This document shows positions 1 through 64,000 of a stretch of 64,000 bases of DNA, one piece after another; position 1 is the stretch's first letter, and each line of letters begins with the position of its first letter. Source of the DNA: Epithemia pelagica. Lineage: Eukaryota; Protista; Bacillariophyta. Under the pieces are notes generated by a model that was not told the origin of the DNA, did not search any database, and was given only the letters and a program-made list of their open reading frames with translations. Both the position numbers and the translations under genes were made by a program. The stretch spans positions 2,046,001 to 2,110,000 of the forward strand of contig OX337236.1 in assembly GCA_946965045.2 (NCBI GenBank), in the 5' to 3' direction.

Positions 1-3000
1 TTGCAAGTCGTCACGTCGTTTGCACTGCGTACCCTTCTACTGGAAGATATGTGGTTTCTTGAAGAAGGAACAGCCGTGGTTTTTTTCGACGAATCACTTC
101 TTCCACCGCGGTATGGGAAAGAGTGGTTGGAGACATGGCGTGATACTGCGCAGTCCAAATTCCTCCCTACGGTTCTGTTCCAAGGCCGCCCGTACAAGCA
201 GGTAACAGGGTGGGTCCATCGAAATAGCGATACTGAACATGTCATAGGCGACCATGTTTATCGACATTTGTTTCAGGCCATGTCAGAGCATGGACAGCGG
301 GGCATACTTATCAAGTGTCCCATTTTCTCTGCTATTGACTGCAACATCTCCTTCCCTCCGACCAATTTCTTGCAACAGCAACTTCCATGGTTTCTCGTCT
401 ACAATTATCCAAATGGGATATTTGTCCAGGCGGACTATCATCCGGAGCGCAATTGGCTTGCCATTTTCAAGAAGCTCAATGCCGAGAACAACGACAGACT
501 TACCCTTTTCCATCGTGTTTTACAAGAGAGCCCAGGCGACCGATATATCATGTCGGAACTCAGGAGCGTTTGGGAGCGCTTCCAACTCCAACAGCAAGCC
601 AATGCGCAGAAAGTGGAATATGAGAAAAAAATGTCAGACGCTCTGGCTCAAGCCAATCAAAAGCATACAGTCCTCCCTCCACCCATCATTGAGCCCAGTA
701 AAGCCTTTAAAAAGTACTGTGCGATGGTCGATACGAGAGTGACGGAACAATTAGAGCATTGCTTTGGGAAATTCAACAACATCTTCGAGAAATTTCTCTC
801 GGAGCATGAGATGAGGCAACTAGCGAATGAGCTGGAACAACGACTACCACAACAATTCAATGCCATAATGGGATACAGTGGATACGCGAGGAAAATTGAA
901 GAGGCTCCCGAGGATGAACGAGCAATGCTCCGGAAAAGGTACAGCTTGGACGTGTTCTTCCAGTTTGTTGTGCAAGCACGCAAACACAACAATCATCTCC
1001 TTGTTCCTTTTGGAATTGTTTTTGCCTTGGCCCAGTATGCATGTGGGCATGGCATGTTGGCCACACAGATTCCGGTTTGGTTTGGACTTTCAGTGTCCAA
1101 GCGAACCATGGAACGAAGGGTTGCAGAATGTATCAACAGCTACGACACAAAGGTACAGCAATCAATAAGGAATGTGACCCATCTTCTCTGCGTATTCGAC
1201 AATTTGCAAGACGGTCGATTGCTACAGTTTCAGCGGGGTCAAAGTGCTATATATACACGCGTGACTGCCCGCTTCGTGATGGCCATGTATCTTGAACGGC
1301 TACCTACGTGGGTTTATTCCTTCCTCGCGAGACCCGAACTGACGTACATCCAACAGGCAATACCGTCGCCCTACCATTTGCCAGCCTTCGAACGTAGCAA
1401 GGACTGTAGTATTGGTGCTACCTTACGATCTGTTTTTGACGGTACATACATCTCCGATATTGAACAAACTGGAAATGCGTTTGATTGTTCAGGAAGCCGC
1501 GTGCGATCTTACGTTCAACTCATTGGCCTATGTCAACAACTACAGTGCCTCAAGCGCTTTCTGTCGACGAGGCGAAAGCCCGACAAGGGCACTGATTACA
1601 CTCTACAACCTGTCAAATTTGCAATCGACAAAAAGAGGGCACTAGTATGCAAGGCAATGAATGGTTTGCGAAAAAAGCGAGACACCAATATTTATTCCGT
1701 TGCACGGCAGTTCCCATCTAAATTGGTTCGGTTGTGGCGTCATATCCCTCCAGTGGCCGAGTTATTGATACTTCCTGTCTCAGTCCTAGATGAAACAACT
1801 AAGATTGGCGTATCTGGGATTATTCTGGACTTCATGGTGACCCATGGTCTCCTTGTATGGGATGCCGGTAAGAGTGTGTACAAGCCTGGTGCCGATTGGG
1901 AGACAAAATGGCTCTTTGTGGTGGGAGATGGACTCTCGATAGAGCGCATGTTTCAGTTCTTTGATGACGTTATGAGCATCATTGATTCAAAGAAGATGTC
2001 TTTTCGGAATGCATATCGCCAGGCAATGTCTATTAAGATGGTTCTGCACCGAGTGGTGCCCATCACTGGCGACCTCCACGTGCGGTTTCATATGCTAGAG
2101 TCCATTTATCGATTGTTCCATGGAGGCTTTCTGCAGTGTCTACAATACCGGCTTAAATAGAAACGGCTGGATGCTGTGGACGTCTCGAACAGCTATCGTC
2201 TTTCACATCGTTTGGTAATCCTCGTATTCGAGGAGTTGGACCGCTTAATGCTCGACACATATGTCTGCAATCATCTTTCGGAACAGAAGATGAAAGGTTT
2301 CTTGGACAAGGGTGAGGTCGAAGAACTGGCCGTTTTTATTTCGAAGGATTACTTGGGATTCCTAAATCGCCAGGTACGAGAAAGTTGTTACTGGCTACGT
2401 CGCTTTCTTTGCAATTATCTTCTGATGGTCCGAAAATATGTAATGTTCTTGGAAGCGGAGCAACAAGGAGATGCAGTTGCCATGGAATCAATGGTGGTCG
2501 AGTTTCTGCCCTATTTCTACATAGCAGGAAAGACGACATCCTTCAATATCCAACTGCGCCTCATGGAGTTATACTACCATGGATTGCCTATTTCGGTTCT
2601 ACAGCAAGTGAGATTAAATCGAACCAAGAGACAAAAACCAGGCAGCATTCCGTTGTCTTTCCAGAAAGAGAGCGCCTTGGACCAAATCATGGAAAGACTG
2701 ATGCCTTTCTTCAAGGCTATGAACCATTTGGGAACAGAGGCATCATTCGTTAAAGTCTCACAAATGCTCACGGCATGTCAACGTGCCAAGCATTTCGTTG
2801 AGTTTTATACCCGTACAAGATCTGACGGCGAATATGAGCTTGCAGAACGTTCACTAGAAGATCAAAGTCCCACGGATAAAGACGTTGACGAGTACAAACT
2901 TGCTGATCCAGGGCAACGAAACAAGAGCACAACCTATCCCAAGAGCAGGGTCAACCGTGCTCTTGTTACCGAAGTGTTGGTATTAGCTGAATGCCATGTG

Positions 3001-3927
3001 ATTCCAGCAGATGGAGGGGGGTCGATTGCAATCGATGTGGACCACTTTTGGCAGGCGTTAGATAAAACCTCGTTGGAAGTGCAGAAGAAGGTGCGCCGCT
3101 GTGGTTCGGGAAAAGTGGAGAACAATGCAACTGATGAATTTGTACTGGTTCAAGCAAAGGGCATGATGGAACGACTGACTAAGGCGAATGATAGTACAGC
3201 CAATCAAGAAGAGGAAGTCGATGACACAATGGATGACGACGAAGAGTCCGTCATTGACTTAGAGGACGCGATGAAGGAACAAGACGCCGAAGCGACGGTC
3301 CATAATCTGTCAGTGTTCAGCGACGATGAGGAGACTGCCGTCCTTGATATAGAATATGGGAACCCTGAGTTCTGTGGCACCCAACCAAGCGTTGAGCTTG
3401 AACCGGACGACGCTGAAGATGGCAAAGAAGGTGAAGCATATGAAGCGGAAGAGGAATGCCAACTCCAGGAAACGCAACTTGACGACATCATCAATGACGA
3501 AGCCACTGAAGGACTGGAAAAAGAGGACAATGATGGTGAAGATGATGAGGAGGCATCACAGACTGATGGAAGTCAACAAGAAAACCCCGGAGAAGAGGGG
3601 AATGATTCCGGATTAAGGGAGAAAGGTGCAGTGAAAGGTATGAAGATTGTGAAGATGAATAAAGTGGCGGCTAGAGATGTTGTATCAGTGGCGTTGGAGA
3701 AAATAGCAGAAAAAAACATCATTGCCGGACGAGGTAGAGAAACAGAAAGGAAGGAAAGAGAGGACCATTTTCTTCGGTACAAGTTGTATAAGAGGCTTGA
3801 AGACATGGAGGACGAGGGAAGTATATTGGATTTGTCAGACGGCGAAAATGATGTGGCATCAGGTACTGAAACTAGATTGGATCGTGCCTCAATGTGTTTC
3901 GAAGAGTTCAAGCAATCGATTCATTAA
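1..3927 (+). pseudogene. Large DUF6589-like putative RNase H-fold (DDE) transposase ORF, 5'-truncated by the window edge and interrupted by one in-frame TAG (2158-2160)
   Basis: ORFs 1..2160 and 2176..3927 are in the same frame and read RLK*KRLDAVDVS across the stop, compatible with TGG(W)->TAG. Motifs CVFDNLQ, VVGDGLS.ERM, GDLHVRFH and ALDQIMERLMPFFK resemble the DUF6589-type D..GD..H..E pattern. Long acidic C-terminal tail. Confidence 0.55.
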
Positions 3928-3952
3928 GTAGTTTAAGGATAGTAGTAAATGA

Positions 3953-6130
3953 TCATTCAAAAAGATTGAAGCCCAACCACGATTCATCGCGATTCATCCT
4001 AGGAGTTCCGTCTGGAAAGTAGCCCAGGCTGGCCCTAAGTTGGAATCCCTCAGTCTCTGGGACAATGATTTGGGCAGCAAAGCATTTCATTAAGAGTGCT
4101 TTGGTTCGCTGCTTGGCAGAGCGTGGATTCTTCAAGTGGAATACTCGTTTTGCAAATATTTTCTCTGGCTCGCCAGCAGTATCGAAGGTCTCAAATTGTA
4201 GTAGTTGGTCCAAAAAGCAGTCCTTGCGGAGGGATCGCTTTTCAGTTTCGAGCTTTTGTGTAATAAAAATTTCCACAAAGTATGCTTTCAAAGCAGTCTT
4301 GTCGACCTTGCCGTCCAAGGGGGTGGAGAGGGAGGATGTTGAACATTGCCAACAAGCATTGTTGCATTTTCTTCCTATATCACACACTGCTGGACGAAAG
4401 GGGTGCAACATTTTCGATTCAAGCTGGCAATGGAGGCATTGACCATTCGACAGACAAATGAGAGACAAAACAGGAAGCAAATTACGCCATTGCCGCTGAG
4501 ACAGATCGTCATACGAGATTGGTACTGTACCGGCAGACTGCTTGGACTGTTCTTGGCTGTGCACATCGCTAGGCTGATTGGTATTATTCTTGTTTTGCGA
4601 CGCTTCATACTTGGGGATTACGAATATGCGGGTCATTAGGGCAACAAGGCTGTTGAATGAGATAACAACAGTAAATGAAGAATTAGATGGTGATGCATGA
4701 GAACTCCTCCCACAGCGTCCCATACATTGGAGAAAGTCTTCGATGGTGGCAGGGAATCCGTGAAAAATGACATGATTGACATCTGAACAATCGATGCCAG
4801 AACTTGTGGTTCCGGCGGTAGCAAATAGTGCAATTGGGTCGAAGCGTAGTTCACGGCCAGTGGTTGGACACTCATCTAACAAAGGTTGTCCCACGAACAT
4901 TTCTGTGTTGTGAAATTTCTGTTCACGGAACATAGTTCCGTGAACAAGAAGAAGGTCTTTCTGAATTCCGTGGTGATTGAGTGCCAGTCGACTCTTCGTG
5001 AACAGGTTGATCAAGGCTTTCCTGGAATTGGAATAAACGATTAGCTTTTGGCCTTTGTTGGACCGACTGATAGTGAGAAGGTCACTTTTGATATGGCGAA
5101 TGGGTGACTCTTTAAATGAGAGGTTGATAAATACGTTCCTCCGTTGTACACCGGAATGGGAAGAAGGCCAAATGAGATCTCGTTGCAAATCAAAAGAAAG
5201 GCCAGTCAGAGCCAAAAGATCGTTGACCATACTTTGAGACACTGTGGCCGTCATGAAAAGGATGGGAATTGGGTGCTTCGTTTCTCTGAGTATAGTTCGA
5301 AACAAACATTTCCGTAGTTGTCCAAATTCCGCACGAAATTCCATTCCATGGCTTGCATAGAGATGACATTCGTCAACAGAAAGAAGGCGAAGGGTCCCAT
5401 TGCGACAACAAGCAGCAATAGTCTGCTGCCATAATGGATCGTTGGTGATCTTCTGGGGCGAAGAAAACAAGAAGACATGTTTGTTGCTTGAGGCGTCGTT
5501 TTTTAGCCCTTCGAGATGATTGCGGAGAGCCGTGTTGAGTTTATCTGAACGCAAAACGTCAAGATTGAAGACTTGCAGGCGCCGACCGAGACCTTGGGAC
5601 AGGGACAGTTGCGACAATTTGGCGGTTTGATCCGCGGCCAGACTGAGTAGGGGCACGATGGTAATGGTAATGCCGCCACATAGAATGCCAGCGACATCAC
5701 GGACGGCGGATTTGCCACCACCTGTAGAACGGACAAGAAGGATCGGCCGCAGTAGGGAAGGGGCGTTGATGATCCTGGGGGTGTGCCGAGTAAGGACGTC
5801 TCCACATGCCTTTAGTTGCCACGGTCGGGCGGTTTTGCCATGCCAATCCGAGAAGCGCAATAAAATGGACTGTTCTAGCAATGGCAAACTGTAGGATCTG
5901 TAGTGGGTAGTAGGAGGGAAGGAAGGAGAGTGTTTGTTGGGCGCATGGGGACAATATTGAAGCCCAGTGGAAGTGTCTTCGTTCCTGCCGTTGTTGCTAC
6001 GCGGATGGGTCTGTATGGACGTCTCGAAGCTGACGGAATTATGCCTTGGAGACCCTGGAGCCGCTTCAGAATACTCTTCCATATCATGAAGGGTTGAGGC
6101 ATGGGCTTCGTTGCGGTTTTGAAGGTCCAT
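3953..6130 (-). CDS. RecQ-family (SF2) DNA helicase, intronless, probably element-encoded
   Basis: Motif I STGGGKS, Ia IVPLLSL, II DECH, III MTAT, V TSSGIDCSDV, VI QCMGRCGR, then a RecQ-type Zn cluster (CLHC...CNNACWQC). Its stop lies 25 bp from the stop of the transposase-like ORF. Confidence 0.85.
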   Translation of the reverse strand: MDLQNRNEAHASTLHDMEEYSEAAPGSPRHNSVSFETSIQTHPRSNNGRNEDTSTGLQYCPHAPNKHSPSFPPTTHYRSYSLPLLEQSILLRFSDWHGKTARPWQLKACGDVLTRHTPRIINAPSLLRPILLVRSTGGGKSAVRDVAGILCGGITITIVPLLSLAADQTAKLSQLSLSQGLGRRLQVFNLDVLRSDKLNTALRNHLEGLKNDASSNKHVFLFSSPQKITNDPLWQQTIAACCRNGTLRLLSVDECHLYASHGMEFRAEFGQLRKCLFRTILRETKHPIPILFMTATVSQSMVNDLLALTGLSFDLQRDLIWPSSHSGVQRRNVFINLSFKESPIRHIKSDLLTISRSNKGQKLIVYSNSRKALINLFTKSRLALNHHGIQKDLLLVHGTMFREQKFHNTEMFVGQPLLDECPTTGRELRFDPIALFATAGTTSSGIDCSDVNHVIFHGFPATIEDFLQCMGRCGRSSHASPSNSSFTVVISFNSLVALMTRIFVIPKYEASQNKNNTNQPSDVHSQEQSKQSAGTVPISYDDLSQRQWRNLLPVLSLICLSNGQCLHCQLESKMLHPFRPAVCDIGRKCNNACWQCSTSSLSTPLDGKVDKTALKAYFVEIFITQKLETEKRSLRKDCFLDQLLQFETFDTAGEPEKIFAKRVFHLKNPRSAKQRTKALLMKCFAAQIIVPETEGFQLRASLGYFPDGTPRMNRDESWLGFNLFE

Positions 6131-6160
6131 GGTGAGTACAAAGGGACCTCACTCGTTGGT

Positions 6161-6383
6161 CGCCGTGGTGAGACCGTGGAGGTGAAAATGGATTTGTATC
6201 AACCTCGAGAAATCGCCAATTTTGGAGGACGCGCCGTGGGGGTGAGAACCAGAGTGCAGCTTTTTTCCGACTGAGGCCTGCGGGACTCACTCACCCCCGC
6301 TGGGGGTAACGCGCCGTGGGGGTGAGAAAGAGTTTGCACACCAGAATCGAATCACTAAACCTCATGACTCACCCCCGCTGGGG
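6161..6383. repeat. Direct and inverted GGGGGTGAG-core repeats, probably subterminal repeats of the transposase/RecQ element
   Basis: ACGCGCCGTGGGGGTGAGAA occurs at 6229-6248 and 6309-6328. The inverted-core ACTCACCCCCGCTGGGG occurs at 6289-6305 and 6367-6383. Degenerate copies at 6161-6187. Confidence 0.75.
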
Positions 6384-6868
6384 AGTATTTGAGACCTCTC
6401 AGTTTCTATCTACCTGTTCAGGGCATCCGTAATAAAAGAGAGGTGATATTATGAGCTTAGTCAATGGTAAATGAGGTTGGAGTTTGCAACGATTCAGAAC
6501 CAGGAAGTCGTCATCTTCAGCAGAGATTTTAGGTGCCCGAACTTTCGTATCTTCCGAGTTCCGGACATTGATCGAGTTTCAGTGACAAGTCATCGTGGTT
6601 GGCACAATGAGAATCGAGACTACACGAGTTTCTTTCGGCTGTGCTTGTTGCTTCTTCCTGGTATCCGTAATCAAGAGGAGAACGATGACCAAAGAGAGCG
6701 GAGAATGCATTGGGTTTCTTTGACAAGTGGTGGACCACCAGATGGCGGCAAGAAGTATGCTTGTGCGATACTTTCTGCTTTGTAGGTCCCAAGTAATTCA
6801 AAGTATAACCAGTTTGTTACGTTTATATCCATGCCACAATATCCAGCAGTCGCGTTGCCCGGTTTCAC

Positions 6869-8497
6869 TCACACTCGCACGACACTGGCAGGTTTCCCTT
6901 CCGCCTTGTGGCTCTTGTCTTTCATCAATGATGATGAATTGGAAGAAGAGGAAGCATCCAATCGTTTAATTTCTTGTACCACATATTGGACGGCTCGATC
7001 AATGTCGTCTCTCGTGGTTGAGGGCCCGATAGACCATCGCAAGGTACCTTTTGCAACCTCCACTGGGACTTGCATTGCTTGCAAGACAGAACTAATGTGG
7101 GTGGTTGTTATTCCAGTGGCGCTGCTGCTATGACATGAGGCTCCGGCGCTAACGGCAACCAAGTGTCCAACGGTGGCCAACAAGGCATTCACGTTAAAAA
7201 CTCCACGAATGCTCACGTACAAGGTATTGGGCAAACAGTCATAATCTTGGTCCGCATGGTCGTCCTTGTGGTCCTCTTGACAACGCACAAGGTCATCGTG
7301 AGGTCCATGAACTACCAGTCGATTCTCTCCCAAGGCCAATGCCAAATGTTGGTACAAGCGTCGTTTCATGGATCGCATATGTCGCGCCCGACGGGGCCAA
7401 TCGTGCGCCGCTTGTGCAGCAGCGACTCCCATGCCCACAATATATGGCACGTTTTCTGTCCCACCCCGTCGTCCAAACTCTTGTCCTCCTCCATGAAGCA
7501 AAATATGGCCAGCAGGAGATTGTCGACTGTGTTCGTCGAGACAATTGGGTCGAACATAGAGACAGGCAATGCCCTTGGGAGCGCCTAGTTTGTGTCCCAC
7601 CAAGGTAACCAAGTCCACACCTCCCAAGGCCGATTCCAGGTGTAGCGAAACCTTGCCTGCTGCTTGCGCCGCATCCGTGTGACATAAAATGCCGTGTTGT
7701 CGACAATACTTAGCCACCTCTCGAACTGGTTGCATGGCTCCCGTTTCATTGTTGGCCAACATCAGGGTCACCAACACGACCCTGTCGGCATGTTTTTGAA
7801 TGGCTGTCACAATATCCTGTGCCGCGACACACCCGTTGCGTTGCACAGGTACATACGTGACGGTGCAAACTTGCTGACTGTGCTCCAACCAATCCAAGCA
7901 TGCGGCAATGGCTGGGTGTTCAATATTGGTTGTAATAATATGTGGCTTCTTGTTCTTTTTGTTGACAAACCAATGGCGAGTGGATTGCAAGGCCAAATGA
8001 ATGGCTAGATTGTCGGCTTCAGTACCACATGAGGTGAACCATATACTTGAGGACGGAAGAGGCAAACTGCTGTCATTGTTGTTTTTTGTTCTCTTGTCGG
8101 ACAGCGAAGATGGTGTGTCAACCAAAAGACGTAGAATTTGTGTACGAGCTACTTCGACAGCTTGTCGCGGACTTGTGCCATAGACATGGGCGCTGCTGGG
8201 ATTGCCAAAGTGTGTGGTAAAGTAGGGTATCATGGCCTCCAATACTTGAGGATCAATGGGTGTTGTGCCGTTGTAATCCAAATAAATGCAGTCGCTCTTG
8301 TTCGTTTTGCTTCCAGCTCTTGGTGTGGAAGTCCCCGAAGACAGGAAAGTGGTCGAAACTGCCACCCCTACCAGGAAAGCCACAGCCACAGTCGTGGCCA
8401 GTACCAAGAAAAATGGACGAGGATCACTGCCATCCGTATCCACACCACCACAACTCCAAAGAAATAGTTGTGTTCGGGCGGTCTCCAACATGAACAT
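6869..8497 (-). CDS. Selenocysteine lyase / NifS-like class V PLP-dependent cysteine desulfurase
   Basis: YLDYNGTTP, FGNPSSAH, HTDAAQAAGK, GHKLGAPKG (PLP lysine), GTENV and SAGASCHS. The GAxCHS form is closer to SCLY than to NFS1 SGSACTS. Confidence 0.85.
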   Translation of the reverse strand: MFMLETARTQLFLWSCGGVDTDGSDPRPFFLVLATTVAVAFLVGVAVSTTFLSSGTSTPRAGSKTNKSDCIYLDYNGTTPIDPQVLEAMIPYFTTHFGNPSSAHVYGTSPRQAVEVARTQILRLLVDTPSSLSDKRTKNNNDSSLPLPSSSIWFTSCGTEADNLAIHLALQSTRHWFVNKKNKKPHIITTNIEHPAIAACLDWLEHSQQVCTVTYVPVQRNGCVAAQDIVTAIQKHADRVVLVTLMLANNETGAMQPVREVAKYCRQHGILCHTDAAQAAGKVSLHLESALGGVDLVTLVGHKLGAPKGIACLYVRPNCLDEHSRQSPAGHILLHGGGQEFGRRGGTENVPYIVGMGVAAAQAAHDWPRRARHMRSMKRRLYQHLALALGENRLVVHGPHDDLVRCQEDHKDDHADQDYDCLPNTLYVSIRGVFNVNALLATVGHLVAVSAGASCHSSSATGITTTHISSVLQAMQVPVEVAKGTLRWSIGPSTTRDDIDRAVQYVVQEIKRLDASSSSNSSSLMKDKSHKAEGKPASVVRV

Positions 8498-8710
8498 TTT
8501 TCAGAAACAAAGAGCTTTCTTTCAGAAGCAATGGCCCGGGATTCCCGTGTACAGCGAGACGACAAAAAGAACGACAATAGGGAGAGAGCTCTAACTGCAA
8601 GGACAACACCGATACCACAACAACGAGGAAAAGGCTTGTTGTTCGCTTGTGATCTATTTGAAAAAAGATCTTCTGGAATGTATCCATCCACCCACACCCA
8701 CTAATCCATA

Positions 8711-8869
8711 TGTCTTATTCGGGTCGTGGGAACAAAACCCGGATATGGGAATTCTTTGGGGGTTTTACCGTTTACATGGTTACTATTTTGGGGATCCTTA
8801 CATTAGTGGTTTAGCCTTATAATATCTTTTAAATTGCACGTTAAATAAGGTATCGACTGGAACAAGACA
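8711..8869 (+). repeat. 5' LTR (159 bp)
   Basis: TGTCTTATTC...GAACAAGACA with 9/10 terminal inverted repeat; 157/159 identical to the 3' LTR by manual comparison. Confidence 0.97.
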
Positions 8870-8883
8870 GTTTATCAGACCCA
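8870..8883 (+). promoter_or_regulatory. Putative primer-binding site (degenerate tRNA-iMet type)
   Basis: GTTTATCAGACCCA directly follows the 5' LTR. It matches TGGTATCAGAGCCA at 10/14 positions but lacks the TGG. Confidence 0.5.
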
Positions 8884-8925
8884 CTGCGGTATTGAGAGGA
8901 AGTAAACGAAGTGAACTACAGGAAT

Positions 8926-10842
8926 ATGGTAACGAATACTAGAGCTACGACGAAGAATCCACCGGAAACAAGCCCCGAAGGGCAAGGAACGGGAACCGCT
9001 GTCCCAGCGGGGGGAGCCAGTACGGATACGGGTAGTAGAAAGATGCCCGCGAGGAAAACAGGAACGGAACGGAACCCCAGTGGTGGTGGCACTGGTGGAA
9101 GTACTGGCGGCTCTAGTAATAGAGCCGGGAGTTCAAGTAGTGGAACGAGAGGAACAAGAAGCGCGTCGACACGGGGCGAAACCGCTGGAGGTGCACCCGC
9201 TGGCGGCGGAGACGGCGGCGCTGGAGGAGACGGCGGCGCTGGAGGAGGCGGTGGTGGTGGTGGACACGGCGATGATGGCGATGGTGGTGCACCGCCTCCC
9301 CCGATACCGCACCCGCCTGCAGGACCACCACCCGCGCTTTCGCAAGTCGGGCTGGTATTGACCGTGTGCGGGGCAAACGCAAACGAAATTCAAGTACTAG
9401 AAAACATAGAACGTCTTAATTCGTTACACGCCTTCGGACGAATGAGTAAGGATGATGTCACGTCCTTAGCTTCAAGGTTGGAGAAACGCCCTGGACCGAA
9501 TAATATAAGCCTTCCAACAAGCGTCGTAAAGAATCTTCAAGGGCTGTGTTTTTGGGCTTCCAAGGCCCGTAGACAGAGGCGTGACATCACTGCTGCCGAC
9601 TTCGACCAAGTGGTACTCTCGGATGCCCTCGACGAGATGGAAATTAAAGCAGAAACTGACAAGGCACCGGAAATTAAGCCCGAAATCCTCAAGGAAGAGA
9701 TATGGGAAGATTGGTCTCGCGAATTCCCTACCTATTTGTCCCACATAATTGGGAAGCAACAAGCCCCACTCGACTATGTAATTAGGCCTGAAATTCAACC
9801 TGGACACGTCTTTCAAACTCTCCGAGAGCAAGAATTGTACACTTACCCTCTGACTGGACCATTCTTTCACGAAGACAACAAGGCAGTGTACCGGTTGCTT
9901 AGTGACCGTGTACGCGACCAACCCGCAACGTGGATTCAACCCTACCAGGCATCCCAGAACGGTCGAGCGGCATGGTTAGCCTTGGTAGCACACTACGATG
10001 GCGGCGGCCAGAAAGAGAAACGTATCAACAAGGCTGAAGCTATCCTTAGTTCCGTATTTTATCACAACGAGAGAGCGTTTAGCTTCGACGCCTATTCTAC
10101 CAAGCTTCTACGTGCATTCCGCACGCTCGAAGAGACACCTAATCGACGCTCAAATGCAAATCAGGTCAAGATCTTGCTGGACAACATCCGAATTGCAACG
10201 GCCGAGTTTGCCGTCATAAAAAGCACCGTGCGAAGCAACTACAGGTCTAATTTAGATGACGCCATCGCCTATATCTCGCGTGAAGTCTCGGAACTGTACC
10301 CGAATGTCATCGGAGGCAGTGGCACACGTCCTGGCACTCGGCACCGGTTTATCTCGGAAACACACACGGGCGAACAGTCACCCGCTTCCCGTCCACGGAA
10401 CTTTGCGGGTCTCCAACAGCACAACGGTATTTTCACCTTCTACGGCGTTGACGTCACGGACGTCAGCCGCCGATTCACTTCCCAGGAGATGGCCACTCTT
10501 GGGCCCGCCGGACAGGCGTACATCCATCAGGAACGAGCTCGGCTCCGCAGCTCAGGTGATCGTGGCGGCCGTGGTGGTGGCCGCGGCCGTGGCTACGGGC
10601 GGGGACGTGGTGATTGGGGGCGCGGTGGTGATTGGGGGCGCGGTTCTGCTGCCAGTGGACGCGGCATTGGCAATGTCGACGTGAATGAGAATAATGAGCC
10701 ACCATCGGTCATCACAGACCCGTCTGTCGGCGGAGGTACCAATGGACATGCCGCTGGTAGTGCGGCGGGAACCGAGAATCCCGGTAGCAACGACCGTGGC
10801 AGCACCAACGGACGCAGATTCGGAGCCGGCGCATATGAGTGA
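8926..10842 (+). CDS. gag: Copia Gag
   Basis: First ORF after the PBS. Contains a copia capsid-like core (PLDYVIRP, GRAAWLAL..HYDG, FSFDAY) and an RGG-rich C-terminus instead of a CCHC knuckle. Ends in TGA. Confidence 0.9.
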   Translation: MVTNTRATTKNPPETSPEGQGTGTAVPAGGASTDTGSRKMPARKTGTERNPSGGGTGGSTGGSSNRAGSSSSGTRGTRSASTRGETAGGAPAGGGDGGAGGDGGAGGGGGGGGHGDDGDGGAPPPPIPHPPAGPPPALSQVGLVLTVCGANANEIQVLENIERLNSLHAFGRMSKDDVTSLASRLEKRPGPNNISLPTSVVKNLQGLCFWASKARRQRRDITAADFDQVVLSDALDEMEIKAETDKAPEIKPEILKEEIWEDWSREFPTYLSHIIGKQQAPLDYVIRPEIQPGHVFQTLREQELYTYPLTGPFFHEDNKAVYRLLSDRVRDQPATWIQPYQASQNGRAAWLALVAHYDGGGQKEKRINKAEAILSSVFYHNERAFSFDAYSTKLLRAFRTLEETPNRRSNANQVKILLDNIRIATAEFAVIKSTVRSNYRSNLDDAIAYISREVSELYPNVIGGSGTRPGTRHRFISETHTGEQSPASRPRNFAGLQQHNGIFTFYGVDVTDVSRRFTSQEMATLGPAGQAYIHQERARLRSSGDRGGRGGGRGRGYGRGRGDWGRGGDWGRGSAASGRGIGNVDVNENNEPPSVITDPSVGGGTNGHAAGSAAGTENPGSNDRGSTNGRRFGAGAYE

Positions 10843-13800
10843 CGCCAGGCATCAGTGGTTACTTGTGGGGCCAGGCGTGAGGTGACCACTGACAAGACGG
10901 TGGATTGTAGCATAGGAAACATGGGAATCAGCACTGGGAATGGGAATGATGTTGCATGCAACGAAATGGATACGATGGCAGACACCTCCTGCGCTGGTGT
11001 CAATTGGACACTCATGGAAACAACAGGAATGGAATGCAAGGTTAGTGACTTTATGGGACAACAGGTAGGAGGTCAATACGTACCGATAGCGACATGTGCC
11101 ACATGCATCCGAGAGAAAAGTACAGGAGTAGAATACATCTTAATCGGCCACCAAATGTTGTGGTTTGGTAGCGCACTAAAGAAGACTCTCTTGAATCAAA
11201 ATCAAATTCGGTATTGTGGGCATGTGGTTCGCGATGACCCCACAAGGAAGGAGGACGAAGGATTTGGCATCACGGCCGACGGGTTATATATTCCCTTCGA
11301 GATACAGGGGACGACTATTTACTTTGAGTCCCGCGCGCCTACCAAGCATGAAATTGAGACTTTACCTGCGGTGACTTTGACGCGTCAAGAGTTATGGGAC
11401 CCAAAAAGTGTGGATTTGAGCTTACACAATCGTAGCCCGCTAGATGATGCACGTGAAGAAATCTCACTCGAAATTGGCGCGGTCTCTAGCGCATGCGATC
11501 CTGTGGCCGTGGGGCAGCGACTCGACAGTCTCAGATCGGTCGGCGGTCTCGGCTCGGACCGTCACTCGACCGTTTCACCGGAAAATCTCAGCAAGAAATG
11601 GAAGATTGGGTTGGAAACCGCGCGGAAAACCCTCCGCGTCACCACCCAACAGGGTATCCGGACAGCTGTCACGCCTATAACGCGACGATATCGTGTTGAC
11701 AACTTGGCATTGCATCGGAATAGATTGAATAGTCGGTTCTATACGGATACGCTTTTCGCTCGGACGACATCACTTTCGGGACACAAATGTGCGCAAGTAT
11801 TCACGGACGGACAGTACACGGCCGTTTACCCACTCGCTTCCAAGGCACATGTCGGCCAAGCATTGGCCCGTTTTATTGATGAAGTTGGGGTTCCGGATGG
11901 TCTGACGGCGGATTTGGCCGGCGAGCAAACGGGGGCCGCCACGCAGTTCACGAAATTAAGCCGCTTCCATCGAATTGACCTCAAATGGGCCGAAAAGGGC
12001 ACGAGCAAGCAGAACCATCGTGCCGAGCGAGAGATCGGGCTTCTCAAACAACGATGGCATCGCCGCATGGTTGATTGTCGGGTTCCTCGTCGTCTGTGGG
12101 ATTATGGGTTGGTTCATGAGTCGGGTGTACTTAGTCGCGTCGCCCGGGGACATGACAGCCGCAGCGGCATAGAACGACTTACAGGCGAGACACCCGACAT
12201 CTCGGAGTGGATCGATTTCCAGTTTTTCGATATTGTCTGGTATCATGACAATACCAAAGCCGATACGTCGGATGAACATCGTCACCTTGGGTTCTGGCTG
12301 GGGATAGCGCATCGAATTGGCAGCGACCTTTGTTATTGGATTCTCACTAAAGCAGGAAAAGTGTTGGCAAGGACAACCGTGCAACATGTGACGGAGCAGG
12401 AACAGGCGAAACCAGCCATCACGGCAAAGATTCAAGAGTTCCGGTTGATTGTTGAGCAGCGCCTCGATGATACGAATTTTGTGGATTGGGAGAGCAAGGG
12501 ACCAGGATTTTTGGAGGACGTAGAGGAACCGGTCGAGGACGACACTCAAGTAAAAGGTGTAATTCCGACGGATGAAGAATACGGGAAGATGATCCAGGAA
12601 CCGAAGCCAGAAGCGGACGACCTTGGCGAGGAGTATGACAACTACTTGGGGGCGCAAATCCAGTTAGACGTTGGCGGTGAAACGTTGCTCGGGACGGTAG
12701 TGAAGAGGAAGAAAGGGTTAGATGGCAAACCAATCGGAACGAGGCACAAGAATCCACTCTTTGACAGTAGAGCTTACGATGTGAGTTTCCCTGGAGGTGT
12801 CATCCAGGAATACACCGCCAATGTCATTGCGGAGTCGCTGTATTCGCAGCTGGATGATCAAGGTCGACAGTTCGCAGTCATGAGCGAGATCATTGGGCAC
12901 AGGAAAAACGGGGACGCCGTTGGGAAGGACGACGGTTTCATAGTGTCCAAGAATGGGAACAAGGTACCAAGAAGAACGACGAAAGGGTGGGAAATTGCGA
13001 TTGAATGGAAGGATGGGAGTCAGTCATGGATACCGCTTCGGGAAGCAAAGGACGGATACCCCATAGAGTTAGCAGAATATATAGTCGCACAAGGGTTAGA
13101 GCAGGAACCGGCATTCCACTGGTGGGTGCCACGTGTCATGAATCACAAACGAAGGATCATAAACAAGGTCGTTGGGAAAAAGAAGAAGCAGAAGAAGTAT
13201 TGGAAACTGACACACAAGTATGGGGTGCGACTGCCACATTCCGTGGAAGAGGCGTTACAGTTTGACAAAGAGACGGGGACGACGTTCTGGCGGGACGCGA
13301 TCGCGAAGGAACTAGGAGTCGTGAAGGTGGCCTGGGAGGCTCGCGACGATCTCGTGCTTGCGGAGGTGCGAGCAGGGCGACAGCTAATAGGGTACACGGA
13401 AATCAAGTGCCACATGGTTTTCGATGTGAAGATGGACCTGACGAGAAAAGCCAGATTGGTGGCTGGTGGGCACATGACAGATGCCCCATCAAGTCTTACT
13501 TATTCGAGCGTTGTGAGTCGCGATTCAATTCGGATAGCGTTTCTAATCGCAGCCTTGAATGACCTAGACGTACTGGCTTGTGACATTGGAAATGCCTACC
13601 TTAATGCGCCATGTCGCGAGAAGATTTGGTTCCTAGGTGGAGCGGAAGTGGGTTCAGAGTTTCAAGGGAAGGTGTGCGTGATGACAAGAGCGCTTTACGG
13701 GCTAAAATCCTCGGGAGCCAGTTGGCGAGCGACGCTGGTGAGCACTCTCTATGACATGGGATATGTTGATACCAAGGCGGATCCATGTGTCCTACGACGG

Positions 13801-14997
13801 GAACGAAAGCGTGACAATGGGGAACCGTACTATGAGCTGATTTTAGTTTACGTTGATGACATCTTGCTTGTCAGCCACAAGCCTGAACCAGTGTTTGAGG
13901 AGATAGACCGCCATTACAAGATAAAGAAAGGGAGTATCGGACCACCGACCACGTACCTGGGGGCGCAGGTGTACCAACACAACCTGCCCACAGGGGGAAC
14001 GGCATGGGGTATGTCCAGCGAGAAGTACGTAAATAACGCGATCAAAGTGGTGGAGCAATTGTTGCTGGAAGACGGGGACGGAAAACATCTCAAAACAACT
14101 GCGCGGGTACCAATCGAAACTTCGTACAAGCCCGAGCTTGATACTTCTGAGGAGCTGGATGATAAGATGAGAGCTCGGTACCAACAGCTGATTGGTGTGT
14201 TGAGATGGGCGGTCGAGATTGGCCGCGTGGATATCTACTTGGAAGTTTCGATCATGTCACAGTATCTAGCAAATCCGCGGAAGGGACATCTTGAAGCTGT
14301 GTATTGCGTGTTTTCATTCCTCAAATCTCACCCGAAGCTCAAGATGGTATTCGACCCTGTCACAGTGAAGCTAGACGAGAGTTGTTTCGCGCAGACACCG
14401 ATCGAAGAGTGGAAAGAGTTTTACGGGGACGTAGCGGAAGAAGTACCAGCAGACATGCCGACACCACTTGGGAATCCGGTGGAAATCACGTGCTTCGTGG
14501 ACGCAGATCACGCTGGGAATGTCGTCACGCGTCGATCCCACACAGGCATATTGGTGTTCTTGCAGAACGCTCCGATCCTTTGGTTCTCAAAACGCCAAAA
14601 TACCGTGGAAACATCCAGTTTCGGGAGCGAATTCGTGGCGATGAGAATCGCCAAAGAGTTGATTGTTGGGATGCGGTATAAGTTGCGAATGTTCGGTGTT
14701 CCGGTTGTCGGTCCGGCCAATATTCTCTGTGACAATCGAGGCGTTGTCAAAAATACCAGCATACCTTCATCCATCCTGAGCAAGCGACATAACGCCATCA
14801 ACTATCATTCGGTCCGTGAAGCGGCAGCCGCAGGAATCGTCAGAGTCGGCAAGGAAGACACGGAGACCAACATTGCTGACTTGTTTACCAAGATGCTTCC
14901 CCAGAGTCGAAGAAATAACTTGATCTCACAGTTCACATATTCATCGGCATTTGGGGACCGGGGACCTCCCTCACAACCGCGGGGGACAACAAAGTGA
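10843..14997 (+). CDS. pol: Copia Pol (protease-integrase-RT-RNase H), in frame with gag behind a single TGA
   Basis: Protease EMDTMADTSCAG; integrase FYTDT..LTADLAGE..AEREI; RT KARLVAGGH, DIGNAYL, LYGLKSSG, YVDD; RNase H FVDADHAG, AEFV-like SEFVA, CDN, NIADLFTK. Confidence 0.95.
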   Translation, partial: RQASVVTCGARREVTTDKTVDCSIGNMGISTGNGNDVACNEMDTMADTSCAGVNWTLMETTGMECKVSDFMGQQVGGQYVPIATCATCIREKSTGVEYILIGHQMLWFGSALKKTLLNQNQIRYCGHVVRDDPTRKEDEGFGITADGLYIPFEIQGTTIYFESRAPTKHEIETLPAVTLTRQELWDPKSVDLSLHNRSPLDDAREEISLEIGAVSSACDPVAVGQRLDSLRSVGGLGSDRHSTVSPENLSKKWKIGLETARKTLRVTTQQGIRTAVTPITRRYRVDNLALHRNRLNSRFYTDTLFARTTSLSGHKCAQVFTDGQYTAVYPLASKAHVGQALARFIDEVGVPDGLTADLAGEQTGAATQFTKLSRFHRIDLKWAEKGTSKQNHRAEREIGLLKQRWHRRMVDCRVPRRLWDYGLVHESGVLSRVARGHDSRSGIERLTGETPDISEWIDFQFFDIVWYHDNTKADTSDEHRHLGFWLGIAHRIGSDLCYWILTKAGKVLARTTVQHVTEQEQAKPAITAKIQEFRLIVEQRLDDTNFVDWESKGPGFLEDVEEPVEDDTQVKGVIPTDEEYGKMIQEPKPEADDLGEEYDNYLGAQIQLDVGGETLLGTVVKRKKGLDGKPIGTRHKNPLFDSRAYDVSFPGGVIQEYTANVIAESLYSQLDDQGRQFAVMSEIIGHRKNGDAVGKDDGFIVSKNGNKVPRRTTKGWEIAIEWKDGSQSWIPLREAKDGYPIELAEYIVAQGLEQEPAFHWWVPRVMNHKRRIINKVVGKKKKQKKYWKLTHKYGVRLPHSVEEALQFDKETGTTFWRDAIAKELGVVKVAWEARDDLVLAEVRAGRQLIGYTEIKCHMVFDVKMDLTRKARLVAGGHMTDAPSSLTYSSVVSRDSIRIAFLIAALNDLDVLACDIGNAYLNAPCREKIWFLGGAEVGSEFQGKVCVMTRALYGLKSSGASWRATLVSTLYDMGYVDTKADPCVLRRERKRDNGEPYYELILVYVDDILLVSHKPEPVFEEIDRHYKIKKGSIGPPTTYLGAQVYQHNLPTGGTAWGMSSEKYVNNAIKVVEQLLLEDGDGKHLKTTARVPIETSYKPELDTSEELDDKMRARYQQLIGVLRWAVEIGRVDIYLEVSIMSQYLANPRKGHLEAVYCVFSFLKSHPKLKMVFDPVTVKLDESCFAQTPIEEWKEFYGDVAEEVPADMPTPLGNPVEITCFVDADHAGNVVTRRSHTGILVFLQNAPILWFSKRQNTVETSSFGSEFVAMRIAKELIVGMRYKLRMFGVPVVGPANILCDNRGVVKNTSIPSSILSKRHNAINYHSVREAAAAGIVRVGKEDTETNIADLFTKMLPQSRRNNLISQFTYSSAFGDRGPPSQPRGTTK

Positions 14998-15028
14998 ATT
15001 CTCGGGGTGAGCTACACTTTGCGGGGAC

Positions 15029-15187
15029 TGTCTTATTCGGGTCGTGGGAACAAAACCCGGATATGGGAAATCTTTGGGGGTTTTACCGTTTACATGGTTA
15101 CTATTTTGGGGATCCTTACATTAGTGGTTTAGCCTTATAATATCTTTTAAATTGCACGTTGAATAAGGTATCGACTGGAACAAGACA
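15029..15187 (+). repeat. 3' LTR (159 bp), preceded by a short purine tract GCGGGGAC
   Basis: Direct repeat of 8711-8869 with two substitutions (GGGAATTC/GGGAAATC and GTTAAAT/GTTGAAT). Confidence 0.97.
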
Positions 15188-15350
15188 CATACTCACCGCC
15201 CCCAAAAACGCGCCCCACAATTCTGTCGTGAGGTAGCTCTAGCTACTAAGGCTATCACTTCTAAAAAGCTAGAAGGAGTCATCATTGATGTTAGCATTAG
15301 CGTTTTGTTGCTCCTCTTCTAAGGTACCTTTCCAGGAGTCGATGAAACTG

Positions 15351-18266
15351 TTAAGTGGGACACTTTTCCTCAGTCACTGTTCCTTGGAGCACCAACTGCT
15401 TTTGTAATTGCTGCAGTTGTTCCCGAAGAACACGGTTTTCAACTTCTAGTTGTTTGGTTCGCTGACGTAGTTTTACATCTTCGTCCCCAAGAAAGCGCTC
15501 CTTGGACACAGCGTTGTTCTTATGTTGTTGCGATGGTTGACGGATGTTACCACCACCACTTCCAGGAAAGGACAAGGTGAGGCCGGCACACGAAATCTTG
15601 ACCACGCGTCCAGAATTGGTGCTGGGAGGCGGAACGGGAGATGCGGAACCACTCGGATTCTGGCTGTTCGTGTGAGAGTGAAAGCTTCCCATACTCCGAA
15701 CCAATGGATGTGGACGGTTGCTGCTGGTGAACGACTCAACATCATCGTACCAGTCATTGTCAGCGTCGTGGACGTTTCCCAATCGATGCTCTAGTCGATT
15801 CAAACAATCGTCAATCACCTTTTCCAAGCGGAGAGTATCTCGAATCGCATTCAAAAAGGGCCACGTGACAATTTCCCCATACTTGATGTAAACCTTCATA
15901 TCCTCTTCAGTTGGATTGGACAAGGTCCTCAACCCAAAGGTTTGTGTCGTCGTCAATCGGGGAACTATGGTCAAGTTTCCGTGATACTTTTGTTCAAAAG
16001 CCTTGCTCATGTCTTGGCCAAATATTTTCGGGAACAGGCCTAAACGACTCAGCTTGAGCGCTCGACTCCGAATATCCCATTCCACCAACAGCAAAAGTCG
16101 ACGGTAGAGGGACTTTTGATCAGGATGAAGTTCCTTATTCAATAACGGGACAATGTGAAAATTGGTTTGAGAGACAATAAAGTTGGAAACGGCAAACATG
16201 GTGGCAATGCGTTGAAAGGGAATGTCGGCTTGGACGGATCCGTCAATCCATTCTACACCATCGACTTCAAAGGGTTCCAGCTCACCCTGTGAGTTTTTGG
16301 TCATGAGACTAGTCGGGGCCATGACACCTGGCAAAGCACAAGAGGCAGCCACTGCACTTGCCAAGGTCACACGGGGGGTGGAGATGTGATTGAGCAACAA
16401 TCGTTGCAAGGCCGATTCGGCATTTGCCCGACTGGCAGACACTGAAATACACACATGTTTGCCAGTTCGTTCAAAGGCTTCTTCAAAGGTCATGTCACCG
16501 TAGTAAAACTTACAGGTACGTCGAAATTCATTAATATCAATCAATAGCTTGTGTTTGAGAAAATGAGCCACCATTTCCATGGCGGTAGGGAACCAACGAA
16601 TGTTTTGTTTCCCTTGCTCACCGGTCAAACCAAAATCGGTACTCACATGAGAAACGCAAACTTGCTGAAACAATTCTTCGGGTGTCTTGATGGCACACAT
16701 GGCCGCCGTAATGGAGCCGCCCGAAGTTCCCGAAATCACGGAAATGTCCTGATACAATTTGGATTCAATCAAGGCCTTCAAGACTCCTATATGGTACATG
16801 GCTTGTGCACCCCCTCCTGACAACATGAGAGCTGTTCGTCCCATATTGTGTTTCATTTTTCGAACGACGCGGACCCGTTCCGAAAGTTCTTCATTTTCCA
16901 GTTGTTCTTGAAGTGAGGAGGACCAAGAGGCTGCTTCGGAAGGAGGTGGTGAAGTTGGTGACAATGGGCGATCATGGTCCAGTGTTTGTGGTGTTGGTTG
17001 CTGTGCTGGAGGTGGCGGTGGTACAAAGGCTGGTGCATCGGCTAAGAAGTCCAATCCTTTTTGCACTTGATCATAAAAGGCCCGAATCACTTGCCGCGAT
17101 TTATTGGACAAGCCGTATCGTCCTGTATTGTTAATGGTCTGGGCATTGTCGACCAACAGGCTATCCAAGTGCAAGTGATTCCGTTTCATTACGGCAGACA
17201 ACAAATACTTGAGTCGGTTCCAGGCTTCTTCCAAATCCTTGTGGTGATTGTTTCGGTTGCCATGGTCGTCTCCATCCGTTTGACGATCCAAAGTGCCCGC
17301 GACTTGTTGTCGGCAGCGTTCAATCTCCCGTCGGGCATCCAAAAGCCTTTCCGTCGTGTTCACCAACAAGTAGCCTACACGTTCCCCCAATTCCGCTGAA
17401 ACCACTGGATCAACATTGTTGTTATTGCTATCTTCTTCAAAGGAGGATACATCCTGGGTTGTAGCCACGGTATGATCATCATCCTGTGCAGAACGAGACG
17501 AAAAGAAGCTCGTCAAACTTCCAAATGATTTGGATCGTCCCTTTCGACCAAGAGTGGTGAACGAAGAAGACATGGCTGTAGTGCTTCTAGATGCCGACGA
17601 CGAAGAAGAGGAAGCACGGGATGATGGTGAGCCATCGAAGGAAGTGGATCGGATCATTGCGTTTGCTTTTCTAGTTGGTGAAGCAGAGCATTCCAAACCT
17701 CCCTTATTGCTTTCTTGAGGCTCCTCCTCTTTGGGTTCAATCCGAATTTTCAAAAAGTTTTCATACGAGCCAGCGGCATCCAAACGTTGACGCCAGTACC
17801 GTCGTCGACTCATCTTGTGTTGTTTCTTGTTGATGGCTGACAGATTGGTCAAGAAAATGTGACAGGCCATGCTGTAGGACTTGAGCAAGAAAAAGCCACA
17901 CAAATCTCCCGTAATCATGACAAATTGATACCCCACATACACAAACTGTAAACAGCCGAGTAAAAAGCTCGTCACGAGCCAAATGATCCAGGTTGAGGCC
18001 GCCATAAAGGCGTAGAGGAGGGATACCAGGAGGGGCCAAAAGACGAGTGCCACAGCCAAGAGGGGAAGCAATGCATTGCGTGGAATGGCTGTCCACCACC
18101 ACCACCAAGAGCTGGATGTAACATCCCATTTCAAACCCTCGTGCAAGGCGTGAAACAGAGTGTTCAAGTCCGAAAGACGACTGGTACTCATCCATTCCAT
18201 GCGAGTCCACAAGGACGACAACGTTTGTTCCACCACAGTGAGCAATTCATCCAAAATTGGTGACAT
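15351..18266 (-). CDS. Patatin-domain triacylglycerol lipase (SDP1/TGL3-like)
   Basis: SGGGAQAMYHIG oxyanion loop, GTSGGS nucleophile elbow, ASCALPG and WIDGS, plus an N-terminal hydrophobic segment. Start placed at the ATG of MSPILDELL. Confidence 0.9.
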   Translation of the reverse strand: MSPILDELLTVVEQTLSSLWTRMEWMSTSRLSDLNTLFHALHEGLKWDVTSSSWWWWWTAIPRNALLPLLAVALVFWPLLVSLLYAFMAASTWIIWLVTSFLLGCLQFVYVGYQFVMITGDLCGFFLLKSYSMACHIFLTNLSAINKKQHKMSRRRYWRQRLDAAGSYENFLKIRIEPKEEEPQESNKGGLECSASPTRKANAMIRSTSFDGSPSSRASSSSSSASRSTTAMSSSFTTLGRKGRSKSFGSLTSFFSSRSAQDDDHTVATTQDVSSFEEDSNNNNVDPVVSAELGERVGYLLVNTTERLLDARREIERCRQQVAGTLDRQTDGDDHGNRNNHHKDLEEAWNRLKYLLSAVMKRNHLHLDSLLVDNAQTINNTGRYGLSNKSRQVIRAFYDQVQKGLDFLADAPAFVPPPPPAQQPTPQTLDHDRPLSPTSPPPSEAASWSSSLQEQLENEELSERVRVVRKMKHNMGRTALMLSGGGAQAMYHIGVLKALIESKLYQDISVISGTSGGSITAAMCAIKTPEELFQQVCVSHVSTDFGLTGEQGKQNIRWFPTAMEMVAHFLKHKLLIDINEFRRTCKFYYGDMTFEEAFERTGKHVCISVSASRANAESALQRLLLNHISTPRVTLASAVAASCALPGVMAPTSLMTKNSQGELEPFEVDGVEWIDGSVQADIPFQRIATMFAVSNFIVSQTNFHIVPLLNKELHPDQKSLYRRLLLLVEWDIRSRALKLSRLGLFPKIFGQDMSKAFEQKYHGNLTIVPRLTTTQTFGLRTLSNPTEEDMKVYIKYGEIVTWPFLNAIRDTLRLEKVIDDCLNRLEHRLGNVHDADNDWYDDVESFTSSNRPHPLVRSMGSFHSHTNSQNPSGSASPVPPPSTNSGRVVKISCAGLTLSFPGSGGGNIRQPSQQHKNNAVSKERFLGDEDVKLRQRTKQLEVENRVLREQLQQLQKQLVLQGTVTEEKCPT

Positions 18267-19525
18267 GGTGTTGAAGTAAAGCAACCCCAAAAACTCAAGA
18301 TTCCATTAAAACTTGTATGGTGATGGATGATGTTGTCGTAGTTTGCCACAGCAACCAACAGGAAGGAGATATGTGAACCACAAAGAAGTACCAAGAAGGT
18401 AGGAGTAAGAGTGCCACGAAGGTCACCTAGAAAAGGTACGCATTCGCTCAGAACAAGATGTGGGCTGGCTTGTTTGACCCTAGAGAGAAGAATATGATGG
18501 TTTGCTACGTTCTCAGGGGGAATGATAGAGTGTGACCATGATAGAAAATTCGTGTGTCAAGAAAAAGAAGTTACTCGACACTCAAGGCAACGCAATTCAG
18601 TTCACCGACACAATTGTCACGAAACATCAACGATGCAAGCGAACGGCTCTTCGTGATTTGAAGATACATCTGTGCGAGGCGAGTGATGTGTTTGGATGAT
18701 GGATGGCGCATCATCCATCACAATCACAGTGCCAAGCTCTATGTCGAGATAGACACTCATCTCTCAATTCTCCATCTGCCGATCGGGGTCTCGGTGTGAT
18801 GGGAAGAACCCTCAACGATTTGATTGGTTCCATGACGTACGACACGTGGATCTTAAGACGTGTTATCTGCGTTCTAAAAGTGATCAAAGGACGATCGAAG
18901 TACCTCACGGACTGACGGACTGACATTCGCTCGAGCGCGCGCATGCCACCTGCGCCCCCAACGCAACGCCCGAGTCTTTCTCTCCCATATTTTATCGTTC
19001 TTTTTCCTTCGTCTCTCTCTCGTCTCATTCATGCGGGCCCATTCTACTTTTTTGTATGGATGCGCCCTCACGAGAGAGACTTAGTGTTTCAGTCAAAGGT
19101 TCTCTTGCTCTTATTAGTCGCAATCACTTTGGAATAGACAAAGGAGAAGCAGTAAACAAGAATCAAATTGCTGTTCGGTGACCCGCTTGTCATTGCAACA
19201 GCAAAACGAGTTTGTTGCTCATCGATCCCACCAAGGAAGAGTGATTGTAGGTGCGGAAGTCAAAGTAGTGGCAGAATCATTATTTTTCTTGAGACGCTAC
19301 GTCTTGTGCGATCTCCTGCTGATCATTCGGCAGGTGGAACGAAAAGGAAGCTGATAAAACACGACACAAGCAACAAGTGACGACTTGGAGGTGTTCTAGT
19401 TGGAGTGTTGGTGTAAAACAGAACGAAACCAAAGAGCACCTTATAGTTGTAGCGTGGAGAGACGAATTGAACGCACCATCTACCAATTCACTTATACGCT
19501 TAGTGAAGACAGAGAAACGAAAACA

Positions 19526-21079
19526 ATGAGAGTCACTTCTGGGACGATAAATGACAATCCCTGGGAAGGAGTGGAACGAGACGAAGAAGAACCCATGATG
19601 CGTTCCTCCTCATCCTCGCCACCACAACCACAAAGAACGACGACCACAAATTGGCGTCAACGTCTTCTGGAACAACGACGGCGTCATTTTACCTGCACCG
19701 ATTGGACCCTCCATTCCCTGGTGCAGGGCTTTTTGGGTTTGGATGTCTTTGGTTGTCTCTTTTGGCTCATCTATGGTCTCGTCCTGCTCGTTCATCATTC
19801 GCAACAACAAAAAACACACAATGGAAACGACAATTCCAACGACGACGAAGATGATTCAAGCAACAGCACTCTCTTGTATGAGTTTGAGAGTCTCGACAGT
19901 GTTCCTACAAATGGCAGCGGTCGAGCGTCGATGTTGAGTGCGGTGTTACATTCGGCTCAAGTCAATTCGGTCTGGCCTACTGTCTTGGCCTTGGAATTGT
20001 CGCTGTGGTTAGGTCTCCGTGTATTGAGTGTCACAGCTGCCTTGTATTACAGTCATGTGGTTAATTTGTGTGGCTTGCTAATGGCCTCTTACATTTCTGC
20101 CACTCTGGGCGCTCAAACAGTCCTCATGAGCTTGCTCGCTGCCATTTATCGTAAAGGACCATTGAATCAAGTCTCGTGGTGGCGGACGCATTTTCTATTA
20201 AAATCTCAAAACAGTCGTGTCCTCCATCAATGGTTCTTTGACGAATTGGAGCCGTGGTTGTGGCTCTTGTTACTTGTTTTGGCCATTTTGGAATTTCCCA
20301 TTCGCTATTACGTCTATCACCAATATCGACAACGATTACTGCAACAAGAACAAGACGATTTGCGACAAACAGCATTGCTATCACGAGCGGCTACACAACG
20401 GCGACCTTGGTGGTGGTCCTCCAACTCCTTTGCGCATAATCATCGGCCCTCATCGGATCATCCGAATCCACTGCAGCAAGCCTTGTTGGATGACTTTCAA
20501 GGTTTACCGTCGTCAAGGGCACAACAGAGTGGTGGAGACATGGGATTACCTGATTGGGTGAAAGAAGAAAATGATAGCAACTATCAACAAGATCAAATGG
20601 TTGCTCAACAGCAGCAACAACAACAACAACAAGAGGATGAACAATTGTTACTGGCCGACATGACACAACCGGATGCTACTCCTGTAGACGAACCTTCATC
20701 GTCCAACAGTTTCTTGTGGTCGTGGGTTTCGTCCTGGACCACTTCTAGACGGCGGAGGAGTCTCGTCGACGGAGGTAGTAACCTACGAGACGATGGATCG
20801 GTCGATTTTGCTTCGGTCCAAGAAGAATGGGCCAGTCGAACCGAAGAAGATCCCCTGTGGTGGTCTCGAGGAGGAGGAGCGCCCCCTCCCTCCTCTTCAG
20901 CCAGTGCATCTCCCCAACGACAAAGCAAGCATGCCAAGAAATCAAGGGGAGGACGATCCAAAGGAGGAGGAATGACAAATCCTCAAGAAGGAGTTCCTGA
21001 GTTTGTCAACACCGATACCGACAGTCATCGATTTGGCGGCACTACCACGTCGACAGGAAGTGTCGTATCTGAAATCTGA
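19526..21079 (+). CDS. Hypothetical multi-pass membrane protein
   Basis: Long ORF with about four hydrophobic segments and diatom-like low-complexity Q/S tracts. No family recognised. Confidence 0.6.
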   Translation: MRVTSGTINDNPWEGVERDEEEPMMRSSSSSPPQPQRTTTTNWRQRLLEQRRRHFTCTDWTLHSLVQGFLGLDVFGCLFWLIYGLVLLVHHSQQQKTHNGNDNSNDDEDDSSNSTLLYEFESLDSVPTNGSGRASMLSAVLHSAQVNSVWPTVLALELSLWLGLRVLSVTAALYYSHVVNLCGLLMASYISATLGAQTVLMSLLAAIYRKGPLNQVSWWRTHFLLKSQNSRVLHQWFFDELEPWLWLLLLVLAILEFPIRYYVYHQYRQRLLQQEQDDLRQTALLSRAATQRRPWWWSSNSFAHNHRPSSDHPNPLQQALLDDFQGLPSSRAQQSGGDMGLPDWVKEENDSNYQQDQMVAQQQQQQQQQEDEQLLLADMTQPDATPVDEPSSSNSFLWSWVSSWTTSRRRRSLVDGGSNLRDDGSVDFASVQEEWASRTEEDPLWWSRGGGAPPPSSSASASPQRQSKHAKKSRGGRSKGGGMTNPQEGVPEFVNTDTDSHRFGGTTTSTGSVVSEI

Positions 21080-21302
21080 AGCATGCATTGAACCAACCAA
21101 TCGAAGGCATGATTCCAACTTTTGTTTCTGTTTTAGTAAGTAGGGTCTATCGAATAGAACTACGACAATTAGACTACCTAAAGCATTTACAACTTCTCCA
21201 TTTATGATTCCCACAAAAACGTTCTTTTTGCCACCAATTTGATTGCGAAGTTTACCCTAATCTGGTAGCAAGGTCGCCTGCACTTTACGTTCTCAAGTTT
21301 TA

Positions 21303-22049
21303 TTAGTCTCGTCTCGACCGTGATGATCGATCTTCTTGGTCACCTGCTCCATCGCGAGGCGAATCCTCGCCTTCCGGGCTCCCCCGCACTGGTCGACAAC
21401 GATCGTCCTCTAGTTGTTGCTGTTTTCGCTGTTGCTCTTTCTCTTCTCGTCGTCGTTTCTTGGCCTGTCGTCGTTCCGATTCCTCTTTTCGTGCTGCCTG
21501 TCTGCGATCGGCTTCGGCGTCGTCTTCCAAGGATTGCATAAGTGGATAGGGGACGGGTTTGACGTGTAAAAAGTTGCAATAACCGCCTCGTTGACAATTG
21601 CATTCGTCAAAATCTCGACAGCGGGCTTCTCGGAAATCCGTCACGGGCGAATATTCCACCAAAATCAACCGTCCATTGTAATACCGACCGTGCATGACTT
21701 GCAAACAATCCGTGGCTTCTTCCTCATCTCGAAATTTGGCATACAAATGTCCAATCATGTGATCACCCAAATTGTCCGCCACATACAAGCCTTCCAGTCG
21801 TCCGAATTTACTCAATTCCATATACATGTCTTCGTAAAAGGTGAGAAACTCTTCCAGTTGCTCTTCTGGACTCGTACCAACGGCAGGATGTTTAAACAAG
21901 TGCTGAAACAAGAGGGTTTGGGAAAAGGCTGGTTTGTGATGCAACCGACTGCATCGATCAGCATGACGACAGGCACCAATCTTGAAGTAAAAGGGACAAT
22001 TCACCTTGTCCTCTTCGGTCCCATGAATGCGTGCCAAGTGCTTTGCCAT
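21303..22049 (-). CDS. U2AF1: Splicing factor U2AF small subunit (U2AF35)
   Basis: GTEEDKVNCPFYFKIGACRHADRCSRLH (ZnF1), UHM domain (DNLGDHMIGHLY..F..EEEA), ZnF2 CRDFDECNCQRGGYCNFLH, and a basic tail. Confidence 0.97.
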   Translation of the reverse strand: MAKHLARIHGTEEDKVNCPFYFKIGACRHADRCSRLHHKPAFSQTLLFQHLFKHPAVGTSPEEQLEEFLTFYEDMYMELSKFGRLEGLYVADNLGDHMIGHLYAKFRDEEEATDCLQVMHGRYYNGRLILVEYSPVTDFREARCRDFDECNCQRGGYCNFLHVKPVPYPLMQSLEDDAEADRRQAARKEESERRQAKKRRREEKEQQRKQQQLEDDRCRPVRGSPEGEDSPRDGAGDQEDRSSRSRRD

Positions 22050-22429
22050 GATTGTCTAGATTATCGCCGTCTCAGTTGAAAGGCTGGAAATAAGGCCCAA
22101 TATTGTAGGCCCCTTGCTGATTGGATGCACTTTTCCTTTGAAGTCAAGCGCAGTATTTTGTTATTATCGAAAGTACAAATGCAACAATCAACAATCGTGT
22201 TGATTGGATGTAGCGGATGAACAGGAGAATTCTCTGCGTCCCGTCGATGTTGTGGGAAACCACGACTGAACGTGCGACCAGACCCGTGTGGCCGCCAACC
22301 GCCAACCGCTGGATTGCTGATGTTCAATGCTCACACGAAAGTCTGAGAGTGCGTTCATCATGAGGGATTATCATGACGGAAACCCTTCGCTGCCGACGGC
22401 GAATGGTACCGGACTGTTTGTAGAGGATC

Positions 22430-24333
22430 ATGTCGTCGGATCAAAGAAAGAAAGCCAAAGTCAACCCCGACGCTATGGAAGTAGATTCTGCCGAAGCACC
22501 GGAAACGTTGATTTCCTTAAAGGAGTCTAAGGCAACGACGATAGAAGATGGAGAAATTCTAAAGAGGTTGCGGCCCGTTGTTTTCAAGCTGAAACCGTAC
22601 GATGACACGGGATCGCTATGTTCGGACCTGGACAAAATCGACTTTCTAGAGCAATGTTCGTCGATTGCTTCCAAATCGATGGATGGTATCTTGGAAGATT
22701 TGCTCTCAATTTACTCTGAATCGATGGATCGCGAAGCCGCTAGTATTTTAACGACGGGCGAAGTTCATCGTTTCCATCGAGAGGCGGCGATTGAGACTAG
22801 TCATGCGATTCTATTTTCACAGTTGGTGGGCATAGATGATGAGGAGTCAGGAATGAAGGTTTACAACGAGATGGTTCCTGATTTACAGTGTCCTGGAGAA
22901 ACGAAATCCCTCGTCATCCGCCCCGACGATCAAGAATTTTGGGACCGATGCATCGAGCTCAGTTTGGAGGATCGCCCGGTGTGTGGATTGGGGGATGCTG
23001 GCATTGGAAAAACAATTTCGACGCTTTATTTGCTGCAGCAACTCCTCATGATACAGAAGAAGCCAGTCGTCTATACTATCCGAATGGAATCTGGATTCAG
23101 AGATATCTTTTACGAATTTGTTCCGGTCGTCGTGAATGGGATAGTCACCGCTATTACTGTGTCTGTTCACAAGTTGCTCCACTGCGACATGATGGAAATT
23201 GCCAGTATGAAAGAAACAGGAGCATTCTTTGTTGTAGATTCAGGAACATATCAACATTCATGCGATGCTTCACGTGAACTCTTTGAAGCGAGATTCATCA
23301 TGACTGCCGCTAATGATAAAGTGCACTGGGGTGGCAGCAATTTTACCAAGTTTCGGGAAGCAGATCCTCATCCGATGGATCGCAGACGTCCAAATTCGAA
23401 GACAGGTAGACTGGTGTATGGTCGTCTTTGGACTGGAAGTCAAGTGCTCAAGGCCAAGCCATACATCACGCGCTTGCAAGGTCTCGATGACAAGGAAGTG
23501 TTGCGTCGTTTCAGAATAGTGGGATGATCCATGCGTGATATCATCGACTTCAAAGAGGAGGAGTTCACACGAAATGTGGAAGTTGCACTGAATCTCGATG
23601 CAGACACAGTCAAATATCTTGCAGAGGGAAGGTACAAGTTACTTTTGATCAAACGGTACCCTCGAGTATCCCTATCGGACTGGGTCCAAACGATCAAAAC
23701 CCGACACTATTCAAGACAACCCTGAAATCAGACTTTGTAGAAGAAAGGCTTGCCAGCAGGCACCTTAAAATTTCGTGGTATGCAGTGCTTGACAAGATCA
23801 ACGAGGGCAATCGCGGAAACCTTTTCGAATCATATCTGCGTTTGAAGTTCTCCTCTGGACCGGTTCTGTTTTCACAAGAGAAAATCCGTGAGAGCCACCG
23901 AGAAAAGCCACCTGCAAGTAAAAGAGAACGAAAGAACTACCAGCCAGTTCCCAATGGGATGACGATTGGATCAGACCGGAATCTTGTGCGAGTGTCGGAT
24001 ATGAATGCGGCTGTGCACGCAGACCAGACCCAAGTGAACATGTTCTACTCTAAGGATGAGAGTGAGCCTCTGATCGACATGATTTTTCGGGTCGACAATG
24101 GGTACGATGCAGTTCAGGCTACTATTGGTAAGTCTCACGGTGCTGCTACCGAAAAAATAAGAACCTTGAAGGCTGAATTGGGCTTGCAAGACGACGAAAA
24201 ACTGCGGATCTTTTTCGCAGTACCGCAGAGTCGCTTTAGGGAGTTTGAGACGGCTCCAGTCAATCCGCTTCTCGATGAGGAAGACCTCAATAATGTGTTT
24301 ATTTACCACATTGTCGTCTCCGACATTGAATGA
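22430..24333 (+). pseudogene. Crinkler/RHS-like P-loop NTPase plus restriction-endonuclease-fold protein, disrupted
   Basis: Walker A GDAGIGKT, then GNLFESY and PLIDMIF...DAVQATIGKSH (REase-like). In-frame TGA at 23525-23527 (VG*SMR) and a 1-nt frameshift near 23640 join the three ORF fragments. Confidence 0.6.
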
Positions 24334-25172
24334 TCTTCTGCATGTTGTCGCGGTATTATTCCATGCAAAGTTGCCTTAAGGCTATTATACATGTGAGATG
24401 CTTTTCTGGACATCGTTGTTGTTTGTTATTGCTCCTGATAGTAGAAAAGGCCAAGATCCATGAGGCCCCGAAGAGGCTGCAGCCGCGTAGGACATTGAAA
24501 ACGACGAGTTGCCAGAAGCAGTAGAGAAATAATCTTGTTAGATCGATTGAAGAAAGGCCCAAGTATTTTATCCTAGTAGTCGATTGTCAAAAATTCCGAT
24601 TACAACATGTAGATAATCCTAAAAGGAACGCGTAGAGCCCCAAAAATAGCACTCCCCAATCGCATGTCCGGGTCATCTACCCATCGACCCGAATGAAACC
24701 CGCAAAGGGTAGAGCACCCTTTGCCATCCATGTTTGATGGGTGGTCCGCCCAAACCGAATGCAGAAGCATTTACCGACTCTGTATTTTATCATGAGGATA
24801 CTACGAGTATGAGAGTCTGGATCTAGTAGGTCGGGGGTGGGAGGATGTCGTTCTAAATCCAGCAAAAAAGAAGGAGAAGCCACGGACATTACTCGTATTT
24901 ACATAGCGTCTTGCTTCTTTTTCACTCGTGACATCTCCCTAGTCAAACCATAAATAAACTACCATGTAGAGTTTCCTATGGATGATAAAAGTTCCCAAAG
25001 TCGTCTTCTGGTGGATGGCGGATACCCGCCACGCCATGCAGAGAGTTCGAGACTGTTTTGTCCGCCTCATCCCACAAAATCGCGGGACCAAACAAACATC
25101 CACCCTGTACTTTTAGCGCAGTCCTCATATTTCTGTTTAGAAGGAGAAATACAGGACCCGACATTAACAGCA

Positions 25173-26720
25173 ATGTCGAAACAAATCAGAACCAGTCCAG
25201 CAAGAGGGGTATCTCTACAGAAGAGAGGAACTACTGTAGACAGGAGTCGTCACACCCCTGTATGTGGTGGCCCTCTCGGAACAATCGCGATCTTACGGTT
25301 CCCTCCGCTATGGTTGCTTTGCTGGATGGTGGTCCTAGCGTGGTGCCTCCTACAGCTCGTGTTTCTGGAACAACTTCTCGTTCTGGAGCCGTCCAGCTTG
25401 GTTCCAGAAAAGACTCCATACAACAACAATCAGCAACATCCCGAAAGCAGCATAAAAAGCCAAACTAGTCGTTTCGTTCCAACCTTATCCACCGCAAGCA
25501 TTTCTCAACCTCCAACAACAACAACAACAACATGGGGAGACTATTCACAGCCAGAGTTTGTTCCTACTCATCGTTCCATCCATCTCAAACCTCAAGAAGG
25601 TACACAAAGTCGCAACAACACGACAGTCGCCACTACCACCATGCACGAAAAATCAAACAGTTCCAACCTTGCGATTGATCATGTCCATGCTACAGAATTT
25701 CCATACGCCTTAAGCTGTCCCGGTCAAGTGTTGCATCCCCGACAGAACAATTACACAGTAGTGTTGGGATACCACGTTGGCATGTTGCGTAATTGGCGTT
25801 CCATTGTTCACGATCAATTGCAAACCTTGTACCAATGTGGATTGGGACCGGCGCTTTCCGAGTGGTTTGTTTCGTACGCCATGTCACGGCATTTGCAAGA
25901 GCATCATCAACCCGAAAAAGAACCAACACGCCGCCGTCGTCAACGGCTTGTCAAGGAATTGCAAACCTTGTTGATTCCGCCTCCATCAGTACCACAAAGT
26001 GTCACACCACCGCAACTCTTTGCTAGTAGAGGAATTCCGTGGGAAGGATCCATGCTGAATCAATTGATTCAGTATTGTCAAGAGATCCCACAAGACAAGA
26101 AGGCAACCACTCTGGTCTTTTATTGGCACACCAAGGGTTCCTCCCGATGGCATCAAGATTGGCGTGCCCGTTGGCAAGAACCATATACGTATGGACCCGT
26201 CCTGTATTGGCGCAAATATCTGGAATACTTTGTCCTAGAACGACCAGCCCATTGCATTCATCGCCTGATGCGAGAGGGAGCACAAACTTGTGGAGTTGCA
26301 CACCAAGCCCAGTCGGGGATCTATGCTGGCAATATATGGGCCGCCACATGCTCGTATCTCACACAAATACCCAAGGTGCAAATTCGAACATTCAACCAAC
26401 CAGTCATGTCCAATCAAACTCACTCCCCGTCCTCTCAAAGTTACACCGCCGCCAAGTCTTGGGAGAGTGGGTATTTTGATGCGGAACAAGCCTTTGGTAT
26501 TCCTCAGCGACAAGCAAGGCAGCAACAACAAGAGCTGTTGAAGCGAAACCATACTCGTCCGAGTAGAAGTAGCAGGAACGATCTTTCCCATATCTATGTA
26601 TCATTGCACCAACCCAAACAAGCGCAACGACGAAAGCGACAAGCCGGTTTCTACGCACATGCGTTGAAACCAGAGGAATATCGTTCCGCCATTGCGGATT
26701 GGGGACCACTGTCCGTGTAG
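25173..26720 (+). CDS. Type II membrane protein, glycosyltransferase-like (HTKG motif family)
   Basis: One N-terminal TM helix and an S/T-rich stem, then a globular domain with YHVGM..NW, FYWHTKG, YWRKYLEYF and GNIWAATCSY. Confidence 0.55.
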   Translation: MSKQIRTSPARGVSLQKRGTTVDRSRHTPVCGGPLGTIAILRFPPLWLLCWMVVLAWCLLQLVFLEQLLVLEPSSLVPEKTPYNNNQQHPESSIKSQTSRFVPTLSTASISQPPTTTTTTWGDYSQPEFVPTHRSIHLKPQEGTQSRNNTTVATTTMHEKSNSSNLAIDHVHATEFPYALSCPGQVLHPRQNNYTVVLGYHVGMLRNWRSIVHDQLQTLYQCGLGPALSEWFVSYAMSRHLQEHHQPEKEPTRRRRQRLVKELQTLLIPPPSVPQSVTPPQLFASRGIPWEGSMLNQLIQYCQEIPQDKKATTLVFYWHTKGSSRWHQDWRARWQEPYTYGPVLYWRKYLEYFVLERPAHCIHRLMREGAQTCGVAHQAQSGIYAGNIWAATCSYLTQIPKVQIRTFNQPVMSNQTHSPSSQSYTAAKSWESGYFDAEQAFGIPQRQARQQQQELLKRNHTRPSRSSRNDLSHIYVSLHQPKQAQRRKRQAGFYAHALKPEEYRSAIADWGPLSV

Positions 26721-27059
26721 TAGGAAACAACGCCAAGACGGTTTGATCAGGTTTGTTGGCGGATCGTATCGGATAACTAGGAAGGCAGATTGGCATCTAG
26801 GCAAAGCAAGAGACTTGTAAAAAAGTGCTCGCGACAGGGTGTCTTGGTTATAGAGGTTGTTTTGAGAAACATCTACCAATCTCCATGGCATGCAGTGTTC
26901 CTGCGCTTCTGATCGATTTGACATTCGAGGAATTTTTTGTTCTTGTTTCGTTTTACGTCTTCTTTCTCTCTGTCTCTGTCTCGATGTTTTCGTAAGGGGT
27001 GTCACGACCTGTAGGCAAGCTCCATCTTGTTTCCATATAGCGTGTCTTCTTGTTCTCTC

Positions 27060-27509
27060 TTAATCTTTGAGTGTATTGATAATGGTCGCCACCACACCTC
27101 CAATTCCACCATCGCCCAAATTGGCCAAGACCAGGAAATTGAGGGCGATCAATCCAAAGCCAATCGCCGTCAAGGTGACCGAGTCGACATCATCGACCAA
27201 ATCGACACGAACCTTTTGTGGCTCGCCCAAAGGACGAGGAGACGGACGATCAAAACCCAAGGATTGAGCTGATGGCGGTTTCGGGTCGTTATCGTCTGGA
27301 TTGTTGGAGGAAGCCAAGGGTCTACACGACCATGGCGACTGTTTTGGTTGGGTCAGAGAAGTGCCACCAAATCCAATTTTCCTGGATGGTGTTTTCGATC
27401 GGGTCACAGTAAAGGCTGCCACCGATTGAAACGGTTGATCCAGTGAATGGAACAGAAAGGAAAGCAAGAGGCAAGCAAGCAGGCTTTGAAGAAATGCCCT
27501 CATCGTCAT
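27060..27509 (-). CDS. Small plastid-targeted membrane protein of unknown function
   Basis: Signal peptide ending VAA-F (ASAFAP-like), an S/T/R-rich transit region, and a C-terminal TM helix followed by NLGDGGIGG. Confidence 0.65.
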   Translation of the reverse strand: MTMRAFLQSLLACLLLSFLFHSLDQPFQSVAAFTVTRSKTPSRKIGFGGTSLTQPKQSPWSCRPLASSNNPDDNDPKPPSAQSLGFDRPSPRPLGEPQKVRVDLVDDVDSVTLTAIGFGLIALNFLVLANLGDGGIGGVVATIINTLKD

Positions 27510-27779
27510 GGTCGTTTGGAAACCAACAGGAGCTTTGGAAGCGGAAGCGGAAACAACGCGTACGTGTTCAAATGAATCGCTTTCCAGTCGCGCCATAACT
27601 CTCTATCCAATATCCAATACCGAGCTACGGTATTAGACTTGGAAAAACTGCATTCGTCTGAATGAAACTCTGTTGACATTTACAATATCCAAGTCACTCT
27701 ATAGTATATCGTGAATAGAACCTACTGTGCTTGTTTGCTCTCTACTCTCCCATTCCCATGGACCACTCTTGGAGTTGTC

Positions 27780-29741
27780 TTATCGAGACGCCTGTTCTGG
27801 GTTTGGTCGACGACGCATGTTTTGCCACCACGGCTTGTTATTATTTTTGCTCTCATTGGCTTCCATCAAGAGGTTTGGGCCATGCATTGTGGCAATGTGT
27901 GGCAAGGCTGCTTCCAGGAAATGTCGCAAGACGGCAGTGCGATGATATTGTGCCTCCCCTACCACATTGTACCGTAAAAAGGTAGCTCGAGTCGCGGCAT
28001 CCACCACGTTCGTGCCCCATACACTCCAGGAAGAAGTGGCGTCATCGTCGACGGCTTGGACCGTCTCGTCCAAGACTCCACCCCCAGGACTGGTCCAACT
28101 GCTCGGACTGGTACGGTCCAATACAAAGGTTCCCACAAGAGCGGCCAATACCAAGGACCAAACAAGACCTCGTTGCAGGTTGGTGGTCCCTTGGGTTTGA
28201 TACAAGGCGGGTAGATTCAAAATCAAAAGTCCTATCCAAAACAAGCATTCCCCCAATGTCATCAAGGAACTATCATCGAGTCCAAGCTCGTCATGAATTG
28301 AGGCCAATTTCGAGAGCAACGAGGAAATCGAGGCCGTCGTGCTGTCGGTTGTCAACCACAAGGGCATCAAAACAAGGCCTTGCAAACAAAAACCAGCCAA
28401 ACAAACCAAAAGTCCCAGTAATTCGGCTCCACCCTGCTGTTCTTCATCGTCGTCATCTTTGCTGTCTCTTTTGTTGTTGGTGCTACCCTCCTTGTTCTGG
28501 ACTTGGGTTTCTTTGGTCCTGCTGCGTTGTTGGGTATGGGTAACGAGCGTCGCCCAATGTGGCGCGGTCCACACCAACATCCACAGGGTACTGGCCATCT
28601 CATAAACTACCAAGGTTTCAATGGGAACGGCATGGCCGTGAAAGGGATGACGTCGACGATGATGCAGGGACCATGCCACGGAATGATGGGAGGAAGAATC
28701 AGTCCCCCACAAGGATTCGAATCTGGATACTACCAACTCTTGAAAGAGTGCGGGGTATTCCAAGCCGCATTGGACTCCCAAGGTCTTGATACCGTAGAGG
28801 AATAAACACAAACTGCTGTACCAAGTGCAGGGTGGCAACGACGACTGGTCTCCTAGAACAAGGGGTGGGAGTGCTACCAAAACCAGTGTGAGTCCACCAC
28901 CCATAACTTCCAGGGGGAACAAGGATTGATCGTATAGGGCCCAGATCAAGCCAAAGAGCGTCACACATCCCCATACGGCAAGACTGGTCGAAAGAAAGGC
29001 CGAGGACGGGTCCAACGTGTTTGGATTGTCTCTGCGATTGGCCGTCCGTCGAGCCCGAGAATCGTCCTCGAGAATAACATCCAGGGACCGATCCTTTGTT
29101 TCGTCAGACATAATTCCGGAAGCAAATGGAGTTGTCGTCGCAACTGGTTTCTTGGTTTGGAATGATTCTCCTCTTGTCCCATTGGTTGCCTCTGTGTTTG
29201 ATTTGATGACCTGTTCCGTTGGAGTCATCGTCTTGATGCTCGGTTGGTGAATGTCGTCATCGTTGTTGTCTGGACTGTTGTTTGGTTGCTCATTCACGTT
29301 TGAGTGGTCGTTGTTGCGGTTGACGCTTCCGTGTTGCTCCGTCGTCGTCTGTGGTCTCAAGAGGGGTAGTAACCGGGGAGCAGCCTTGACAAGAGATTTC
29401 ATGAGGAGTCGATCTTCCAAGGGCACCACCGGTTCCACGACGGTCGATGAATGTGTTTCCTGTGCGACCGAATGAATGGTAGAAATGGTGATGAGTGAAA
29501 TATTGTCATCCTCGTCGTCGTCGTCATCATCATCGAAACTTTGATCTAACGAATGATTGAGATGATTATCCTCATCGTCGTCACTGTGGCCGCCGCCGCC
29601 TTGTTTCTTGACATCTTCTCCCAATAAGGCAAATTTGCCATTTTGGTAATGATGTTCGTGATGATACCCTGGACGTTGTTCGGCCGCGTCCGAAGCAATC
29701 GTCAAGTGCAAATTGGTTCCTCTCGATATATTCAACGACAT
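27780..29741 (-). CDS. Multi-pass membrane protein, possibly DUF1295/steroid 5-alpha-reductase-like
   Basis: Acidic low-complexity N-terminus and several TM segments. LGECLFWIG resembles the GE..FW.G motif of DUF1295. Confidence 0.45.
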   Translation of the reverse strand: MSLNISRGTNLHLTIASDAAEQRPGYHHEHHYQNGKFALLGEDVKKQGGGGHSDDDEDNHLNHSLDQSFDDDDDDDEDDNISLITISTIHSVAQETHSSTVVEPVVPLEDRLLMKSLVKAAPRLLPLLRPQTTTEQHGSVNRNNDHSNVNEQPNNSPDNNDDDIHQPSIKTMTPTEQVIKSNTEATNGTRGESFQTKKPVATTTPFASGIMSDETKDRSLDVILEDDSRARRTANRRDNPNTLDPSSAFLSTSLAVWGCVTLFGLIWALYDQSLFPLEVMGGGLTLVLVALPPLVLGDQSSLPPCTWYSSLCLFLYGIKTLGVQCGLEYPALFQELVVSRFESLWGTDSSSHHSVAWSLHHRRRHPFHGHAVPIETLVVYEMASTLWMLVWTAPHWATLVTHTQQRSRTKETQVQNKEGSTNNKRDSKDDDDEEQQGGAELLGLLVCLAGFCLQGLVLMPLWLTTDSTTASISSLLSKLASIHDELGLDDSSLMTLGECLFWIGLLILNLPALYQTQGTTNLQRGLVWSLVLAALVGTFVLDRTSPSSWTSPGGGVLDETVQAVDDDATSSWSVWGTNVVDAATRATFLRYNVVGEAQYHRTAVLRHFLEAALPHIATMHGPNLLMEANESKNNNKPWWQNMRRRPNPEQASR

Positions 29742-30523
29742 GGTCGGCGATGATGATGCGAATACCCCACAACAAATAATACCGGAGGACCCGACAATGT
29801 CTCGGACCAAACAAGGAGGAGTTCTTTTGGAACCAGAACAGCAGAGGGGTTGCAGTTCTTATTCACTAGTCCCCTGTTTCAGTACTCTTGGTCTTTGAGT
29901 TGCTTTAGTTCTTTTTCTTCTCCAGCTTGATGATAGAGATGAATGAGGGACAATGAGCGAAACCGAGAAAAGGTATTGTATTGTACAGAGTGTGATGGTG
30001 ATGACTCAATGTACACCCAAGTTAAGATGGGACCAAGGAACATGGTCAGGCCACGTCATGAAGTCTGAGCATTGGCGTTGGAGTGCAAGTCGGGCGGTCC
30101 ACCCAAAAGAAGAGCCGGCCTCGCTGTCACACAAAGAATGAGGCAGAACGGGCGTGCAACTCGGAAGAGGAAGTTCCAAAAAGAACATGTGCATCCCATC
30201 TACTGCGACAAAGCCTCTTCCATTCCATATCTCAAAGTGGACTGCCTCCAAATAGAGGATCGTCCGATTCAAGAGGCATGGGCACTCTTGAATCAAACAA
30301 CAATGCGCCAACAATGGATCCCTAATGGAGCGCGACATGCGATCCATGACAAACAAGCAAAGACGCAGCAAACAAAACAAGAGGGACACGGAGAGCTCAC
30401 TCTTTGGGTTTTCTACGGTTCGTCGGCGAAGGTCTGATCCCCTTTGGCGCCGTTCTTGATTTCTAAAGAGTTGAAACTCCAACTTTCTCTGCTCACTTCG
30501 CTCTCTTACTTACTCCTTCTACC

Positions 30524-32979
30524 ATGTCGGTTCCTCCTCCTCCTCCTCCTGCACAGGATGCTGATACGCTCCTCTCTGCGCTCGTCGCTTCGGCCTCCGT
30601 GGCTAACACCCCTGCGGCTGGGGCCGCCCGTCCTTCTACGGCGGCTCTGGGGGGGGATCGCGGTCAAATCTCCTTTGCTGCTGACCCTCCCACGGATGAG
30701 ATGATGGTTCAAGGCACGGAAACCGCATTGTTTCCTGAGAGCACCATGGACCCTACTGTCCTTGGACGCTCTACCGGTGGTAGTAAGTTTGGTGTCGTGG
30801 CACTTCGCGCAAGCGAATGTGCAGACAAGTTGTTGTGTTTGGGTCTCAAGCGCGGCGGAGCAACCTTTTGCATCGACCCCAAGTGCGCTAAAGCCGGGGA
30901 CCATGGAACTGGTCTAGCTCCCGTCGACTTGGGACCCTCAGGAGGATTGTTCATTACCAAGAACCCTGCCTCTGCCTTTTGCACTCCGGTTATCTCGTTG
31001 AGTGAGATCTCTCAGGAGACACTGGACCAAGTCCAGCATGAAAAACACACTATGGAAGAATGGACGAAGAAATTCGTTGCTATGAAACGTCTTAATCAAG
31101 TTAAGAAAGAAGGTCACCTGGATGCCAGTCTGAAGGAAACAGAGCATAAAATCTCCAAGGCTGACTCCCTCCGTACCCCGTTTACACTCAAGAAAGCTAC
31201 CTCTACCTCCACCTCCTTTGTCGTCGAGAATTTCTCTCCTCACCACAAGATTTTGGACGGGGATCTGCAGGATGTGATTCGGAAGATTACTGTTGACTCC
31301 TCCTTGGTTCCGATAACTCTTCGCGAAATCGAAGACTCGGTGATGGAAGCAGGAGAAGTGATCCAGACTTTGTCCTTGGAACAACAAGCCATTTCGCGTC
31401 AAAACAGCACAGCCGTTGAAGCTCTAGGAATCAAATTTGATAAACTGTCCATGGAAATTGGACCTCGAGAGGACTTGCCGGACGAGTACCAAGCCCCGAC
31501 CCTCTGGGGAATCATCTCTTCGATGATTCGTTCCATTCAAGAATCCTCTCCCTCGACGACTGAATCTCACCAACGTGCTGTGGATAGTCGCCTTGCCGCG
31601 GTTGAGTCCTCTATTGCTACTTTCTTCTCAACCATCCAAGGCCAAGTCTCTTCGAAGTTGTCCTCGACCCAAGTTGAGACTCGTAACTCGGTAGACAAGC
31701 TTCGAAACCAATTCGTGCAAGGCTTCAAAGGAATCCTCGATCGCTTGTCGGCCCTTGAATCCAACACGACGCTCACCAACCGTATCTTGACCATTGAAAA
31801 CAAGATGTCGTCCCATGAAATTTTACTTAGCCAACTGGGAACCTCCCCGCAGATGTTCGGTGCAACACAGACGACATCCAACACAGGAGCACCAGCCCTT
31901 CAAAACAAAGTCACTGCTCTTGAAGGGGAAATCGCGAATTGAGGACCCTCTTGGGAGATGCCAATTTGGAAATGCAACGTCTCAAGGGCAAGGTCGACAC
32001 TTCCACCATCAAGTTCGGAAATCTTGGCGTAGCAACGGTTGATGACTGCAAAGCCTGGGTGGCCCTCAAGTTCGGGTCAAGAGCGTACGGTCTTTTGTTT
32101 GATCTCAACTTGGTGCTTGAATGGTGTGCCCCGCAGGAGAATGGGGATGTTTTATCCATGCTGACTACCATGGAAAAACGACACAAGATGCAGATCGCGA
32201 CAACAAATGAAGCTCGAGCGATTTATGCGATGAAGAATGAATTTCCCCAGCTCTTGTACAAAGATTTCCCTGGCACCGGGCGGGACCCTTCGTTTCTCAC
32301 TGCGATGAAAGAGTACTCGGATTGGGAGTCGCCCGAGCCGGGAGTTCGTGACCGAATCCTGAATGGTCTAGGCAACATGAATTCTATGTTTGGAGAACAA
32401 ATTGCCACAACGATGGCCAATGAACCTGAAGCCCGTTCCTTAGCCTTATCTATGCTATCTGTTTCGGTGGGTTGTTGCCGTGAATTGGTAACCTATTTTG
32501 ATGAAACCATGAATGAACTCACTATCAAGTCGAAGTTTACTACCCGCAAGGCCTTCAGTTTGGTTACCCAAGTGGTCAGGCGCTTCTTCATGGACTTATA
32601 CAAGGTTAGGGCTCAAGTCTACTTGTCTCTTTCGACCACTGATAGTGCTGGCCAGTGCGCATGGATACTTTACGGCGTTCTTCGTACCCACGATGTTATG
32701 AGCGATTACGTCAAAGCTCGTTTCAAGAACCATCCGTCCGTTTCAAGCGAATACATTCGCTTCCTTTCCACCAACTCGGGCTTCGAGTCCCTCAAGACGC
32801 TAGAAGATCAAGTGGAATCCTTGAAGCGTACCTCTGCTCAGTTGGTCAAAGATGTTACCTCGGCCAAGAAAGCTTCCGACACGGCCAGCAGCACTGTGGA
32901 CAGTGTCAAAAAGGATGTGACCGAATTGAAGAAACAAGCCCAGCGTCGTGGAGGATCTACCAACGGTGACAAGAAGTGA
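30524..32979 (+). pseudogene. Gag-like ORF1 of the YR retrotransposon, split by a 1-nt frameshift at ~31939-31942
   Basis: Cys/His cluster CADKLLC...FCIDPKC..AGDH and coiled-coil regions. ORFs 30524..31942 and 31939..32979 abut (EIAN*/LRTLLG). Confidence 0.65.
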
Positions 32980-34377
32980 CGGTGTGCCGCGCCTAAACTA
33001 GATGAAAACGTTTCGTATGTTGACTCTGGTTTAGACGCTGGTAGTATTGCATCATCTTTAAGCAGTCTGGGACCTGGCTCTCCTGGTGGTGTTGGTGCCA
33101 AACGTCCAGCCTCACCACCGCCTAGCATTGTCGTTTCGGTCAAACGCTCCAGGCATCGTCCTACTGATCGCGGATCACGGATCTTCCGAAGTGATTTGTC
33201 GTGTCTTATCCTTGGTCAAACATCCCTTTCGTGGGGACTTGGTCTCAGTCTCGGGGACTGGCACGGCATTTACATGTTGGCTGCTGAGTATGAAGCACGA
33301 CGAGAGAACCCCTTTTGGCGTGCCGTTTTGCTTCATTTTGGGGATAAGCTCCACTTAGTCCCAAGCATCGATGTTGTTCTGGGACGAGGGATCATTTCGG
33401 TTGTACTGTTGGAAGGCGATCCTGATTACCTCGCGTCTTCCTTGCTTTTCGTCCCTCCGAGTTGGCCTGTTTTATTGTTGCTTCCTTCGGGATGGAGTCG
33501 CCCCACCCTTCCTCAAGTCCAATGGTTGTCGGTCACCCATCGTCAATGTGGTGGTGTCACGACCGCACGTGTCCACGTTGGGCGTCGTGGTATACCTCCG
33601 TTGTTTTTCCATGTCACCACGCGGCGCACGCTGGGTTCGATCATCTCGCATTCAATCCGTCCTTCCCCGTGTGGGGCGCCCACTCTACCTGATTCTTATT
33701 ACTCCTGTGACGATCAGTTGCACACCCGTGCTCTTTTCAAGTCTATTCGGTTGTCCACACACTTTTCAAAGACGGGTTGGGGTTGTCGTCCGCTTACTGA
33801 TGAAGAAATTGGAACGGCGTTCGATTTGCCGCTTTGGGTCATCGATGATACGATTGCTTTTCGTTGGTGGTGCTCCCACATGATTCATCCGCGAGTTACT
33901 CCCATCAAGATCCCAGCTTTAGTGTTGAATTCCGCTTTACCACACTTGGACCCTGTTCTGATTCACCACACTAGTACCGCCGGCAACAAACATGGTGGAC
34001 CCTCATCCCCGTTTCGTCCCTGCAAACGCGGCCGTTGGTTGACCCCTCTTTCGGAAACTGTCCAAGATGGCGTCCTGGGTACCACCTTTTCCTTCTTGCC
34101 CGCCTTTCTCCCTCATGACGCGTGGCTCGACGATTCCAAGATTGCGGATATTGCGGTTAAGGCAGACGACGCCCTGGCCCCTTTTTGGATTTGGGATGGG
34201 CGGATTCGGGGCATCTACCCTTGGATCACAGATTCGGCGCTTTCAGGCTTCCGCTTGTTGGCTTTGCTTTGGTGGCGTCGCTCCTTGGTGCGGAGTTTCT
34301 TGGCTTATTTACGCTTGCGGTTTGGTGCGAATTGGCCAGCCTTAGTGGCCTCTTCACCACTCCAGGGGGGGGGGGGG
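32980..34377 (+). CDS. Degenerate C5-cytosine DNA methyltransferase-like domain, in frame with gag behind TGA
   Basis: The frame is open from 32980. Segments resembling DNMT motifs occur in canonical order: SWGLGLSLG (after I), LAAEYE (II), VVLLEGDPD (IV, no Cys), THRQCGGVTTARVHVGRR (VIII), RTLGSII, RPLTDEEIGTAFDLP (IX). Confidence 0.5.
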
Positions 34378-36911
34378 AGGAGTCTTTCAATTTCGATTCG
34401 TTTCCCGTACTGCTATCCGCCGGCCGCTGTGTCTTGTCCCAACTTCTTCGTTCCACCTGGTGGGACTGGGATGCGGGTTCTTCGTTGATTTTTTGGCGCT
34501 GGAACGGCCTCTCCCAACAAGCAGATGCCTGGTTTGGCACTCCCATCCATGTCACCGATGCTCTTCCTTCTTATCATCGGCGTCAGCGTGCTCCTCCTGC
34601 GGAAATACTCCCTCAAGTTTCCAAGAAATTATCGACCGTGCTCGAGCGTGGTTATTTGGACGGTGTCTCTCCTCCCTCCAGCATGACCGACTATTTCGCT
34701 GTTCCAAAAGGCGACAATGACATTCGGATGGTCTATAATGGCACAAGCTGCGGGTTGAATAAGTCTCTGTGGGCACCAAATTTTTGGTTACCAACGTCTG
34801 AGTCGGCTCTACGACTATTGACCACCGATTCCTACTGTGGGGACATGGATTTGGGGGAAATGTTTTTGAATTTCCCCATGGACGTACACCTTCGACCCTA
34901 TGCTGGTGTAGACATGAATCCTGTCCAGTCACACCTCACCCCAGAAGCTACAGCCCTCTCTCCTGAATCTGGTAGGGTGCGGTGGAATCGTTTATTTATG
35001 GGTATGCTTCCGAGTCCGTTCCACGCCGCCCGCCAATACTACCTGGCTGAGGAAATAGCAAAAGGAGCACCACAGGATCCAACCAATCCGTGTGGTTTTG
35101 ATTCAATTCGCTTCAACATCCCTGGCTCCGCCGATTACACCCCAACTTTGCCTTGGGTCATGAAGTGGAGCTCTAGACTCGACAACATTACGGGAGATGT
35201 AGTTACCTACATGGACGACTTGCGAACGGTCGGTTCCTCAGCCGAACATGCATGGCAGGTGGCACGCCAACTGGGGGCTAGATTGCAATATCTAGGAATT
35301 CAAGACGCACCTCGAAAGCGGAGACCACCTTCCAAAACTCCCGGCGCATGGGCTGGCAGTGTACACCATATCTCAGCCACGACCATATCAAAAACCCTCA
35401 CCCAAAAGAAATGGGACAAGGGCAAGAAACTCCTGGAAAAATACGTGGATGCATATACCAAGAGTGACTCTCCCACGTTCGATCACAAGCAAATGCAACG
35501 AGACGTGGGCTTCTTCGTTCATCAAGCGCTGACCTACAATTCGCTAATGCCCTTCTTAAAGGGATTCTATTTGACTATGAATGTTTGGAGACCCGGGCGC
35601 AATGGCGAGGGATGGAAGCTGTCAACAAGGGAGTGGCTTTCACAGTTACAAGAAAAGTTTGGGGACGAAGAAATCAACACCATTTGTGGTTTCTTAGACA
35701 CAGATGAAGATGAAGACTCGCATGCAGAACCAACCAACAAAGAAAAGGACATTCCACCAGCACGGGTCAAGGCAGTTCCGAGGCTGCGAACCGATGTACG
35801 AGCCATTGCGGTCATGCTAGGTTCAGAGGATCCTCCCAAAGTCCAAGTCAGGTCGGACACCATCTTTGTTGCATTATTCGGATGTGGCGATGCTTCGGGA
35901 TGTGGATTCGGGGCAGCCTTCCAAGTCCCTTAAAAGAAACTGTCGTATAGAGTGGGAGCATGGAGAAAGGACATCGTGGTAGGTGAATCTTCCAACTGGA
36001 AGGAGTTTACCAACTGTGTAGAGTCGCTGGAGGAAGAAGCGTCCTTGGGCCATTTGGACAACACAGAAGTCTTCTTCTTCACAGACAACTCAACCGTCGA
36101 ACGTTGTTTCTACAAGGGCTCATCATCAAGTCCAAAACTGCTAGAACTAGTGATCCGTCTACGACGACTAGAGATGCGCCATGCAATACGGCTGCATATC
36201 TCCCACGTATCAGGAAAGAGGATGATCGCTGTGGGAGTGGATGGCATTTCTAGAGGGCAATTGAACGAGGGAGTCATGGCTGGGACTCCCATGTTATCCT
36301 ATATTCCTCTTCACAAGACCCCATTCCAGATGTCCGAGAATCTGTTCGAATGGGTTCGTTCTTGGTTGGGACCCAAAGCAGAAGCACTAACCCCCATGGA
36401 CTGGTTCACAACAGGCCACGACATCCGGGGATGGTCCCTCCCAACAGAACATAACAAACTGTCCCTGCCTATCCTTCGGCCAGGACATTTTGTGTGGGCT
36501 TCGCCTCCAGGAGCAGCTGATGTGGCTCTCGAGGAATTGAGAAAAGCACGTCACAAAAGACAATCTTCCATGCATGTTTTTCTTTGTCAACGCCTGCTTA
36601 CTCCGAAATGGTATAAGCAGTTACACAAGGCATGCGATTTGGTTATGGAGATCCCTGCTGGAACTTCTTTTTGGCCTGAAGGAAATTATGAACCTCTCAT
36701 CGTTGGTCTTGTTTTTCCTTTTATTAGGGCACAGCCGTGGCAATTGCGGGGCACCCCAAAAATGTTCTCAATGGACCGCCAATTGCGCAAATTGTGGAAA
36801 GAAGATCCAGTGGGTGGAAGGGATCTTCTGCGGAAATTTTGCGTTCAGTGTTGGAAAATGCAGTCCATGTCGAAACGCATGGTGCGCAAGTTGTTATTCT
36901 TCGAACGATGA
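34365..36911 (+). pseudogene. DIRS-type reverse transcriptase plus RNase H, one in-frame TAA
   Basis: WDWDAGSSLIFWRW, FAVPKG..DIRMVYN, DMDLGEMFLNF, MGMLPSP, YMDD; RNase H GDASGCGFG*..SSNWKEF..FTDNS..GVDGISRG. ORFs 34185..35933 and 35952..36911 share a frame. Confidence 0.88.
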
Positions 36912-38298
36912 GGGTCGGTTCTTTGTGGCTTCCAGGAACTTGATGGTGGAAGAGTCGGACGCGGACCGGATCGTAGCAGCCACTTGGAGAGCGCGCACAA
37001 AGGACCGACGAGAAGATTATAGTCATGCACGAGCGGGAGATCACTTGATGACTCCTTTCGAGTGTGATTGGTGCATCTTTCGAAAGTTGAGAGGTGAGGA
37101 ACCGGACCCGTAAAGCGTGCAAGACAAGTACTTGATGGTGTGTGTGAGACGCATGAATCTCGATGCATTTTGGAGTCGGGCAACAAGCACGGTTGCGCAA
37201 AACACTAGAAATGCCAAAAAGATGATTGAGAAGTCAATGAAAGTGGGAATCCCTTATGGACCGTTCATGAGCCATGGCCCGTTCCCGAGTTACGATCATT
37301 GTGGGTACCAAGTGGCATATTTGATGTTGGACAGTTCGTTGGACGAGGGAAAGTATCATACGGATAGAAAGCAATTTGACACCATCCGGAAATTTCGATC
37401 GGTGTACTCCAATCACGTGAGAGCAACACCGGCCACTTTGGTTGATAATCGACCCCTGGTTTTGACGGACAACAATGGGAAAGCCTTCTCTCGGTTGGGC
37501 CAAGACGAGAGCGGATCATTATGGTTTTCAAGATTTGTTGAAGGTTGTCGCCGACGGATGGGCCAAGACTGGCGCCCGGACCAAGCAATATCTAGCGAGT
37601 TGGTTGTTGCGTTGCTGGGTTCCTTGGAAGAAGAATTGAGGCGCGCAAACAATGTGACGGACCCGTTTGTGACGGTTATGGCGGGAACCTTTTATGCTGT
37701 GTCTTTCGCTTTGTCCTTGAGAGGGCCGGAAGGGCTGCTCCTTGATTTAGGAGCCATGACTCGATATGCAGATCTTTACAAGGACCGGGATTGCGTGGTG
37801 GTTTGTCTTTGGGGCCAATTCAAAGGCGAGCATTCTGAACGGGCTCATCTCCTCCCCTGCTGCAATGTAACAGGGAGTGGAATCAAAGTTCGCCAATGGT
37901 TGAACAGAGCAATGGTCTTGTCTCGGGACATTGGACGAACGACCGGGCCGTTGATGATGGATCGAAAGGGTGTACCCATCGCGCCACGAATGCTGGATGA
38001 CATCCTGCATCGACATTTGTGCAAACTTTTCGACAACGATAAAAACCTTTTTCCTCTGACTGCCATCAAAGGGGAAGAGGACATTGTCACAAAATACTTT
38101 GTGTTCCGATCTTTCAGACGGGGTTCGAATACAAGAGCAAAAGAGGTGGGCGTCGAGCAGCCAGACCTTGAAACTGTCAACCGATGGAGAATAAAGGAGA
38201 GAGCAGGAGCCAATAAACCAGGCGGGGCCATTGACCACATGTATGCAGACCTGTCGATGCTTGTGGGACCGTTTCTCCGGTACAGTTCTGCAATGTGA
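36574..38298 (+). pseudogene. Tyrosine recombinase overlapping the RNase H in another frame, one in-frame TAA
   Basis: Cys-rich N-terminus (CSPC..WCASC, FECDWC), RRMNLDAFWSR, SLRGPEG (R), FKGE (K), RSFRRG, NRW and MYADL (Y). The two ORFs share a frame across DP*SV. Confidence 0.88.
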
Positions 38299-38753
38299 CG
38301 ACCAAACCAAGATTCTCGGTGGAGGGGGTTTCTGGAACTGGCAAGTTGCGTTGAGGCTGACATGGCAAGGCCTCTTCGCTTCTTGTCCATTAGAGAGAGA
38401 GTTTGAGCCGATTGCGTCCCCTGTCCGTTTCCGCCTTTGCGATTGCATGGTGCAACCTGATCGCGTTGGTGGGCCACAAGCGGATCCAACAGGAGTCTTG
38501 ATTTGGGTCTTTCTTTTTGTTCTTTTGGGCCGGTTCCCCTGTCTGAGCATTATGCCAGATCGGACCCTGAGTGGTGAAGGATTACCCTTCCCCCCACAAC
38601 ACAACCTAAACTAGTGTTTACGGTTGCGAGAATCTAATGAGATAAGTTTATGATTTGATTCTACTGTTTGTCTTTGTGTTTGCGCGAGAGAAAGGGATCC
38701 TGAGGTTGGATGGCGACATGGTGGGTGCTGAGCAGGGTTTGCGAGTGCCCTGA

Positions 38754-38788
38754 CAACACACAACACACAACACACAACACACCACACA
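38754..38788 (+). repeat. (CAACACA)5 heptamer tandem repeat
   Basis: Four perfect units plus CCACACA. Confidence 0.85.
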
Positions 38789-39510
38789 ACATGAAACATG
38801 ACACGGTCGACGGAAGAAAGATCACTGCAACTTCCGGCGCCCTCCTCGACCATTGCCCTCCTCGTAATTCTACCCTCCGCGCCGCGCGGTCCCTCCTTGA
38901 AAGGACTCGACACCGGGAAGTATTAATACTACTCGTACAGGAAGGGTAATCGCATACGTGAGAGGTTTCATGTTTCATCGGTACGAGGTAACCTTACGAG
39001 AAAATCAACCGTGGATGAGGGGCAATTCATTTTACTCTTGGAAAATGTATGGTATAGTGAATCTCGTTGGGCGGAAGTCTCATCAGTTGGTGAAGCACGG
39101 GCTACTGCGCGAAGAAGTTTCGTGCGGTGGAGCTCGTATAGAAATCATTATTTCAGTTAGAACATACTGAGACTCTCATTTCTTCGATGAGTGAAATGAA
39201 ACAATTAGGTAACCGGACGAAGCTGTCTTATTTTCTTCAGTGAGAGGAAACCTTGGACAATAATCAAAACTCCATTCAACAGAGTCTTGCTCTGAAAGAG
39301 AACGACAGTGATTCTTTCGGCTTTTCCCGCTTGGCTGGAGAAATCTCTCACCACTTACGACTTTGGGAGGCCATGGAGCATGATTCATGAACACCACCTC
39401 TATCAGATCTACGTAGCATCATGAGGTGATGTGCGAATGCAGGGGAGTCGTCCTGTCACCGGTTTCAATTTCCAACATGTTTGTGGTGGTGATGTTTGTT
39501 GTTCCTTGTG

Positions 39511-40302
39511 CTATCGAAAGCATGTCTGGAACAATGTGATGGAAGTTTGTTTTGTTGATTCTCTTTGTGTCGGCCGTCTTGTCGTCCACCAATTCATCCA
39601 ACCTTTCAGATCTACTGGAAGATTTGCCACTACAACGTCTCCCCCCAATAAACTGGAATCATCCTCATACAAGGAAGTGTGGTTCTGTTGGATGTTTTCT
39701 TCAAACTGAGTCGTATTCTCCATGTTTTTGTTGTTCTCGTTCACGAGAGACAGGCTTTGATTGAGGTTGATTTGGCTGTTGTTGTTCGTAGCAGAAGTAG
39801 TAACAGTTTCATCGTCTACAACCACGTTGCTGCTCAACAAAACCACCTTGTTTTGGCTGGTGCTGCATTGGGGAGGAAGATTTCGCAAAAAGCTCAGGAC
39901 GGATCGATCGTCAATATCCTCCACCTCACACACTTGAACACTATCTTGGTCATCATAATACTCATCATCCTCTTCTTCCTCGTCGTCTACCAAATTATTG
40001 AGTGCTGCATTGTTTTGGTCCAAAAAGTCCTTGAGACTCATCAACTTTTTCTTCTTCTTGCCTGTTTTCATGCCCATAGAGTTGTTACTGGAACACACAC
40101 TTGCTGAATACGATGGACAAGATAAAAGGGAAACCTCGTCACAAAGGGAGGAATCATCATTGTCTCGTCCTCCATACAGGTACAATCCTGGTGAAACACT
40201 GTTCTTTGTCGTTGTGGACGCCGGTGTGACCTGTGGCATCTGTCCGTACAAGAGCAACGGTGACAGGTAGTTTTGATTCATACGAAGCGTATTCAAAGAC
40301 AT
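39511..40302 (-). CDS. Hypothetical low-complexity protein
   Basis: ORF with S/N/D/K-rich composition typical of diatom hypothetical proteins. No family recognised. Confidence 0.4.
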   Translation of the reverse strand: MSLNTLRMNQNYLSPLLLYGQMPQVTPASTTTKNSVSPGLYLYGGRDNDDSSLCDEVSLLSCPSYSASVCSSNNSMGMKTGKKKKKLMSLKDFLDQNNAALNNLVDDEEEEDDEYYDDQDSVQVCEVEDIDDRSVLSFLRNLPPQCSTSQNKVVLLSSNVVVDDETVTTSATNNNSQINLNQSLSLVNENNKNMENTTQFEENIQQNHTSLYEDDSSLLGGDVVVANLPVDLKGWMNWWTTRRPTQRESTKQTSITLFQTCFR

Positions 40303-40943
40303 GACGATGGTCCTAGAGTGTCTTTGTTTGGTGGTATTCTTGTGTTTGAGAGACCGTTGCTGCAATGCCAAAGGCGCCAAGTCGACGACGGGTGATGACG
40401 AAAGACAAACACAACAGCGCCATGCAGCACAAACAAAACACTATGATACCTATGTATTCTTGTGCGTTGCGCATGGTGGCGAGACGAAATCGGAACCCAA
40501 AAATTTCGTTTTACGTCCTAACGTGACGGACATTTCATGATTCAGAATAAGTTTTGATTACGTCGTCTGTCAAGTCCAGTCTCGAAATATTTCCCGCTCG
40601 GGATACCTTGGGTCGCATAAAACCCCGCCACATGTGTCATGTCCGTTGTCCGTGTTTTGTACATTACATAAGAGGAATGTCCATTGTTTCTGTCATGATA
40701 AGACACAGGAAACAGGACACGGACGAAGGACGAATGACTTCGTCCAAACACCTCAGCGGTAGTTTTCCCGTAAAGCTTAATTCGCAAATGACGATTTGAA
40801 ACTATTCCCGATAGAAAGTTGAATGGTCGACGTGGGGGGGCGTGACACGGGATGGACAAACATCTTGTTGTTAGTGTCTCCTCTCTGTCGTAAGAGTGTG
40901 TCGCAGTCGCTGGTCACTGGTCACCACGCAATTATTTTTCAGT

Positions 40944-40968
40944 GGGGAGTGGGGAGTGGGGACTGGGG
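40944..40968 (+). other. Four-tier G-quadruplex motif, (GGGGAGT)-type heptamer repeat
   Basis: GGGG-AGT-GGGG-AGT-GGGG-ACT-GGGG. Confidence 0.7.
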
Positions 40969-41138
40969 ACCTACGGTAGACAAAAGCGAGAAGTGGACCA
41001 TGAACGATAACCATGGTGACGGTTCGATAAAGAACTATCTATCTAAGGTAGTACTGATCTCATGAAAACAACTACACGCTTTACGTTTTCCTACTTCTCT
41101 AACTCATGATAACTGGTAGGCGGTCCAAATGGTTCTTT

Positions 41139-43392
41139 TTAAGTGGACGCTACTACAGACCCGGGAACATAGGAGCTCGAATAACTCTCAATGGCTTCCG
41201 GTCCGACACGATTGCAAAAGTCTCCAAAATATTCAAAGGGCTGTCGATTCTGAATGAAGTTGGCCAAAATGGGTTCCAGAACGGCTTCCAAATCATCCAC
41301 ATTCATCTTGGCCATAAAGGGGTAGCCGGTACGGGTCAAGACGGGACTGCCGCCCAACCAAACTTGGTAACTCTTGGCACCGTCTCCAACAAAGGCCAAT
41401 TCGGCCATGTACGGACGAGCACATCCGTTAGGACAACCCGTCATGCGAATGAGAATTTCTTCGTCACTCAAATTCATCTTATTTAGCAAGGCACGAATAC
41501 GTTCCAAGTAGGTTGGCAACAAACGTTCTGCTTCTGTCTGAGCCAAACCGCAAAGGGGCAGAGCGGGGCAAGCCATGGCCAGACGGCTCAAAGGATCCAC
41601 CTGCTCCAGAGGCATGACACCGTGTTCCAAAAACAAGGCGTCAATACCATCCTTGTGTTGCGGTTCAATATCGTAAAAGATGATCGACTGCGTTGGGCTG
41701 ATAATCGATGGAACATTGTACTTATCCACAATAGCACGAATGGCCGATTTCAAACGGAAACTTCCCTCATCCTTGACACGGCCATTGTCAACGTGTTGTC
41801 CGTAAAACAGCTTGCCATTGCCTTGTTCCCACCATCCCATCCAATCGTTGTATTTCCATTCCGCAACTTCGCGCCATGGTTCGACTGGCTTTCCAAAGTA
41901 ACTCTCGACCAGTTTGCGGAAATTATCAATGCCCAACGTGTGAACCAGATACTTCATTCGGGCATTGGCACGGACTTCACGATTGCCATGGTCACGTTGG
42001 GTTGCCAAAATGGCCTTCATGAGCTCCATACAATCCTCTTTGGGAACATAACCCAAATGATCGGCAGCGCGAGCAAATGTATTGGCCTTGTTGTGGGTGC
42101 GACCCATACCACCACCAACCATAACGTTAAAGCCTTCCAGCTCGCCGGTCGCGGGGTCGCAGACCACCACACAACCAATGTCGTTCGTGTAAATATCCAA
42201 TGAGTTATCACCCGGAACCGTCACACCAATCTTGAATTTGCGCGGCAAATACCGATCTCCGTACAAGGGTTCGACACTGTTGGAGGTGACGATTCCACGT
42301 CCATTGTCGTAGAGCATGGCCGCATCAATATTGTACTTGGCCACTTCACTGGCCCATTTGACGGGTACCGATGGCTGACCACCATCCAACCAAATATCGG
42401 AAAATGCAGGTGTCAAGGGTCGAAAGAGTTCGGCAAATACCTTGGACCATTCACGAGCGGCTTCATAGGCCTTGTTTTGAAAGGGTGCTGGGGTGCACAT
42501 GACATTGCGGCTCACATCTCCACAGGCACCAACTGTACTGGATCCCACATTCATAATGGAGGAAATAACATGTTTCAGGTTGCCCTTGCGAATGCCGTGC
42601 ATTTGAAAGCATTGGCGTGTGGTGGCTCGCAAATCGCCTTGTCCATAATCGCGACTCAAGTCATCCAACAATCGGTACAACTCCGGAGGCAATTCACCCG
42701 CCGGTTGTTTCAAACGAAGCATGAATTGATAATCCTTGTTCTTTCCCCGAACTTCACGGTTGGACTGCATGTACGATCCATGGTACTTGAGAATTTGGTA
42801 GGCATCCTTCGAAATGCTTAGTTCATCGGTTTGGAGTTGCTGAAAAAGAGACAAGACGCAAGATACAAAACAACCATCAGTACCTCCTTAAAGACAGCAT
42901 TAAAAACCAAAAAGACTCGAAACTCTCCCAACAATGCAACATGGATACCGATCAGAGTTCACCCCAAAAAGTCCACTGGCTTATGGGACGGGGCCTTTCT
43001 TTGCGTCTGCAAGTATCGATCAGACGGGGAAAGAATTAATTCATCAACTCGGCACTACTCTCATTTGGTACATATTCTCATTTGATTCTCATGCCACCAA
43101 TACAGAATTGGAACCAACCGCACACGAGACGACATGGACATCGAACAACAAGTCGGGGGGAACCTACCTCTCGAAGAGGGTGCACAAGATGGTCGGAATC
43201 AATTTTGAGCACTTCAATCTTGGCCAATTTCTTTTCCGGAGGCTTTTCCAATACCATATGCAACGAAGTGGTCGTCGAAGTGGCCAATCGTTGTTGGTTT
43301 GGAGTAAGATTCGCTGTAAAGGCCCCGGTTGTGCCAATCAGCGTGAACAACAAAGCGGCTCTGACAGGTGACCTCGAATTCATGGTGGTCAT
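41139..43392 (-). CDS. SIR: Plastid ferredoxin-dependent sulfite reductase; exons 43168..43392 and 41139..42839, intron 42840..43167
   Basis: Signal peptide with TGA-F and transit peptide. The GT-AG splice gives HPLRE|QLQTDE...LKYHGSY. Siroheme/Fe-S ligands CPALPLCG and GCPNGC. Confidence 0.93.
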
Positions 43393-43547
43393 TGTTCTTT
43401 AGGTTTTACCGGGTGCAGGTGTCGTATAGGCACCGAAGAAATAAATTCCAAGCCAACAGAAGCACTAACAGCTCATGGGTCTGAAAGATCTTGTGGTTCT
43501 GTTTCTTCCGTCTTTTTTTTGTGAACTAGAATAGGTTATGGGTGTGA

Positions 43548-46500
43548 CTAAACTAGAAGTTGGGTGGGGTGATCGTGCGTGGAGTAGGCGGTGTGTGGGT
43601 TGAAAGGGTGGGGGAAGTAGCGGGTAGCGGGACAGACGGTGAAAACAGAAGATTTTTTGATTCTGCAAAGTTGACGTTGGTTGGAGAGGTGCAAGTCGGT
43701 GGTGACTAAAGCGTCGAGAACATGTTGTGCTAGTGCGGTGGTGATGGCATGTCCGAGAGTGAGCGTGGCGTGGCGTTGGAGTGACATTTGGAAAGGTTGG
43801 GGTTGTGGGTGGGTGCGCAGTTGGGCGGTATGGATGAGGTTTGAAGGTGCGAACTCCGTGAGGTTGTTGAAAGCCAAAAAACCATCGGGGTGGGCGAGGC
43901 AGCGGTCAGATTGGCCGAGTTGTGGTGTAGTCCAAGGCGGAGGGTTTGAGGGGGAGAGGGAATACCAGGGAGGAGGACCGAAGAAGAAAGTGTGGGCAAA
44001 ATGACCGAGGCCACCTAAGTGGTCGATGGAAAAAGGCAGGAGAAGGAAATTGTTGCTGTTGATAAGAGCGGTGGTGGTTATGTCATGAGTGAATTTGTGG
44101 CGCGCTGCCGCGTGGTGAATCGAGGATGCGTCGTTGGCAATGTTGTCGAACGATTGACCGGTGCGGCTATTGGCTTCGGAGTGAGGTGTTGGAGGCAAAT
44201 GAGGGTGGGCGGGGGGAATTGTGATGTCGATGGCAACATAGTGGAAGCAGTCGTTGGGGAGTGGTGGATGGAGGGCAAGGCCAATGTCGGCCGGGCGGAT
44301 ATTTCTGGGGTGGTGTGGTAGTAAGTTCGTTGGTTCAAGGTGGATGTCGTACTGGGTGCGGGTCCATTCGGCCCGAGGGGCAAGCTCTTGCGTGAGGAAG
44401 AACACGGCATCTCGTAGTTTGTTGGAAAGTTTGGTTTTATGGTGTTTTGAGCATGAAAAGAAGTGATCGCCGTACGGGTCAAGTTGTGGGTGATTGGAAC
44501 AAAAACAAGAAAGAGGAAAATGCGCGGGAAGGAAGGGAAGACGGATTTTTGTGAGATGGCAATTTGAAATAAAGCATTGGGGATGCGGAAGTGATGAAGA
44601 GAACGAGGTTGATGTAGCGTACAAGAGGTCAGCCGTGACAAAGCAGATGGGAGGGAGCGTTGAAGTCTGGGCGGGGTGGAAGCAACAATCAACGGGAGCA
44701 GATGAGACTCCTGATTGTAGATTGTGAGCTGTCGTTGGGCATCGGGTGGGTAGGCAGCGGGGTTGGTGACATCGAAAAGTAGTTCGGAGGTGAACAACGA
44801 TCCGAAATGGTGGTGGATTTCGGCGAAGGAACGGGGTGTGGGGAGGAGTGTTGGGTGGTGAGTGGTGGGAGGAGAAAAAACATGGGTGTGAGCCTGTGGG
44901 TACTCTGGAGAGTTTGCGAGACGGAGGGATCGGCTGATGGAGTTTAAGAGGGAGGGAACTGCAGTGGTACGGTGGCATGGATATCCAAGTCCGCCGAGGG
45001 CTGTTGTGAGGTGAGCAAGATAGAGGGAGTGTATTGGGACGGTGGTAGTGTGGGTCAGGTGTTTGAGAAAGGTCGTGACGATGGTATCAAGACGTGGGGA
45101 GAGAAAGTTCGTCCAGAGTGTTGTGTCTGGGAGTGGATTCGAACGGTGTCGGAGGCGTAGGAGAATGTCCGCGGAGAGGAGGTGGGTGATTTTGGGGAGG
45201 ATGCTGGATCGGAAGAGAATGGATTTGGTTTGGGAGTTGGGTAGGGATTGGACGGCTGTCGCGGAGAATTCGATGGTGTCAAGTTTTTGGGTAAGAAATT
45301 GTTGAATGAATGTATCGCTTCCGATTGGGTGGCCTAAGAAACGTGTTCCTGTGGTAATTTCAGCTTCTGAGGGGTTGGACGGGTTGAGAAATGAGAGTGC
45401 CTGTTGAAGGTGTTGGCGGTTTGATGGGGTAAGGGCGGGTAAGGGGCTGTGGCCGTTGGTGGAAGATAAGATTTTGGTTTTTGCCTTGTTGAGATGTATG
45501 CCAAACTTTTGTCCCAGTTGTTCGAAGTTTTGAAGAAAGGGAAGGAGATCTTGGTGGAGTAGACAGACGGATGTGTCGTCCATGACACTTGCGGTGTGGC
45601 TGGTGCCACCCATGTTGTCGTCGTAGAGGAGGTGTTGTTTGATTCGTTCTAGGGCACGGGTGGAAAGGTTTTTGTTGATGGTGGCGGTGAGCGTGGCGAG
45701 TACGAGACAAGCGAACAGTGGACTGAGGGGGCAGCCTTGGCTGAACCCTTCCGGTTGGTTGAGGGTTTGATTTTTCCCATGCTGGTCTTGGTACCAGTTT
45801 GTTGTGTCATTGGAGTACAGTAGGTCAAAGAGTGATACAAGTGGCTTGGTGGCTGGGTGGGATTGAAGTATTTCGCGGCAACGGGTGCGAGAGCATGCGT
45901 TGAACATGTTCGTCAAGTCAAGAAGGATGAGGGCTCTGGTGGGTGGGGTGGTATGGGTGGCGTCAGTGGTGACGTATCGGTCGATCTGTTGTTGGGTGAG
46001 ATGGGCGGTGAAATCTACGCCGCCGCTGGTGTTGATTCCATATTGTCCTTGGGTTGTGAGGATGGGTTCGATGTCGTCAGCTGTGATGGTTAGAGCAATT
46101 GTGGCTGCCGCGCGGCGAAGAGCTGTCCCGATGCCGATCGGGCGTAATTTATCAAGGTTGGAGATATCTTTGTGAAGAGCGAAGAAATGGATGGACGAGA
46201 AATACGGGCGAATTGGAGATGGGAGTTGGTTGTTTAGGATTTGAGCAAAGAGGTGTTTCAGGTTGTGGAAGTACGGCCAATCGGCGGAGGGATGGGTGGT
46301 GGACCTGTGGAGTCCAAGTGCCCGGATTGTGTCGATGGATGCAGAGAATGGGCCAGGGGCGGTTCCTTGGCTAAGTCGGTGGAGTGCCTTTTCAAAGGTG
46401 TTGTCGGTGATGGTGTTGTTGTGGGTGGGGGTATATTGCTGGTTTCGGAGGTGGTGTGGGGGATCTAGGCGGGGCGGGTACAGGGATGTTTCAACAATTT

Positions 46501-47403
46501 CGATCCTATCGGGAGTAAGGGTGGCGATGGGCATGGTTGCTGTGAGTCTGTTGTGGGCGGCCCGAATGTTTCCGAGGTCGGCGGCTTGTTGGGCGAATGT
46601 GGCCATTGATTGTGGGGTTGGTTTTGGGGGTTGGTGGTTTTGTTTGTGTTTGTTGGTGCGGTTGCGTCTGTGTGGCGGGGTTGTTGTTTTGTCTGGATGC
46701 CAAATTGAGTCAAAGAGATGGATGAGATCCCCTTGTATGAGTTGGGCGACTCTATGTTTTAAGGCGTTGTGGTGTGTACGGTGTTGGGTTTGTTGGATGG
46801 GGGCGAGGAGGAGGGCTTCGATGATGAATAATAATTTCCAGAAAGGGGTGCTGTCTGTGTTGTGTTTGGGTTGCGACGTTGGTGATTCTGTCGTGGCGAA
46901 GGGAAGGGAGGCTTGGTTGGTCCATTGTATGACCATGTTGAAGGTTTGAAGAAAGAGGCGTTTGGCTTGGGGTTTGAGTTTGGTGAATGACTACCGGCGG
47001 AAGGGTGGAGGAGTGAGGGGGAGATTGTGGAGGAAGGCTAGTTGGTCTAGCCATTGTTGTGATTGTGTTGGTGAGAGGTGTCGGAGGTTGGATCGGATGA
47101 TGTCGAGGTTTGTGGCTTGGCGGCAGTGGCTTTTGTTGGTGTGCGTTTGAAGGTGTCTTGGGGTGAGGAAGATTGCGGTTGGTTCGTTGCATAGACGGCA
47201 GGGGTGGAGGTTGTGGTGGTGACAAAAGCGGTCGGTAAGGTGTGTGGTTGGCTCGTCGAGGTGGGCTTGTTGGAGGTGGAGGCGAATTTGATCGGTGGTT
47301 TGTCGTTGGGTGGAGGCGGGGTGGAATGCCAAGAGCAATTGGGGTAGGGGCAAGTGGTTTGGGAGGGTGGTGTCGTGGGTTTGGAGTGTTTTGGGCTACT
47401 CAT
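43548..47403 (-). pseudogene. ORF2: two C2H2 zinc fingers, RT, then CCHC/RLE; disrupted
   Basis: CPYPNC..H...H and CRLC..H...H; RT LRPIGIG, QYGINTSGG, DLTNMFN, QGCPLSP, VMDD, FLGHPIG, GGLG; RLE CFC..D.YGDHFFSC, RPADI, IDIT, PFSIDHLGGLG. Frameshift near 47335, TAG at 46991-46993, frameshift near 44560. Confidence 0.85.
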
Positions 47404-50400
47404 TGTTTGTTTGTCCCCCCGTGGGGTCGGTGGAGTTTGTGGGGTTTTCGTCGATTTCCATGTCGGTTGTGGGGTTGTTGTTGGGGTTATTGTGGGGTTC
47501 TGGTTGGAAGATGGTGTTGGGGTCTTGGATTAGGTTGTGGGCGAATTGCCAGATTGTTTTGGCATCGGTGTCGTTGAAGGAGGCGAGTTTGTCGACGAGT
47601 TGGTCTGTGAAAGTGGTCAGCAGGGAGGGGTCGTTGCTCCTGAGGTAGTCGTCGAGCAATTCTAGCTCATGAGTGGTGTCCTGGGAAAAATGGTTCGACG
47701 GGATGCGGTAGAGTAGGTGGTCTGGGGGTCGTTGGTTGTCGTCGTGTTCGTCTTCCTGAGAGGAGAAGAGATTAGAGTCGGGTGGTGGTGTGGTTGGTGT
47801 GGTGGTAGGTTCCTTGGTTGGTGTTGCGGTGGGGTTATTCGTTGGGTTGGGTTCCTCGTCGTCGGAATCGTCGGCAAGTGCACTGTAGGGGTTGTTGGAG
47901 GTGTTGTGATTGGTGGTGGTGGCTGTGGCCGGTGTGATTGTGATGGGGCCGTTGTGATTTGTTGGTGTTTTGGTATTGTCGTCCGGAGAGGCGGGGCGTT
48001 TTCGCGTGGGAGTTTCGGTGATTGGGGTGGTATTGGGGTTGGATGATTGGAGGTGGTTCGCAGGTTGGTTAAACCGGCTGGCAAGGGCGGCCAGACGTTT
48101 GGTGCGATTGGCAGAGGAGGGGCGGTGATTGGGGGTGGATGGTGGGATTTTGGCCGTGACAGCTGCCATGGTTTGGTGGAGCAGGTGAGAGGGGAATCCG
48201 GCGAGTTTCTCTCGGATGTTTGTGGGGTTGATGTGCATTGTTCCTATGTTACAATGTAAATGGAGGTTGTAACTCTCTGGGGATGGGTTGTGGGCGGAAA
48301 ATTGTGGGAACAGTCCCCGATAGTCGGTGAGGTGGAAGAGTGCGTCCCAGTCGTCGGGAGATGCTGCTGGGTTGATGTTGTGGAGGCGGACGACGTGACA
48401 TTCCGCAAAATTTGTGTCTATGGTGCGCAGTGAGTCGATGTAATCTGATCTTTCAGATGGATTTTCGGGGAAGGGGAGAAGGTGAAAAGGGACCTTGTGG
48501 TATGTGAGGTCGTGTTGATTTGCTTGGGTGAACGCTTCTGCGGCGTCTAAGAGAAGTTCAAATTTCTCCAGGGAGGAGGAAGAGATGATGACGGTGGGGA
48601 GGGTGAGGGAAGGACCCTTGTTGGGTGGGTGTCCGGTGATGGTCCCGTCCCGGAGACCATAGTGCGTTGAAAAATCTGCCATGGAGTGTAGGTCGGGTGG
48701 GAGGTGGGGGAACAGTTGGTCTCTGATGGCTGTGAGCACGTGGAGGAGGGCTCGTTTGTGGAAGATTGTTTTGGGTGATAGGCCCGCGAGGAGGCCATAG
48801 CCGCGGCAATCTGGGTGGTTGCAGGCTGGTGCATACAGTTTGAGTTGGGGAGCGCGTTCGCTGGTGGTGGGGTTGGAATCCGGGGTGGCTGGTTGCAGGA
48901 TGTCTTGGAGGCCTGTGGTGGGGTCGTGGGTAAAGTCTTGGTGGTGGTGGTGGTTCCAACGTTGTAAGATGAATTTGAGCGCTTGCTCATGGTAGAGTTC
49001 TGAGTCGAATTGGTCTTGGGTGGTGGCGGGTTTCAGTACGACCTGGAAGGTAGAAACGTGTCCTCGTGGGGTGGTGTTGGGGCGGCGGGAGGGGGTCGGG
49101 ATCTTGGTGGTGAGGTAGTTGATTTCGTGGATGGCCAGAAGGATGGGTTGCTCACGTGTACGGTGGTGGTCGAGAGTTCCTTGAATTATATTTTTGATGG
49201 TGGTACCGGAGAGCGGTGGAAGGCGTTGTTCCCGGGTGGGGTCGGGCTCATGGTGCACGTAGGCATTCCAATAGATGTAGTTTGTGGTTATGGAGTCTTC
49301 GCTGTCGTCGTCGTTGTGGTAGGAGTAGGGACTGGGTGGCGTGGTGGGAGGGGTCGTGGGGTTGGGTTCCGAGTGTTTCTGGGTTTTGTAGGGATTCTTG
49401 GTGGGGTTGGTCTTGGGGTTGGGTTCCGAGTGTTTCTGGGTTTTGTAGGGATTCTTGGTGGGGTTGGTGCTGGGTGGGGGCTTGGAGGTGGGGACGCTGG
49501 GTGGGGACTTGGGTGGGGATGGAGGCTTGGTGGTAGTGGTACTGGGTGGGGTCGTGGTTGGAGTGGGGTTGGGGGAGGGGGGTGTGGTAGGGACGGAGCG
49601 GTGGATGCGGGGTGGGGTAGCTGGGGACGTCTTGGAGATCGCGAGGAAGGTTGGGTGGAGGGTAGGGACGGGAAGGGGCTTTTCAAGGATGGTTTTGGTG
49701 GTGGCCGAGTTCTTGTTTTTCTGTTTTTTTTTGGTTTTCTGCTTGTTAGGGAGTGGAGTGAGGGTGGAGAGTGGGACGTGGTTGGTGGAGTTGGTGAGGC
49801 AGTTCTGACGGGCAAGGGGAGGCGCCATGGTTGGAGGGAGGGAGCGTTGTGTTGCGAGCGAGATGAGGACTACGATGGGAAGGGGACAAAATGAATTTTG
49901 TGAGCAAGGATAGGCGGGGGAGATGGGTGGTGGTTGGGGGATGATGTGGATCTTGTTGGGTGTCAGAATTGTTGGTGAGTGTGGCTGGGAGTGTACTGAG
50001 CAAGGATAGGCGGGGGAGATGGGTGGTGGTTGGGGGATGATGTGGATCTTGTTGGGTGTCAGAATTGTTGCTGAGTGTGGCTGGGAGTGTACTGAGCAAG
50101 GATAGGCGGGGGAGATGGGTGGTGGTTGGGGGATGATGTGGATCTTGTTGGGTGTCAGAATTGTTGGTGAGTGTGGCTGGGAGTGTACTGGTGGTGGGAT
50201 GGTGTCGGTTTGCAGCTGGTGGGGGACGACGTGGAGTTTGGGAAGGTGTTCTTTGGTGTCACTGGATATGTTTCGGCAGTTGGTTGGGGGTCGGGGGCAT
50301 CTGGTTGGGGTCAGGGTGCTATGAGGTGGCGGAGTGGTGGTGTCGGTTGGGGGGAAAAGGCATCTGGTTGGGGTTCCTCGGCATCTGGTTTGGGTCGGGG

Positions 50401-50851
50401 GAAGGTGATGTGGTGTGGTGTTGATTTGCGTTGGGTTCGGGTGGTGTCTGTCTGTGGCTGGTTGGGGTTGTCGTGATTGGTTGGTGTCTAGATGGTTGGT
50501 TGGTTGGGGCCGATGGTAGGGCAGGGTTTGTTGTAGGGTGTGTGTGGTGGGTGGTAGGAGGTTGGTTGGGGACGGATGGAGTCTGGGGGCTGGGGGATGG
50601 GGATGGTAGGGTGTTTGGCATGGTGGGGGGTTGAGGGAATGGTCGTCTTGGAAGGTGGGTGTGCTCAATACAGTGAGGAGCAGCATGTGGATGGGGTGTG
50701 TTAGACCTCCGGTGATGGTTGTGTCGGTGGGGAGGAGTGCTGGTGGACTGGTGGAGGTGGTGGGTGCCGTGTGGCCGTAACGGGGCGGAAAGGGACTCGT
50801 CGCTGGCGGGGAGAGCAAAAACGGCGGTTTCCGCGGCCGGTGTGTCCTCAT
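47396..50851 (-). CDS. ORF1 of the non-LTR element (P/T/H-rich, about 1150 aa, unknown function)
   Basis: Uninterrupted ORF starting at GCCACC-ATG (50851). A globular C-terminal half (CNHPDC, CHVVRLHN) is flanked by low-complexity regions. Its stop overlaps the ORF2 start (ATGAGTAG). Confidence 0.7.
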   Translation of the reverse strand: MRTHRPRKPPFLLSPPATSPFPPRYGHTAPTTSTSPPALLPTDTTITGGLTHPIHMLLLTVLSTPTFQDDHSLNPPPCQTPYHPHPPAPRLHPSPTNLLPPTTHTLQQTLPYHRPQPTNHLDTNQSRQPQPATDRHHPNPTQINTTPHHLPPTQTRCRGTPTRCLFPPTDTTTPPPHSTLTPTRCPRPPTNCRNISSDTKEHLPKLHVVPHQLQTDTIPPPVHSQPHSPTILTPNKIHIIPQPPPISPAYPCSVHSQPHSATILTPNKIHIIPQPPPISPAYPCSVHSQPHSPTILTPNKIHIIPQPPPISPAYPCSQNSFCPLPIVVLISLATQRSLPPTMAPPLARQNCLTNSTNHVPLSTLTPLPNKQKTKKKQKNKNSATTKTILEKPLPVPTLHPTFLAISKTSPATPPRIHRSVPTTPPSPNPTPTTTPPSTTTTKPPSPPKSPPSVPTSKPPPSTNPTKNPYKTQKHSEPNPKTNPTKNPYKTQKHSEPNPTTPPTTPPSPYSYHNDDDSEDSITTNYIYWNAYVHHEPDPTREQRLPPLSGTTIKNIIQGTLDHHRTREQPILLAIHEINYLTTKIPTPSRRPNTTPRGHVSTFQVVLKPATTQDQFDSELYHEQALKFILQRWNHHHHQDFTHDPTTGLQDILQPATPDSNPTTSERAPQLKLYAPACNHPDCRGYGLLAGLSPKTIFHKRALLHVLTAIRDQLFPHLPPDLHSMADFSTHYGLRDGTITGHPPNKGPSLTLPTVIISSSSLEKFELLLDAAEAFTQANQHDLTYHKVPFHLLPFPENPSERSDYIDSLRTIDTNFAECHVVRLHNINPAASPDDWDALFHLTDYRGLFPQFSAHNPSPESYNLHLHCNIGTMHINPTNIREKLAGFPSHLLHQTMAAVTAKIPPSTPNHRPSSANRTKRLAALASRFNQPANHLQSSNPNTTPITETPTRKRPASPDDNTKTPTNHNGPITITPATATTTNHNTSNNPYSALADDSDDEEPNPTNNPTATPTKEPTTTPTTPPPDSNLFSSQEDEHDDNQRPPDHLLYRIPSNHFSQDTTHELELLDDYLRSNDPSLLTTFTDQLVDKLASFNDTDAKTIWQFAHNLIQDPNTIFQPEPHNNPNNNPTTDMEIDENPTNSTDPTGGQTNNE
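49357..49468. repeat. 57-bp tandem duplication in ORF1
   Basis: Two copies encoding PTKNPYKTQKHSEPNP. Confidence 0.9.
49901..50188. repeat. 96-bp x3 tandem repeat in ORF1
   Basis: Units start at 49901, 49997 and 50093, with one substitution seen. They encode VHSQPHSPTILTPNKIHIIPQPPPISPAYPCS. Confidence 0.95.
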
Positions 50852-51659
50852 GGTGGCGACCAGGGACTCCGACAGTACCGGTATGGTATGGAAGTAGGTC
50901 TCGGTTCTATTACAATGCTGGATCTCCAAGTCTCTCAATTCGGTTTCCGCTGTTCCGAGTTTTTTTTTTCTCTCTCGATGAGAAATTAATGTTGTGTTGG
51001 CGGTTGGCGTTTGCTGTGGGTGTGGGGTCCTCGCGTGGTTCTGTGTGGGGAGTTGGGAGGCTGCAACGGTATGTTTTCCCAGCGCTTGGCATCTTTTCAA
51101 AAAGCTTGAATCTCTTTACAAAACCGTCCGAACAACGAGGGATAGTGACCGTCTGTACTTTGTCAAAGCAAGATATTCTGACGTCAGCAAATTCAAATTT
51201 CAAAATTATCTCTTAAAAATTAAATTTGAGCTTCGAATATTGGGGATGTCAAAATCCTCCGCTCTCGATAAAAGACCCACGACCTCCTCCAAATTCTACT
51301 CCTATTAGCGTTCGCAGCTCTCTCAAGACTCAAGACGGGTTTTGGGTAGCTCGACGCCCAAACGTTCTTCGTCACAGAAGTGCGCATTGTTGATTGATGA
51401 TTGGGCATTGGGTACCGACGAAAATGCATATGGCCATTGGCGATAGGTATTTGCATGCTTTTGACGTTATCTATTAGGAATATCAACTTATTTTATGTAC
51501 TTCTCAGCGCTGTTTCAACTATCAGTCCTTCGGACGAGCCCCATCTATTCGCTCCCACTGGAATTCGCAGCTATCCGTTCTTTGCTTTTCAGAAAGGGGT
51601 CCCTCATTCCGAACTGTCGACAATCGTCACTGCGAACGGAGATTAGACGCACAGTGAGT

Positions 51660-53130
51660 TCTACAAGAGAGTAAGTCTACTACTAGAGTATCTACCTAGC
51701 TCTAGCTAGAGCTAGCGGATGTCGAACGCGTCGAACAAGGCCTTTTTTCTTTTTTCTGTTTCTCAGTAGCTAGGTAGAGTAGGTAGCTACAATAGGAGGA
51801 GTCCTCACTCCTCACCCCTAACTCTACCGGTAGCCGGTAGACTATCTCTCGCTAGGAGTACTTCTGGTTCTTTAGAAGATGCCTCTATACTTCAGAGAAT
51901 AAGATGACTATGGATGCTACGCCTGGAGGGTTCCTGTTTCGCACTTCAAAGGTCGACTTGTACAGCGAGCTAAATGAGAAAAGAAACATCCAGCGAAATA
52001 TCAGCTCGTTAGAAGCTAGGTCCTCGTTCGGATTTCCCATTTGGTGTCTTATTTCGATTCTCGGATGCTCTTGCCATATGACTTTTGATTGGCTACTTAA
52101 ATTTAGCTATCTGGTTTGTTGTGGGTTCTTTATGTCCCGCTTTCTGATAGGGTGGTATAAGTACGAGTAGTAGTACGAGTACTCGTAGTGTCTGTGATTG
52201 CTGATTGCTAGAGGTGGGTCCAGCAACAGCTTATCGCTGCTGGAGCTAGGTAAGCGCTGGAGACGTCTCTGCTGGAGCTAGGTATGCGCGTCCGCTGGAG
52301 AAAAGACTACCTGTGCTTCCAGGATGAAAATGCTTAGCTAGAAGCTTGTGAATCTATCCTACGGTGAGAACACATGTTCCCAATTCTCACGTAAAAACTG
52401 TAAATCTGTAACGACGGTGGAAGGGTCCAGTGATGCTTGTTTCGCAGATATGATCAGTCCTGCAATACTGAACGCCGGTTCAGAAGAGGCAGCAGTCGCA
52501 GGCAATGCAAGATATTTTCTTGCTAGGCGCCAAATGTTGGGAAATTCACTTACTTTCATCTTCCACCATGACACTCTTTCACCTTTCATGAGTCATCATC
52601 ATCACTGCAAGCACACATTTTGGAAGGCTGTGTGGAGCAAATGAATGACACAGGGTCAGTAATGACCAGTACGGAGCAAATGAATGACATACAACAGTCA
52701 CCGACAACGGTGACCGATGTAGCGCTTACCTGCTTACTTTTCCAGCAACAGAAAATCTCTGCTGGAGATTTTTCTAGCGCTGGATCTCCAGCGCTGGAGC
52801 TGCTGGAGCGCTTACCGCTGGACCTACCTCTACTGATTGCTGATCGTCGACTGTCGTCCGGGGAAAACCACCTATTGTACTCGTACAAGAAGAAGACTAT
52901 GGACCAGTAAGAACGGTATTTTTCCGTGTATAGTCGAATCACACTCTCTATCGTTCCATCTTTCGAGAAGAGGAGTCTCCCGCGATCTAAAGAATCGAAG
53001 TGCTTGTCCCTGCTGATCCAGCCTCCTGTGAATTGTGCGCTAAAAGACAAAGTACGCGGAGGAAGAGCACCCACTAAGAGGAATGGCGATTGGCGCTGTT
53101 TGAAGTTCAGCACTGATTTTTCATTTTTCA
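51660..53130 (-). mobile_element. hAT transposon remnant with AGCT/CTAG/GTAC-rich and GCTGGAG-repeat flanks; boundaries approximate
   Basis: ORF 52359..52589 encodes the hAT C-terminal dimerisation motif (WWK....FPNIWRLARKYLALPATAASSE.AFS.AG). The rest of the transposase is absent. Confidence 0.65.
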
Positions 53131-53354
53131 TCAGGGTTGGTCTTAACAAGCGTGAAATTTCACATGTTTCACACTAAAACACCTTCGGTTTGTCACAGTT
53201 TTTAGACGTGAAATCCTAGGGTCTAAACGATGTGAAATGTTTTCACACCCTCCCACGACTTCCCCCACACCATCATCCATCTGATCCGCACGTACGACAA
53301 CAAAAACCAATAACCACACTTTGATTGTTGTGCACATATTGATTGTTGTGCACG

Positions 53355-54692
53355 ATGAATCTCTTGACAATGGAGGAAGAAGAAGAAATTGCTGAACAGG
53401 AGACAGCATTTGATGTTCTTGGTTTGATTCAGCTATGGATGCAGATCAAACAACAAGAAACACCAAGAGTACCAAGAAGTCGTTCACCAAGTTGTCCCCT
53501 CAAGCTACTCCACTGGGAAACTTTTGTGGCTGCGCAGATGGCGAACAATCCGAAAGACTTCGAGAAGTGCATCAGAATGCCTGTGGATGCATTCGCAAAA
53601 CTCCATATCTTGATCAAAGAGAAGCTTCACAAGGACGAGGACATGGCAGCACGTCGGGGTGGAGCCATACCCACTGAACTAAGGCTTTACATGACCCTTC
53701 GTTATCTAGGAGGGGGTGCAATGCACGACATCCGAAGAACTGTGGATGTCAAGAAATCAACAGCTTATGCTGTTGTTTATGAAGTGTGCCAGGTCATTCA
53801 AGCTACTCAGCAGCTGCAGATGGAATTTCCGCTGACAGAGCAGGAATGCCAAGAGGCAGCACTAGCCTTTCGTAGCATTTCATTTGACGAAGCAATTGTG
53901 AATTGCGTTGGAGCAATCGATGGATACTTGCTCCACACGGAGCAACCAAGAAAAAAACTCGTTGGGAATCAGAGGCAATATTACTCTGGACACTACAAGA
54001 AATTTGGGATAAACATTCAAGCTGCATGCGATCATGAATGTAAGTTCACATACTTTGCACTAGCCGGACCAGGAAGCATGAATGATAAAGTCGCGGTCAA
54101 CGAATGCTCTTTGGGAGCCCTGATCAGCAGACTTCCTCAAGGTTTTTGTGTCATTGGAGACGCCGCCTATGAGCCTACTGAGCGTCTAACACCTATTTTT
54201 TACGGTGTTACAAAAGAAGAGCCACTTTATGACAACTTCAATTTCTTTGCTTCGCAGCTGCGGATCAGGATTGAAATGACTTTTGGCTTGATGCAAATGA
54301 AATGGCGCTTCCTCTTGCAAGCACGGCAAGCCACAAGAAGACTTCCAACCTACGTCATGGCAATTGCTCTACTCCACAACTATGTCACGAACTGTAGATT
54401 GCAACAGAATGCGTCAGTGGAAGAGATGCTCCGACAAGAGTCCCAACAAGATGAAACTTTGTTGCCTTCACAGCCTGTGGACCTAGAAGGAAATGTCATG
54501 TTGTATGATGAGAATGGTAATATTGTCAGACGAAGCTTACCTAAGGGACACTCCATTCTTCGCCATCTTATGGCTTTACGAATTCAAGAAAAAAATCTTC
54601 ATCGCCCAGTAACCAACATTAGGAGGCATTCGACTGAAGACAATGCCGACTCCGCAGAGGTTGAGATAGAGAATAATGCAGAAAATGATTAA
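53355..54692 (+). CDS. Harbinger DDE nuclease (HARBI1/DDE_Tnp_4-like)
   Basis: LYMTLRYLGGG HTH region, GAIDGY, INIQAACD, IGDAAY, RIRIEMTFG..MKWR and LLHNY. Confidence 0.93.
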   Translation: MNLLTMEEEEEIAEQETAFDVLGLIQLWMQIKQQETPRVPRSRSPSCPLKLLHWETFVAAQMANNPKDFEKCIRMPVDAFAKLHILIKEKLHKDEDMAARRGGAIPTELRLYMTLRYLGGGAMHDIRRTVDVKKSTAYAVVYEVCQVIQATQQLQMEFPLTEQECQEAALAFRSISFDEAIVNCVGAIDGYLLHTEQPRKKLVGNQRQYYSGHYKKFGINIQAACDHECKFTYFALAGPGSMNDKVAVNECSLGALISRLPQGFCVIGDAAYEPTERLTPIFYGVTKEEPLYDNFNFFASQLRIRIEMTFGLMQMKWRFLLQARQATRRLPTYVMAIALLHNYVTNCRLQQNASVEEMLRQESQQDETLLPSQPVDLEGNVMLYDENGNIVRRSLPKGHSILRHLMALRIQEKNLHRPVTNIRRHSTEDNADSAEVEIENNAEND

Positions 54693-54710
54693 AGATCTCA
54701 ACACATATAC

Positions 54711-56033
54711 CTATAGTCCTAAAATGGTTGCTAATTCAGCAATCCTCTTCTTCATACGTTGTTTCATTTCGTCACTGTCTTGGTCTTTCAGGGCTGCTGT
54801 CAATATGCTGAATTCGTTGAGTAAAGCTGCTTTTCCCATTCGCTCCTCACGTTTCATGGCGTTCCCAATAATGGCATTCTTCAAATCTCCAATTGCTGAT
54901 GTCATATGAGAGTCAGTGGTACCATTTGTAGGAGTTGTTGTGCAGGAAATTGGTGAAGGAGCTCGCGAGGATGCACGAGAGCTCTTACCATCATTCTTGG
55001 CAGCAGGAAGGCTGTCGATAGCAAAACAAGGAGCAAGAGCACTTGTAAAGGTCGTTTCAAAGTTCTGGACTGTGTTGCTTTTGGAATAAAAGTAAAAGGC
55101 AGTGAACTGTGAAATTTTACCCCCAGACCTTGCTCTCGCTATACCTGCTTTCGCAAAGTCCCAGGGATCGCTAGAATGACACCCACTAGCATTCATTGCT
55201 GTCTCCATATGTTTCCTCACTTGTAGAAGAGTCTTCAGGATATTATTTGCTTCGTTGGGAGTGAGCTTGTTGGTGTTCTTGAGGGAGGGATCCAATCCTG
55301 CCAGCCCAGCATCCAACACGTGGTTGTTGTACGTCAAGTTTCTGTCATCCTTGTTGTCGTCTCGAATTTCCAACTTTCCATATTGGTCAGGGTTAATTCT
55401 TTTCTCTACTTGGGAATCCTCTTCTGAATCCTCTTCTTCTGAATCCTCTTCTGATTTTTTCTCAAGATCAGTGCATTCCTTAAGTTTTTGGGGAGAACAA
55501 TCGGCACCGTTGACTGCATCGACTACTAGCTTCCAAAATCGCTGGTATTGCGACCCACTACCAGTTTCTTGAACGGCCCTGGACCTTCCATCATTGAAAG
55601 CCATGAATTCATCTATAAAGTCACGATGAAACAACACATTGATGAGACAGCAGTGGGTGGATGGAATCTTCTCCAGCTGTCTTGTGATTATACCAATCTC
55701 ATTTTTTGTCTTGAGGAGATGGTATCGTAGTTCTGTCTTGTTGAGGCTGGCTTTCGTGATACCAAGCTTCCTCACAAGCTTCCTGAGTTGATGCACAGAG
55801 AGATCCTTGTCGACGTGCGTCTTGTCGTCGCCTTTTGCAATGATACAGGCAACTTCGACTTCTTCTTCTTGTCCTTCGTTTGTTTTTATCTTCTTCATCT
55901 CAGTTGTAATTGTATACTCATGTAAAGTTAGAGTATCCAGAGCCTCTAAAAATGGTGGAAGAGGTTTTTCAACACGCTTTGCTTTCTTCTTCTCAGGCCC
56001 AACATCCTGAGGTGCAGGAGGAGGGTCCGTCAT
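54711..56033 (-). CDS. Harbinger accessory (putative DNA-binding) protein
   Basis: Second ORF inside the TIRs, tail-to-tail with the nuclease. LSVHQLRKLVRKLG...NKTEL is HeH/SAP-like; the C-terminus is a coiled coil. Confidence 0.75.
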   Translation of the reverse strand: MTDPPPAPQDVGPEKKKAKRVEKPLPPFLEALDTLTLHEYTITTEMKKIKTNEGQEEEVEVACIIAKGDDKTHVDKDLSVHQLRKLVRKLGITKASLNKTELRYHLLKTKNEIGIITRQLEKIPSTHCCLINVLFHRDFIDEFMAFNDGRSRAVQETGSGSQYQRFWKLVVDAVNGADCSPQKLKECTDLEKKSEEDSEEEDSEEDSQVEKRINPDQYGKLEIRDDNKDDRNLTYNNHVLDAGLAGLDPSLKNTNKLTPNEANNILKTLLQVRKHMETAMNASGCHSSDPWDFAKAGIARARSGGKISQFTAFYFYSKSNTVQNFETTFTSALAPCFAIDSLPAAKNDGKSSRASSRAPSPISCTTTPTNGTTDSHMTSAIGDLKNAIIGNAMKREERMGKAALLNEFSILTAALKDQDSDEMKQRMKKRIAELATILGL

Positions 56034-56344
56034 GGTGGGGGTTTGTTTGATTTTGTTGGTTGGAACTTGGCGCAGGCTAAAAAATCTCAATTTTTCTCTC
56101 TCCTAGAACCCATAAACCTCTGTGTGAAATATTGTTCGATGTGAAAAGAGCCCTGGAGAGCAGATTTGTGAATTTCATCAAATTTCACTGCAACGTCAGG
56201 CCACGTAGGCAGAAAGTGTGAAATGTGTGAAATTTCACGCTTGTTAAGACCAACCCTCACTGGTGCTGGGGAGTATTCATATGATAATTCTCAAGTACTA
56301 TATACTGTAGAGTCCATTGTCGGTATTGTGATTCTGCGCAGCTA

Positions 56345-56815
56345 TGGGTCCCAACGCAGTAGAGCCTACGTAATTTTTCCTCGTACATGACGTCACGTTT
56401 GGCATCAAGTTTGTCGCGGTGTATCGTGGCTTCACCATGGCATGCCTTCCGTCAATCTGTTATGGTCCATAACTATCTTCGTTTTCTTATCCCTCGCAGA
56501 GATCCGTTCTATTCGTTCTATTTGTTTGATTGCTACGAGGGATAAGAAAAACTCCTTGTCCTTGTGCCACAAAGCCTGATCGTAAAAGGTCCCCTCGTCG
56601 TTGCTCTCAGAAGCGCAAGGAGCGCGCAACAACACCAATCGAGCGAACCGAGTCCCTAGCGCTAGTGAATAACCTAGATCTACCGTTGTAATAGAAATGG
56701 AGAGATGAAAATCGTCCAGAAAAATCCGCCATGGTCAAATTAGTCTGATGGTAATGTTCATTTGCACCAGTGCAATGGTTGAAATTCCACGTGTAAAGCA
56801 CGGCGTTGGGACCCA
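56345..56815. mobile_element. Probable MITE (471 bp) with 13-bp TIRs and TA target duplication
   Basis: TA|TGGGTCCCAACGC ... GCGTTGGGACCCA|TA. The reconstructed empty site GCTAGC is palindromic. No credible ORF inside. Confidence 0.5.
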
Positions 56816-56948
56816 TAGCAGAGGATTTCGCACCGCTTATCGCCATCTTGTTGGATGGTGGATGTACCCTTGTCTCTATGGGATCAAAGTCTTCTTGACC
56901 CCTTGACCCTTGACTGATGGATGATCGCAATTCATCATAGGACCCTTT

Positions 56949-59900
56949 ATGTTGCATCCAACTGAGAAGATGGATATAACAGTTGAAAGTTCTAGCGGTA
57001 ACTTATCGTCAGACAATGTGGACAAAGCCGGCTCGCAGGCCAAGAGGTTGCGAGACAGTCGAACCTGGAAGGCAGTGTTTACTGGACGAGTGTTGTTTGT
57101 CTTGTGTTTGACCAGTGTTGCCACTGTGATGGGGGTGGTGACTTGGTACTTTTTGACGGATGCTGAAGACCGGTTGGCGGAAAGTCAGTTTGAGGCCATT
57201 GCGGATCGAGCTATCAACACGGCTCGAGAAATTGTCGTTCGAAAACGACTGGGAACCATTTGTTTGGCATCGGTGGTTTCCAATTGGTTCCCCCTCGCAT
57301 CTGAATGGCCTTTCATTGCCCTGCAGGGATATGAGGAGATTGCCAGTAACTTGATTGATACCAGTAGTGGCCGAGAAATGGGACTTTGTCCAGTGCTGCA
57401 TGGAGGAGAGTTGTCAGCATTTGAGGATCATGCCTATCGATGGTTCGAACAAGGGCGAACCCCACCCTTCCCGAATGAAACGGGGTATAGTTCGTTTGGA
57501 CCAGGCATATGGATGCCCAATAAAACGTGTGGTTGTTCCGACAATCGGTCACATGTCACGTCCACCTCTACAACATGGGGCTCCCCCTTCCAAGTGGTCA
57601 CACCCCTCTTGCAACACAACATGGGCGCTCATCCGGCGCTTCTCTTGAATTGACATTTTGAACCCACGCGGGGAAATATTATTGACAACATGATCACATG
57701 CTCCGGTTGTACCATGGATCCAGAAGGTGGGGAATTGGAGCACCGGCGCATCCGAATGCCAGTCTGTGTGGTGCCGTAACGGACATTTTAATCTTGACCA
57801 GCCAAGAGGTTGAACCTGGACCGGGAGCCTTATTGATGGAACCCATTTATCCGGCTAGAGAAACCTTCCAGTTTGTTGGTATGATTGCCTCCAGTATTGT
57901 GTGGGACGAATCCCTACGCAATGTCTTTTCGAACGATGTCAGTGGAGTTGATTGCGTCTTGTCAACTGAAACAGAAATTTATACGTATCGAGTTACAGAT
58001 GGTGTCCCTTTTCTTAAGTAAGTACTCGCTGCAGTTAGGCTTCTTGACGCGTTCATTTTCGCTTGCTTACACATGAATGTTGTGTGTTTGTCTGCCTTTC
58101 TGTAGAGGAGAAGGGGACATGCACGAAATCTCCCATCAAGAGTTGAAGCAAGAAATCATTTTGACTCCACCAGACATGTTTTCCAATACATCTGCAATCT
58201 ACAAACTGGCCGTGTATCCCACAGAAGAGTTCTTTGATACCTATCGAACCCGGAATCCCCGAGCGGCAACCATTGGAGCCGTATGCATTATTTTATTCAC
58301 TGCCGCCCTCTTTTTCCTTTATGACTTTTGCGTTCGCAAGGAATTTGATGCGCGAAAGGATCTACTCGAGGCCAAGCGCATGTTTGTCCGTTTTGTGTCT
58401 CACGAAGTCAGGACACCCCTAAATACTGTATGCATGGGGTTAACCTTGATGCAGGAAGAAATTGTGCAAGCCATGGGCTTGAAGCATGGCAGTTTACAGA
58501 AAGAACTTAAGCGTCAAGACTTCCAGAACAAACAAGTTGCTGGCGAAAAGGCATTCGAATGGATGTCCCTCTCACAAGAAGTACTGATCAACGCCAAGGC
58601 ATCAGTAGATGTATTGAACGATTTGCTAAATTACGACAAGGTTCAACAAGGAAATTTTCATTTGGAACTTTCCATATTTTCCATGTGGACGATGCTCGAG
58701 TCTACCGTGGCCGAATTCAAGTTGGCTGCCTTAGAACGTAAAGTGAATCTCCGGTTGGATTTCTCTGCCATCGCGGATATTGCACGAGGTCTGGAGGAAG
58801 AAGCTGCGCCGCAAACAGAAGCAGCGCTTCCCTCGGATGTTCGAGCCATGCGAGTGGTGGGAGATAACGTACGACTCTCTCAAGTGGTTCGTAACCTGGT
58901 TTCGAATGGGCTCAAGTTCACGCCAGAAGACGGTATGTATCTTGTTCTTGGAAATTCAATGACAAGAAAATGGTTTGAAATGACTGGAATCTAACAGCAT
59001 GTGTTTGTTTTTCCAGGCGATCTCACTGTTCGAGTGCTAATCAAGCCCGTGGAAGAAAAGCCTGGAGTTGTGGAAAAGAAATTCAAGCGCAAAGATGGTT
59101 CCGACGTGAATCTTCTCCGCGAAGGCCGTGTTTGCGTAGAGGTGGTCGATACTGGAGTGGGGATGACACAAGAGCAGGTTGCCAAAGTATTTGTGGACGG
59201 GACGCAGTTTAATGTGAACCAATTGCAAGCAGGGAAAGGAAGCGGACTGGGAATGTATATTGCCAAAGGAATATGTAAGCGGCACGGTGGATCCTTGGAC
59301 TGTTGGTCGAAGGGATTGGGCCATGGAACCACCTTTACGATGACCATGCCTCTTTATCGTGTCACGGTACCCCATGTCCCCTTACAACAAGAAAATTCTG
59401 GTATTAGTGAGGATAAGGAACACGATACGACTGAAGCAGCCTTAGAACACTTTCCACTTCGGGTTCTTGTGGTGGATGACTCGAGCTCCAATTTGAAGTT
59501 ACTTACTCGCCTCTTGGCGAATCGAGGTCACAATTGCGACGGTGCTCGAAATGGTCAAGAAGCGTTAGAGTTGGTGCGAGAACAGTTGGATTTCTACGAT
59601 TCGATTTTAATGGACTACGAAATGCCCGTCATGGATGGTCCCACGGCATGCTCGCAAATGCGTGCGATTGGTTGTTCTGCCTTCATTGTAGGAATTTCGG
59701 GCAATATCATGCCAGAGGATGTGGCGTATTACAAAGGCAGCGGTGCAAATGCCGTTCTCCCCAAACCGTTCAAATTGAACTTGCTGGAAAATTTGTGGAC
59801 CGAGTATGGTGTTTCGGGACGCAATCAGACATCCATCACAACATCCGCGACGACGACGACGGAATCCTTGGTGGAAGAGGTCGGATTTCCTCCGATCTCA

Positions 59901-59987
59901 CCTGCCAATGACACTAGCGACGACAAGATTGAAGATGAACCGCGTAGTTCCATGAAAATGTCCAAGGTTAACGGCGATGTCCCGTAA
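56949..59987 (+). pseudogene. Hybrid sensor histidine kinase (TM, extracellular sensor, TM, HisKA, HATPase, receiver); introns 58018..58105 and 58933..59016; sensor exon disrupted
   Basis: FVSHEVRTPLN (H-box), NLVSNGLKFT, DTGVGM, GSGLG and receiver VDD..ILMD..MP..DG..KP. Both GT-AG introns restore the frame. TGA at 57651-57653 and a frameshift near 57740 break the first exon. Confidence 0.8.
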
Positions 59988-60340
59988 TGGATGATTCAGG
60001 TGCTCCGTTGGACCAACAACTGTTTCCTTCTCCTCGGTGCTGACAGTCGATGCTTCTTGGATAGGCGATTTTCGCACCTTTGCCTCTCGTCTGTCTCCTT
60101 GGCTACTGCTCGACGTTTACACCAAGCCACGAAAAGGCTTTGCGCGCAATGCCACGCCCAGTGTACGCCTGCACAAAACCGTTCCTAGGAAGTTCCCCGT
60201 CACAGAACGACCATTGCACATTTTTCTTGCGAACAGGAACCCTGCATGGTATCTTTTATACGAAAATCCAAAGAATATAATATTTCACCGATTGCGTTAG
60301 TTTGCCATTACTTATTTAATTTTTTGTCACCACAGTATGG

Positions 60341-63300
60341 TTAGCTCTTTCGGACGGAGGTCAAAACGGATTGAAGAAATCGATGAATCAATGGGCCATC
60401 CAAACGGTTGCGACGGCTTTTCCCCTCCATTGCCACCAATCGATCCACCAACCATGGGTCCAATACACCGTCAATTCCTACATTTTCTCCCAGGGATTTC
60501 ATCTCATCACAGGCCGATACGACTCGGCCAAACACACATAGGTCCACTACGGAATTCCAGTCCTCGTTGCCGCAAGAAGCACTTGTGGAAATTGATGTAT
60601 GAATCAATCTGTTCAAAAACTCCCAATCCGCCAGGAGGGCCTTGTGCCAAACCTTTACAGCTGCATTGGTTCGTTCTGTGGGCGTAGCATGGTCCAAGGA
60701 AGCACACAATGTCAAGGCAATGATGCATGTCTTCGTCATTTCCTCCTTGTCTCCACCCGAAATTAATTTATCTATCTTGTTCATGGCATAATCCAACAAG
60801 CTTTCGGCCGACCAAGGGTATCCATGCGCAGTACTTGTGGCCACATCATTTCCAAGTAACTCTTGTTGCGCCTGAGCAATTTCCCTTTGGTTTTCAATCA
60901 CTCTAGCACGTTCCGTCGCCATTGCCTGATTGGCAGTGGTTCGCATGGATACCTTGTTGGTCAATTTTGCCATGGCCAAGTTGAATTTCGCTTGTTTCAG
61001 ACTAAGGTTGGCCCCACCGCGTTCCACAACGTCCATTAAATGGCCAGTGGCCGAATTGAAATCACCTCGTTGTACGGCCAAGATCCAGCGATAGGGTTGT
61101 AAACTCGGTTCTGAGGACATCATTTGGTACAGGTCATCTTGACACAAGGGCGTCGTTTGGCCATATTTGAGTGCCTCCCCCACCAAGTTTCGTTCAATAT
61201 GCCATTTCAGCATGTACTGGGAAAAACTCATATCAGTGGCAATGTCGACCACTCCATTGCTATGGAATTTGTTCACCAGTGGCGGCAATTGAAAGTCGGA
61301 GCCACGTTCATTCCGATGCTGCCGCGCGATTTCGCAAAGACCCCAAAAGTACGCATGATCCATACACAAGGACCATGCCACTCCATCTCGTTCTTTCCCA
61401 CAAACCTTTCTCAAGACTTCGATTGCCCGAGACATCATTTCGGCATACCCCACCTTGTTTGCTTCAGAGGGGCAAGCCAAGTAAATGTCTCGGAAACAAG
61501 CCAAGCCAGCCTTGGCCACAACTTCCACTTGATGTTGTGTAGCAGTTTCCGGACGGTACTGGTTGTTCCAATAGTTCAATTGCCGCCCCAACACTTGAGA
61601 CAAGCCATATTGACTGGTCCAAATGGGTACCCCCGCACCATCCAAGCGGTCCACGCGAGGTGGTTTGGCAGTACTGGCAATATCGTATGTCACGGTACAC
61701 CGTTCTGTGCGAAAGTTGAGAGCTGCGGACAAGGCCTGTTCCAACCACGTGCAAAATACCATTTTGGATTCCTCGTCTTGATGATGATGTTGTTGTTGCT
61801 GTTGGTCCTCTCCTTCTGGTCGTGCCAAAATGACATGAGATTGAACACCTCCCAACCATTTAGCCATTTCATGGGGTGTCAGACTTTCCAAAAACATTTC
61901 CATACGACCAGTCATGGATGCCGAGTTCAATACGGCTTGGTAGGCGGCAATTTCTTGTCCCATGGCCATGAGCCGCCATTTGGTTCCGGGCATGAGACTC
62001 CGATACAAGCCGGCCCGCTGTAAAAATTCCACCAAAAACAAGTGCCGTGACAAGACAGCCACGGAGGATAAAGAATCCGCCTTTTGCAATTCTAATCCCA
62101 ACTTGACAATGGCCAATTCCAAATCCAATTTGTCGGCATGAAAAATGGAGGGTGGAAGGGTAGGGGTGGTGATACTACTACTACTAGTGCCCGGCGGATT
62201 TTGATACGAGTCCCAATACACGGACCGCAAATGGTTCACCAAGGACGACACTTTCCGTCCGGCATGGTTGGGTGACCGACGCAAGACGGGCGAAACGCCT
62301 TCCTGTACCGACTGCGACGAATCGTGTCGAATTGCTTCCTGTTGTTGCTGCTGCAAGGCCAATTCCGAAGCTTCCTTGCATTCCACCCGAATCAAGGTCC
62401 CCGAAGGTGCGACCAAGGTACATCCATAGGTTGTGTCATCAGTAAACAATCCCCCGACTACCAAATGACTATTCTCATCGGTATCATCCATCCAGAGATG
62501 TTCCAAGTCCACTTCATGTAACAACACTACCTGAGAAGACAATGGTTGTTGTTGTTGGTGTCGTTGTTGAGTGGAAGGAACGACACGATCGTGCGCCATG
62601 AGAATGGCGGAACGACGAGTGGCCGTACTGTCTGTCGAGGTACTAGGGTCTCGAGTCGCCTCGACACTCTCGTCGTTGTCGTTGTTGTTCGGTTGTTGTT
62701 TGACAACCACCATGGCGGCATAGGCGACTCCATTGTCCGTCACTTGCAATCCCACGACCGACACCAGTGACGGATGAGTGAAACGATCTAACCATGTGAC
62801 GGTTGACACGGCCCAACCTCCCAATGACAATGATTCCTTGGATGGCACTCGTCCGGGTTGTTGGAGTTCCAAACACACCCAAACCAACCGATCTTCGACG
62901 ACCACACCGGACGTAGCAGAGTCTGTGTGGGGTTGGTTTCCATGGGGCACCTCTCCCATGGCAGTAGCAGTAGTATTTGGAGAGGCTTGTACTTGAACCC
63001 GAACCACGACAAACAATTGGGGACATGGATCCTGGCCCGTTGTCGTCCACGCCGAGGCGGTTGTGGTGGCTGCGGCGGCAGCGGCTTGTTCGACGTGAAG
63101 CGACACGAGGTGCAGGGCGGACGGAGAGGAGGACGACGACCACCAGGATTGCAACAAGGACCACAAGGATTGGGGAGGTGCCACCACTCCAAACTGTGTC
63201 ATGGTCGTTGCCGAATGGCTGGCCTCACGTCCTCCCGTGCTACTACTACTACTCGAGGGTGGTGGACTCCCCCGTACGGCCTGGTAGACGACCAATTCTC

Positions 63301-63994
63301 CCGCTCGTGAGACCGTGCCAAACAAGAGCGTACTGGTGTTGTGGATATTGTTGTTGTTGGTGGTGGTGGAGGAATCCATTGTTCCGAGAAACAAGACATG
63401 TCTCAAAAAGCGAGAAGGAGTGGTTGTCGCCATGGCCTCCTCGGACAATGGGGTGTTGGCGTTGGAACGAGCATTCCATGACATCCACGAAAACAAGGAT
63501 GACGACGACGAGGATTCGTTGGTTTTGGCTGTCGTAGCGTTGGGGACAAGTTCCACTTGCAAAATACCATGGCATTGTCGAATCCAAAAGACACGGCCCC
63601 GAGAGGTTCCTACCAACAAGTAGGACTGCGTCGACGAAGCCGTCAAACAAGTCACCACTTCGACTGGACTTGGGGCGGTCGAATCGGTTTCATTGTCGTC
63701 GTGGGATCCATCCTTGCTGGTCAAAAGAGGCAAGGTCACGAGAGATTTATACGCGGGAGGAGCCGGTCCATTGACTCGCATACTCGTCATGGTCGATGTC
63801 ATCAAGGGCTTGTTGGAATGAAGCAAATCAAACGTATGCAATTTCCACAACCAGAGCGATCCATTGGAAGGATGCAGTACATAGAGCCAAATACTACTGG
63901 TGGAGGGTGCTGCGGCTGCGGTTCCATGCGATGCAGCCGCAGCAGTGGCGTGTGGTTGAAAGTTGTGGGGAGTCGATCGTTGCGGTGCTTGCAA
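60341..63994 (-). CDS. NUP133: Probable nucleoporin Nup133
   Basis: About 1200 aa with an N-terminal beta-propeller-like region and a helical C-terminus (LC..H.YF.GL.EI, Y.WI.AVQ.GDF..A..HL, AK..LAMAKL). Recognised by pattern only. Confidence 0.55.
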   Translation of the reverse strand: MQAPQRSTPHNFQPHATAAAASHGTAAAAPSTSSIWLYVLHPSNGSLWLWKLHTFDLLHSNKPLMTSTMTSMRVNGPAPPAYKSLVTLPLLTSKDGSHDDNETDSTAPSPVEVVTCLTASSTQSYLLVGTSRGRVFWIRQCHGILQVELVPNATTAKTNESSSSSSLFSWMSWNARSNANTPLSEEAMATTTPSRFLRHVLFLGTMDSSTTTNNNNIHNTSTLLFGTVSRAGELVVYQAVRGSPPPSSSSSSTGGREASHSATTMTQFGVVAPPQSLWSLLQSWWSSSSSPSALHLVSLHVEQAAAAAATTTASAWTTTGQDPCPQLFVVVRVQVQASPNTTATAMGEVPHGNQPHTDSATSGVVVEDRLVWVCLELQQPGRVPSKESLSLGGWAVSTVTWLDRFTHPSLVSVVGLQVTDNGVAYAAMVVVKQQPNNNDNDESVEATRDPSTSTDSTATRRSAILMAHDRVVPSTQQRHQQQQPLSSQVVLLHEVDLEHLWMDDTDENSHLVVGGLFTDDTTYGCTLVAPSGTLIRVECKEASELALQQQQQEAIRHDSSQSVQEGVSPVLRRSPNHAGRKVSSLVNHLRSVYWDSYQNPPGTSSSSITTPTLPPSIFHADKLDLELAIVKLGLELQKADSLSSVAVLSRHLFLVEFLQRAGLYRSLMPGTKWRLMAMGQEIAAYQAVLNSASMTGRMEMFLESLTPHEMAKWLGGVQSHVILARPEGEDQQQQQHHHQDEESKMVFCTWLEQALSAALNFRTERCTVTYDIASTAKPPRVDRLDGAGVPIWTSQYGLSQVLGRQLNYWNNQYRPETATQHQVEVVAKAGLACFRDIYLACPSEANKVGYAEMMSRAIEVLRKVCGKERDGVAWSLCMDHAYFWGLCEIARQHRNERGSDFQLPPLVNKFHSNGVVDIATDMSFSQYMLKWHIERNLVGEALKYGQTTPLCQDDLYQMMSSEPSLQPYRWILAVQRGDFNSATGHLMDVVERGGANLSLKQAKFNLAMAKLTNKVSMRTTANQAMATERARVIENQREIAQAQQELLGNDVATSTAHGYPWSAESLLDYAMNKIDKLISGGDKEEMTKTCIIALTLCASLDHATPTERTNAAVKVWHKALLADWEFLNRLIHTSISTSASCGNEDWNSVVDLCVFGRVVSACDEMKSLGENVGIDGVLDPWLVDRLVAMEGKSRRNRLDGPLIHRFLQSVLTSVRKS

Positions 63995-64000
63995 GGCAAT

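Follow-up and report, generated by a model that had tools for sequence, protein, structure and literature searches.

The window analysed here comprises 64,000 nucleotides from the diatom Epithemia pelagica (contig OX337236.1, positions 2,046,001 to 2,110,000). It opens within ORF1, a long reading frame on the plus strand (in-window part 1..3927) encoding a putative DDE transposase of the DUF6589 family, assigned from its paralogues and its RNase H-like fold. On the minus strand follows an intact gene of 725 aa for a RecQ-like superfamily-2 helicase (3953..6130), recognized by the Pfam domains DEAD and Helicase_C and by matches to RecQ proteins in the PDB. ORF1 ends with a TAA codon at 3925-3927 and the helicase with a TGA codon at 3953-3955 of the minus strand, and therefore 25 bases lie between the two stops. 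A first-pass annotation of the sequence had described this intact, intronless helicase frame tail-to-tail with ORF1 and a gap of 25 bp, and both the frame and the arrangement were confirmed.

The same annotation had reported a long intronless ORF1 with one TAG lesion, and we found a sole in-frame TAG at 2158..2160 of the plus strand. It stands in place of a Trp codon: P0001 and P0142 both encode W at this site, and the family consensus is WKR. P0142 represents an intact copy in another public assembly, with 99% identity. The length of more than 1300 codons given for ORF1 was correct in that the frame is real, but it is longer than the visible part, with 1,709 codons counted from a Met at window position -1206. 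Many open frames of 1,630-1,800 aa were found among its paralogues. Public gene models place the ORF1 start at an ATG beyond the boundary of the element described below.

The label "DUF6589-like" proved right at the level of the family, as paralogues and distant relatives passed the Pfam threshold. The gathering threshold of DUF6589 (PF20231, 27 bits) was exceeded by P0002 (31.3 bits), P0003 (29.5 bits), P0150 (41.4 bits) and P0295 (68.8 bits), and altogether by 24 of 38 distant relatives. Among the 30 nearest Atlas clusters 28 were DUF6589, mostly from Basidiomycota. The Pfam scan of the window's own ORF1 pieces gave no DUF6589 match and only a chance match to NARG2_C, because the TAG splits the domain (window aa 586-905). 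No match was returned when PDB sequences were searched with an ORF1 profile. A scan of metagenome contigs with the ORF1 alignment gave no confirmed relative, and a word-based protein search with a 65-sequence ORF1 alignment the same close family only.

Structural modelling gave a clearer picture of the ORF1 core, that is the DUF6589 region plus the 200 residues before it. The AlphaFold model of this core reached a pLDDT of 91.8 and a pTM of 0.90, and all of its best 25 structural matches by VIA-align were DDE transposases, with Hermes at Z 9.4 over 290 residues, Tn5 at 7.9, the P element at 7.2 and RAG1 at about 6. The next match after the DDE transposases had a Z of 3.3. Single Z-scores were thus moderate (at most 9.4), so that the argument for the fold is carried by the uniformity of the match list. 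A second structure search, independent of Foldseek, recovered the same families together with retroviral integrases at an rmsd of about 3 Å. Foldseek itself returned no match at E <= 0.001 for this model, with Transib, Hermes and the P element at ranks 17-35. An earlier AlphaFold model built from 18 close sequences was poor (pLDDT 52.8) and its Foldseek and VIA matches were weak or meaningless. A possible SH3/Tudor-like barrel was seen at the N-terminus of that poor model, with a Z of at most 6.1. According to the good model the ORF1 core is predicted to be an RNase H-like DDE domain, in agreement with the fold that had been proposed from sequence, and the model matched DDE transposases and integrases alone. 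It further contains a large all-helical insertion, as in the hAT, P and RAG1/Transib enzymes.

The candidate catalytic triad FDN/GDG/IME, also proposed earlier, could be placed on this model and was invariant in distant relatives, its three residues falling on strand 1, just past strand 4 and on a helix further along. The first candidate catalytic Asp (FDN, codon 1198..1200 on the plus strand, D191 of the model) is located in the core's first long beta strand, and both this D and the following N were present in 52/52 relatives. The second candidate Asp (GDG, codon 1927..1929, plus strand, D436) directly follows strand E430-435, after strand 4, and was found in 62/63 relatives. The candidate catalytic Glu (IME, codon 2692..2694, plus strand, E691) was conserved in 49/49 relatives, as was D687 four residues before it, and both are located on helix H686-699 of the model. 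After strand 5 the family carries a conserved G483-x-L485-H486, with Gly at three positions before H486 in 60/61 sequences. The C/DxxH signature was absent from the ORF1 family, and the position three before H490 was not conserved. In this way DUF6589 gains an annotation as the C-terminal two thirds of a predicted RNase H-like DDE core with a candidate D-D-E triad.

The helicase carried a Walker A motif (GGGKS), a DECH box and QxxGRxGR, and was 99% identical to P0148. Its best sequence matches among solved structures were RECQ1, E. coli RecQ, BLM, WRN and RECQ5, with E-values from 1.5e-10 to 1e-5. The earlier designation as a RecQ therefore holds for the core, for which all best PDB matches are members of the RecQ family, but not for the accessory domains: in Pfam scans of the helicase and its close relatives only DEAD and Helicase_C were found, without RecQ zinc-binding, RQC or HRDC domains, whereas true RecQs among the same matches do carry PF16124, PF09382 and PF00570. 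Because these RecQ-specific domains were not detected, "RecQ-like helicase core" describes the protein better than "RecQ".

Both genes lie within a transposon of 7,681 bp (window -1372..6308), the left end of which is situated outside the window, 1,372 bp ahead of it. It is bounded by imperfect inverted ends of 100-130 bp that begin with 5'-TACCCCC, giving the termini 5'-TACCCCC ... GGGGGTA-3' with 5'-TA..TA-3' as outermost bases. Three blocks (A, B and C), spanning about 100-130 bp, were common to both ends in every copy examined, and the site CTCACCCCCRC occurred twice per inverted end in opposed orientations. Each of the two inward-facing genes begins just inside its terminal inverted repeat (TIR). 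The right TIR region, together with the helicase 5' leader, occupies 6131..6308 on the minus strand, with block C at 6192-6210, block B at 6230-6246 and the terminal block A at 6290-6308, and its blocks recur inverted upstream of the window at the ORF1 end. Homology between copies ends at 6308. The hairpin potential of the transposon end was no better than that of shuffled sequence (z = -0.94).

The element is flanked by a 9-bp target site duplication (TSD), with the right copy ACGCGCCGT at 6309..6317 and the left copy ACGCGTCGT at window -1381..-1373, and two other loci (L017 and L018), whose ends are intact, show the target sequence unbroken. This target belongs to another transposon, as the 7,681-bp element is nested inside the end of a deleted, non-autonomous relative of 1,124 bp. 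Of this host element's end on the ORF1 side, the outermost 79 bp are located at 6309..6387 on the minus strand, with 93% identity to the L017/L018 ends and with motifs B and A recurring there, and the rest of the host element at window -2420..-1373. The host element has a perfect 10-bp TSD of its own (TTTGAGACCT), at 6388..6397 on the right and at window -2430..-2421 on the left. The patterned repeat block noticed in the first-pass annotation at about 6144-6390 is thus present, and its assignment to the element holds for the right inverted end (6131-6308) but not for 6309-6387, which belongs to the end of another and older element. The right boundary moves accordingly from the annotated 6390 to 6308, and the left boundary to window -1372.

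Both ORFs were predicted to be multi-copy and co-located elsewhere, and indeed the same convergent two-ORF layout was found at about 30 loci of the genome. Since it recurs at that many loci, the layout is far beyond chance. The copies were 52-66% identical in protein, and both frames were open in eleven of them. The termini expected to be common to the copies were found as TIRs starting from 5'-TACCCCC with TSDs of 9-10 bp: homology between near-identical copies stopped exactly at 5'-TACCCCC at either end, and the four sites at which TSD length was read, a single flank being read for most copies, showed 9 bp for this copy, 10 bp for the C2 copy (ACAGCAAAAG), 10 bp for the host element and 9 bp for the C4 copies. 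Copies with 98.5-98.8% identity to each other occupied different flanks, and dN/dS between near-identical copies was 0.2-0.6. This ratio, like the eleven open pairs of frames at such low identity, speaks for selection on the genes. The transposon family in Epithemia pelagica is diverse and apparently still active, and it includes deleted derivatives. The copy in the window is recently disabled, and owing to the Trp-to-TAG lesion in its transposase it now depends on about ten relatives that are intact at other places in the genome. For genome annotation this means treating about 30 ORF pairs as transposon genes to be masked, so that they are not entered as RecQ helicases of the host or as orphan proteins.

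The element had been left unclassified, a label that we would replace. AcademH transposons encode a helicase and show TSDs of 9 or 10 bp (PMC10045372), features also given in PMC10799480, and this published lineage matches the helicase and the 9-10-bp TSDs found here. DUF6589 is reported to be enriched in Pucciniomycotina. The Academ superfamily is most abundant in the same fungal group (PMC5751038). The region therefore probably represents most of one autonomous-type, TIR-bounded copy of an AcademH cut-and-paste DNA transposon in a diatom genome. The superfamily name Academ is likewise likely to be right, and it is based on TSD length, on the helicase and on the taxonomic overlap between DUF6589 and Academ, with AcademH compared by its description.

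An unlikely alternative, and the one that survives best, is that the element belongs to an unnamed lineage, at superfamily level, of helicase-carrying TIR transposons that combines DUF6589 with a RecQ-like helicase and resembles AcademH in its cargo and in TSD length by convergence. The likeness to AcademH is one of description, the XPG nuclease domain that is a hallmark of AcademX was not found among the 38 long relatives scanned, DUF6589 is still listed by Pfam as of unknown function, and an Atlas search with DUF6589 left out gave no other named family. Against this, a 9-10-bp TSD together with a separate SF2 helicase is a rare pairing and precisely the definition of AcademH (PMC10045372), and DUF6589 is concentrated in Academ-rich fungal groups (Basidiomycota, Puccinia). 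Elements with DUF6589 and a RecQ-like helicase have more than 1,000 relatives in public data. It seems equally doubtful that they form a separate, widespread superfamily of helicase-assisted DDE transposons in which the helicase is mechanistically required. If such a requirement were true, for example for opening the G/C-rich, self-complementary ends, they would be the second kind of eukaryotic transposon in need of its own helicase, after Helitrons.

Elements of the MuDR/MULE type combine long TIRs and TSDs of about 9 bp with a pair of convergent genes, the transcription of which starts from the TIRs. The layout found here is strikingly MuDR-like in its long inverted ends, its convergent gene pair and its TSDs of 9-10 bp, yet a Mutator-like element is very improbable. 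Pfam scans of the window's own ORF1 pieces, the paralogues and 38 distant relatives gave no MULE, Transposase_mut, DBD_Tnp_Mut or SWIM match at E up to 1, and the C/DxxH signature, which is common to MuDR, hAT, P, Kolobok and Dada (PMC9587614), was absent. This identity was rejected on both grounds. Slightly less probable still is a RecQ-carrying Kolobok transposon, similar to the fungal KolobokH or to Kolobok-1_CCri from a red alga. RecQ helicases are indeed encoded by Kolobok lineages, in one case on the opposite strand, and Kolobok has been reported from a diatom (PMC9587614). Kolobok is however characterized by 4-bp TTAA TSDs, 5'-RR ... YY-3' termini and C/DxxH, while the element described here has TSDs of 9-10 bp of which none is TTAA, ends with 5'-TA..TA-3' and carries GxLH after strand 5, with Gly (60/61) at the C/D position; it was rejected on all three points. 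That two ordinary or domesticated host genes came to lie tail to tail by chance has almost nothing left to recommend it beyond the two long frames under purifying selection and the intact helicase, and was rejected by copy number and termini, given about 30 dispersed copies with common inverted ends and TSDs as well as the nested insertion, the deleted non-autonomous derivative and the nonsense lesion.

For the AcademH-type transposon a possible course of mobilization can be outlined. Both promoters might reside inside the inverted ends. The transposase may bind the repeated CTCACCCCCRC sites and excise the element, and integration would proceed via staggered cuts 9-10 bp apart. The helicase might unwind or remodel the G/C-rich, self-complementary ends, or might alternatively act in the processing of donor or target gaps.

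The published host range of AcademH covers animals and fungi (PMC10045372, PMC10799480), and our literature search found no paper naming Academ together with diatoms. The element is of a known kind and the diatom is a new host record. The helicase-carrying Academ lineage would thus reach diatoms, beyond animals and fungi.

Comparison with known systems places the element among several groups of DDE transposons. With Hermes (hAT), the P element and RAG1/Transib it shares the predicted RNase H-like core, interrupted ahead of the catalytic Glu by a large insertion of alpha helices, but sequence identity to ORF1 is 8-11% and C/DxxH is absent in ORF1. TSDs of hAT and P elements are 8 bp long. The structural match reflects a common fold, not family membership. 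The element further resembles maize MuDR/Mutator, in which both genes of a convergent pair face inward, each driven by an inverted end some 100-200 bp long, and the TSD is about 9 bp; unlike in MuDR, where it is mudrB, the second gene is a helicase. Similar to KolobokH and Kolobok-1_CCri it combines a DDE transposon with a RecQ-type helicase, encoded on the complementary strand in Kolobok-1_CCri (PMC9587614), but the TTAA duplications, RR..YY ends and C/DxxH motif of Kolobok were all missing from the AcademH-like transposon. Its helicase is a separate convergent gene, whereas transposase, Tudor domain and helicase are fused in the distant relatives P0279 and P0295. The closest likeness is to AcademH, with which it shares the build of a TIR DNA transposon with a large DDE transposase, a DEAD/Helicase_C helicase and 9-10-bp TSDs, as well as the occurrence in low-copy, diverse families; unlike published AcademH elements it resides in a diatom, a stramenopile host.

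ORF1 was open from window position 1 to a TAA at 3925-3927 on the plus strand except for one in-frame TAG (2158-2160), and the convergent helicase ORF on the minus strand (3953-6130) was uninterrupted over 725 codons. The two stop codons were separated by 25 bp, so that re-reading the sequence bore out the ORF pair as described in the first-pass annotation; a spliced model was unnecessary for either frame. The sequence upstream of the window (G000:C9:2046001-2110000 in the assembly) showed that ORF1 extends by about 400 codons beyond window base 1. Its start is likely a Met at window position -1206 (negative positions lie upstream of base 1); counted from there, ORF1 has 1,709 codons and the TAG is codon 1121. 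Paralogues as well as P0001 and P0142, two proteins from other public assemblies with 97-99% identity, encoded Trp at this codon, which makes the TAG a recent lesion.

When all 60.5 Mb of the assembly were searched in six frames, ORF1 had 51 matches and the helicase 61. The unit is multi-copy: at about 30 loci the two ORFs converge as in the window, 3-6 kb from each other, with 52-66% protein identity to the window copy, and at 11 loci both frames were open (ORF1 1,655-1,799 aa; helicase 695-791 aa). A few near-identical copies (98.3-98.8% nucleotide identity) occurred in different flanks and showed dN/dS values of 0.2-0.6. These convergent loci and near-identical copies rule out a single-copy or syntenic pair of host genes.

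The ends of the element were located by comparing the flanks of near-identical copies. On the helicase side homology ended about 157-180 bp before the ATG, and on the ORF1 side about 1,390-1,420 bp upstream of the equivalent of window base 1; in every copy compared the boundary at both ends was 5'-TACCCCC after a variable base. Three blocks were common to both ends in inverted orientation, namely A (TACCCCC(A/C)AGC..GGGTGAG), B (CTCACCCCCACGGCGCG) and C (TCTCGAGGTTGATACAAAT). They make up imperfect TIRs some 100-130 bp long, with an ORF reading inward from each, and a CTCACCCCCRC site was present in both A and B in opposite orientation. The window copy spans -1372 to 6308 (7,681 bp) and lies within a 9-bp TSD whose left and right copies, ACGCGTCGT and ACGCGCCGT, differ at one position. 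A copy on C2 (loci L006 and L023) had a perfect 10-bp TSD (ACAGCAAAAG) and the copies on C4 a 9-bp one across copies (AGTGACCGG); alignment of flanks thus recovered common termini with TSDs of 9-10 bp. The hairpin potential of the end was not above that of shuffled controls.

The target of the window element was block B in the end of an older relative, the host element (-2420 to -1373 plus 6309 to 6387; 1,124 bp), which is internally deleted and non-autonomous. The unbroken target sequence was visible in two other loci, L017 and L018. The host element has a perfect 10-bp TSD of its own (TTTGAGACCT); including TSDs, its upstream part lies at -2430 to -1373 (L011:7570-8627) and its right part at 6309-6397. 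It joins ends of two closely related subfamilies: the first 493 bp match an L016-type end from the helicase side at 88%, and the last 154 bp match an L017/L018-type end from the ORF1 side at 93%. The patterned repeat block reported earlier proved real, as the G/C-rich motifs repeated at 6131-6390, downstream of the helicase start, are the right TIR of the element plus the stump of the host element's TIR. The public gene model P0142 (1,796 aa) places the ORF1 ATG outside the left end of the element, in the host element (L001:37-294; C9:2044537-2044794), in contrast to the conserved Met at -1206. About 470 bp past the nest starts the next gene, an ordinary class-V aminotransferase (6869-8497, minus strand; Pfam Aminotran_5, E 5.5e-46).

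Further arrangements were seen elsewhere in the genome. C11:2567708-2580773 holds a head-to-head pair of full-length family members whose helicase-side ends are separated by only about 60-640 bp; together with the nesting in the window, this suggests insertion into or beside ends of the same family. Two C4 copies (2026521-2032762 and 3401730-3407971) are in opposite orientation with equal search scores, and their common 9-bp flank suggests one insertion followed by segmental (inverted) duplication on one chromosome rather than two insertions. In a copy at C6:3283370-3297757 about 8 kb of inserted DNA, probably another nested insertion, splits the helicase gene (C-terminal piece 3287381-3287824, N-terminal piece 3296102-3297757). 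A stretch of 55-67 bp at the outer edge of the inverted end (window 6240-6306) recurred at C1:931424-931549, C1:955541-955665, C1:701713-701836 and about 15 other places with 95-100% (mostly 98-100%) identity, sometimes with two units directly adjoining (period about 62 bp). These repeats may represent either a very small foldback MITE or a satellite that arose from the end of the element.

The ORF1 pieces of the window copy had no Pfam match. Paralogues exceeded the DUF6589 threshold (31.3 and 29.5 bits), and the matched region corresponds to window residues 586-905, which the TAG splits in two. HMMER, run against all 1.84 billion representatives, retrieved 1,012 relatives (E <= 0.001); DUF6589 was matched by 24 of 38 long distant relatives and was the family of 28 of the 30 nearest ESM Atlas clusters, mostly from Basidiomycota. 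An AlphaFold model of the 751-aa core (65-sequence alignment; pLDDT 91.8, pTM 0.90) predicted an RNase H fold. Compared with 48,161 chains in a Foldseek-independent scan, it matched almost exclusively RNase H-fold enzymes. Hermes scored Z 8.2, Tn5 Z 7.7 and the P element Z 7.2; retroviral integrases reached Z 6-7.9 with an rmsd of about 3 A, and RAG1, Sleeping Beauty, Mos1 and RNase H were also among the matches. When the top 1,000 Foldseek chains were re-aligned, DDE transposases took the first 25 places, with Hermes at Z 9.4 (290 residues), and the next match fell to Z 3.3. The motifs FDN, GDG and IME, already proposed as a DDE triad, fell on this predicted core at near-invariant to invariant positions: D191 (and N192; 52/52) in the first core strand, D436 (62/63) just after strand 430-435, and E691 (and D687; 49/49) in helix 686-699. 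As in hAT, P and RAG1, a helical insertion separates strand 5 of the model from the helix that bears the Glu. ORF1 is thus a predicted DUF6589-family DDE transposase with these residues as candidate catalytic triad, which as a by-product offers a putative fold and active site for DUF6589. Upstream of the core, a well-predicted small beta-barrel (window 1-450; residues ~10-146 in the window frame) weakly resembled SH3/Tudor/FeoA-type domains (Z <= 6.1).

The helicase is a RecQ-like core, intact in the window copy and 99% identical to the public protein P0148. It carries Walker A, DECH and motif VI, and its best solved-structure matches were all of the RecQ family (E 1.5e-10 to 1e-5). The earlier label RecQ holds for this core only: true RecQs were only about 24% identical, and the zinc-binding, RQC and HRDC domains that they possess were not found by Pfam in the helicase or its relatives, where DEAD and Helicase_C were the only domains of the helicase. 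In a distant relative (P0279/P0295) a single frame joins DUF6589, a Tudor domain (Pfam PTM/DIR17-like in P0295, between transposase and helicase) and the beginning of a DEAD helicase resembling that of the window element, which links transposase and helicase outside the Epithemia pelagica genome.

The analysis established the TIRs and TSDs, the nested insertion, the deleted derivative, an invariant D-D-E in the predicted RNase H-fold core, and constraint on the helicase, which is intact. The transposase would bind the repeated CTCACCCCCRC sites, excise the element and integrate it with a 9-10-bp stagger; promoters may sit within the element ends, and the helicase might aid end opening or gap processing.

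The first-pass annotation of a helicase-carrying DNA transposon was essentially correct, but its label 'unclassified' should be changed, as the element fits AcademH. Helicase-bearing TIR lineages are AcademH and KolobokH (PMC10799480), and one Kolobok has RecQ on the opposite strand (PMC9587614). Kolobok is defined by 4-bp TTAA TSDs, RR..YY ends and a C/DxxH motif (PMC9587614), and fails on all three because the element has 9-10-bp TSDs, TA..TA ends and, after strand 5, GxLH with Gly at the C/D position. A MULE would have the same architecture; no MULE, SWIM or Transposase_mut profile matched the window copy, paralogues or distant relatives, and C/DxxH was absent. AcademH elements carry a helicase gene and generate TSDs of 9-10 bp, in contrast to 3-4 bp in AcademX (PMC10045372). 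Academ abundance is greatest in Pucciniomycotina (PMC5751038), and DUF6589 is enriched in this group. The element matches AcademH in every feature tested and probably belongs to it on its TSDs and helicase, with indirect support from the overlap of DUF6589 and Academ in Pucciniomycotina; diatoms would thereby be a new host group for AcademH.

Follow-up and report, generated by a model that had tools for sequence, protein, structure and literature searches.

Predicted UGA readthrough junctions between gag and pol in two diatom retrotransposons of different orders

The window analysed here, the whole stretch of 64,000 nucleotides from Epithemia pelagica, carries two retrotransposons in which gag ends at a TGA codon while the same frame continues into pol. 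An earlier note described both junctions as gag-TGA-CG followed by exactly 9 nt, a stem of 13-14 bp and an open frame; this description was found to be correct for both elements, and the absence of shared sequence between the two hairpins was confirmed. As argued below from the sequence, programmed UGA readthrough is probably the best reading for both elements.

The first element displays the following features:

8711-15187, forward strand: copia element
8711..8869, forward strand: 5' LTR of 159 bp with TG...CA ends, a direct repeat 99% identical to 15029-15187
8926..10842, forward strand: gag ORF, beginning at the first ATG and closed by the TGA
10840..10842, forward strand: gag UGA stop in the context TGA-CGC, kept in all family copies and in family B
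10843..10851, forward strand: 9-nt spacer, in which families A and B agree at 8 of 9 bases
10852..10892, forward strand: stem-loop with arms 10852-10864 and 10880-10892 and a 15-nt loop
10843..14997, forward strand: pol ORF in the gag frame, with a protease motif and RVT_2, as read from the translation
15029..15187, forward strand: 3' LTR, direct repeat of the 5' LTR

The TGA at 10840-10842 ends a frame of 643 codons, and the same frame is then open for 1384 codons to 14997. The flanking LTRs with their TG...CA termini are those of a Ty1/copia element, as is the organisation of pol, in which a protease-like motif near the N-terminus lies upstream of an RVT_2 domain (PF07727 match, E 1e-18); homologues of this pol carry both PF00665 and PF07727, and ~100 copia pol homologues are 1340-1440 residues long.

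The second element has a different organisation:

30005..38751, forward strand: Ngaro/PAT-like tyrosine-recombinase (YR) retrotransposon, its limits taken from six other copies
30005..30487, forward strand: split direct repeat A; in copy L051 another A, then another B, come after the element end
30524..32979, forward strand: gag, a single 837-codon ORF in intact copies, with a frameshift here at ~31938
32977..32979, forward strand: gag UGA stop in the context TGA-CGG
32980..32988, forward strand: 9-nt spacer, of invariant length in sub-lineages F1-F7
32989..33038, forward strand: stem-loop with arms 32989-33002 and 33025-33038 and a variable 22-nt loop
32980..38298, forward strand: pol, comprising an N-terminal domain, RT, RNase H, a Cys-rich segment and a recombinase
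34600..36500 (approximate limits), forward strand: RT and RNase H region with YVDD and DAS motifs
37117..38298, forward strand: tyrosine recombinase domain (AlphaFold model, pLDDT 82)
38327..38751, forward strand: split direct repeat B, from copy comparison (L051)

Folds were predicted for the YR element because Pfam and PDB searches gave no usable match: a single weak, sub-threshold Pfam match was obtained with its ORFs (RVT_1, E 0.008) and none to rve, and PDB sequence and profile searches with the recombinase or pol returned no match. The model of a segment of copy L058 that is homologous to the RT region matches the reverse transcriptases of CaMV, MMLV, HIV-1 and Ty3 (E 1e-11 to 1e-13). 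For the recombinase model, the top Foldseek matches are all Cre (probability 1.0, TM 0.58-0.64), and residues R202, K236, R331/R334, W357 and Y376 are invariant or nearly so among 54 homologues. The window copy ends at B1, its terminal A2-B2 repeats being missing, and the complete A1-[ORFs]-B1A2B2 arrangement that marks a YR retrotransposon is present in copy L051. The modelled RT/RNase H and Cre-like folds, together with the split direct repeats, indicate that the second element is a true tyrosine-recombinase retrotransposon; set against the LTRs and RVT_2 of the first, these features bear out the earlier assignment of the two elements to different orders.

The window YR copy is damaged: gag is frameshifted at ~31938, the poly-G tract at 34365-34377 is altered in length, and TAA codons interrupt pol at 35931 and 37111. 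Such additional inactivating lesions might suggest that the gag stops, too, are mutations of dead copies. These lesions are, however, specific to the window copy, whereas the gag TGA is universal, and the gag-pol junction is intact despite them. An additional T follows 31938 in contigs from other runs, pol is open through the poly-G tract in intact copies (copy L056, with a shorter G run, reads through) and copy L050 possesses 1320 uninterrupted pol codons. The TGA is kept in 11 of 11 family copies of the copia element in the genome, in copia family B (70% amino acid identity) and in 15 of 15 aligned YR copies of sub-lineages F1/F2, and it extends to further sub-lineages and to metagenomes. 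The stops are therefore not copy-specific; a copy-specific stop is what the earlier note had named as fatal to its proposal. The comparison of copies and lineages refutes the view that they represent dead-copy damage, to which we assign practically no chance. Numerous copies from separate loci show 99-100% identity, and the two copia LTRs 99%, indicating that recently transposed masters carried the stop.

The copia stem of 13 bp (G-U pairs counted) is the minimum free energy fold (-18.9 kcal/mol, z -2.65 against shuffles) and ranks in the top 0.9% in stability among same-length windows of its own element, while being unexceptional when its GC-rich flanks are folded in (z -0.5, 61 nt). The frame past the YR TGA is open for 502 codons, and the stem that follows spans 14 positions with one C-A mismatch in the window copy (-18.6 kcal/mol, z -4.75). 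The last 3-4 spacer bases can lengthen this stem, a 4-bp extension into the spacer bringing it to -24.3 kcal/mol; the hairpin belongs to the most stable ~1% of same-length windows in its element, and the corresponding stems in F5-F7 have z values of -3.3 to -5.8. Paired cells amount to 93% for the copia helix, compared to 21-50% in slid controls, and to 91% for the YR helix, compared to 22-39%. Comparison of the copia stem, which involves two families (A and B), revealed one compensatory pair and four wobble changes, with 5 of the 7 pairs that differ between families staying paired; a U-G pair is converted to C-G in the single copy L007. In the YR helix, which RNAalifold recovers identically, two compensatory pairs were observed (G:C to A:U and C:G to U:A), some of these changes falling at synonymous third positions. 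Compensatory events in these +9 stems are probably few, with one or two independent events per helix. Judged by these features, both stems look functional.

Synonymous change is suppressed over the YR stem, which represents a constraint on the stem codons at the RNA level: codons 1-25 past the stop have a pS of 0.29-0.41 at a dN/dS of ~1, as against 0.7-0.87 and 0.1-0.3, respectively, from codon 26 onward. In a conservation profile of six YR sub-lineages, the junction forms a local island and is not the top peak. One might suppose that the hairpins have a different task in the RNA (packaging, dimerisation or stability) or reflect protein constraint, Pol then arising through unstimulated, basal leakiness of UGA; each arm indeed encodes conserved residues in part (e.g. 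LDA.S), and distant relatives (L070, L062-L064) keep the UGA with weak or absent local stems (z -1.5 to -2.2). We consider this improbable in view of the lowered pS at a dN/dS of ~1, the compensatory changes at third positions, a 9-nt spacer that is constant across seven YR sub-lineages and both copia families, and the enrichment of structure exactly at the stop in 28 lineages, described below.

Equally, the synthesis of Pol could be separate from that of Gag, through initiation at an internal site, through reinitiation, or from a transcript that is subgenomic or starts at an internal promoter, with the UGA acting as an ordinary terminator. An internal promoter is located at the gag-pol junction of Tca2 (PMC2194720), and in copia pol Met codons occur 5-27 codons past the stop, upstream of the protease motif; AUGs so soon after the stop leave room for internal initiation in this element. 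In the YR element, by contrast, the first AUG past the stop is codon 80-98 (F1, F2a, F3 and F4), yet purifying selection operates on the preceding codons, and since these AUG-less codons are under protein-level selection they are evidently translated from upstream. Independent synthesis of Pol would, moreover, leave unexplained the exclusive use of UGA in 28 or more lineages and the conserved structures at the stop, and it appears unlikely to us. The YR pol terminator is itself TGA-CGA, and context alone thus does not mark the site.

The removal of the stop by splicing in some transcripts, fusing gag to pol, was likewise considered, as G-TGA-CG, the setting of the stop in both window elements, looks like a 5' splice site. 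Such a donor was rejected because the GT is not conserved: YR sub-lineages F3, F4 and F7 lack it, as do copia family B and the copia relatives L062-L064. Coding conservation, in addition, reaches the stop from both sides, and DNA contigs over the region reveal no joint flanking it, all of which renders splicing very unlikely. The only joint, which belongs to one contig from one run, omits the ~2 kb between 32351 and 34424; the public runs that contain the stretch are represented by three contigs, probably of DNA and none from an RNA run, which retain the TGA and the stem. Decoding of UGA as selenocysteine with the help of the adjacent stem is extremely unlikely: UGA alone is used in every lineage and the stem recalls selenocysteine redefinition elements, but no SECIS or other Rfam family was detected in either window element (E<=1) or in 14 related loci (gathering score), a catalytic rationale is absent at a Gag-Pol linker, and the residues around the stop are not conserved.

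In-frame gag-TGA-C-pol was identified in copia families A and B, in Fragilaria crotonensis, in a Tara marine contig and in metagenome contig L064, while among copia relatives it is lacking in L061 (pol in another frame) and in L067 and L068 (several stops). Just before the copia stop lies a C-terminal gag motif, RGS.NG..FG.GAY, common to Fragilaria crotonensis and metagenome relatives. Within this genome, an in-frame TGA is present in F1-F7, YR sub-lineages in which identity of the pol N-terminus falls as low as 50%, nine further loci at 51-55% identity lying outside the comparison, and a YR relative at 31% identity has it also. In one Fragilaria locus (L069) no gag-pol junction was recognisable.

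Metagenomic YR relatives were found with the recombinase alignment as query, a scan with the pol N-terminal alignment having yielded none. Here, 34 of 36 pol ORFs start after a TGA, and in 25 the region directly upstream is occupied by a gag of 466 codons or more in the same frame; clustering of the 31 good junctions gave 28 lineages, and the stop is TGA in every one. The +4 base at these junctions is G in 13, T in 11, C in 4 and A in 3, and UGA-CG with exactly 9 nt, as described earlier for the two window elements, is consequently no general rule, UGA-C not carrying over past the lineages of this genome. The 60 nt from the stop onward fold more stably than in-frame control windows across the 28 lineages (mean z -0.94, p 2e-5), whereas the 75 nt past the stop, with the stop excluded, exhibit no enrichment at the metagenomic junctions (median percentile 0.32); the effect is seen only when the window begins at the stop.

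In one marine YR sub-clade, an H-type pseudoknot with strong covariation includes the stop codon in its 5' strand. Decoding of the UGA requires this helix to have been opened beforehand, so that it cannot act as a classical downstream roadblock. This pseudoknot could mark a stimulator that works differently (for example by refolding or through a trans-factor), or else a hitherto undescribed route of decoding specific to UGA. That the marine/diatom-associated YR clade as a whole depends on UGA-specific recoding by lineage-specific RNA structures is a tentative proposal that we would rate as rather doubtful.

For the two window elements, we propose that Gag would result from termination at the UGA, and a Gag-Pol fusion would be made when a minority of ribosomes decode the UGA as a sense codon. 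The leaky UGA-C context would lower the efficiency of termination, and the stable stem, with its core 9 nt downstream and its base possibly only 4-6 nt downstream, would be positioned at the mRNA channel entrance when the UGA occupies the A site, where it may favour a near-cognate tRNA over release factor. We infer, for both elements, the occurrence of readthrough, its efficiency and the inserted amino acid.

These junctions resemble the type II signals for readthrough found in alphaviruses, tobra-, peclu-, furo- and pomoviruses and coltiviruses, in which UGA-CGG/CUA is joined to an extended stem on the 3' side (Firth et al. 2011, PMC3159437); experimentally studied examples have UGA-CGG or CGC, a spacer of 7-9 nt and a stem of 10-12 bp or more (PMC3159437). 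Both elements share with them the UGA, the +4 C, a 7-9-nt spacer and a stem of 10-14 bp, as well as conserved arms, a variable loop and compensatory substitutions; a conserved 3' stem ~7-9 nt past the stop, supported by covariation, is accordingly present. The YR element has the type II CGG after its stop, and the copia element the listed variant CGC, as in potato mop-top virus (PMC3159437), while most metagenomic YR relatives do not conform. Differences are also apparent: the carriers of type II signals are RNA viruses, whereas those described here are chromosomal diatom retrotransposons, the loops are of 15-22 nt rather than the ~100-150 nt of several type II viruses, and a motif matching xxA-stop-CGx-xxx-xxG is not found in the window elements. 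The geometry shared by elements of different orders is therefore convergent, as the earlier note suggested, without representing a new mechanism, that geometry being the known type II one (PMC3159437); convergence is thus to be expected from ribosome geometry.

Among retroelements, murine leukaemia virus employs gag-pol UAG readthrough with an 8-nt spacer and a pseudoknot (PMC3159437), and resembles the window elements in deriving its Gag:Gag-Pol ratio from one frame and in the spacing of the stimulator, although it has UAG-G and a compact pseudoknot in place of UGA-C and a simple stem-loop. Tca2 of Candida albicans belongs to Ty1/copia and combines gag-UGA-pol with a putative pseudoknot (PMC2194720), and therefore shares with the diatom copia element its type, the in-frame UGA and a predicted 3' structure; the Tca2 junction was assayed in yeast and was alone insufficient for readthrough in S. 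cerevisiae (PMC2194720), while the diatom stem has comparative support. The CoDi elements are likewise diatom Ty1/copia elements, for which the searched passages of Maumus et al. 2009 (PMC2806351) state neither which stop is used nor its context, and contain no RNA structure and no suggestion of readthrough. According to passages of PMC8547959 and PMC3266345, Ngaro/PAT tyrosine-recombinase retrotransposons have the structure A1-[ORFs]-B1A2B2. Compared on this basis, the YR element shares with them the split direct repeats, the order of gag, RT/RNase H and terminal tyrosine recombinase, and the lack of LTRs; unlike them, it joins gag and pol in one frame through a single UGA, reaches the large size of ~8.7 kb and bears a pol N-terminal domain of ~500 residues. 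Readthrough in Ngaro/PAT elements is not mentioned in the searched passages of either source.

A search of the literature revealed no earlier description of readthrough in tyrosine-recombinase retrotransposons, whose expression strategy has barely been studied, nor of a recoding signal in diatoms. With regard to annotation, gag and pol here should not be called separate genes or pseudogenes. The cassettes, at ~65 nt, are testable in transformable diatoms and might serve as tunable expression elements, and the invariant UGA in 28 or more lineages, accompanied by several covarying structures, constitutes a natural experiment on stop leakiness. If the proposal is true, stop-codon readthrough as a device for dosing Gag and Pol would extend to YR retrotransposons and to diatoms.

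Both elements lie on the + strand in a host genome of 60.5 Mb, and their relevant features are as follows.

8711-8869 and 15029-15187, +: LTRs of element 1 (8711-15187), 159 bp, 99% identical, TG...CA ends
10840-10842, +: TGA closing the 643-codon copia gag frame, which is then open for 1384 codons
10852-10864 with 10880-10892, +: 13-bp copia stem after a 9-nt spacer; MFE fold, -18.9 kcal/mol
30005-38751, +: element 2 (YR element), limits set by comparison with other copies
32977-32979, +: TGA closing YR gag, then 502 open codons
32989-33002 with 33025-33038, +: YR helix, 14 positions, after a 9-nt spacer; -18.6 kcal/mol, z -4.75 (-24.3 kcal/mol with extension into the spacer)

The geometry described in the earlier note (gag-TGA-CG, 9 nt, stem, open frame) was found to be accurate at both junctions when coordinates, frames and folds were checked, and each hairpin falls within the most stable ~1% of equal-length windows of its own element. 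The YR pol terminator (38296-38301) also reads TGA-CGA, so that the UGA-CG context alone does not single out the YR gag stop.

Element 1 is a Ty1/copia element, as indicated by its TG...CA-ended LTRs and RVT_2 domain. No LTRs were found in element 2, and Pfam and PDB sequence searches with its proteins gave almost no matches. In another copy (L051), the element's 3' end is succeeded by a repeat of its first 483 bp and then by one of its last 425 bp, which is the A1-[ORFs]-B1A2B2 layout of Ngaro/PAT elements (PMC8547959, PMC3266345). The last ORF, as modelled by AlphaFold (pLDDT 82), matched Cre recombinase first, followed by XerH, lambda integrase and Flp; a model of the central pol segment, which carries YVDD and DAS motifs, matched the CaMV, MMLV, HIV-1 and Ty3 reverse transcriptases (E about 1e-12). 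The repeats, models and motifs together indicate that element 2 is a true tyrosine-recombinase retrotransposon, belonging to another order than copia. No Pfam match was obtained for the initial ~470 residues of its pol (32980-34377), yet these contain motifs strongly conserved across lineages. A Cys-rich, zinc-finger-like segment (36574-37113) lies immediately 5' of the recombinase domain, ending in the window copy at a copy-specific TAA (37111). In a further copy (L056:5181-5700), an extra A repeat lies upstream and the element restarts 24 nt on at the equivalent of 30411, which is a partial duplication of its 5' end.

Decay, in which the gag stops would represent damage, fits worse, since the stop is universal rather than peculiar to a copy: the TGA is kept in 11/11 copia copies of the window family and, within the first two YR sub-lineages, in 15/15 copies. 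At separate loci, many copies share 99-100% identity, indicating that recently active masters already had the TGA. The window YR copy does carry a frameshift in gag, 13 G instead of 8 in its poly-G tract, and two TAA stops, but these lesions are missing from other copies, where gag is a single 837-codon ORF and pol continues; public-run contigs have the T lacking here along with the shorter G run, and retain both TGA and stem. The poly-G tract (34365-34377), which sets the reading frame, comprises 7, 8, 13 or 21 G among copies, and pol stays open across it in the 8-G copy only; this variation could reflect homopolymer assembly error or real slippage.

Gag-TGA-pol is in frame in all seven YR sub-lineages (F1-F7, drawn from the source genome and a second ENA assembly, ERZ21939226), with pol N-termini down to 50% identical and the spacer to the core helix 9 nt throughout. 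A contig family at 31% identity retains the in-frame arrangement, but no clear stem. Scanning metagenome contigs with a recombinase alignment returned 80 loci; in 36 contigs a pol-size ORF starts within the contig, preceded by TGA in 34 and by TAA, with shortened ORFs on either side, in the remaining two. In 25 contigs, pol is immediately preceded by a gag in the same frame that is 466 codons or longer. The 31 clean junctions, representing 28 clusters at <80% identity, all have TGA, and as synonymous sites are saturated between lineages, such exclusivity means that UGA itself is under selection. UGA-C as a general rule fails beyond this genome's lineages, of which it is a trait rather than one of the clade: the +4 base at the 31 junctions is G in 13, T in 11, C in 4 and A in 3.

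Across 14 distinct junctions, 91% of cells in the YR core stem are paired, compared to 22-39% in slid controls, with G:C to A:U changes in six rows and C:G to U:A in four. RNAalifold independently recovers this helix, the arms of which are conserved and the loop variable, and each lineage can extend it 3-4 bp into the spacer by different bases. In families A and B, 93% of the cells in the copia stem are paired against 21-50%, and 5/7 differing pairs are preserved, one through a double change; additionally, a U-G pair becomes C-G in one copy (L007). As few independent substitution events underlie either stem, these patterns support, but do not prove, real structures. The fold of the 60 nt that begin at the stop is more stable than those of in-frame control windows from the same pol across the 28 metagenomic lineages (mean z -0.94, p 2e-5), 10 of which fall in the lowest decile.

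Over YR codons 1-25 past the stop, synonymous change (pS) is 0.29-0.41 and dN/dS near or above 1, whereas from codon 26 on pS is 0.7-0.87 and dN/dS 0.1-0.3, a pattern pointing to RNA-level constraint over the stem and protein-level constraint beyond. In F1, F2a, F3 and F4 the first AUG occurs only 80-98 codons after the stop and is preceded by conserved motifs; judging from these sequences, ribosomes entering from gag must translate the AUG-less codons. Internal initiation of pol therefore fits worse, as do removal of the stop by splicing, given the lack of a conserved GT at the stop, and selenocysteine insertion at the UGA, as no SECIS was found by Rfam searches of the two window elements (E<=1) and of 14 related loci (gathering score).

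The copia evidence is thinner than that for the YR element. Family B (70% protein identity) retains the TGA, 8/9 spacer bases and the stem. An in-frame gag-TGA-C-pol order is seen in relatives from Fragilaria crotonensis, from a Tara marine contig and from a metagenome contig (L064), with a conserved Gag C-terminal motif adjoining the stop on its 5' side and weak local stems (z -1.5 to -2.2). The best 120 pol homologues are mostly ORFs of 1340-1440 residues at 96-98% query coverage, which suggests that many relatives have a boundary at this point. In related families of the source genome (L016, L017, L020-L025, L027-L029) the gag-pol frame is unbroken over the whole 3.1-kb locus, so fused and UGA-split designs coexist in one host. 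In a relative with 58% pol identity (L061:1467-7275), pol overlaps gag by 287 nt and lies in the +1 frame with respect to it; either a frameshift design or an error in the contig could account for this. A Tara marine relative (L062:163-175) reads TGA-CAA-TTA, the six post-stop bases matching the tobamovirus-type CAA-UUA readthrough context.

An eight-contig marine metagenome sub-clade of YR elements (L103, L109, L114, L116, L117, L120, L121 and L124; example L114:2630-2716) differs in geometry from the +9 stem of the window elements: the UGA lies inside the 5' strand of a hairpin that becomes a pseudoknot through pairing of its loop with a segment further downstream. Here 95.8% of cells are paired against 30-46% in slid controls, with compensatory changes in 10/21 pairs, a count somewhat biased as the third helix was picked by eye from the same eight sequences.

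Programmed readthrough of the UGA, yielding a Gag-Pol fusion, is the best explanation and a probable one. A similar junction in Tca2 did not drive readthrough in yeast (PMC2194720). A full-text literature search, with many subscription papers outside its coverage, turned up no report of stop-codon readthrough for either tyrosine-recombinase retrotransposons or diatom elements, in line with the suggestion that it is undescribed for YR retrotransposons. The proposal of convergent readthrough setting Gag:Pol ratios holds as regards convergence of two orders, but not as a new mechanism, since both junctions have the anatomy of the type II viral signals described by Firth et al. 2011 (PMC3159437): UGA-CGG or CGC, then a 7-9-nt spacer, then a stem of 10-12+ bp. 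The equal spacing would be imposed by the mRNA channel of the ribosome, and the likeness between the copia and YR junctions would thus represent convergence on a known solution.

Follow-up and report, generated by a model that had tools for sequence, protein, structure and literature searches.

The question raised by this locus is what a tyrosine-recombinase retrotransposon keeps between its gag-like frame and its reverse transcriptase (RT), and what that domain could still do for the element. The window is the whole stretch of DNA that we analysed, 64,000 nucleotides long, and all coordinates are window positions (Table 1). The original prediction placed at 32980-34377, between gag and RT, a region carrying stretches that resemble motifs II, IV, VIII, IX and X of cytosine-C5 methyltransferases in order, with GDPD in place of the catalytic PC and without ENV. 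ORF analysis confirmed an open frame there, flanked by the gag-like ORF and the RT frame, and the stretches like motifs VIII, IX and X, EGDPD at the place of motif IV and the lack of ENV were all found in the sequence. The extent given to the domain, about 460 codons, was too generous: a C5 fold is predicted, but it is limited to 33166-33969, and the remainder is leader, linker and a helical module that precedes RT.

Table 1. Features of the retrotransposon copy and its Pol frame (window positions)
Feature	Position	Strand	Basis or remark
Tyrosine-recombinase retrotransposon, whole copy	30005..39100	+	about 9.1 kb; ends approximate; contig depth change
Gag-like ORF1	30524..32979	+	ORFs 30467-31942 and 31924-32979; TGA stop 32977-32979
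Candidate stop-codon readthrough signal, UGA-CGG and long stem-loop	32977..33056	+	gag and pol in one frame
Pol	32980-36911	+	ORF analysis
Low-complexity leader of Pol, 62 aa	32980..33165	+	18-43% identity to relatives, poorly conserved
Cytosine-C5 methyltransferase-fold domain, predicted dead, 268 aa	33166..33969	+	AlphaFold2, Foldseek, Z-scores, 339 relatives
EGDPD, strand 4 end, motif IV position, catalytic loop deleted	33412..33426	+	helix starts directly after G146 in model
H-x-x-x-G-G-x-T hairpin, motif VIII position	33538..33561	+	strongest-conserved family signature
TGWG hairpin and motif IX-like R-x-L-x-x-x-E-x-x-x-x-F-x-L-P	33772..33831	+	alignment counts
Pre-RT helical module, about 90 aa, AVKADDA..WD.RI	34093..34364	+	conserved; follows C5-fold domain
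G13 run, glycine-rich hinge	34365..34377	+	shifts frame here, separating C5-fold domain from RT
RT (YMDD), RNase H, C-terminal adenine-methyltransferase-like domain	34378..36911	+	premature stop 35931-35933 here
Tyrosine-recombinase-like ORF, Cys-rich N-part	36541..38298	+	overlaps pol end; premature stop 37111-37113 here

The copy in the window is a damaged member of a family that is intact elsewhere: nearly identical copies number about five, and frames are open in the majority contigs. Contig depth in run X1 is about 600-660 over the element body as against about 122 on both flanks, and contigs of public runs mapped on the region likewise give a body depth about 5 times that of the flanks. 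The high-depth contig begins at 30005, single-copy contigs are found again from 39087-39100, and depth at the 3' end (38540-39100) exceeds that of the flanks 10- to 100-fold. These contigs come from three runs (X1-X3) of one study with at most two samples, and as such are not independent of the window. A second mapping showed only 11 variant places in 32980-34364, too few for dN/dS. Four lesions mark this copy: a one-base frameshift near 31938 that splits the gag-like ORF1, where contigs of runs X1-X3 are single-frame, the G13 run at 34365-34377, and the stops at 35931 and 37111. At each of these sites the majority contigs have an open frame, and none of the lesions lies inside the C5-fold domain. 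A search of 28500-40500 found no terminal, inverted terminal or split direct repeats inside the copy, the ends of which may be incomplete. ORF1 has weak coiled-coil matches only in Pfam, and we call it gag-like by its position. The host of the retrotransposon is likely a diatom, and a relative with the same layout, P0182, comes from Cylindrotheca fusiformis. Metagenome scans for related DNA gave no usable stretch among 123, and a second scan gave one locus (L056), in which the domain was not present as an ORF.

The layout of Pol ties the domain to RT. Leaders are variable across the 47 relatives with a full N-terminal end. A linker of about 40 aa joins the C5-fold domain to the pre-RT module, which stands behind the domain in 58 of the 61 representatives having at least 100 aa there; 18 of those representatives run on into RT in the same protein, and three (P0050, P0056 and P0182) show the full order of domain, RT, RNase H and C-terminal domain. 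A deep-profile search for long proteins added one further full-length Pol, annotated with RVT_1 only. In the intact sisters (1210-1289 aa, 98% identity) the C5-fold domain, pre-RT module, RT, RNase H and adenine-methyltransferase-like domain form a single frame, and the sisters P0006 and P0012 are continuous across the G-run site. The predicted fusion of the domain to the N-terminal side of RT is seen in intact sisters and distant relatives, but is broken in this copy by the G13 frameshift. Contigs of all four runs compared have a shorter G run and Pol in frame. The G run also shifts the frame in five stored proteins (P0002, P0004, P0005, P0016 and P0039), and the hinge GG is present in 15/18 relatives that stay in frame and in 20/28 relatives with an ORF ending after the pre-RT module. 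The run may be a place prone to mutation or to assembly error, and programmed slippage is a further possibility.

The enzymes that follow the hinge are recognisable to different degrees. RVT_1 is weak in the window protein (Pfam, E 0.008) and reaches E 1e-5 in the relative P0198; YMDD and RNase H-like motifs are conserved in alignment A1, and the product of 34378-36911 is 94% identical to that of intact P0012. The model of the C-terminal domain, built from 19 sequences, has a pLDDT of 83, and its best structural matches (PCIF1, Z 6.5; E. coli Dam, Z 6.0) are below the level of a clear match. Its predicted pocket, W-(A/S/T/N)-P-P-P, differs from the usual Asn-Pro-Pro, and the domain may correspond to the usual Dam-like domain of DIRS elements. 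We also considered whether this domain could be a second C5 fold; it gave no clear match, and the top rows were adenine and RNA methyltransferases with Z of at most 6.5. The overlapping recombinase-like ORF carries LRGPE (37717), SFRRG (38110), NRW (38179) and HMYA (38236), which we take, from known motif patterns, to be the R...x-x-x-R...W...Y recombinase residues; the ORF has no match in Pfam, PDB or PHROG and no relevant match in NCBIfam.

How Pol would be made is suggested by the junction with gag. Pol lies in the same frame as the gag stop, and the majority contig has this stop too (three differences, none there). The first in-frame ATG, at 33274, lies within strand 2 of the fold, so that a start there would truncate the fold; a CTG at 33067 offers an alternative start. 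The stop context is UGA CGG UGU, and the available part of PMC13517186 describes UGACGG as a type II readthrough context and gives the same nine bases in a coltivirus. The downstream stem-loop, in a window chosen after looking, has a z of -3.9 with 0/200 shuffles as stable, and is among the 24 most stable of 770 element windows. A diverged sister contig retains the 11 bases of the 5' arm with a different loop. From these features, a Gag-Pol fusion through UGA-CGG readthrough is likely.

Sequence searches gave no sign of what the domain is. Pfam assigned no family to it in the window protein or in any of eight aligned members, PF00145 was recognised in none of 78 family proteins scanned, and PHROGs and NCBIfam held no match to the domain. 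Searches of PDB sequences (phmmer and two profiles with hmmsearch) returned unrelated proteins with best E of 0.33-1.1; the beta-gamma-crystallin matches at E 0.33 were dismissed as chance. When the deep family alignment was compared by hhalign with 12 C5 enzymes the probability was 4-10%, with motifs IX-X alone in register, and cross-HMM tests against the same 12 enzymes gave nothing significant. Structure gave a different answer. AlphaFold2 without templates modelled the domain with a mean pLDDT of 95.2 and a pTM of 0.91 (93.6-95.2 across five models) from an alignment of 107 sequences, made up of 102 of 146 family sequences (coverage at least 55%, length at most 520 aa), four others and the window; the fold was uncertain when predicted from a single sequence. 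In a Foldseek search of the PDB, the first 27 rows listed were all cytosine-C5 methyltransferases (best E 1.4e-6). A search independent of Foldseek against 48,161 PDB representative chains found 19 chains with Z of at least 8, all of them C5 enzymes, the best unrelated chain having a Z of 7.4. M.HhaI was the top match (Z 14.6, rmsd 3.8, 235 residues aligned, 8% identity), followed by M.MpeI (14.0), DNMT3A (13.9) and DNMT3B (13.8). A second structure comparison gave Z of up to 15.3 (M.HhaI), and a viral structure library agreed; over the two comparisons Z was 13-14.6 for M.MpeI and DNMT3A/B, and values for M.HhaI, M.MpeI and DNMT3A/B lay within about 1.5 of each other, a tie between bacterial enzymes and DNMT3 that favours neither as the class of the donor. 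The C5 enzymes align over 225-253 of the 268 domain residues and the match spans model residues 3-263, and hence the model includes both lobes as well as the closing helix. The domain is thus predicted to be a two-lobed C5 fold running from the motif I strand to the motif X helix. The likeness to C5 enzymes is not above chance by sequence alone, yet far above chance by structure, and the comparison by AlphaFold2 and Foldseek that had been proposed as a check on the fold came out in its favour.

The model also allows the catalytic motifs to be placed by strand order and compared with real enzymes, and it is here that the domain departs from its fold relatives. We used the motif names and consensus patterns known for C5 enzymes and a reference set of 12 real C5 methyltransferases (E. 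coli dcm and phage records), these being the 12 of 16 loci whose complete ORF contains motifs I, IV and VI. Where the FxGxGG SAM loop would follow strand 1, family members carry F/G-E-x-x-P-x-W (F 39/74, E 48/74, P 54/75, W 73/75), and the window sequence at this position is GQTSLSW. The acidic residue after strand 2 is partly kept, with D or E shortly after the strand in 55/77. At the motif IV position the original prediction saw GDPD in place of the catalytic PC, which is correct for the window but peculiar to its subfamily, GDPD being a subfamily form of the family consensus S-G-S (S 82/111, G 104/112, S 68/111). No PC occurs within six residues of the strand-4 Gly in any of 112 sequences, and a Cys of any kind occurs in 11/112, at scattered places. 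EN at the end of strand 5 is found in 0/115. Counted from the strand-4 Gly, the end of strand 5 comes after a median of 23 residues in the family (n=109, range 20-38) and after 41-50 in the 12 real enzymes, and the motif VIII position after 49 (n=109) as against 82-100; the shortened spacings indicate that both the catalytic loop and the helix separating strands 5 and 6 have been deleted. The catalytic loop is about 18 residues shorter than the shortest among the 12 real enzymes.

Beyond these deletions the remaining motifs are altered to different degrees. The hairpin at the motif VIII position (H187 126/133, G191 131/136, G192 132/136 and T194 119/136 among 146 representatives; HRQCGGVTTAR at 33538-33570 in the window) does not contain Q-x-R-x-R, and the family has instead GG-x-T-x-x-R, with R in 55/136. 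Motif IX retains R-x-L-T-x-x-E, in register with the real enzymes by hhalign (RPLTDEE..AFDLP, 33787-33831 in the window), and the conservation of this region with the TGWG hairpin is high (G 121/134, W 105/134, G 116/133, R 126/133, L 126/133, E 126/132, P 119/129). In motif X, seen in the window from 33901 on, Gly-Asn is replaced by an invariant Pro (95/95). With PC, ENV and the SAM-loop glycines gone and the loop and helix deleted, methyl transfer would be very unlikely. The original prediction had already called the domain catalytically dead, and its proposal to look among relatives for FxGxG and PC gave a replaced glycine loop and PC in 0/112. Death is supported more strongly than first claimed, since the catalytic loop appears deleted and not point-mutated. 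The loss would be a trait of the whole family, as judged from the alignment and the model; the counts cover the best 150 of 339 family hits, and a catalytically intact member lower down is possible. It is close to certain, in our assessment, that the domain combines a C5 fold with loss of the catalytic motifs.

A dead fold may be kept or may be decaying, and conservation across the family speaks to this. A profile made from the window domain and seven sisters retrieved 339 of 1.84 billion cluster representatives at E of at most 1e-3, and near-invariant columns run through them, as expected from the claim that the region is conserved among related elements; residue counts are from 146 new sequences among the best 150 of these hits. 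Nine close homologues have 53-98% identity, sequences of alignment A3 have 19-59% identity to the window, and the length of 268 aa is identical in all five sisters with a complete N-terminal end. Besides the motif VIII hairpin, W85 (73/75) and R216 (130/141) are near-invariant; H220 (111/141), L247 (131/140), R227-P228, G266-W267-G268, R270, L272, E276 and P284 are also conserved, and C231 (81/139) and H240 (80/140) partly so. The window subfamily has lost two family-conserved residues, with S for H at 220 and S for P at 255. That these columns are conserved at the protein level among relatives of less than 50% identity rules out an overlapping frame as their explanation. The same columns, together with an open frame, constant motif spacing, a fold predicted confidently from the family alignment alone and a domain spared by lesions, speak against a functionless, slowly decaying relic of a captured methyltransferase. 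A relic would fit the four lesions in this copy and the degenerate DNMT domains of varying conservation in Symbiodinium DIRS elements (as given in a figure legend of PMC5890265), and we nevertheless regard it as highly improbable. The fold appears to have been kept under selection after catalysis was lost.

If the fold is kept, it may serve simply as a spacer or protein-interaction module, for Gag-Pol assembly, dimerisation or positioning of RT, without touching nucleic acid. The fixed place of the domain between Gag and RT, always with the pre-RT module, would suit such a role, as would the many conserved Gly, Pro, Leu and Trp columns, which folding can explain, and a rate of evolution faster than that of RT: identity is 57-68% for the domain and 66-79% for RT among sisters, and 20-37% against 38-53% among distant relatives; in the latter the domain ranks between the linkers, which are less conserved, and RT, RNase H and the C-terminal domain, which are more so. 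However, polar residues (H187, T194, R216, H220 and R227) are conserved at 76-95%, beyond the needs of a spacer, and the domain has flexible linkers on both sides. We consider a purely structural role improbable. The same polar residues could instead build a different active site on the old scaffold, for example that of a nuclease or processing enzyme using His, Thr, Arg and in part Cys231 and His240. None of H187, T194, R216, H220, C231 and H240 matches the consensus of the 12 real enzymes, a point in favour of new chemistry. Against it, the family has no invariant acidic residue or Cys nucleophile other than the structural Glu of motif IX, H220 and H240 are absent from the intact subfamily of the window, and C231 reaches only 58%; new chemistry is, in our estimate, a little less probable again than the structural role.

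We favour a role in binding, and estimate at roughly 0.55 the probability that the domain is a cis-acting nucleic-acid-binding pseudo-enzyme that engages the RNA or cDNA of the element itself. C5 enzymes present their motif VIII hairpin and small lobe to DNA, and it is in these that the best-conserved columns of the family lie. Of 66 near-complete domains, 54 carry a net positive charge and 12 do not (median +4), and a basic pair follows strand 5 in 58/115. The new near-invariant residues (W85, H187, GG-T, R216 and TGWG-R) and the mostly positive charge suggest repurposing, and the binding module is favoured because both lobes are kept, conservation is concentrated at the motif VIII hairpin and small lobe, charge is positive and the domain is linked to RT. 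The pattern of conservation and the charge are consistent with DNA binding, as was originally suggested. Several observations count against it: the catalytic loop, which itself contacts DNA in C5 enzymes, is lost, the charge is modest, the domain evolves faster than RT, two conserved residues are lost from the subfamily, and homology to C5 enzymes is not significant by sequence.

A possible course of events can be outlined. An ancestral element would have captured an active methyltransferase, and its domain would have been retained after catalysis was lost. If Pol is made as Gag-Pol by UGA-CGG readthrough, the domain would be carried inside the particle beside RT, where the cleft between the lobes, lined by the newly conserved His, Thr, Arg and Trp, may hold the template or a cDNA intermediate; the placement of these residues in the cleft follows strand order and known C5 structures. 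The cleft may then hand the template or cDNA to RT or the recombinase, or may shield it. DIRS-1 passes through a single-stranded cDNA, according to the accessible text of PMC7192593.

Protection from silencing offers another reading, in which the domain is an anti-silencing reader or decoy: by binding CpG or hemimethylated CpG in integrated copies, or by binding the methyltransferase of the host, it would prevent maintenance methylation of the element. A decoy against host methylation had likewise been suggested in the original prediction. In diatoms, transposons are CG-methylated and repressed via DNMT5 (PMC9998398, in the part available). In favour of this reading, the DNA-recognising small lobe is retained, many relatives have KR-rich basic stretches resembling nuclear signals in the hinge, and CpG observed/expected in the element is not clearly below that of the flanks (domain 1.03, element 0.76-0.96, flanks 0.85-0.94). 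The CpG figures, however, fail to separate protection from weak host methylation, and covalent fusion to RT in a low-level readthrough product would be a poor design for a genome-wide decoy. The deleted helix after strand 5 also counts against it, that helix being part of the contact surface between DNMT3A and DNMT3L. We hold this reading to be unlikely, though more plausible than a structural or newly catalytic role. Extended to a widespread clade of diatom retrotransposons, it would become the tentative proposal that the domain binds CpG or methyl-CpG and so shields the cDNA and fresh insertions of these elements against silencing by DNMT5; equally speculative is the further step that the shield is an anti-methylation pseudo-enzyme derived from the silencing fold of the host and paired with a second degenerate (adenine) methyltransferase domain at the opposite end of Pol.

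The preferred reading, a nucleic-acid-binding pseudo-enzyme, has consequences for how such domains are viewed. DNMTs of retrotransposons have hitherto been read as working enzymes, and here a large family keeps the fold without the parts needed for catalysis. This suggests that retrotransposition can draw on methyltransferase domains for something other than catalysis, and is relevant to the role that such domains have in DIRS elements. Surveys by PF00145 would undercount such captures, as this profile recognises 0/78 family proteins. The domain is short (268 aa), should fold well according to the prediction and lends itself to direct tests. In literature outside subscription journals, figures and supplements, we found no publication that describes a dead C5 fold within a retrotransposon, and none on methyltransferases of diatom DIRS elements. 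The available text of PMC6681497 and PMC8547959 does not mention an N-terminal C5 fold for the order DIRS, and the word 'methyltransferase' occurs 0 times in that of PMC8547959; 'diatom' occurs 0 times in the accessible text of PMC5890265 and in the main text of bioRxiv 10.64898/2026.05.21.726589. The diatom DNMT survey in PMC9998398 relied on PF00145 and, in the portion available, leaves DIRS unmentioned.

Compared with known systems, the domain shares with M.HhaI, M.MpeI, M.HaeIII, DNMT3A/B and DNMT2 (10mh, 8c56, 3ubt, 4u7t, 6u8p, 4h0n) the same predicted two-lobed fold, strand order and motif IX, but at 8-12% identity, without FxGxGG, PC, ENV, QxRxR and GN, and with about 35-40 fewer residues between motifs IV and VIII. 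DNMT3L and DNMT3B3, which are accessory subunits, are likewise dead C5 derivatives kept by selection. They match far less of the model (DNMT3L 2pv0, Z 6.5 over 148 residues; 9e00_V, Z 7.1 over 166 residues); the present domain, carried by a mobile element, differs from them in retaining the small lobe and motifs IX-X. The gag-like ORF, the RT/RNase H ORF and the overlapping recombinase-like ORF are arranged as in Ngaro, PAT-like and DIRS-like elements (PMC6681497 and PMC8547959, from the text available), whereas this copy yielded neither inverted terminal nor split direct repeats. As far as the accessible part of bioRxiv 10.64898/2026.05.21.726589 describes them, DAM-DIRS elements have a Dam-like domain after RNase H, the place of the weakly adenine-methyltransferase-like domain here, and EpiLTRs combine adenine and cytosine methyltransferase domains in one element, as the present element would do if its C-terminal domain is of the adenine type; EpiLTRs, in contrast, belong to the LTR elements, occur in Cymbomonas and Euglena, and have a chromodomain as well as a DNMT that can be recognised as such, whereas here the C5 fold is N-terminal and predicted to be dead. 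A further parallel is SymbioDIRS-Dnmt3, also a tyrosine-recombinase retrotransposon with a C5 domain and RT in one ORF and an RT that fits Pfam poorly (PMC5890265, in the part available). The same portion of that source reports that DNMT-bearing LINE, DIRS and Gypsy elements keep the key residues, and that SymbioDIRS-Dnmt3 matches PF00145, groups with Dnmt3, methylates CG in yeast and has split direct repeats. By comparison with what is described there, the present element has no Pfam match for its C5-fold domain, a deleted catalytic loop, no repeats found and an extra adenine-methyltransferase-like domain. By their defining features the domain is outside both the active C5 methyltransferases and SymbioDIRS-Dnmt3, and yet is built on the C5 fold.

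Direct joining of the 5' end of the tyrosine-recombinase retrotransposon to its 3' end (position 30487 to position 38327) was observed in contigs at approximately five times the depth of the flanking single-copy sequence. This junction likely represents an internally deleted, non-autonomous derivative of the element, with a copy abundance that is likely to be similar to that of the full element. The non-coding 3' end of the element, which includes a short ACAACAC array, was present at a depth 10 to 100 times that of the flanks and is common to far more loci than the coding body; the element's 5' end has no counterpart of this region.

Within the coding body, the end of pol shares ~370 bases with the N-terminal part of the recombinase-like ORF, a part that also contains several CxxC pairs, and the only in-frame ATG near the start of this ORF is at codon 12. 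A glycine-rich poly-G hinge at the boundary between the conserved helical pre-RT module and the RT recurs across the family of Pol proteins that share the dead methyltransferase domain, and is adjoined by KR-rich stretches resembling nuclear signals. The ORFs of many relatives stop shortly past this hinge, which is possibly a site of programmed slippage. We also note a metagenome contig (L056, 1045-4565), probably a chimeric assembly, where the ORF of a bacterial-looking isocitrate dehydrogenase continues into a fragment of RT from a related retrotransposon.

Features of the element and other mobile elements in the window
Feature	Position	Strand	Domain match
Copia-type element	8896-14997	+	RVT_2, E 1e-18
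Poly-G hinge	34365-34377		
Recombinase-like ORF, N-terminal part	36541-37113	+	
Non-coding 3' end	38540-39100		
ACAACAC array	38753-38791		
Non-LTR-like retroelement	43548-51115	-	RVT_1, E 1e-9
Harbinger-type DDE transposase	53343-54692	+	DDE_Tnp_4, E 1.5e-19

The non-LTR-like retroelement, whose long first ORF is rich in Pro, Thr and His, accounts for a strong GC skew of 0.5-0.64, and lacks the dead methyltransferase domain. The Harbinger-type transposase is faced by a 463-aa ORF on the opposite strand. The two ORFs of the Copia-type element share one reading frame, with just one TGA, whose next base is C (10840-10843), between them; gag and pol of the tyrosine-recombinase element are likewise in frame across a stop codon.
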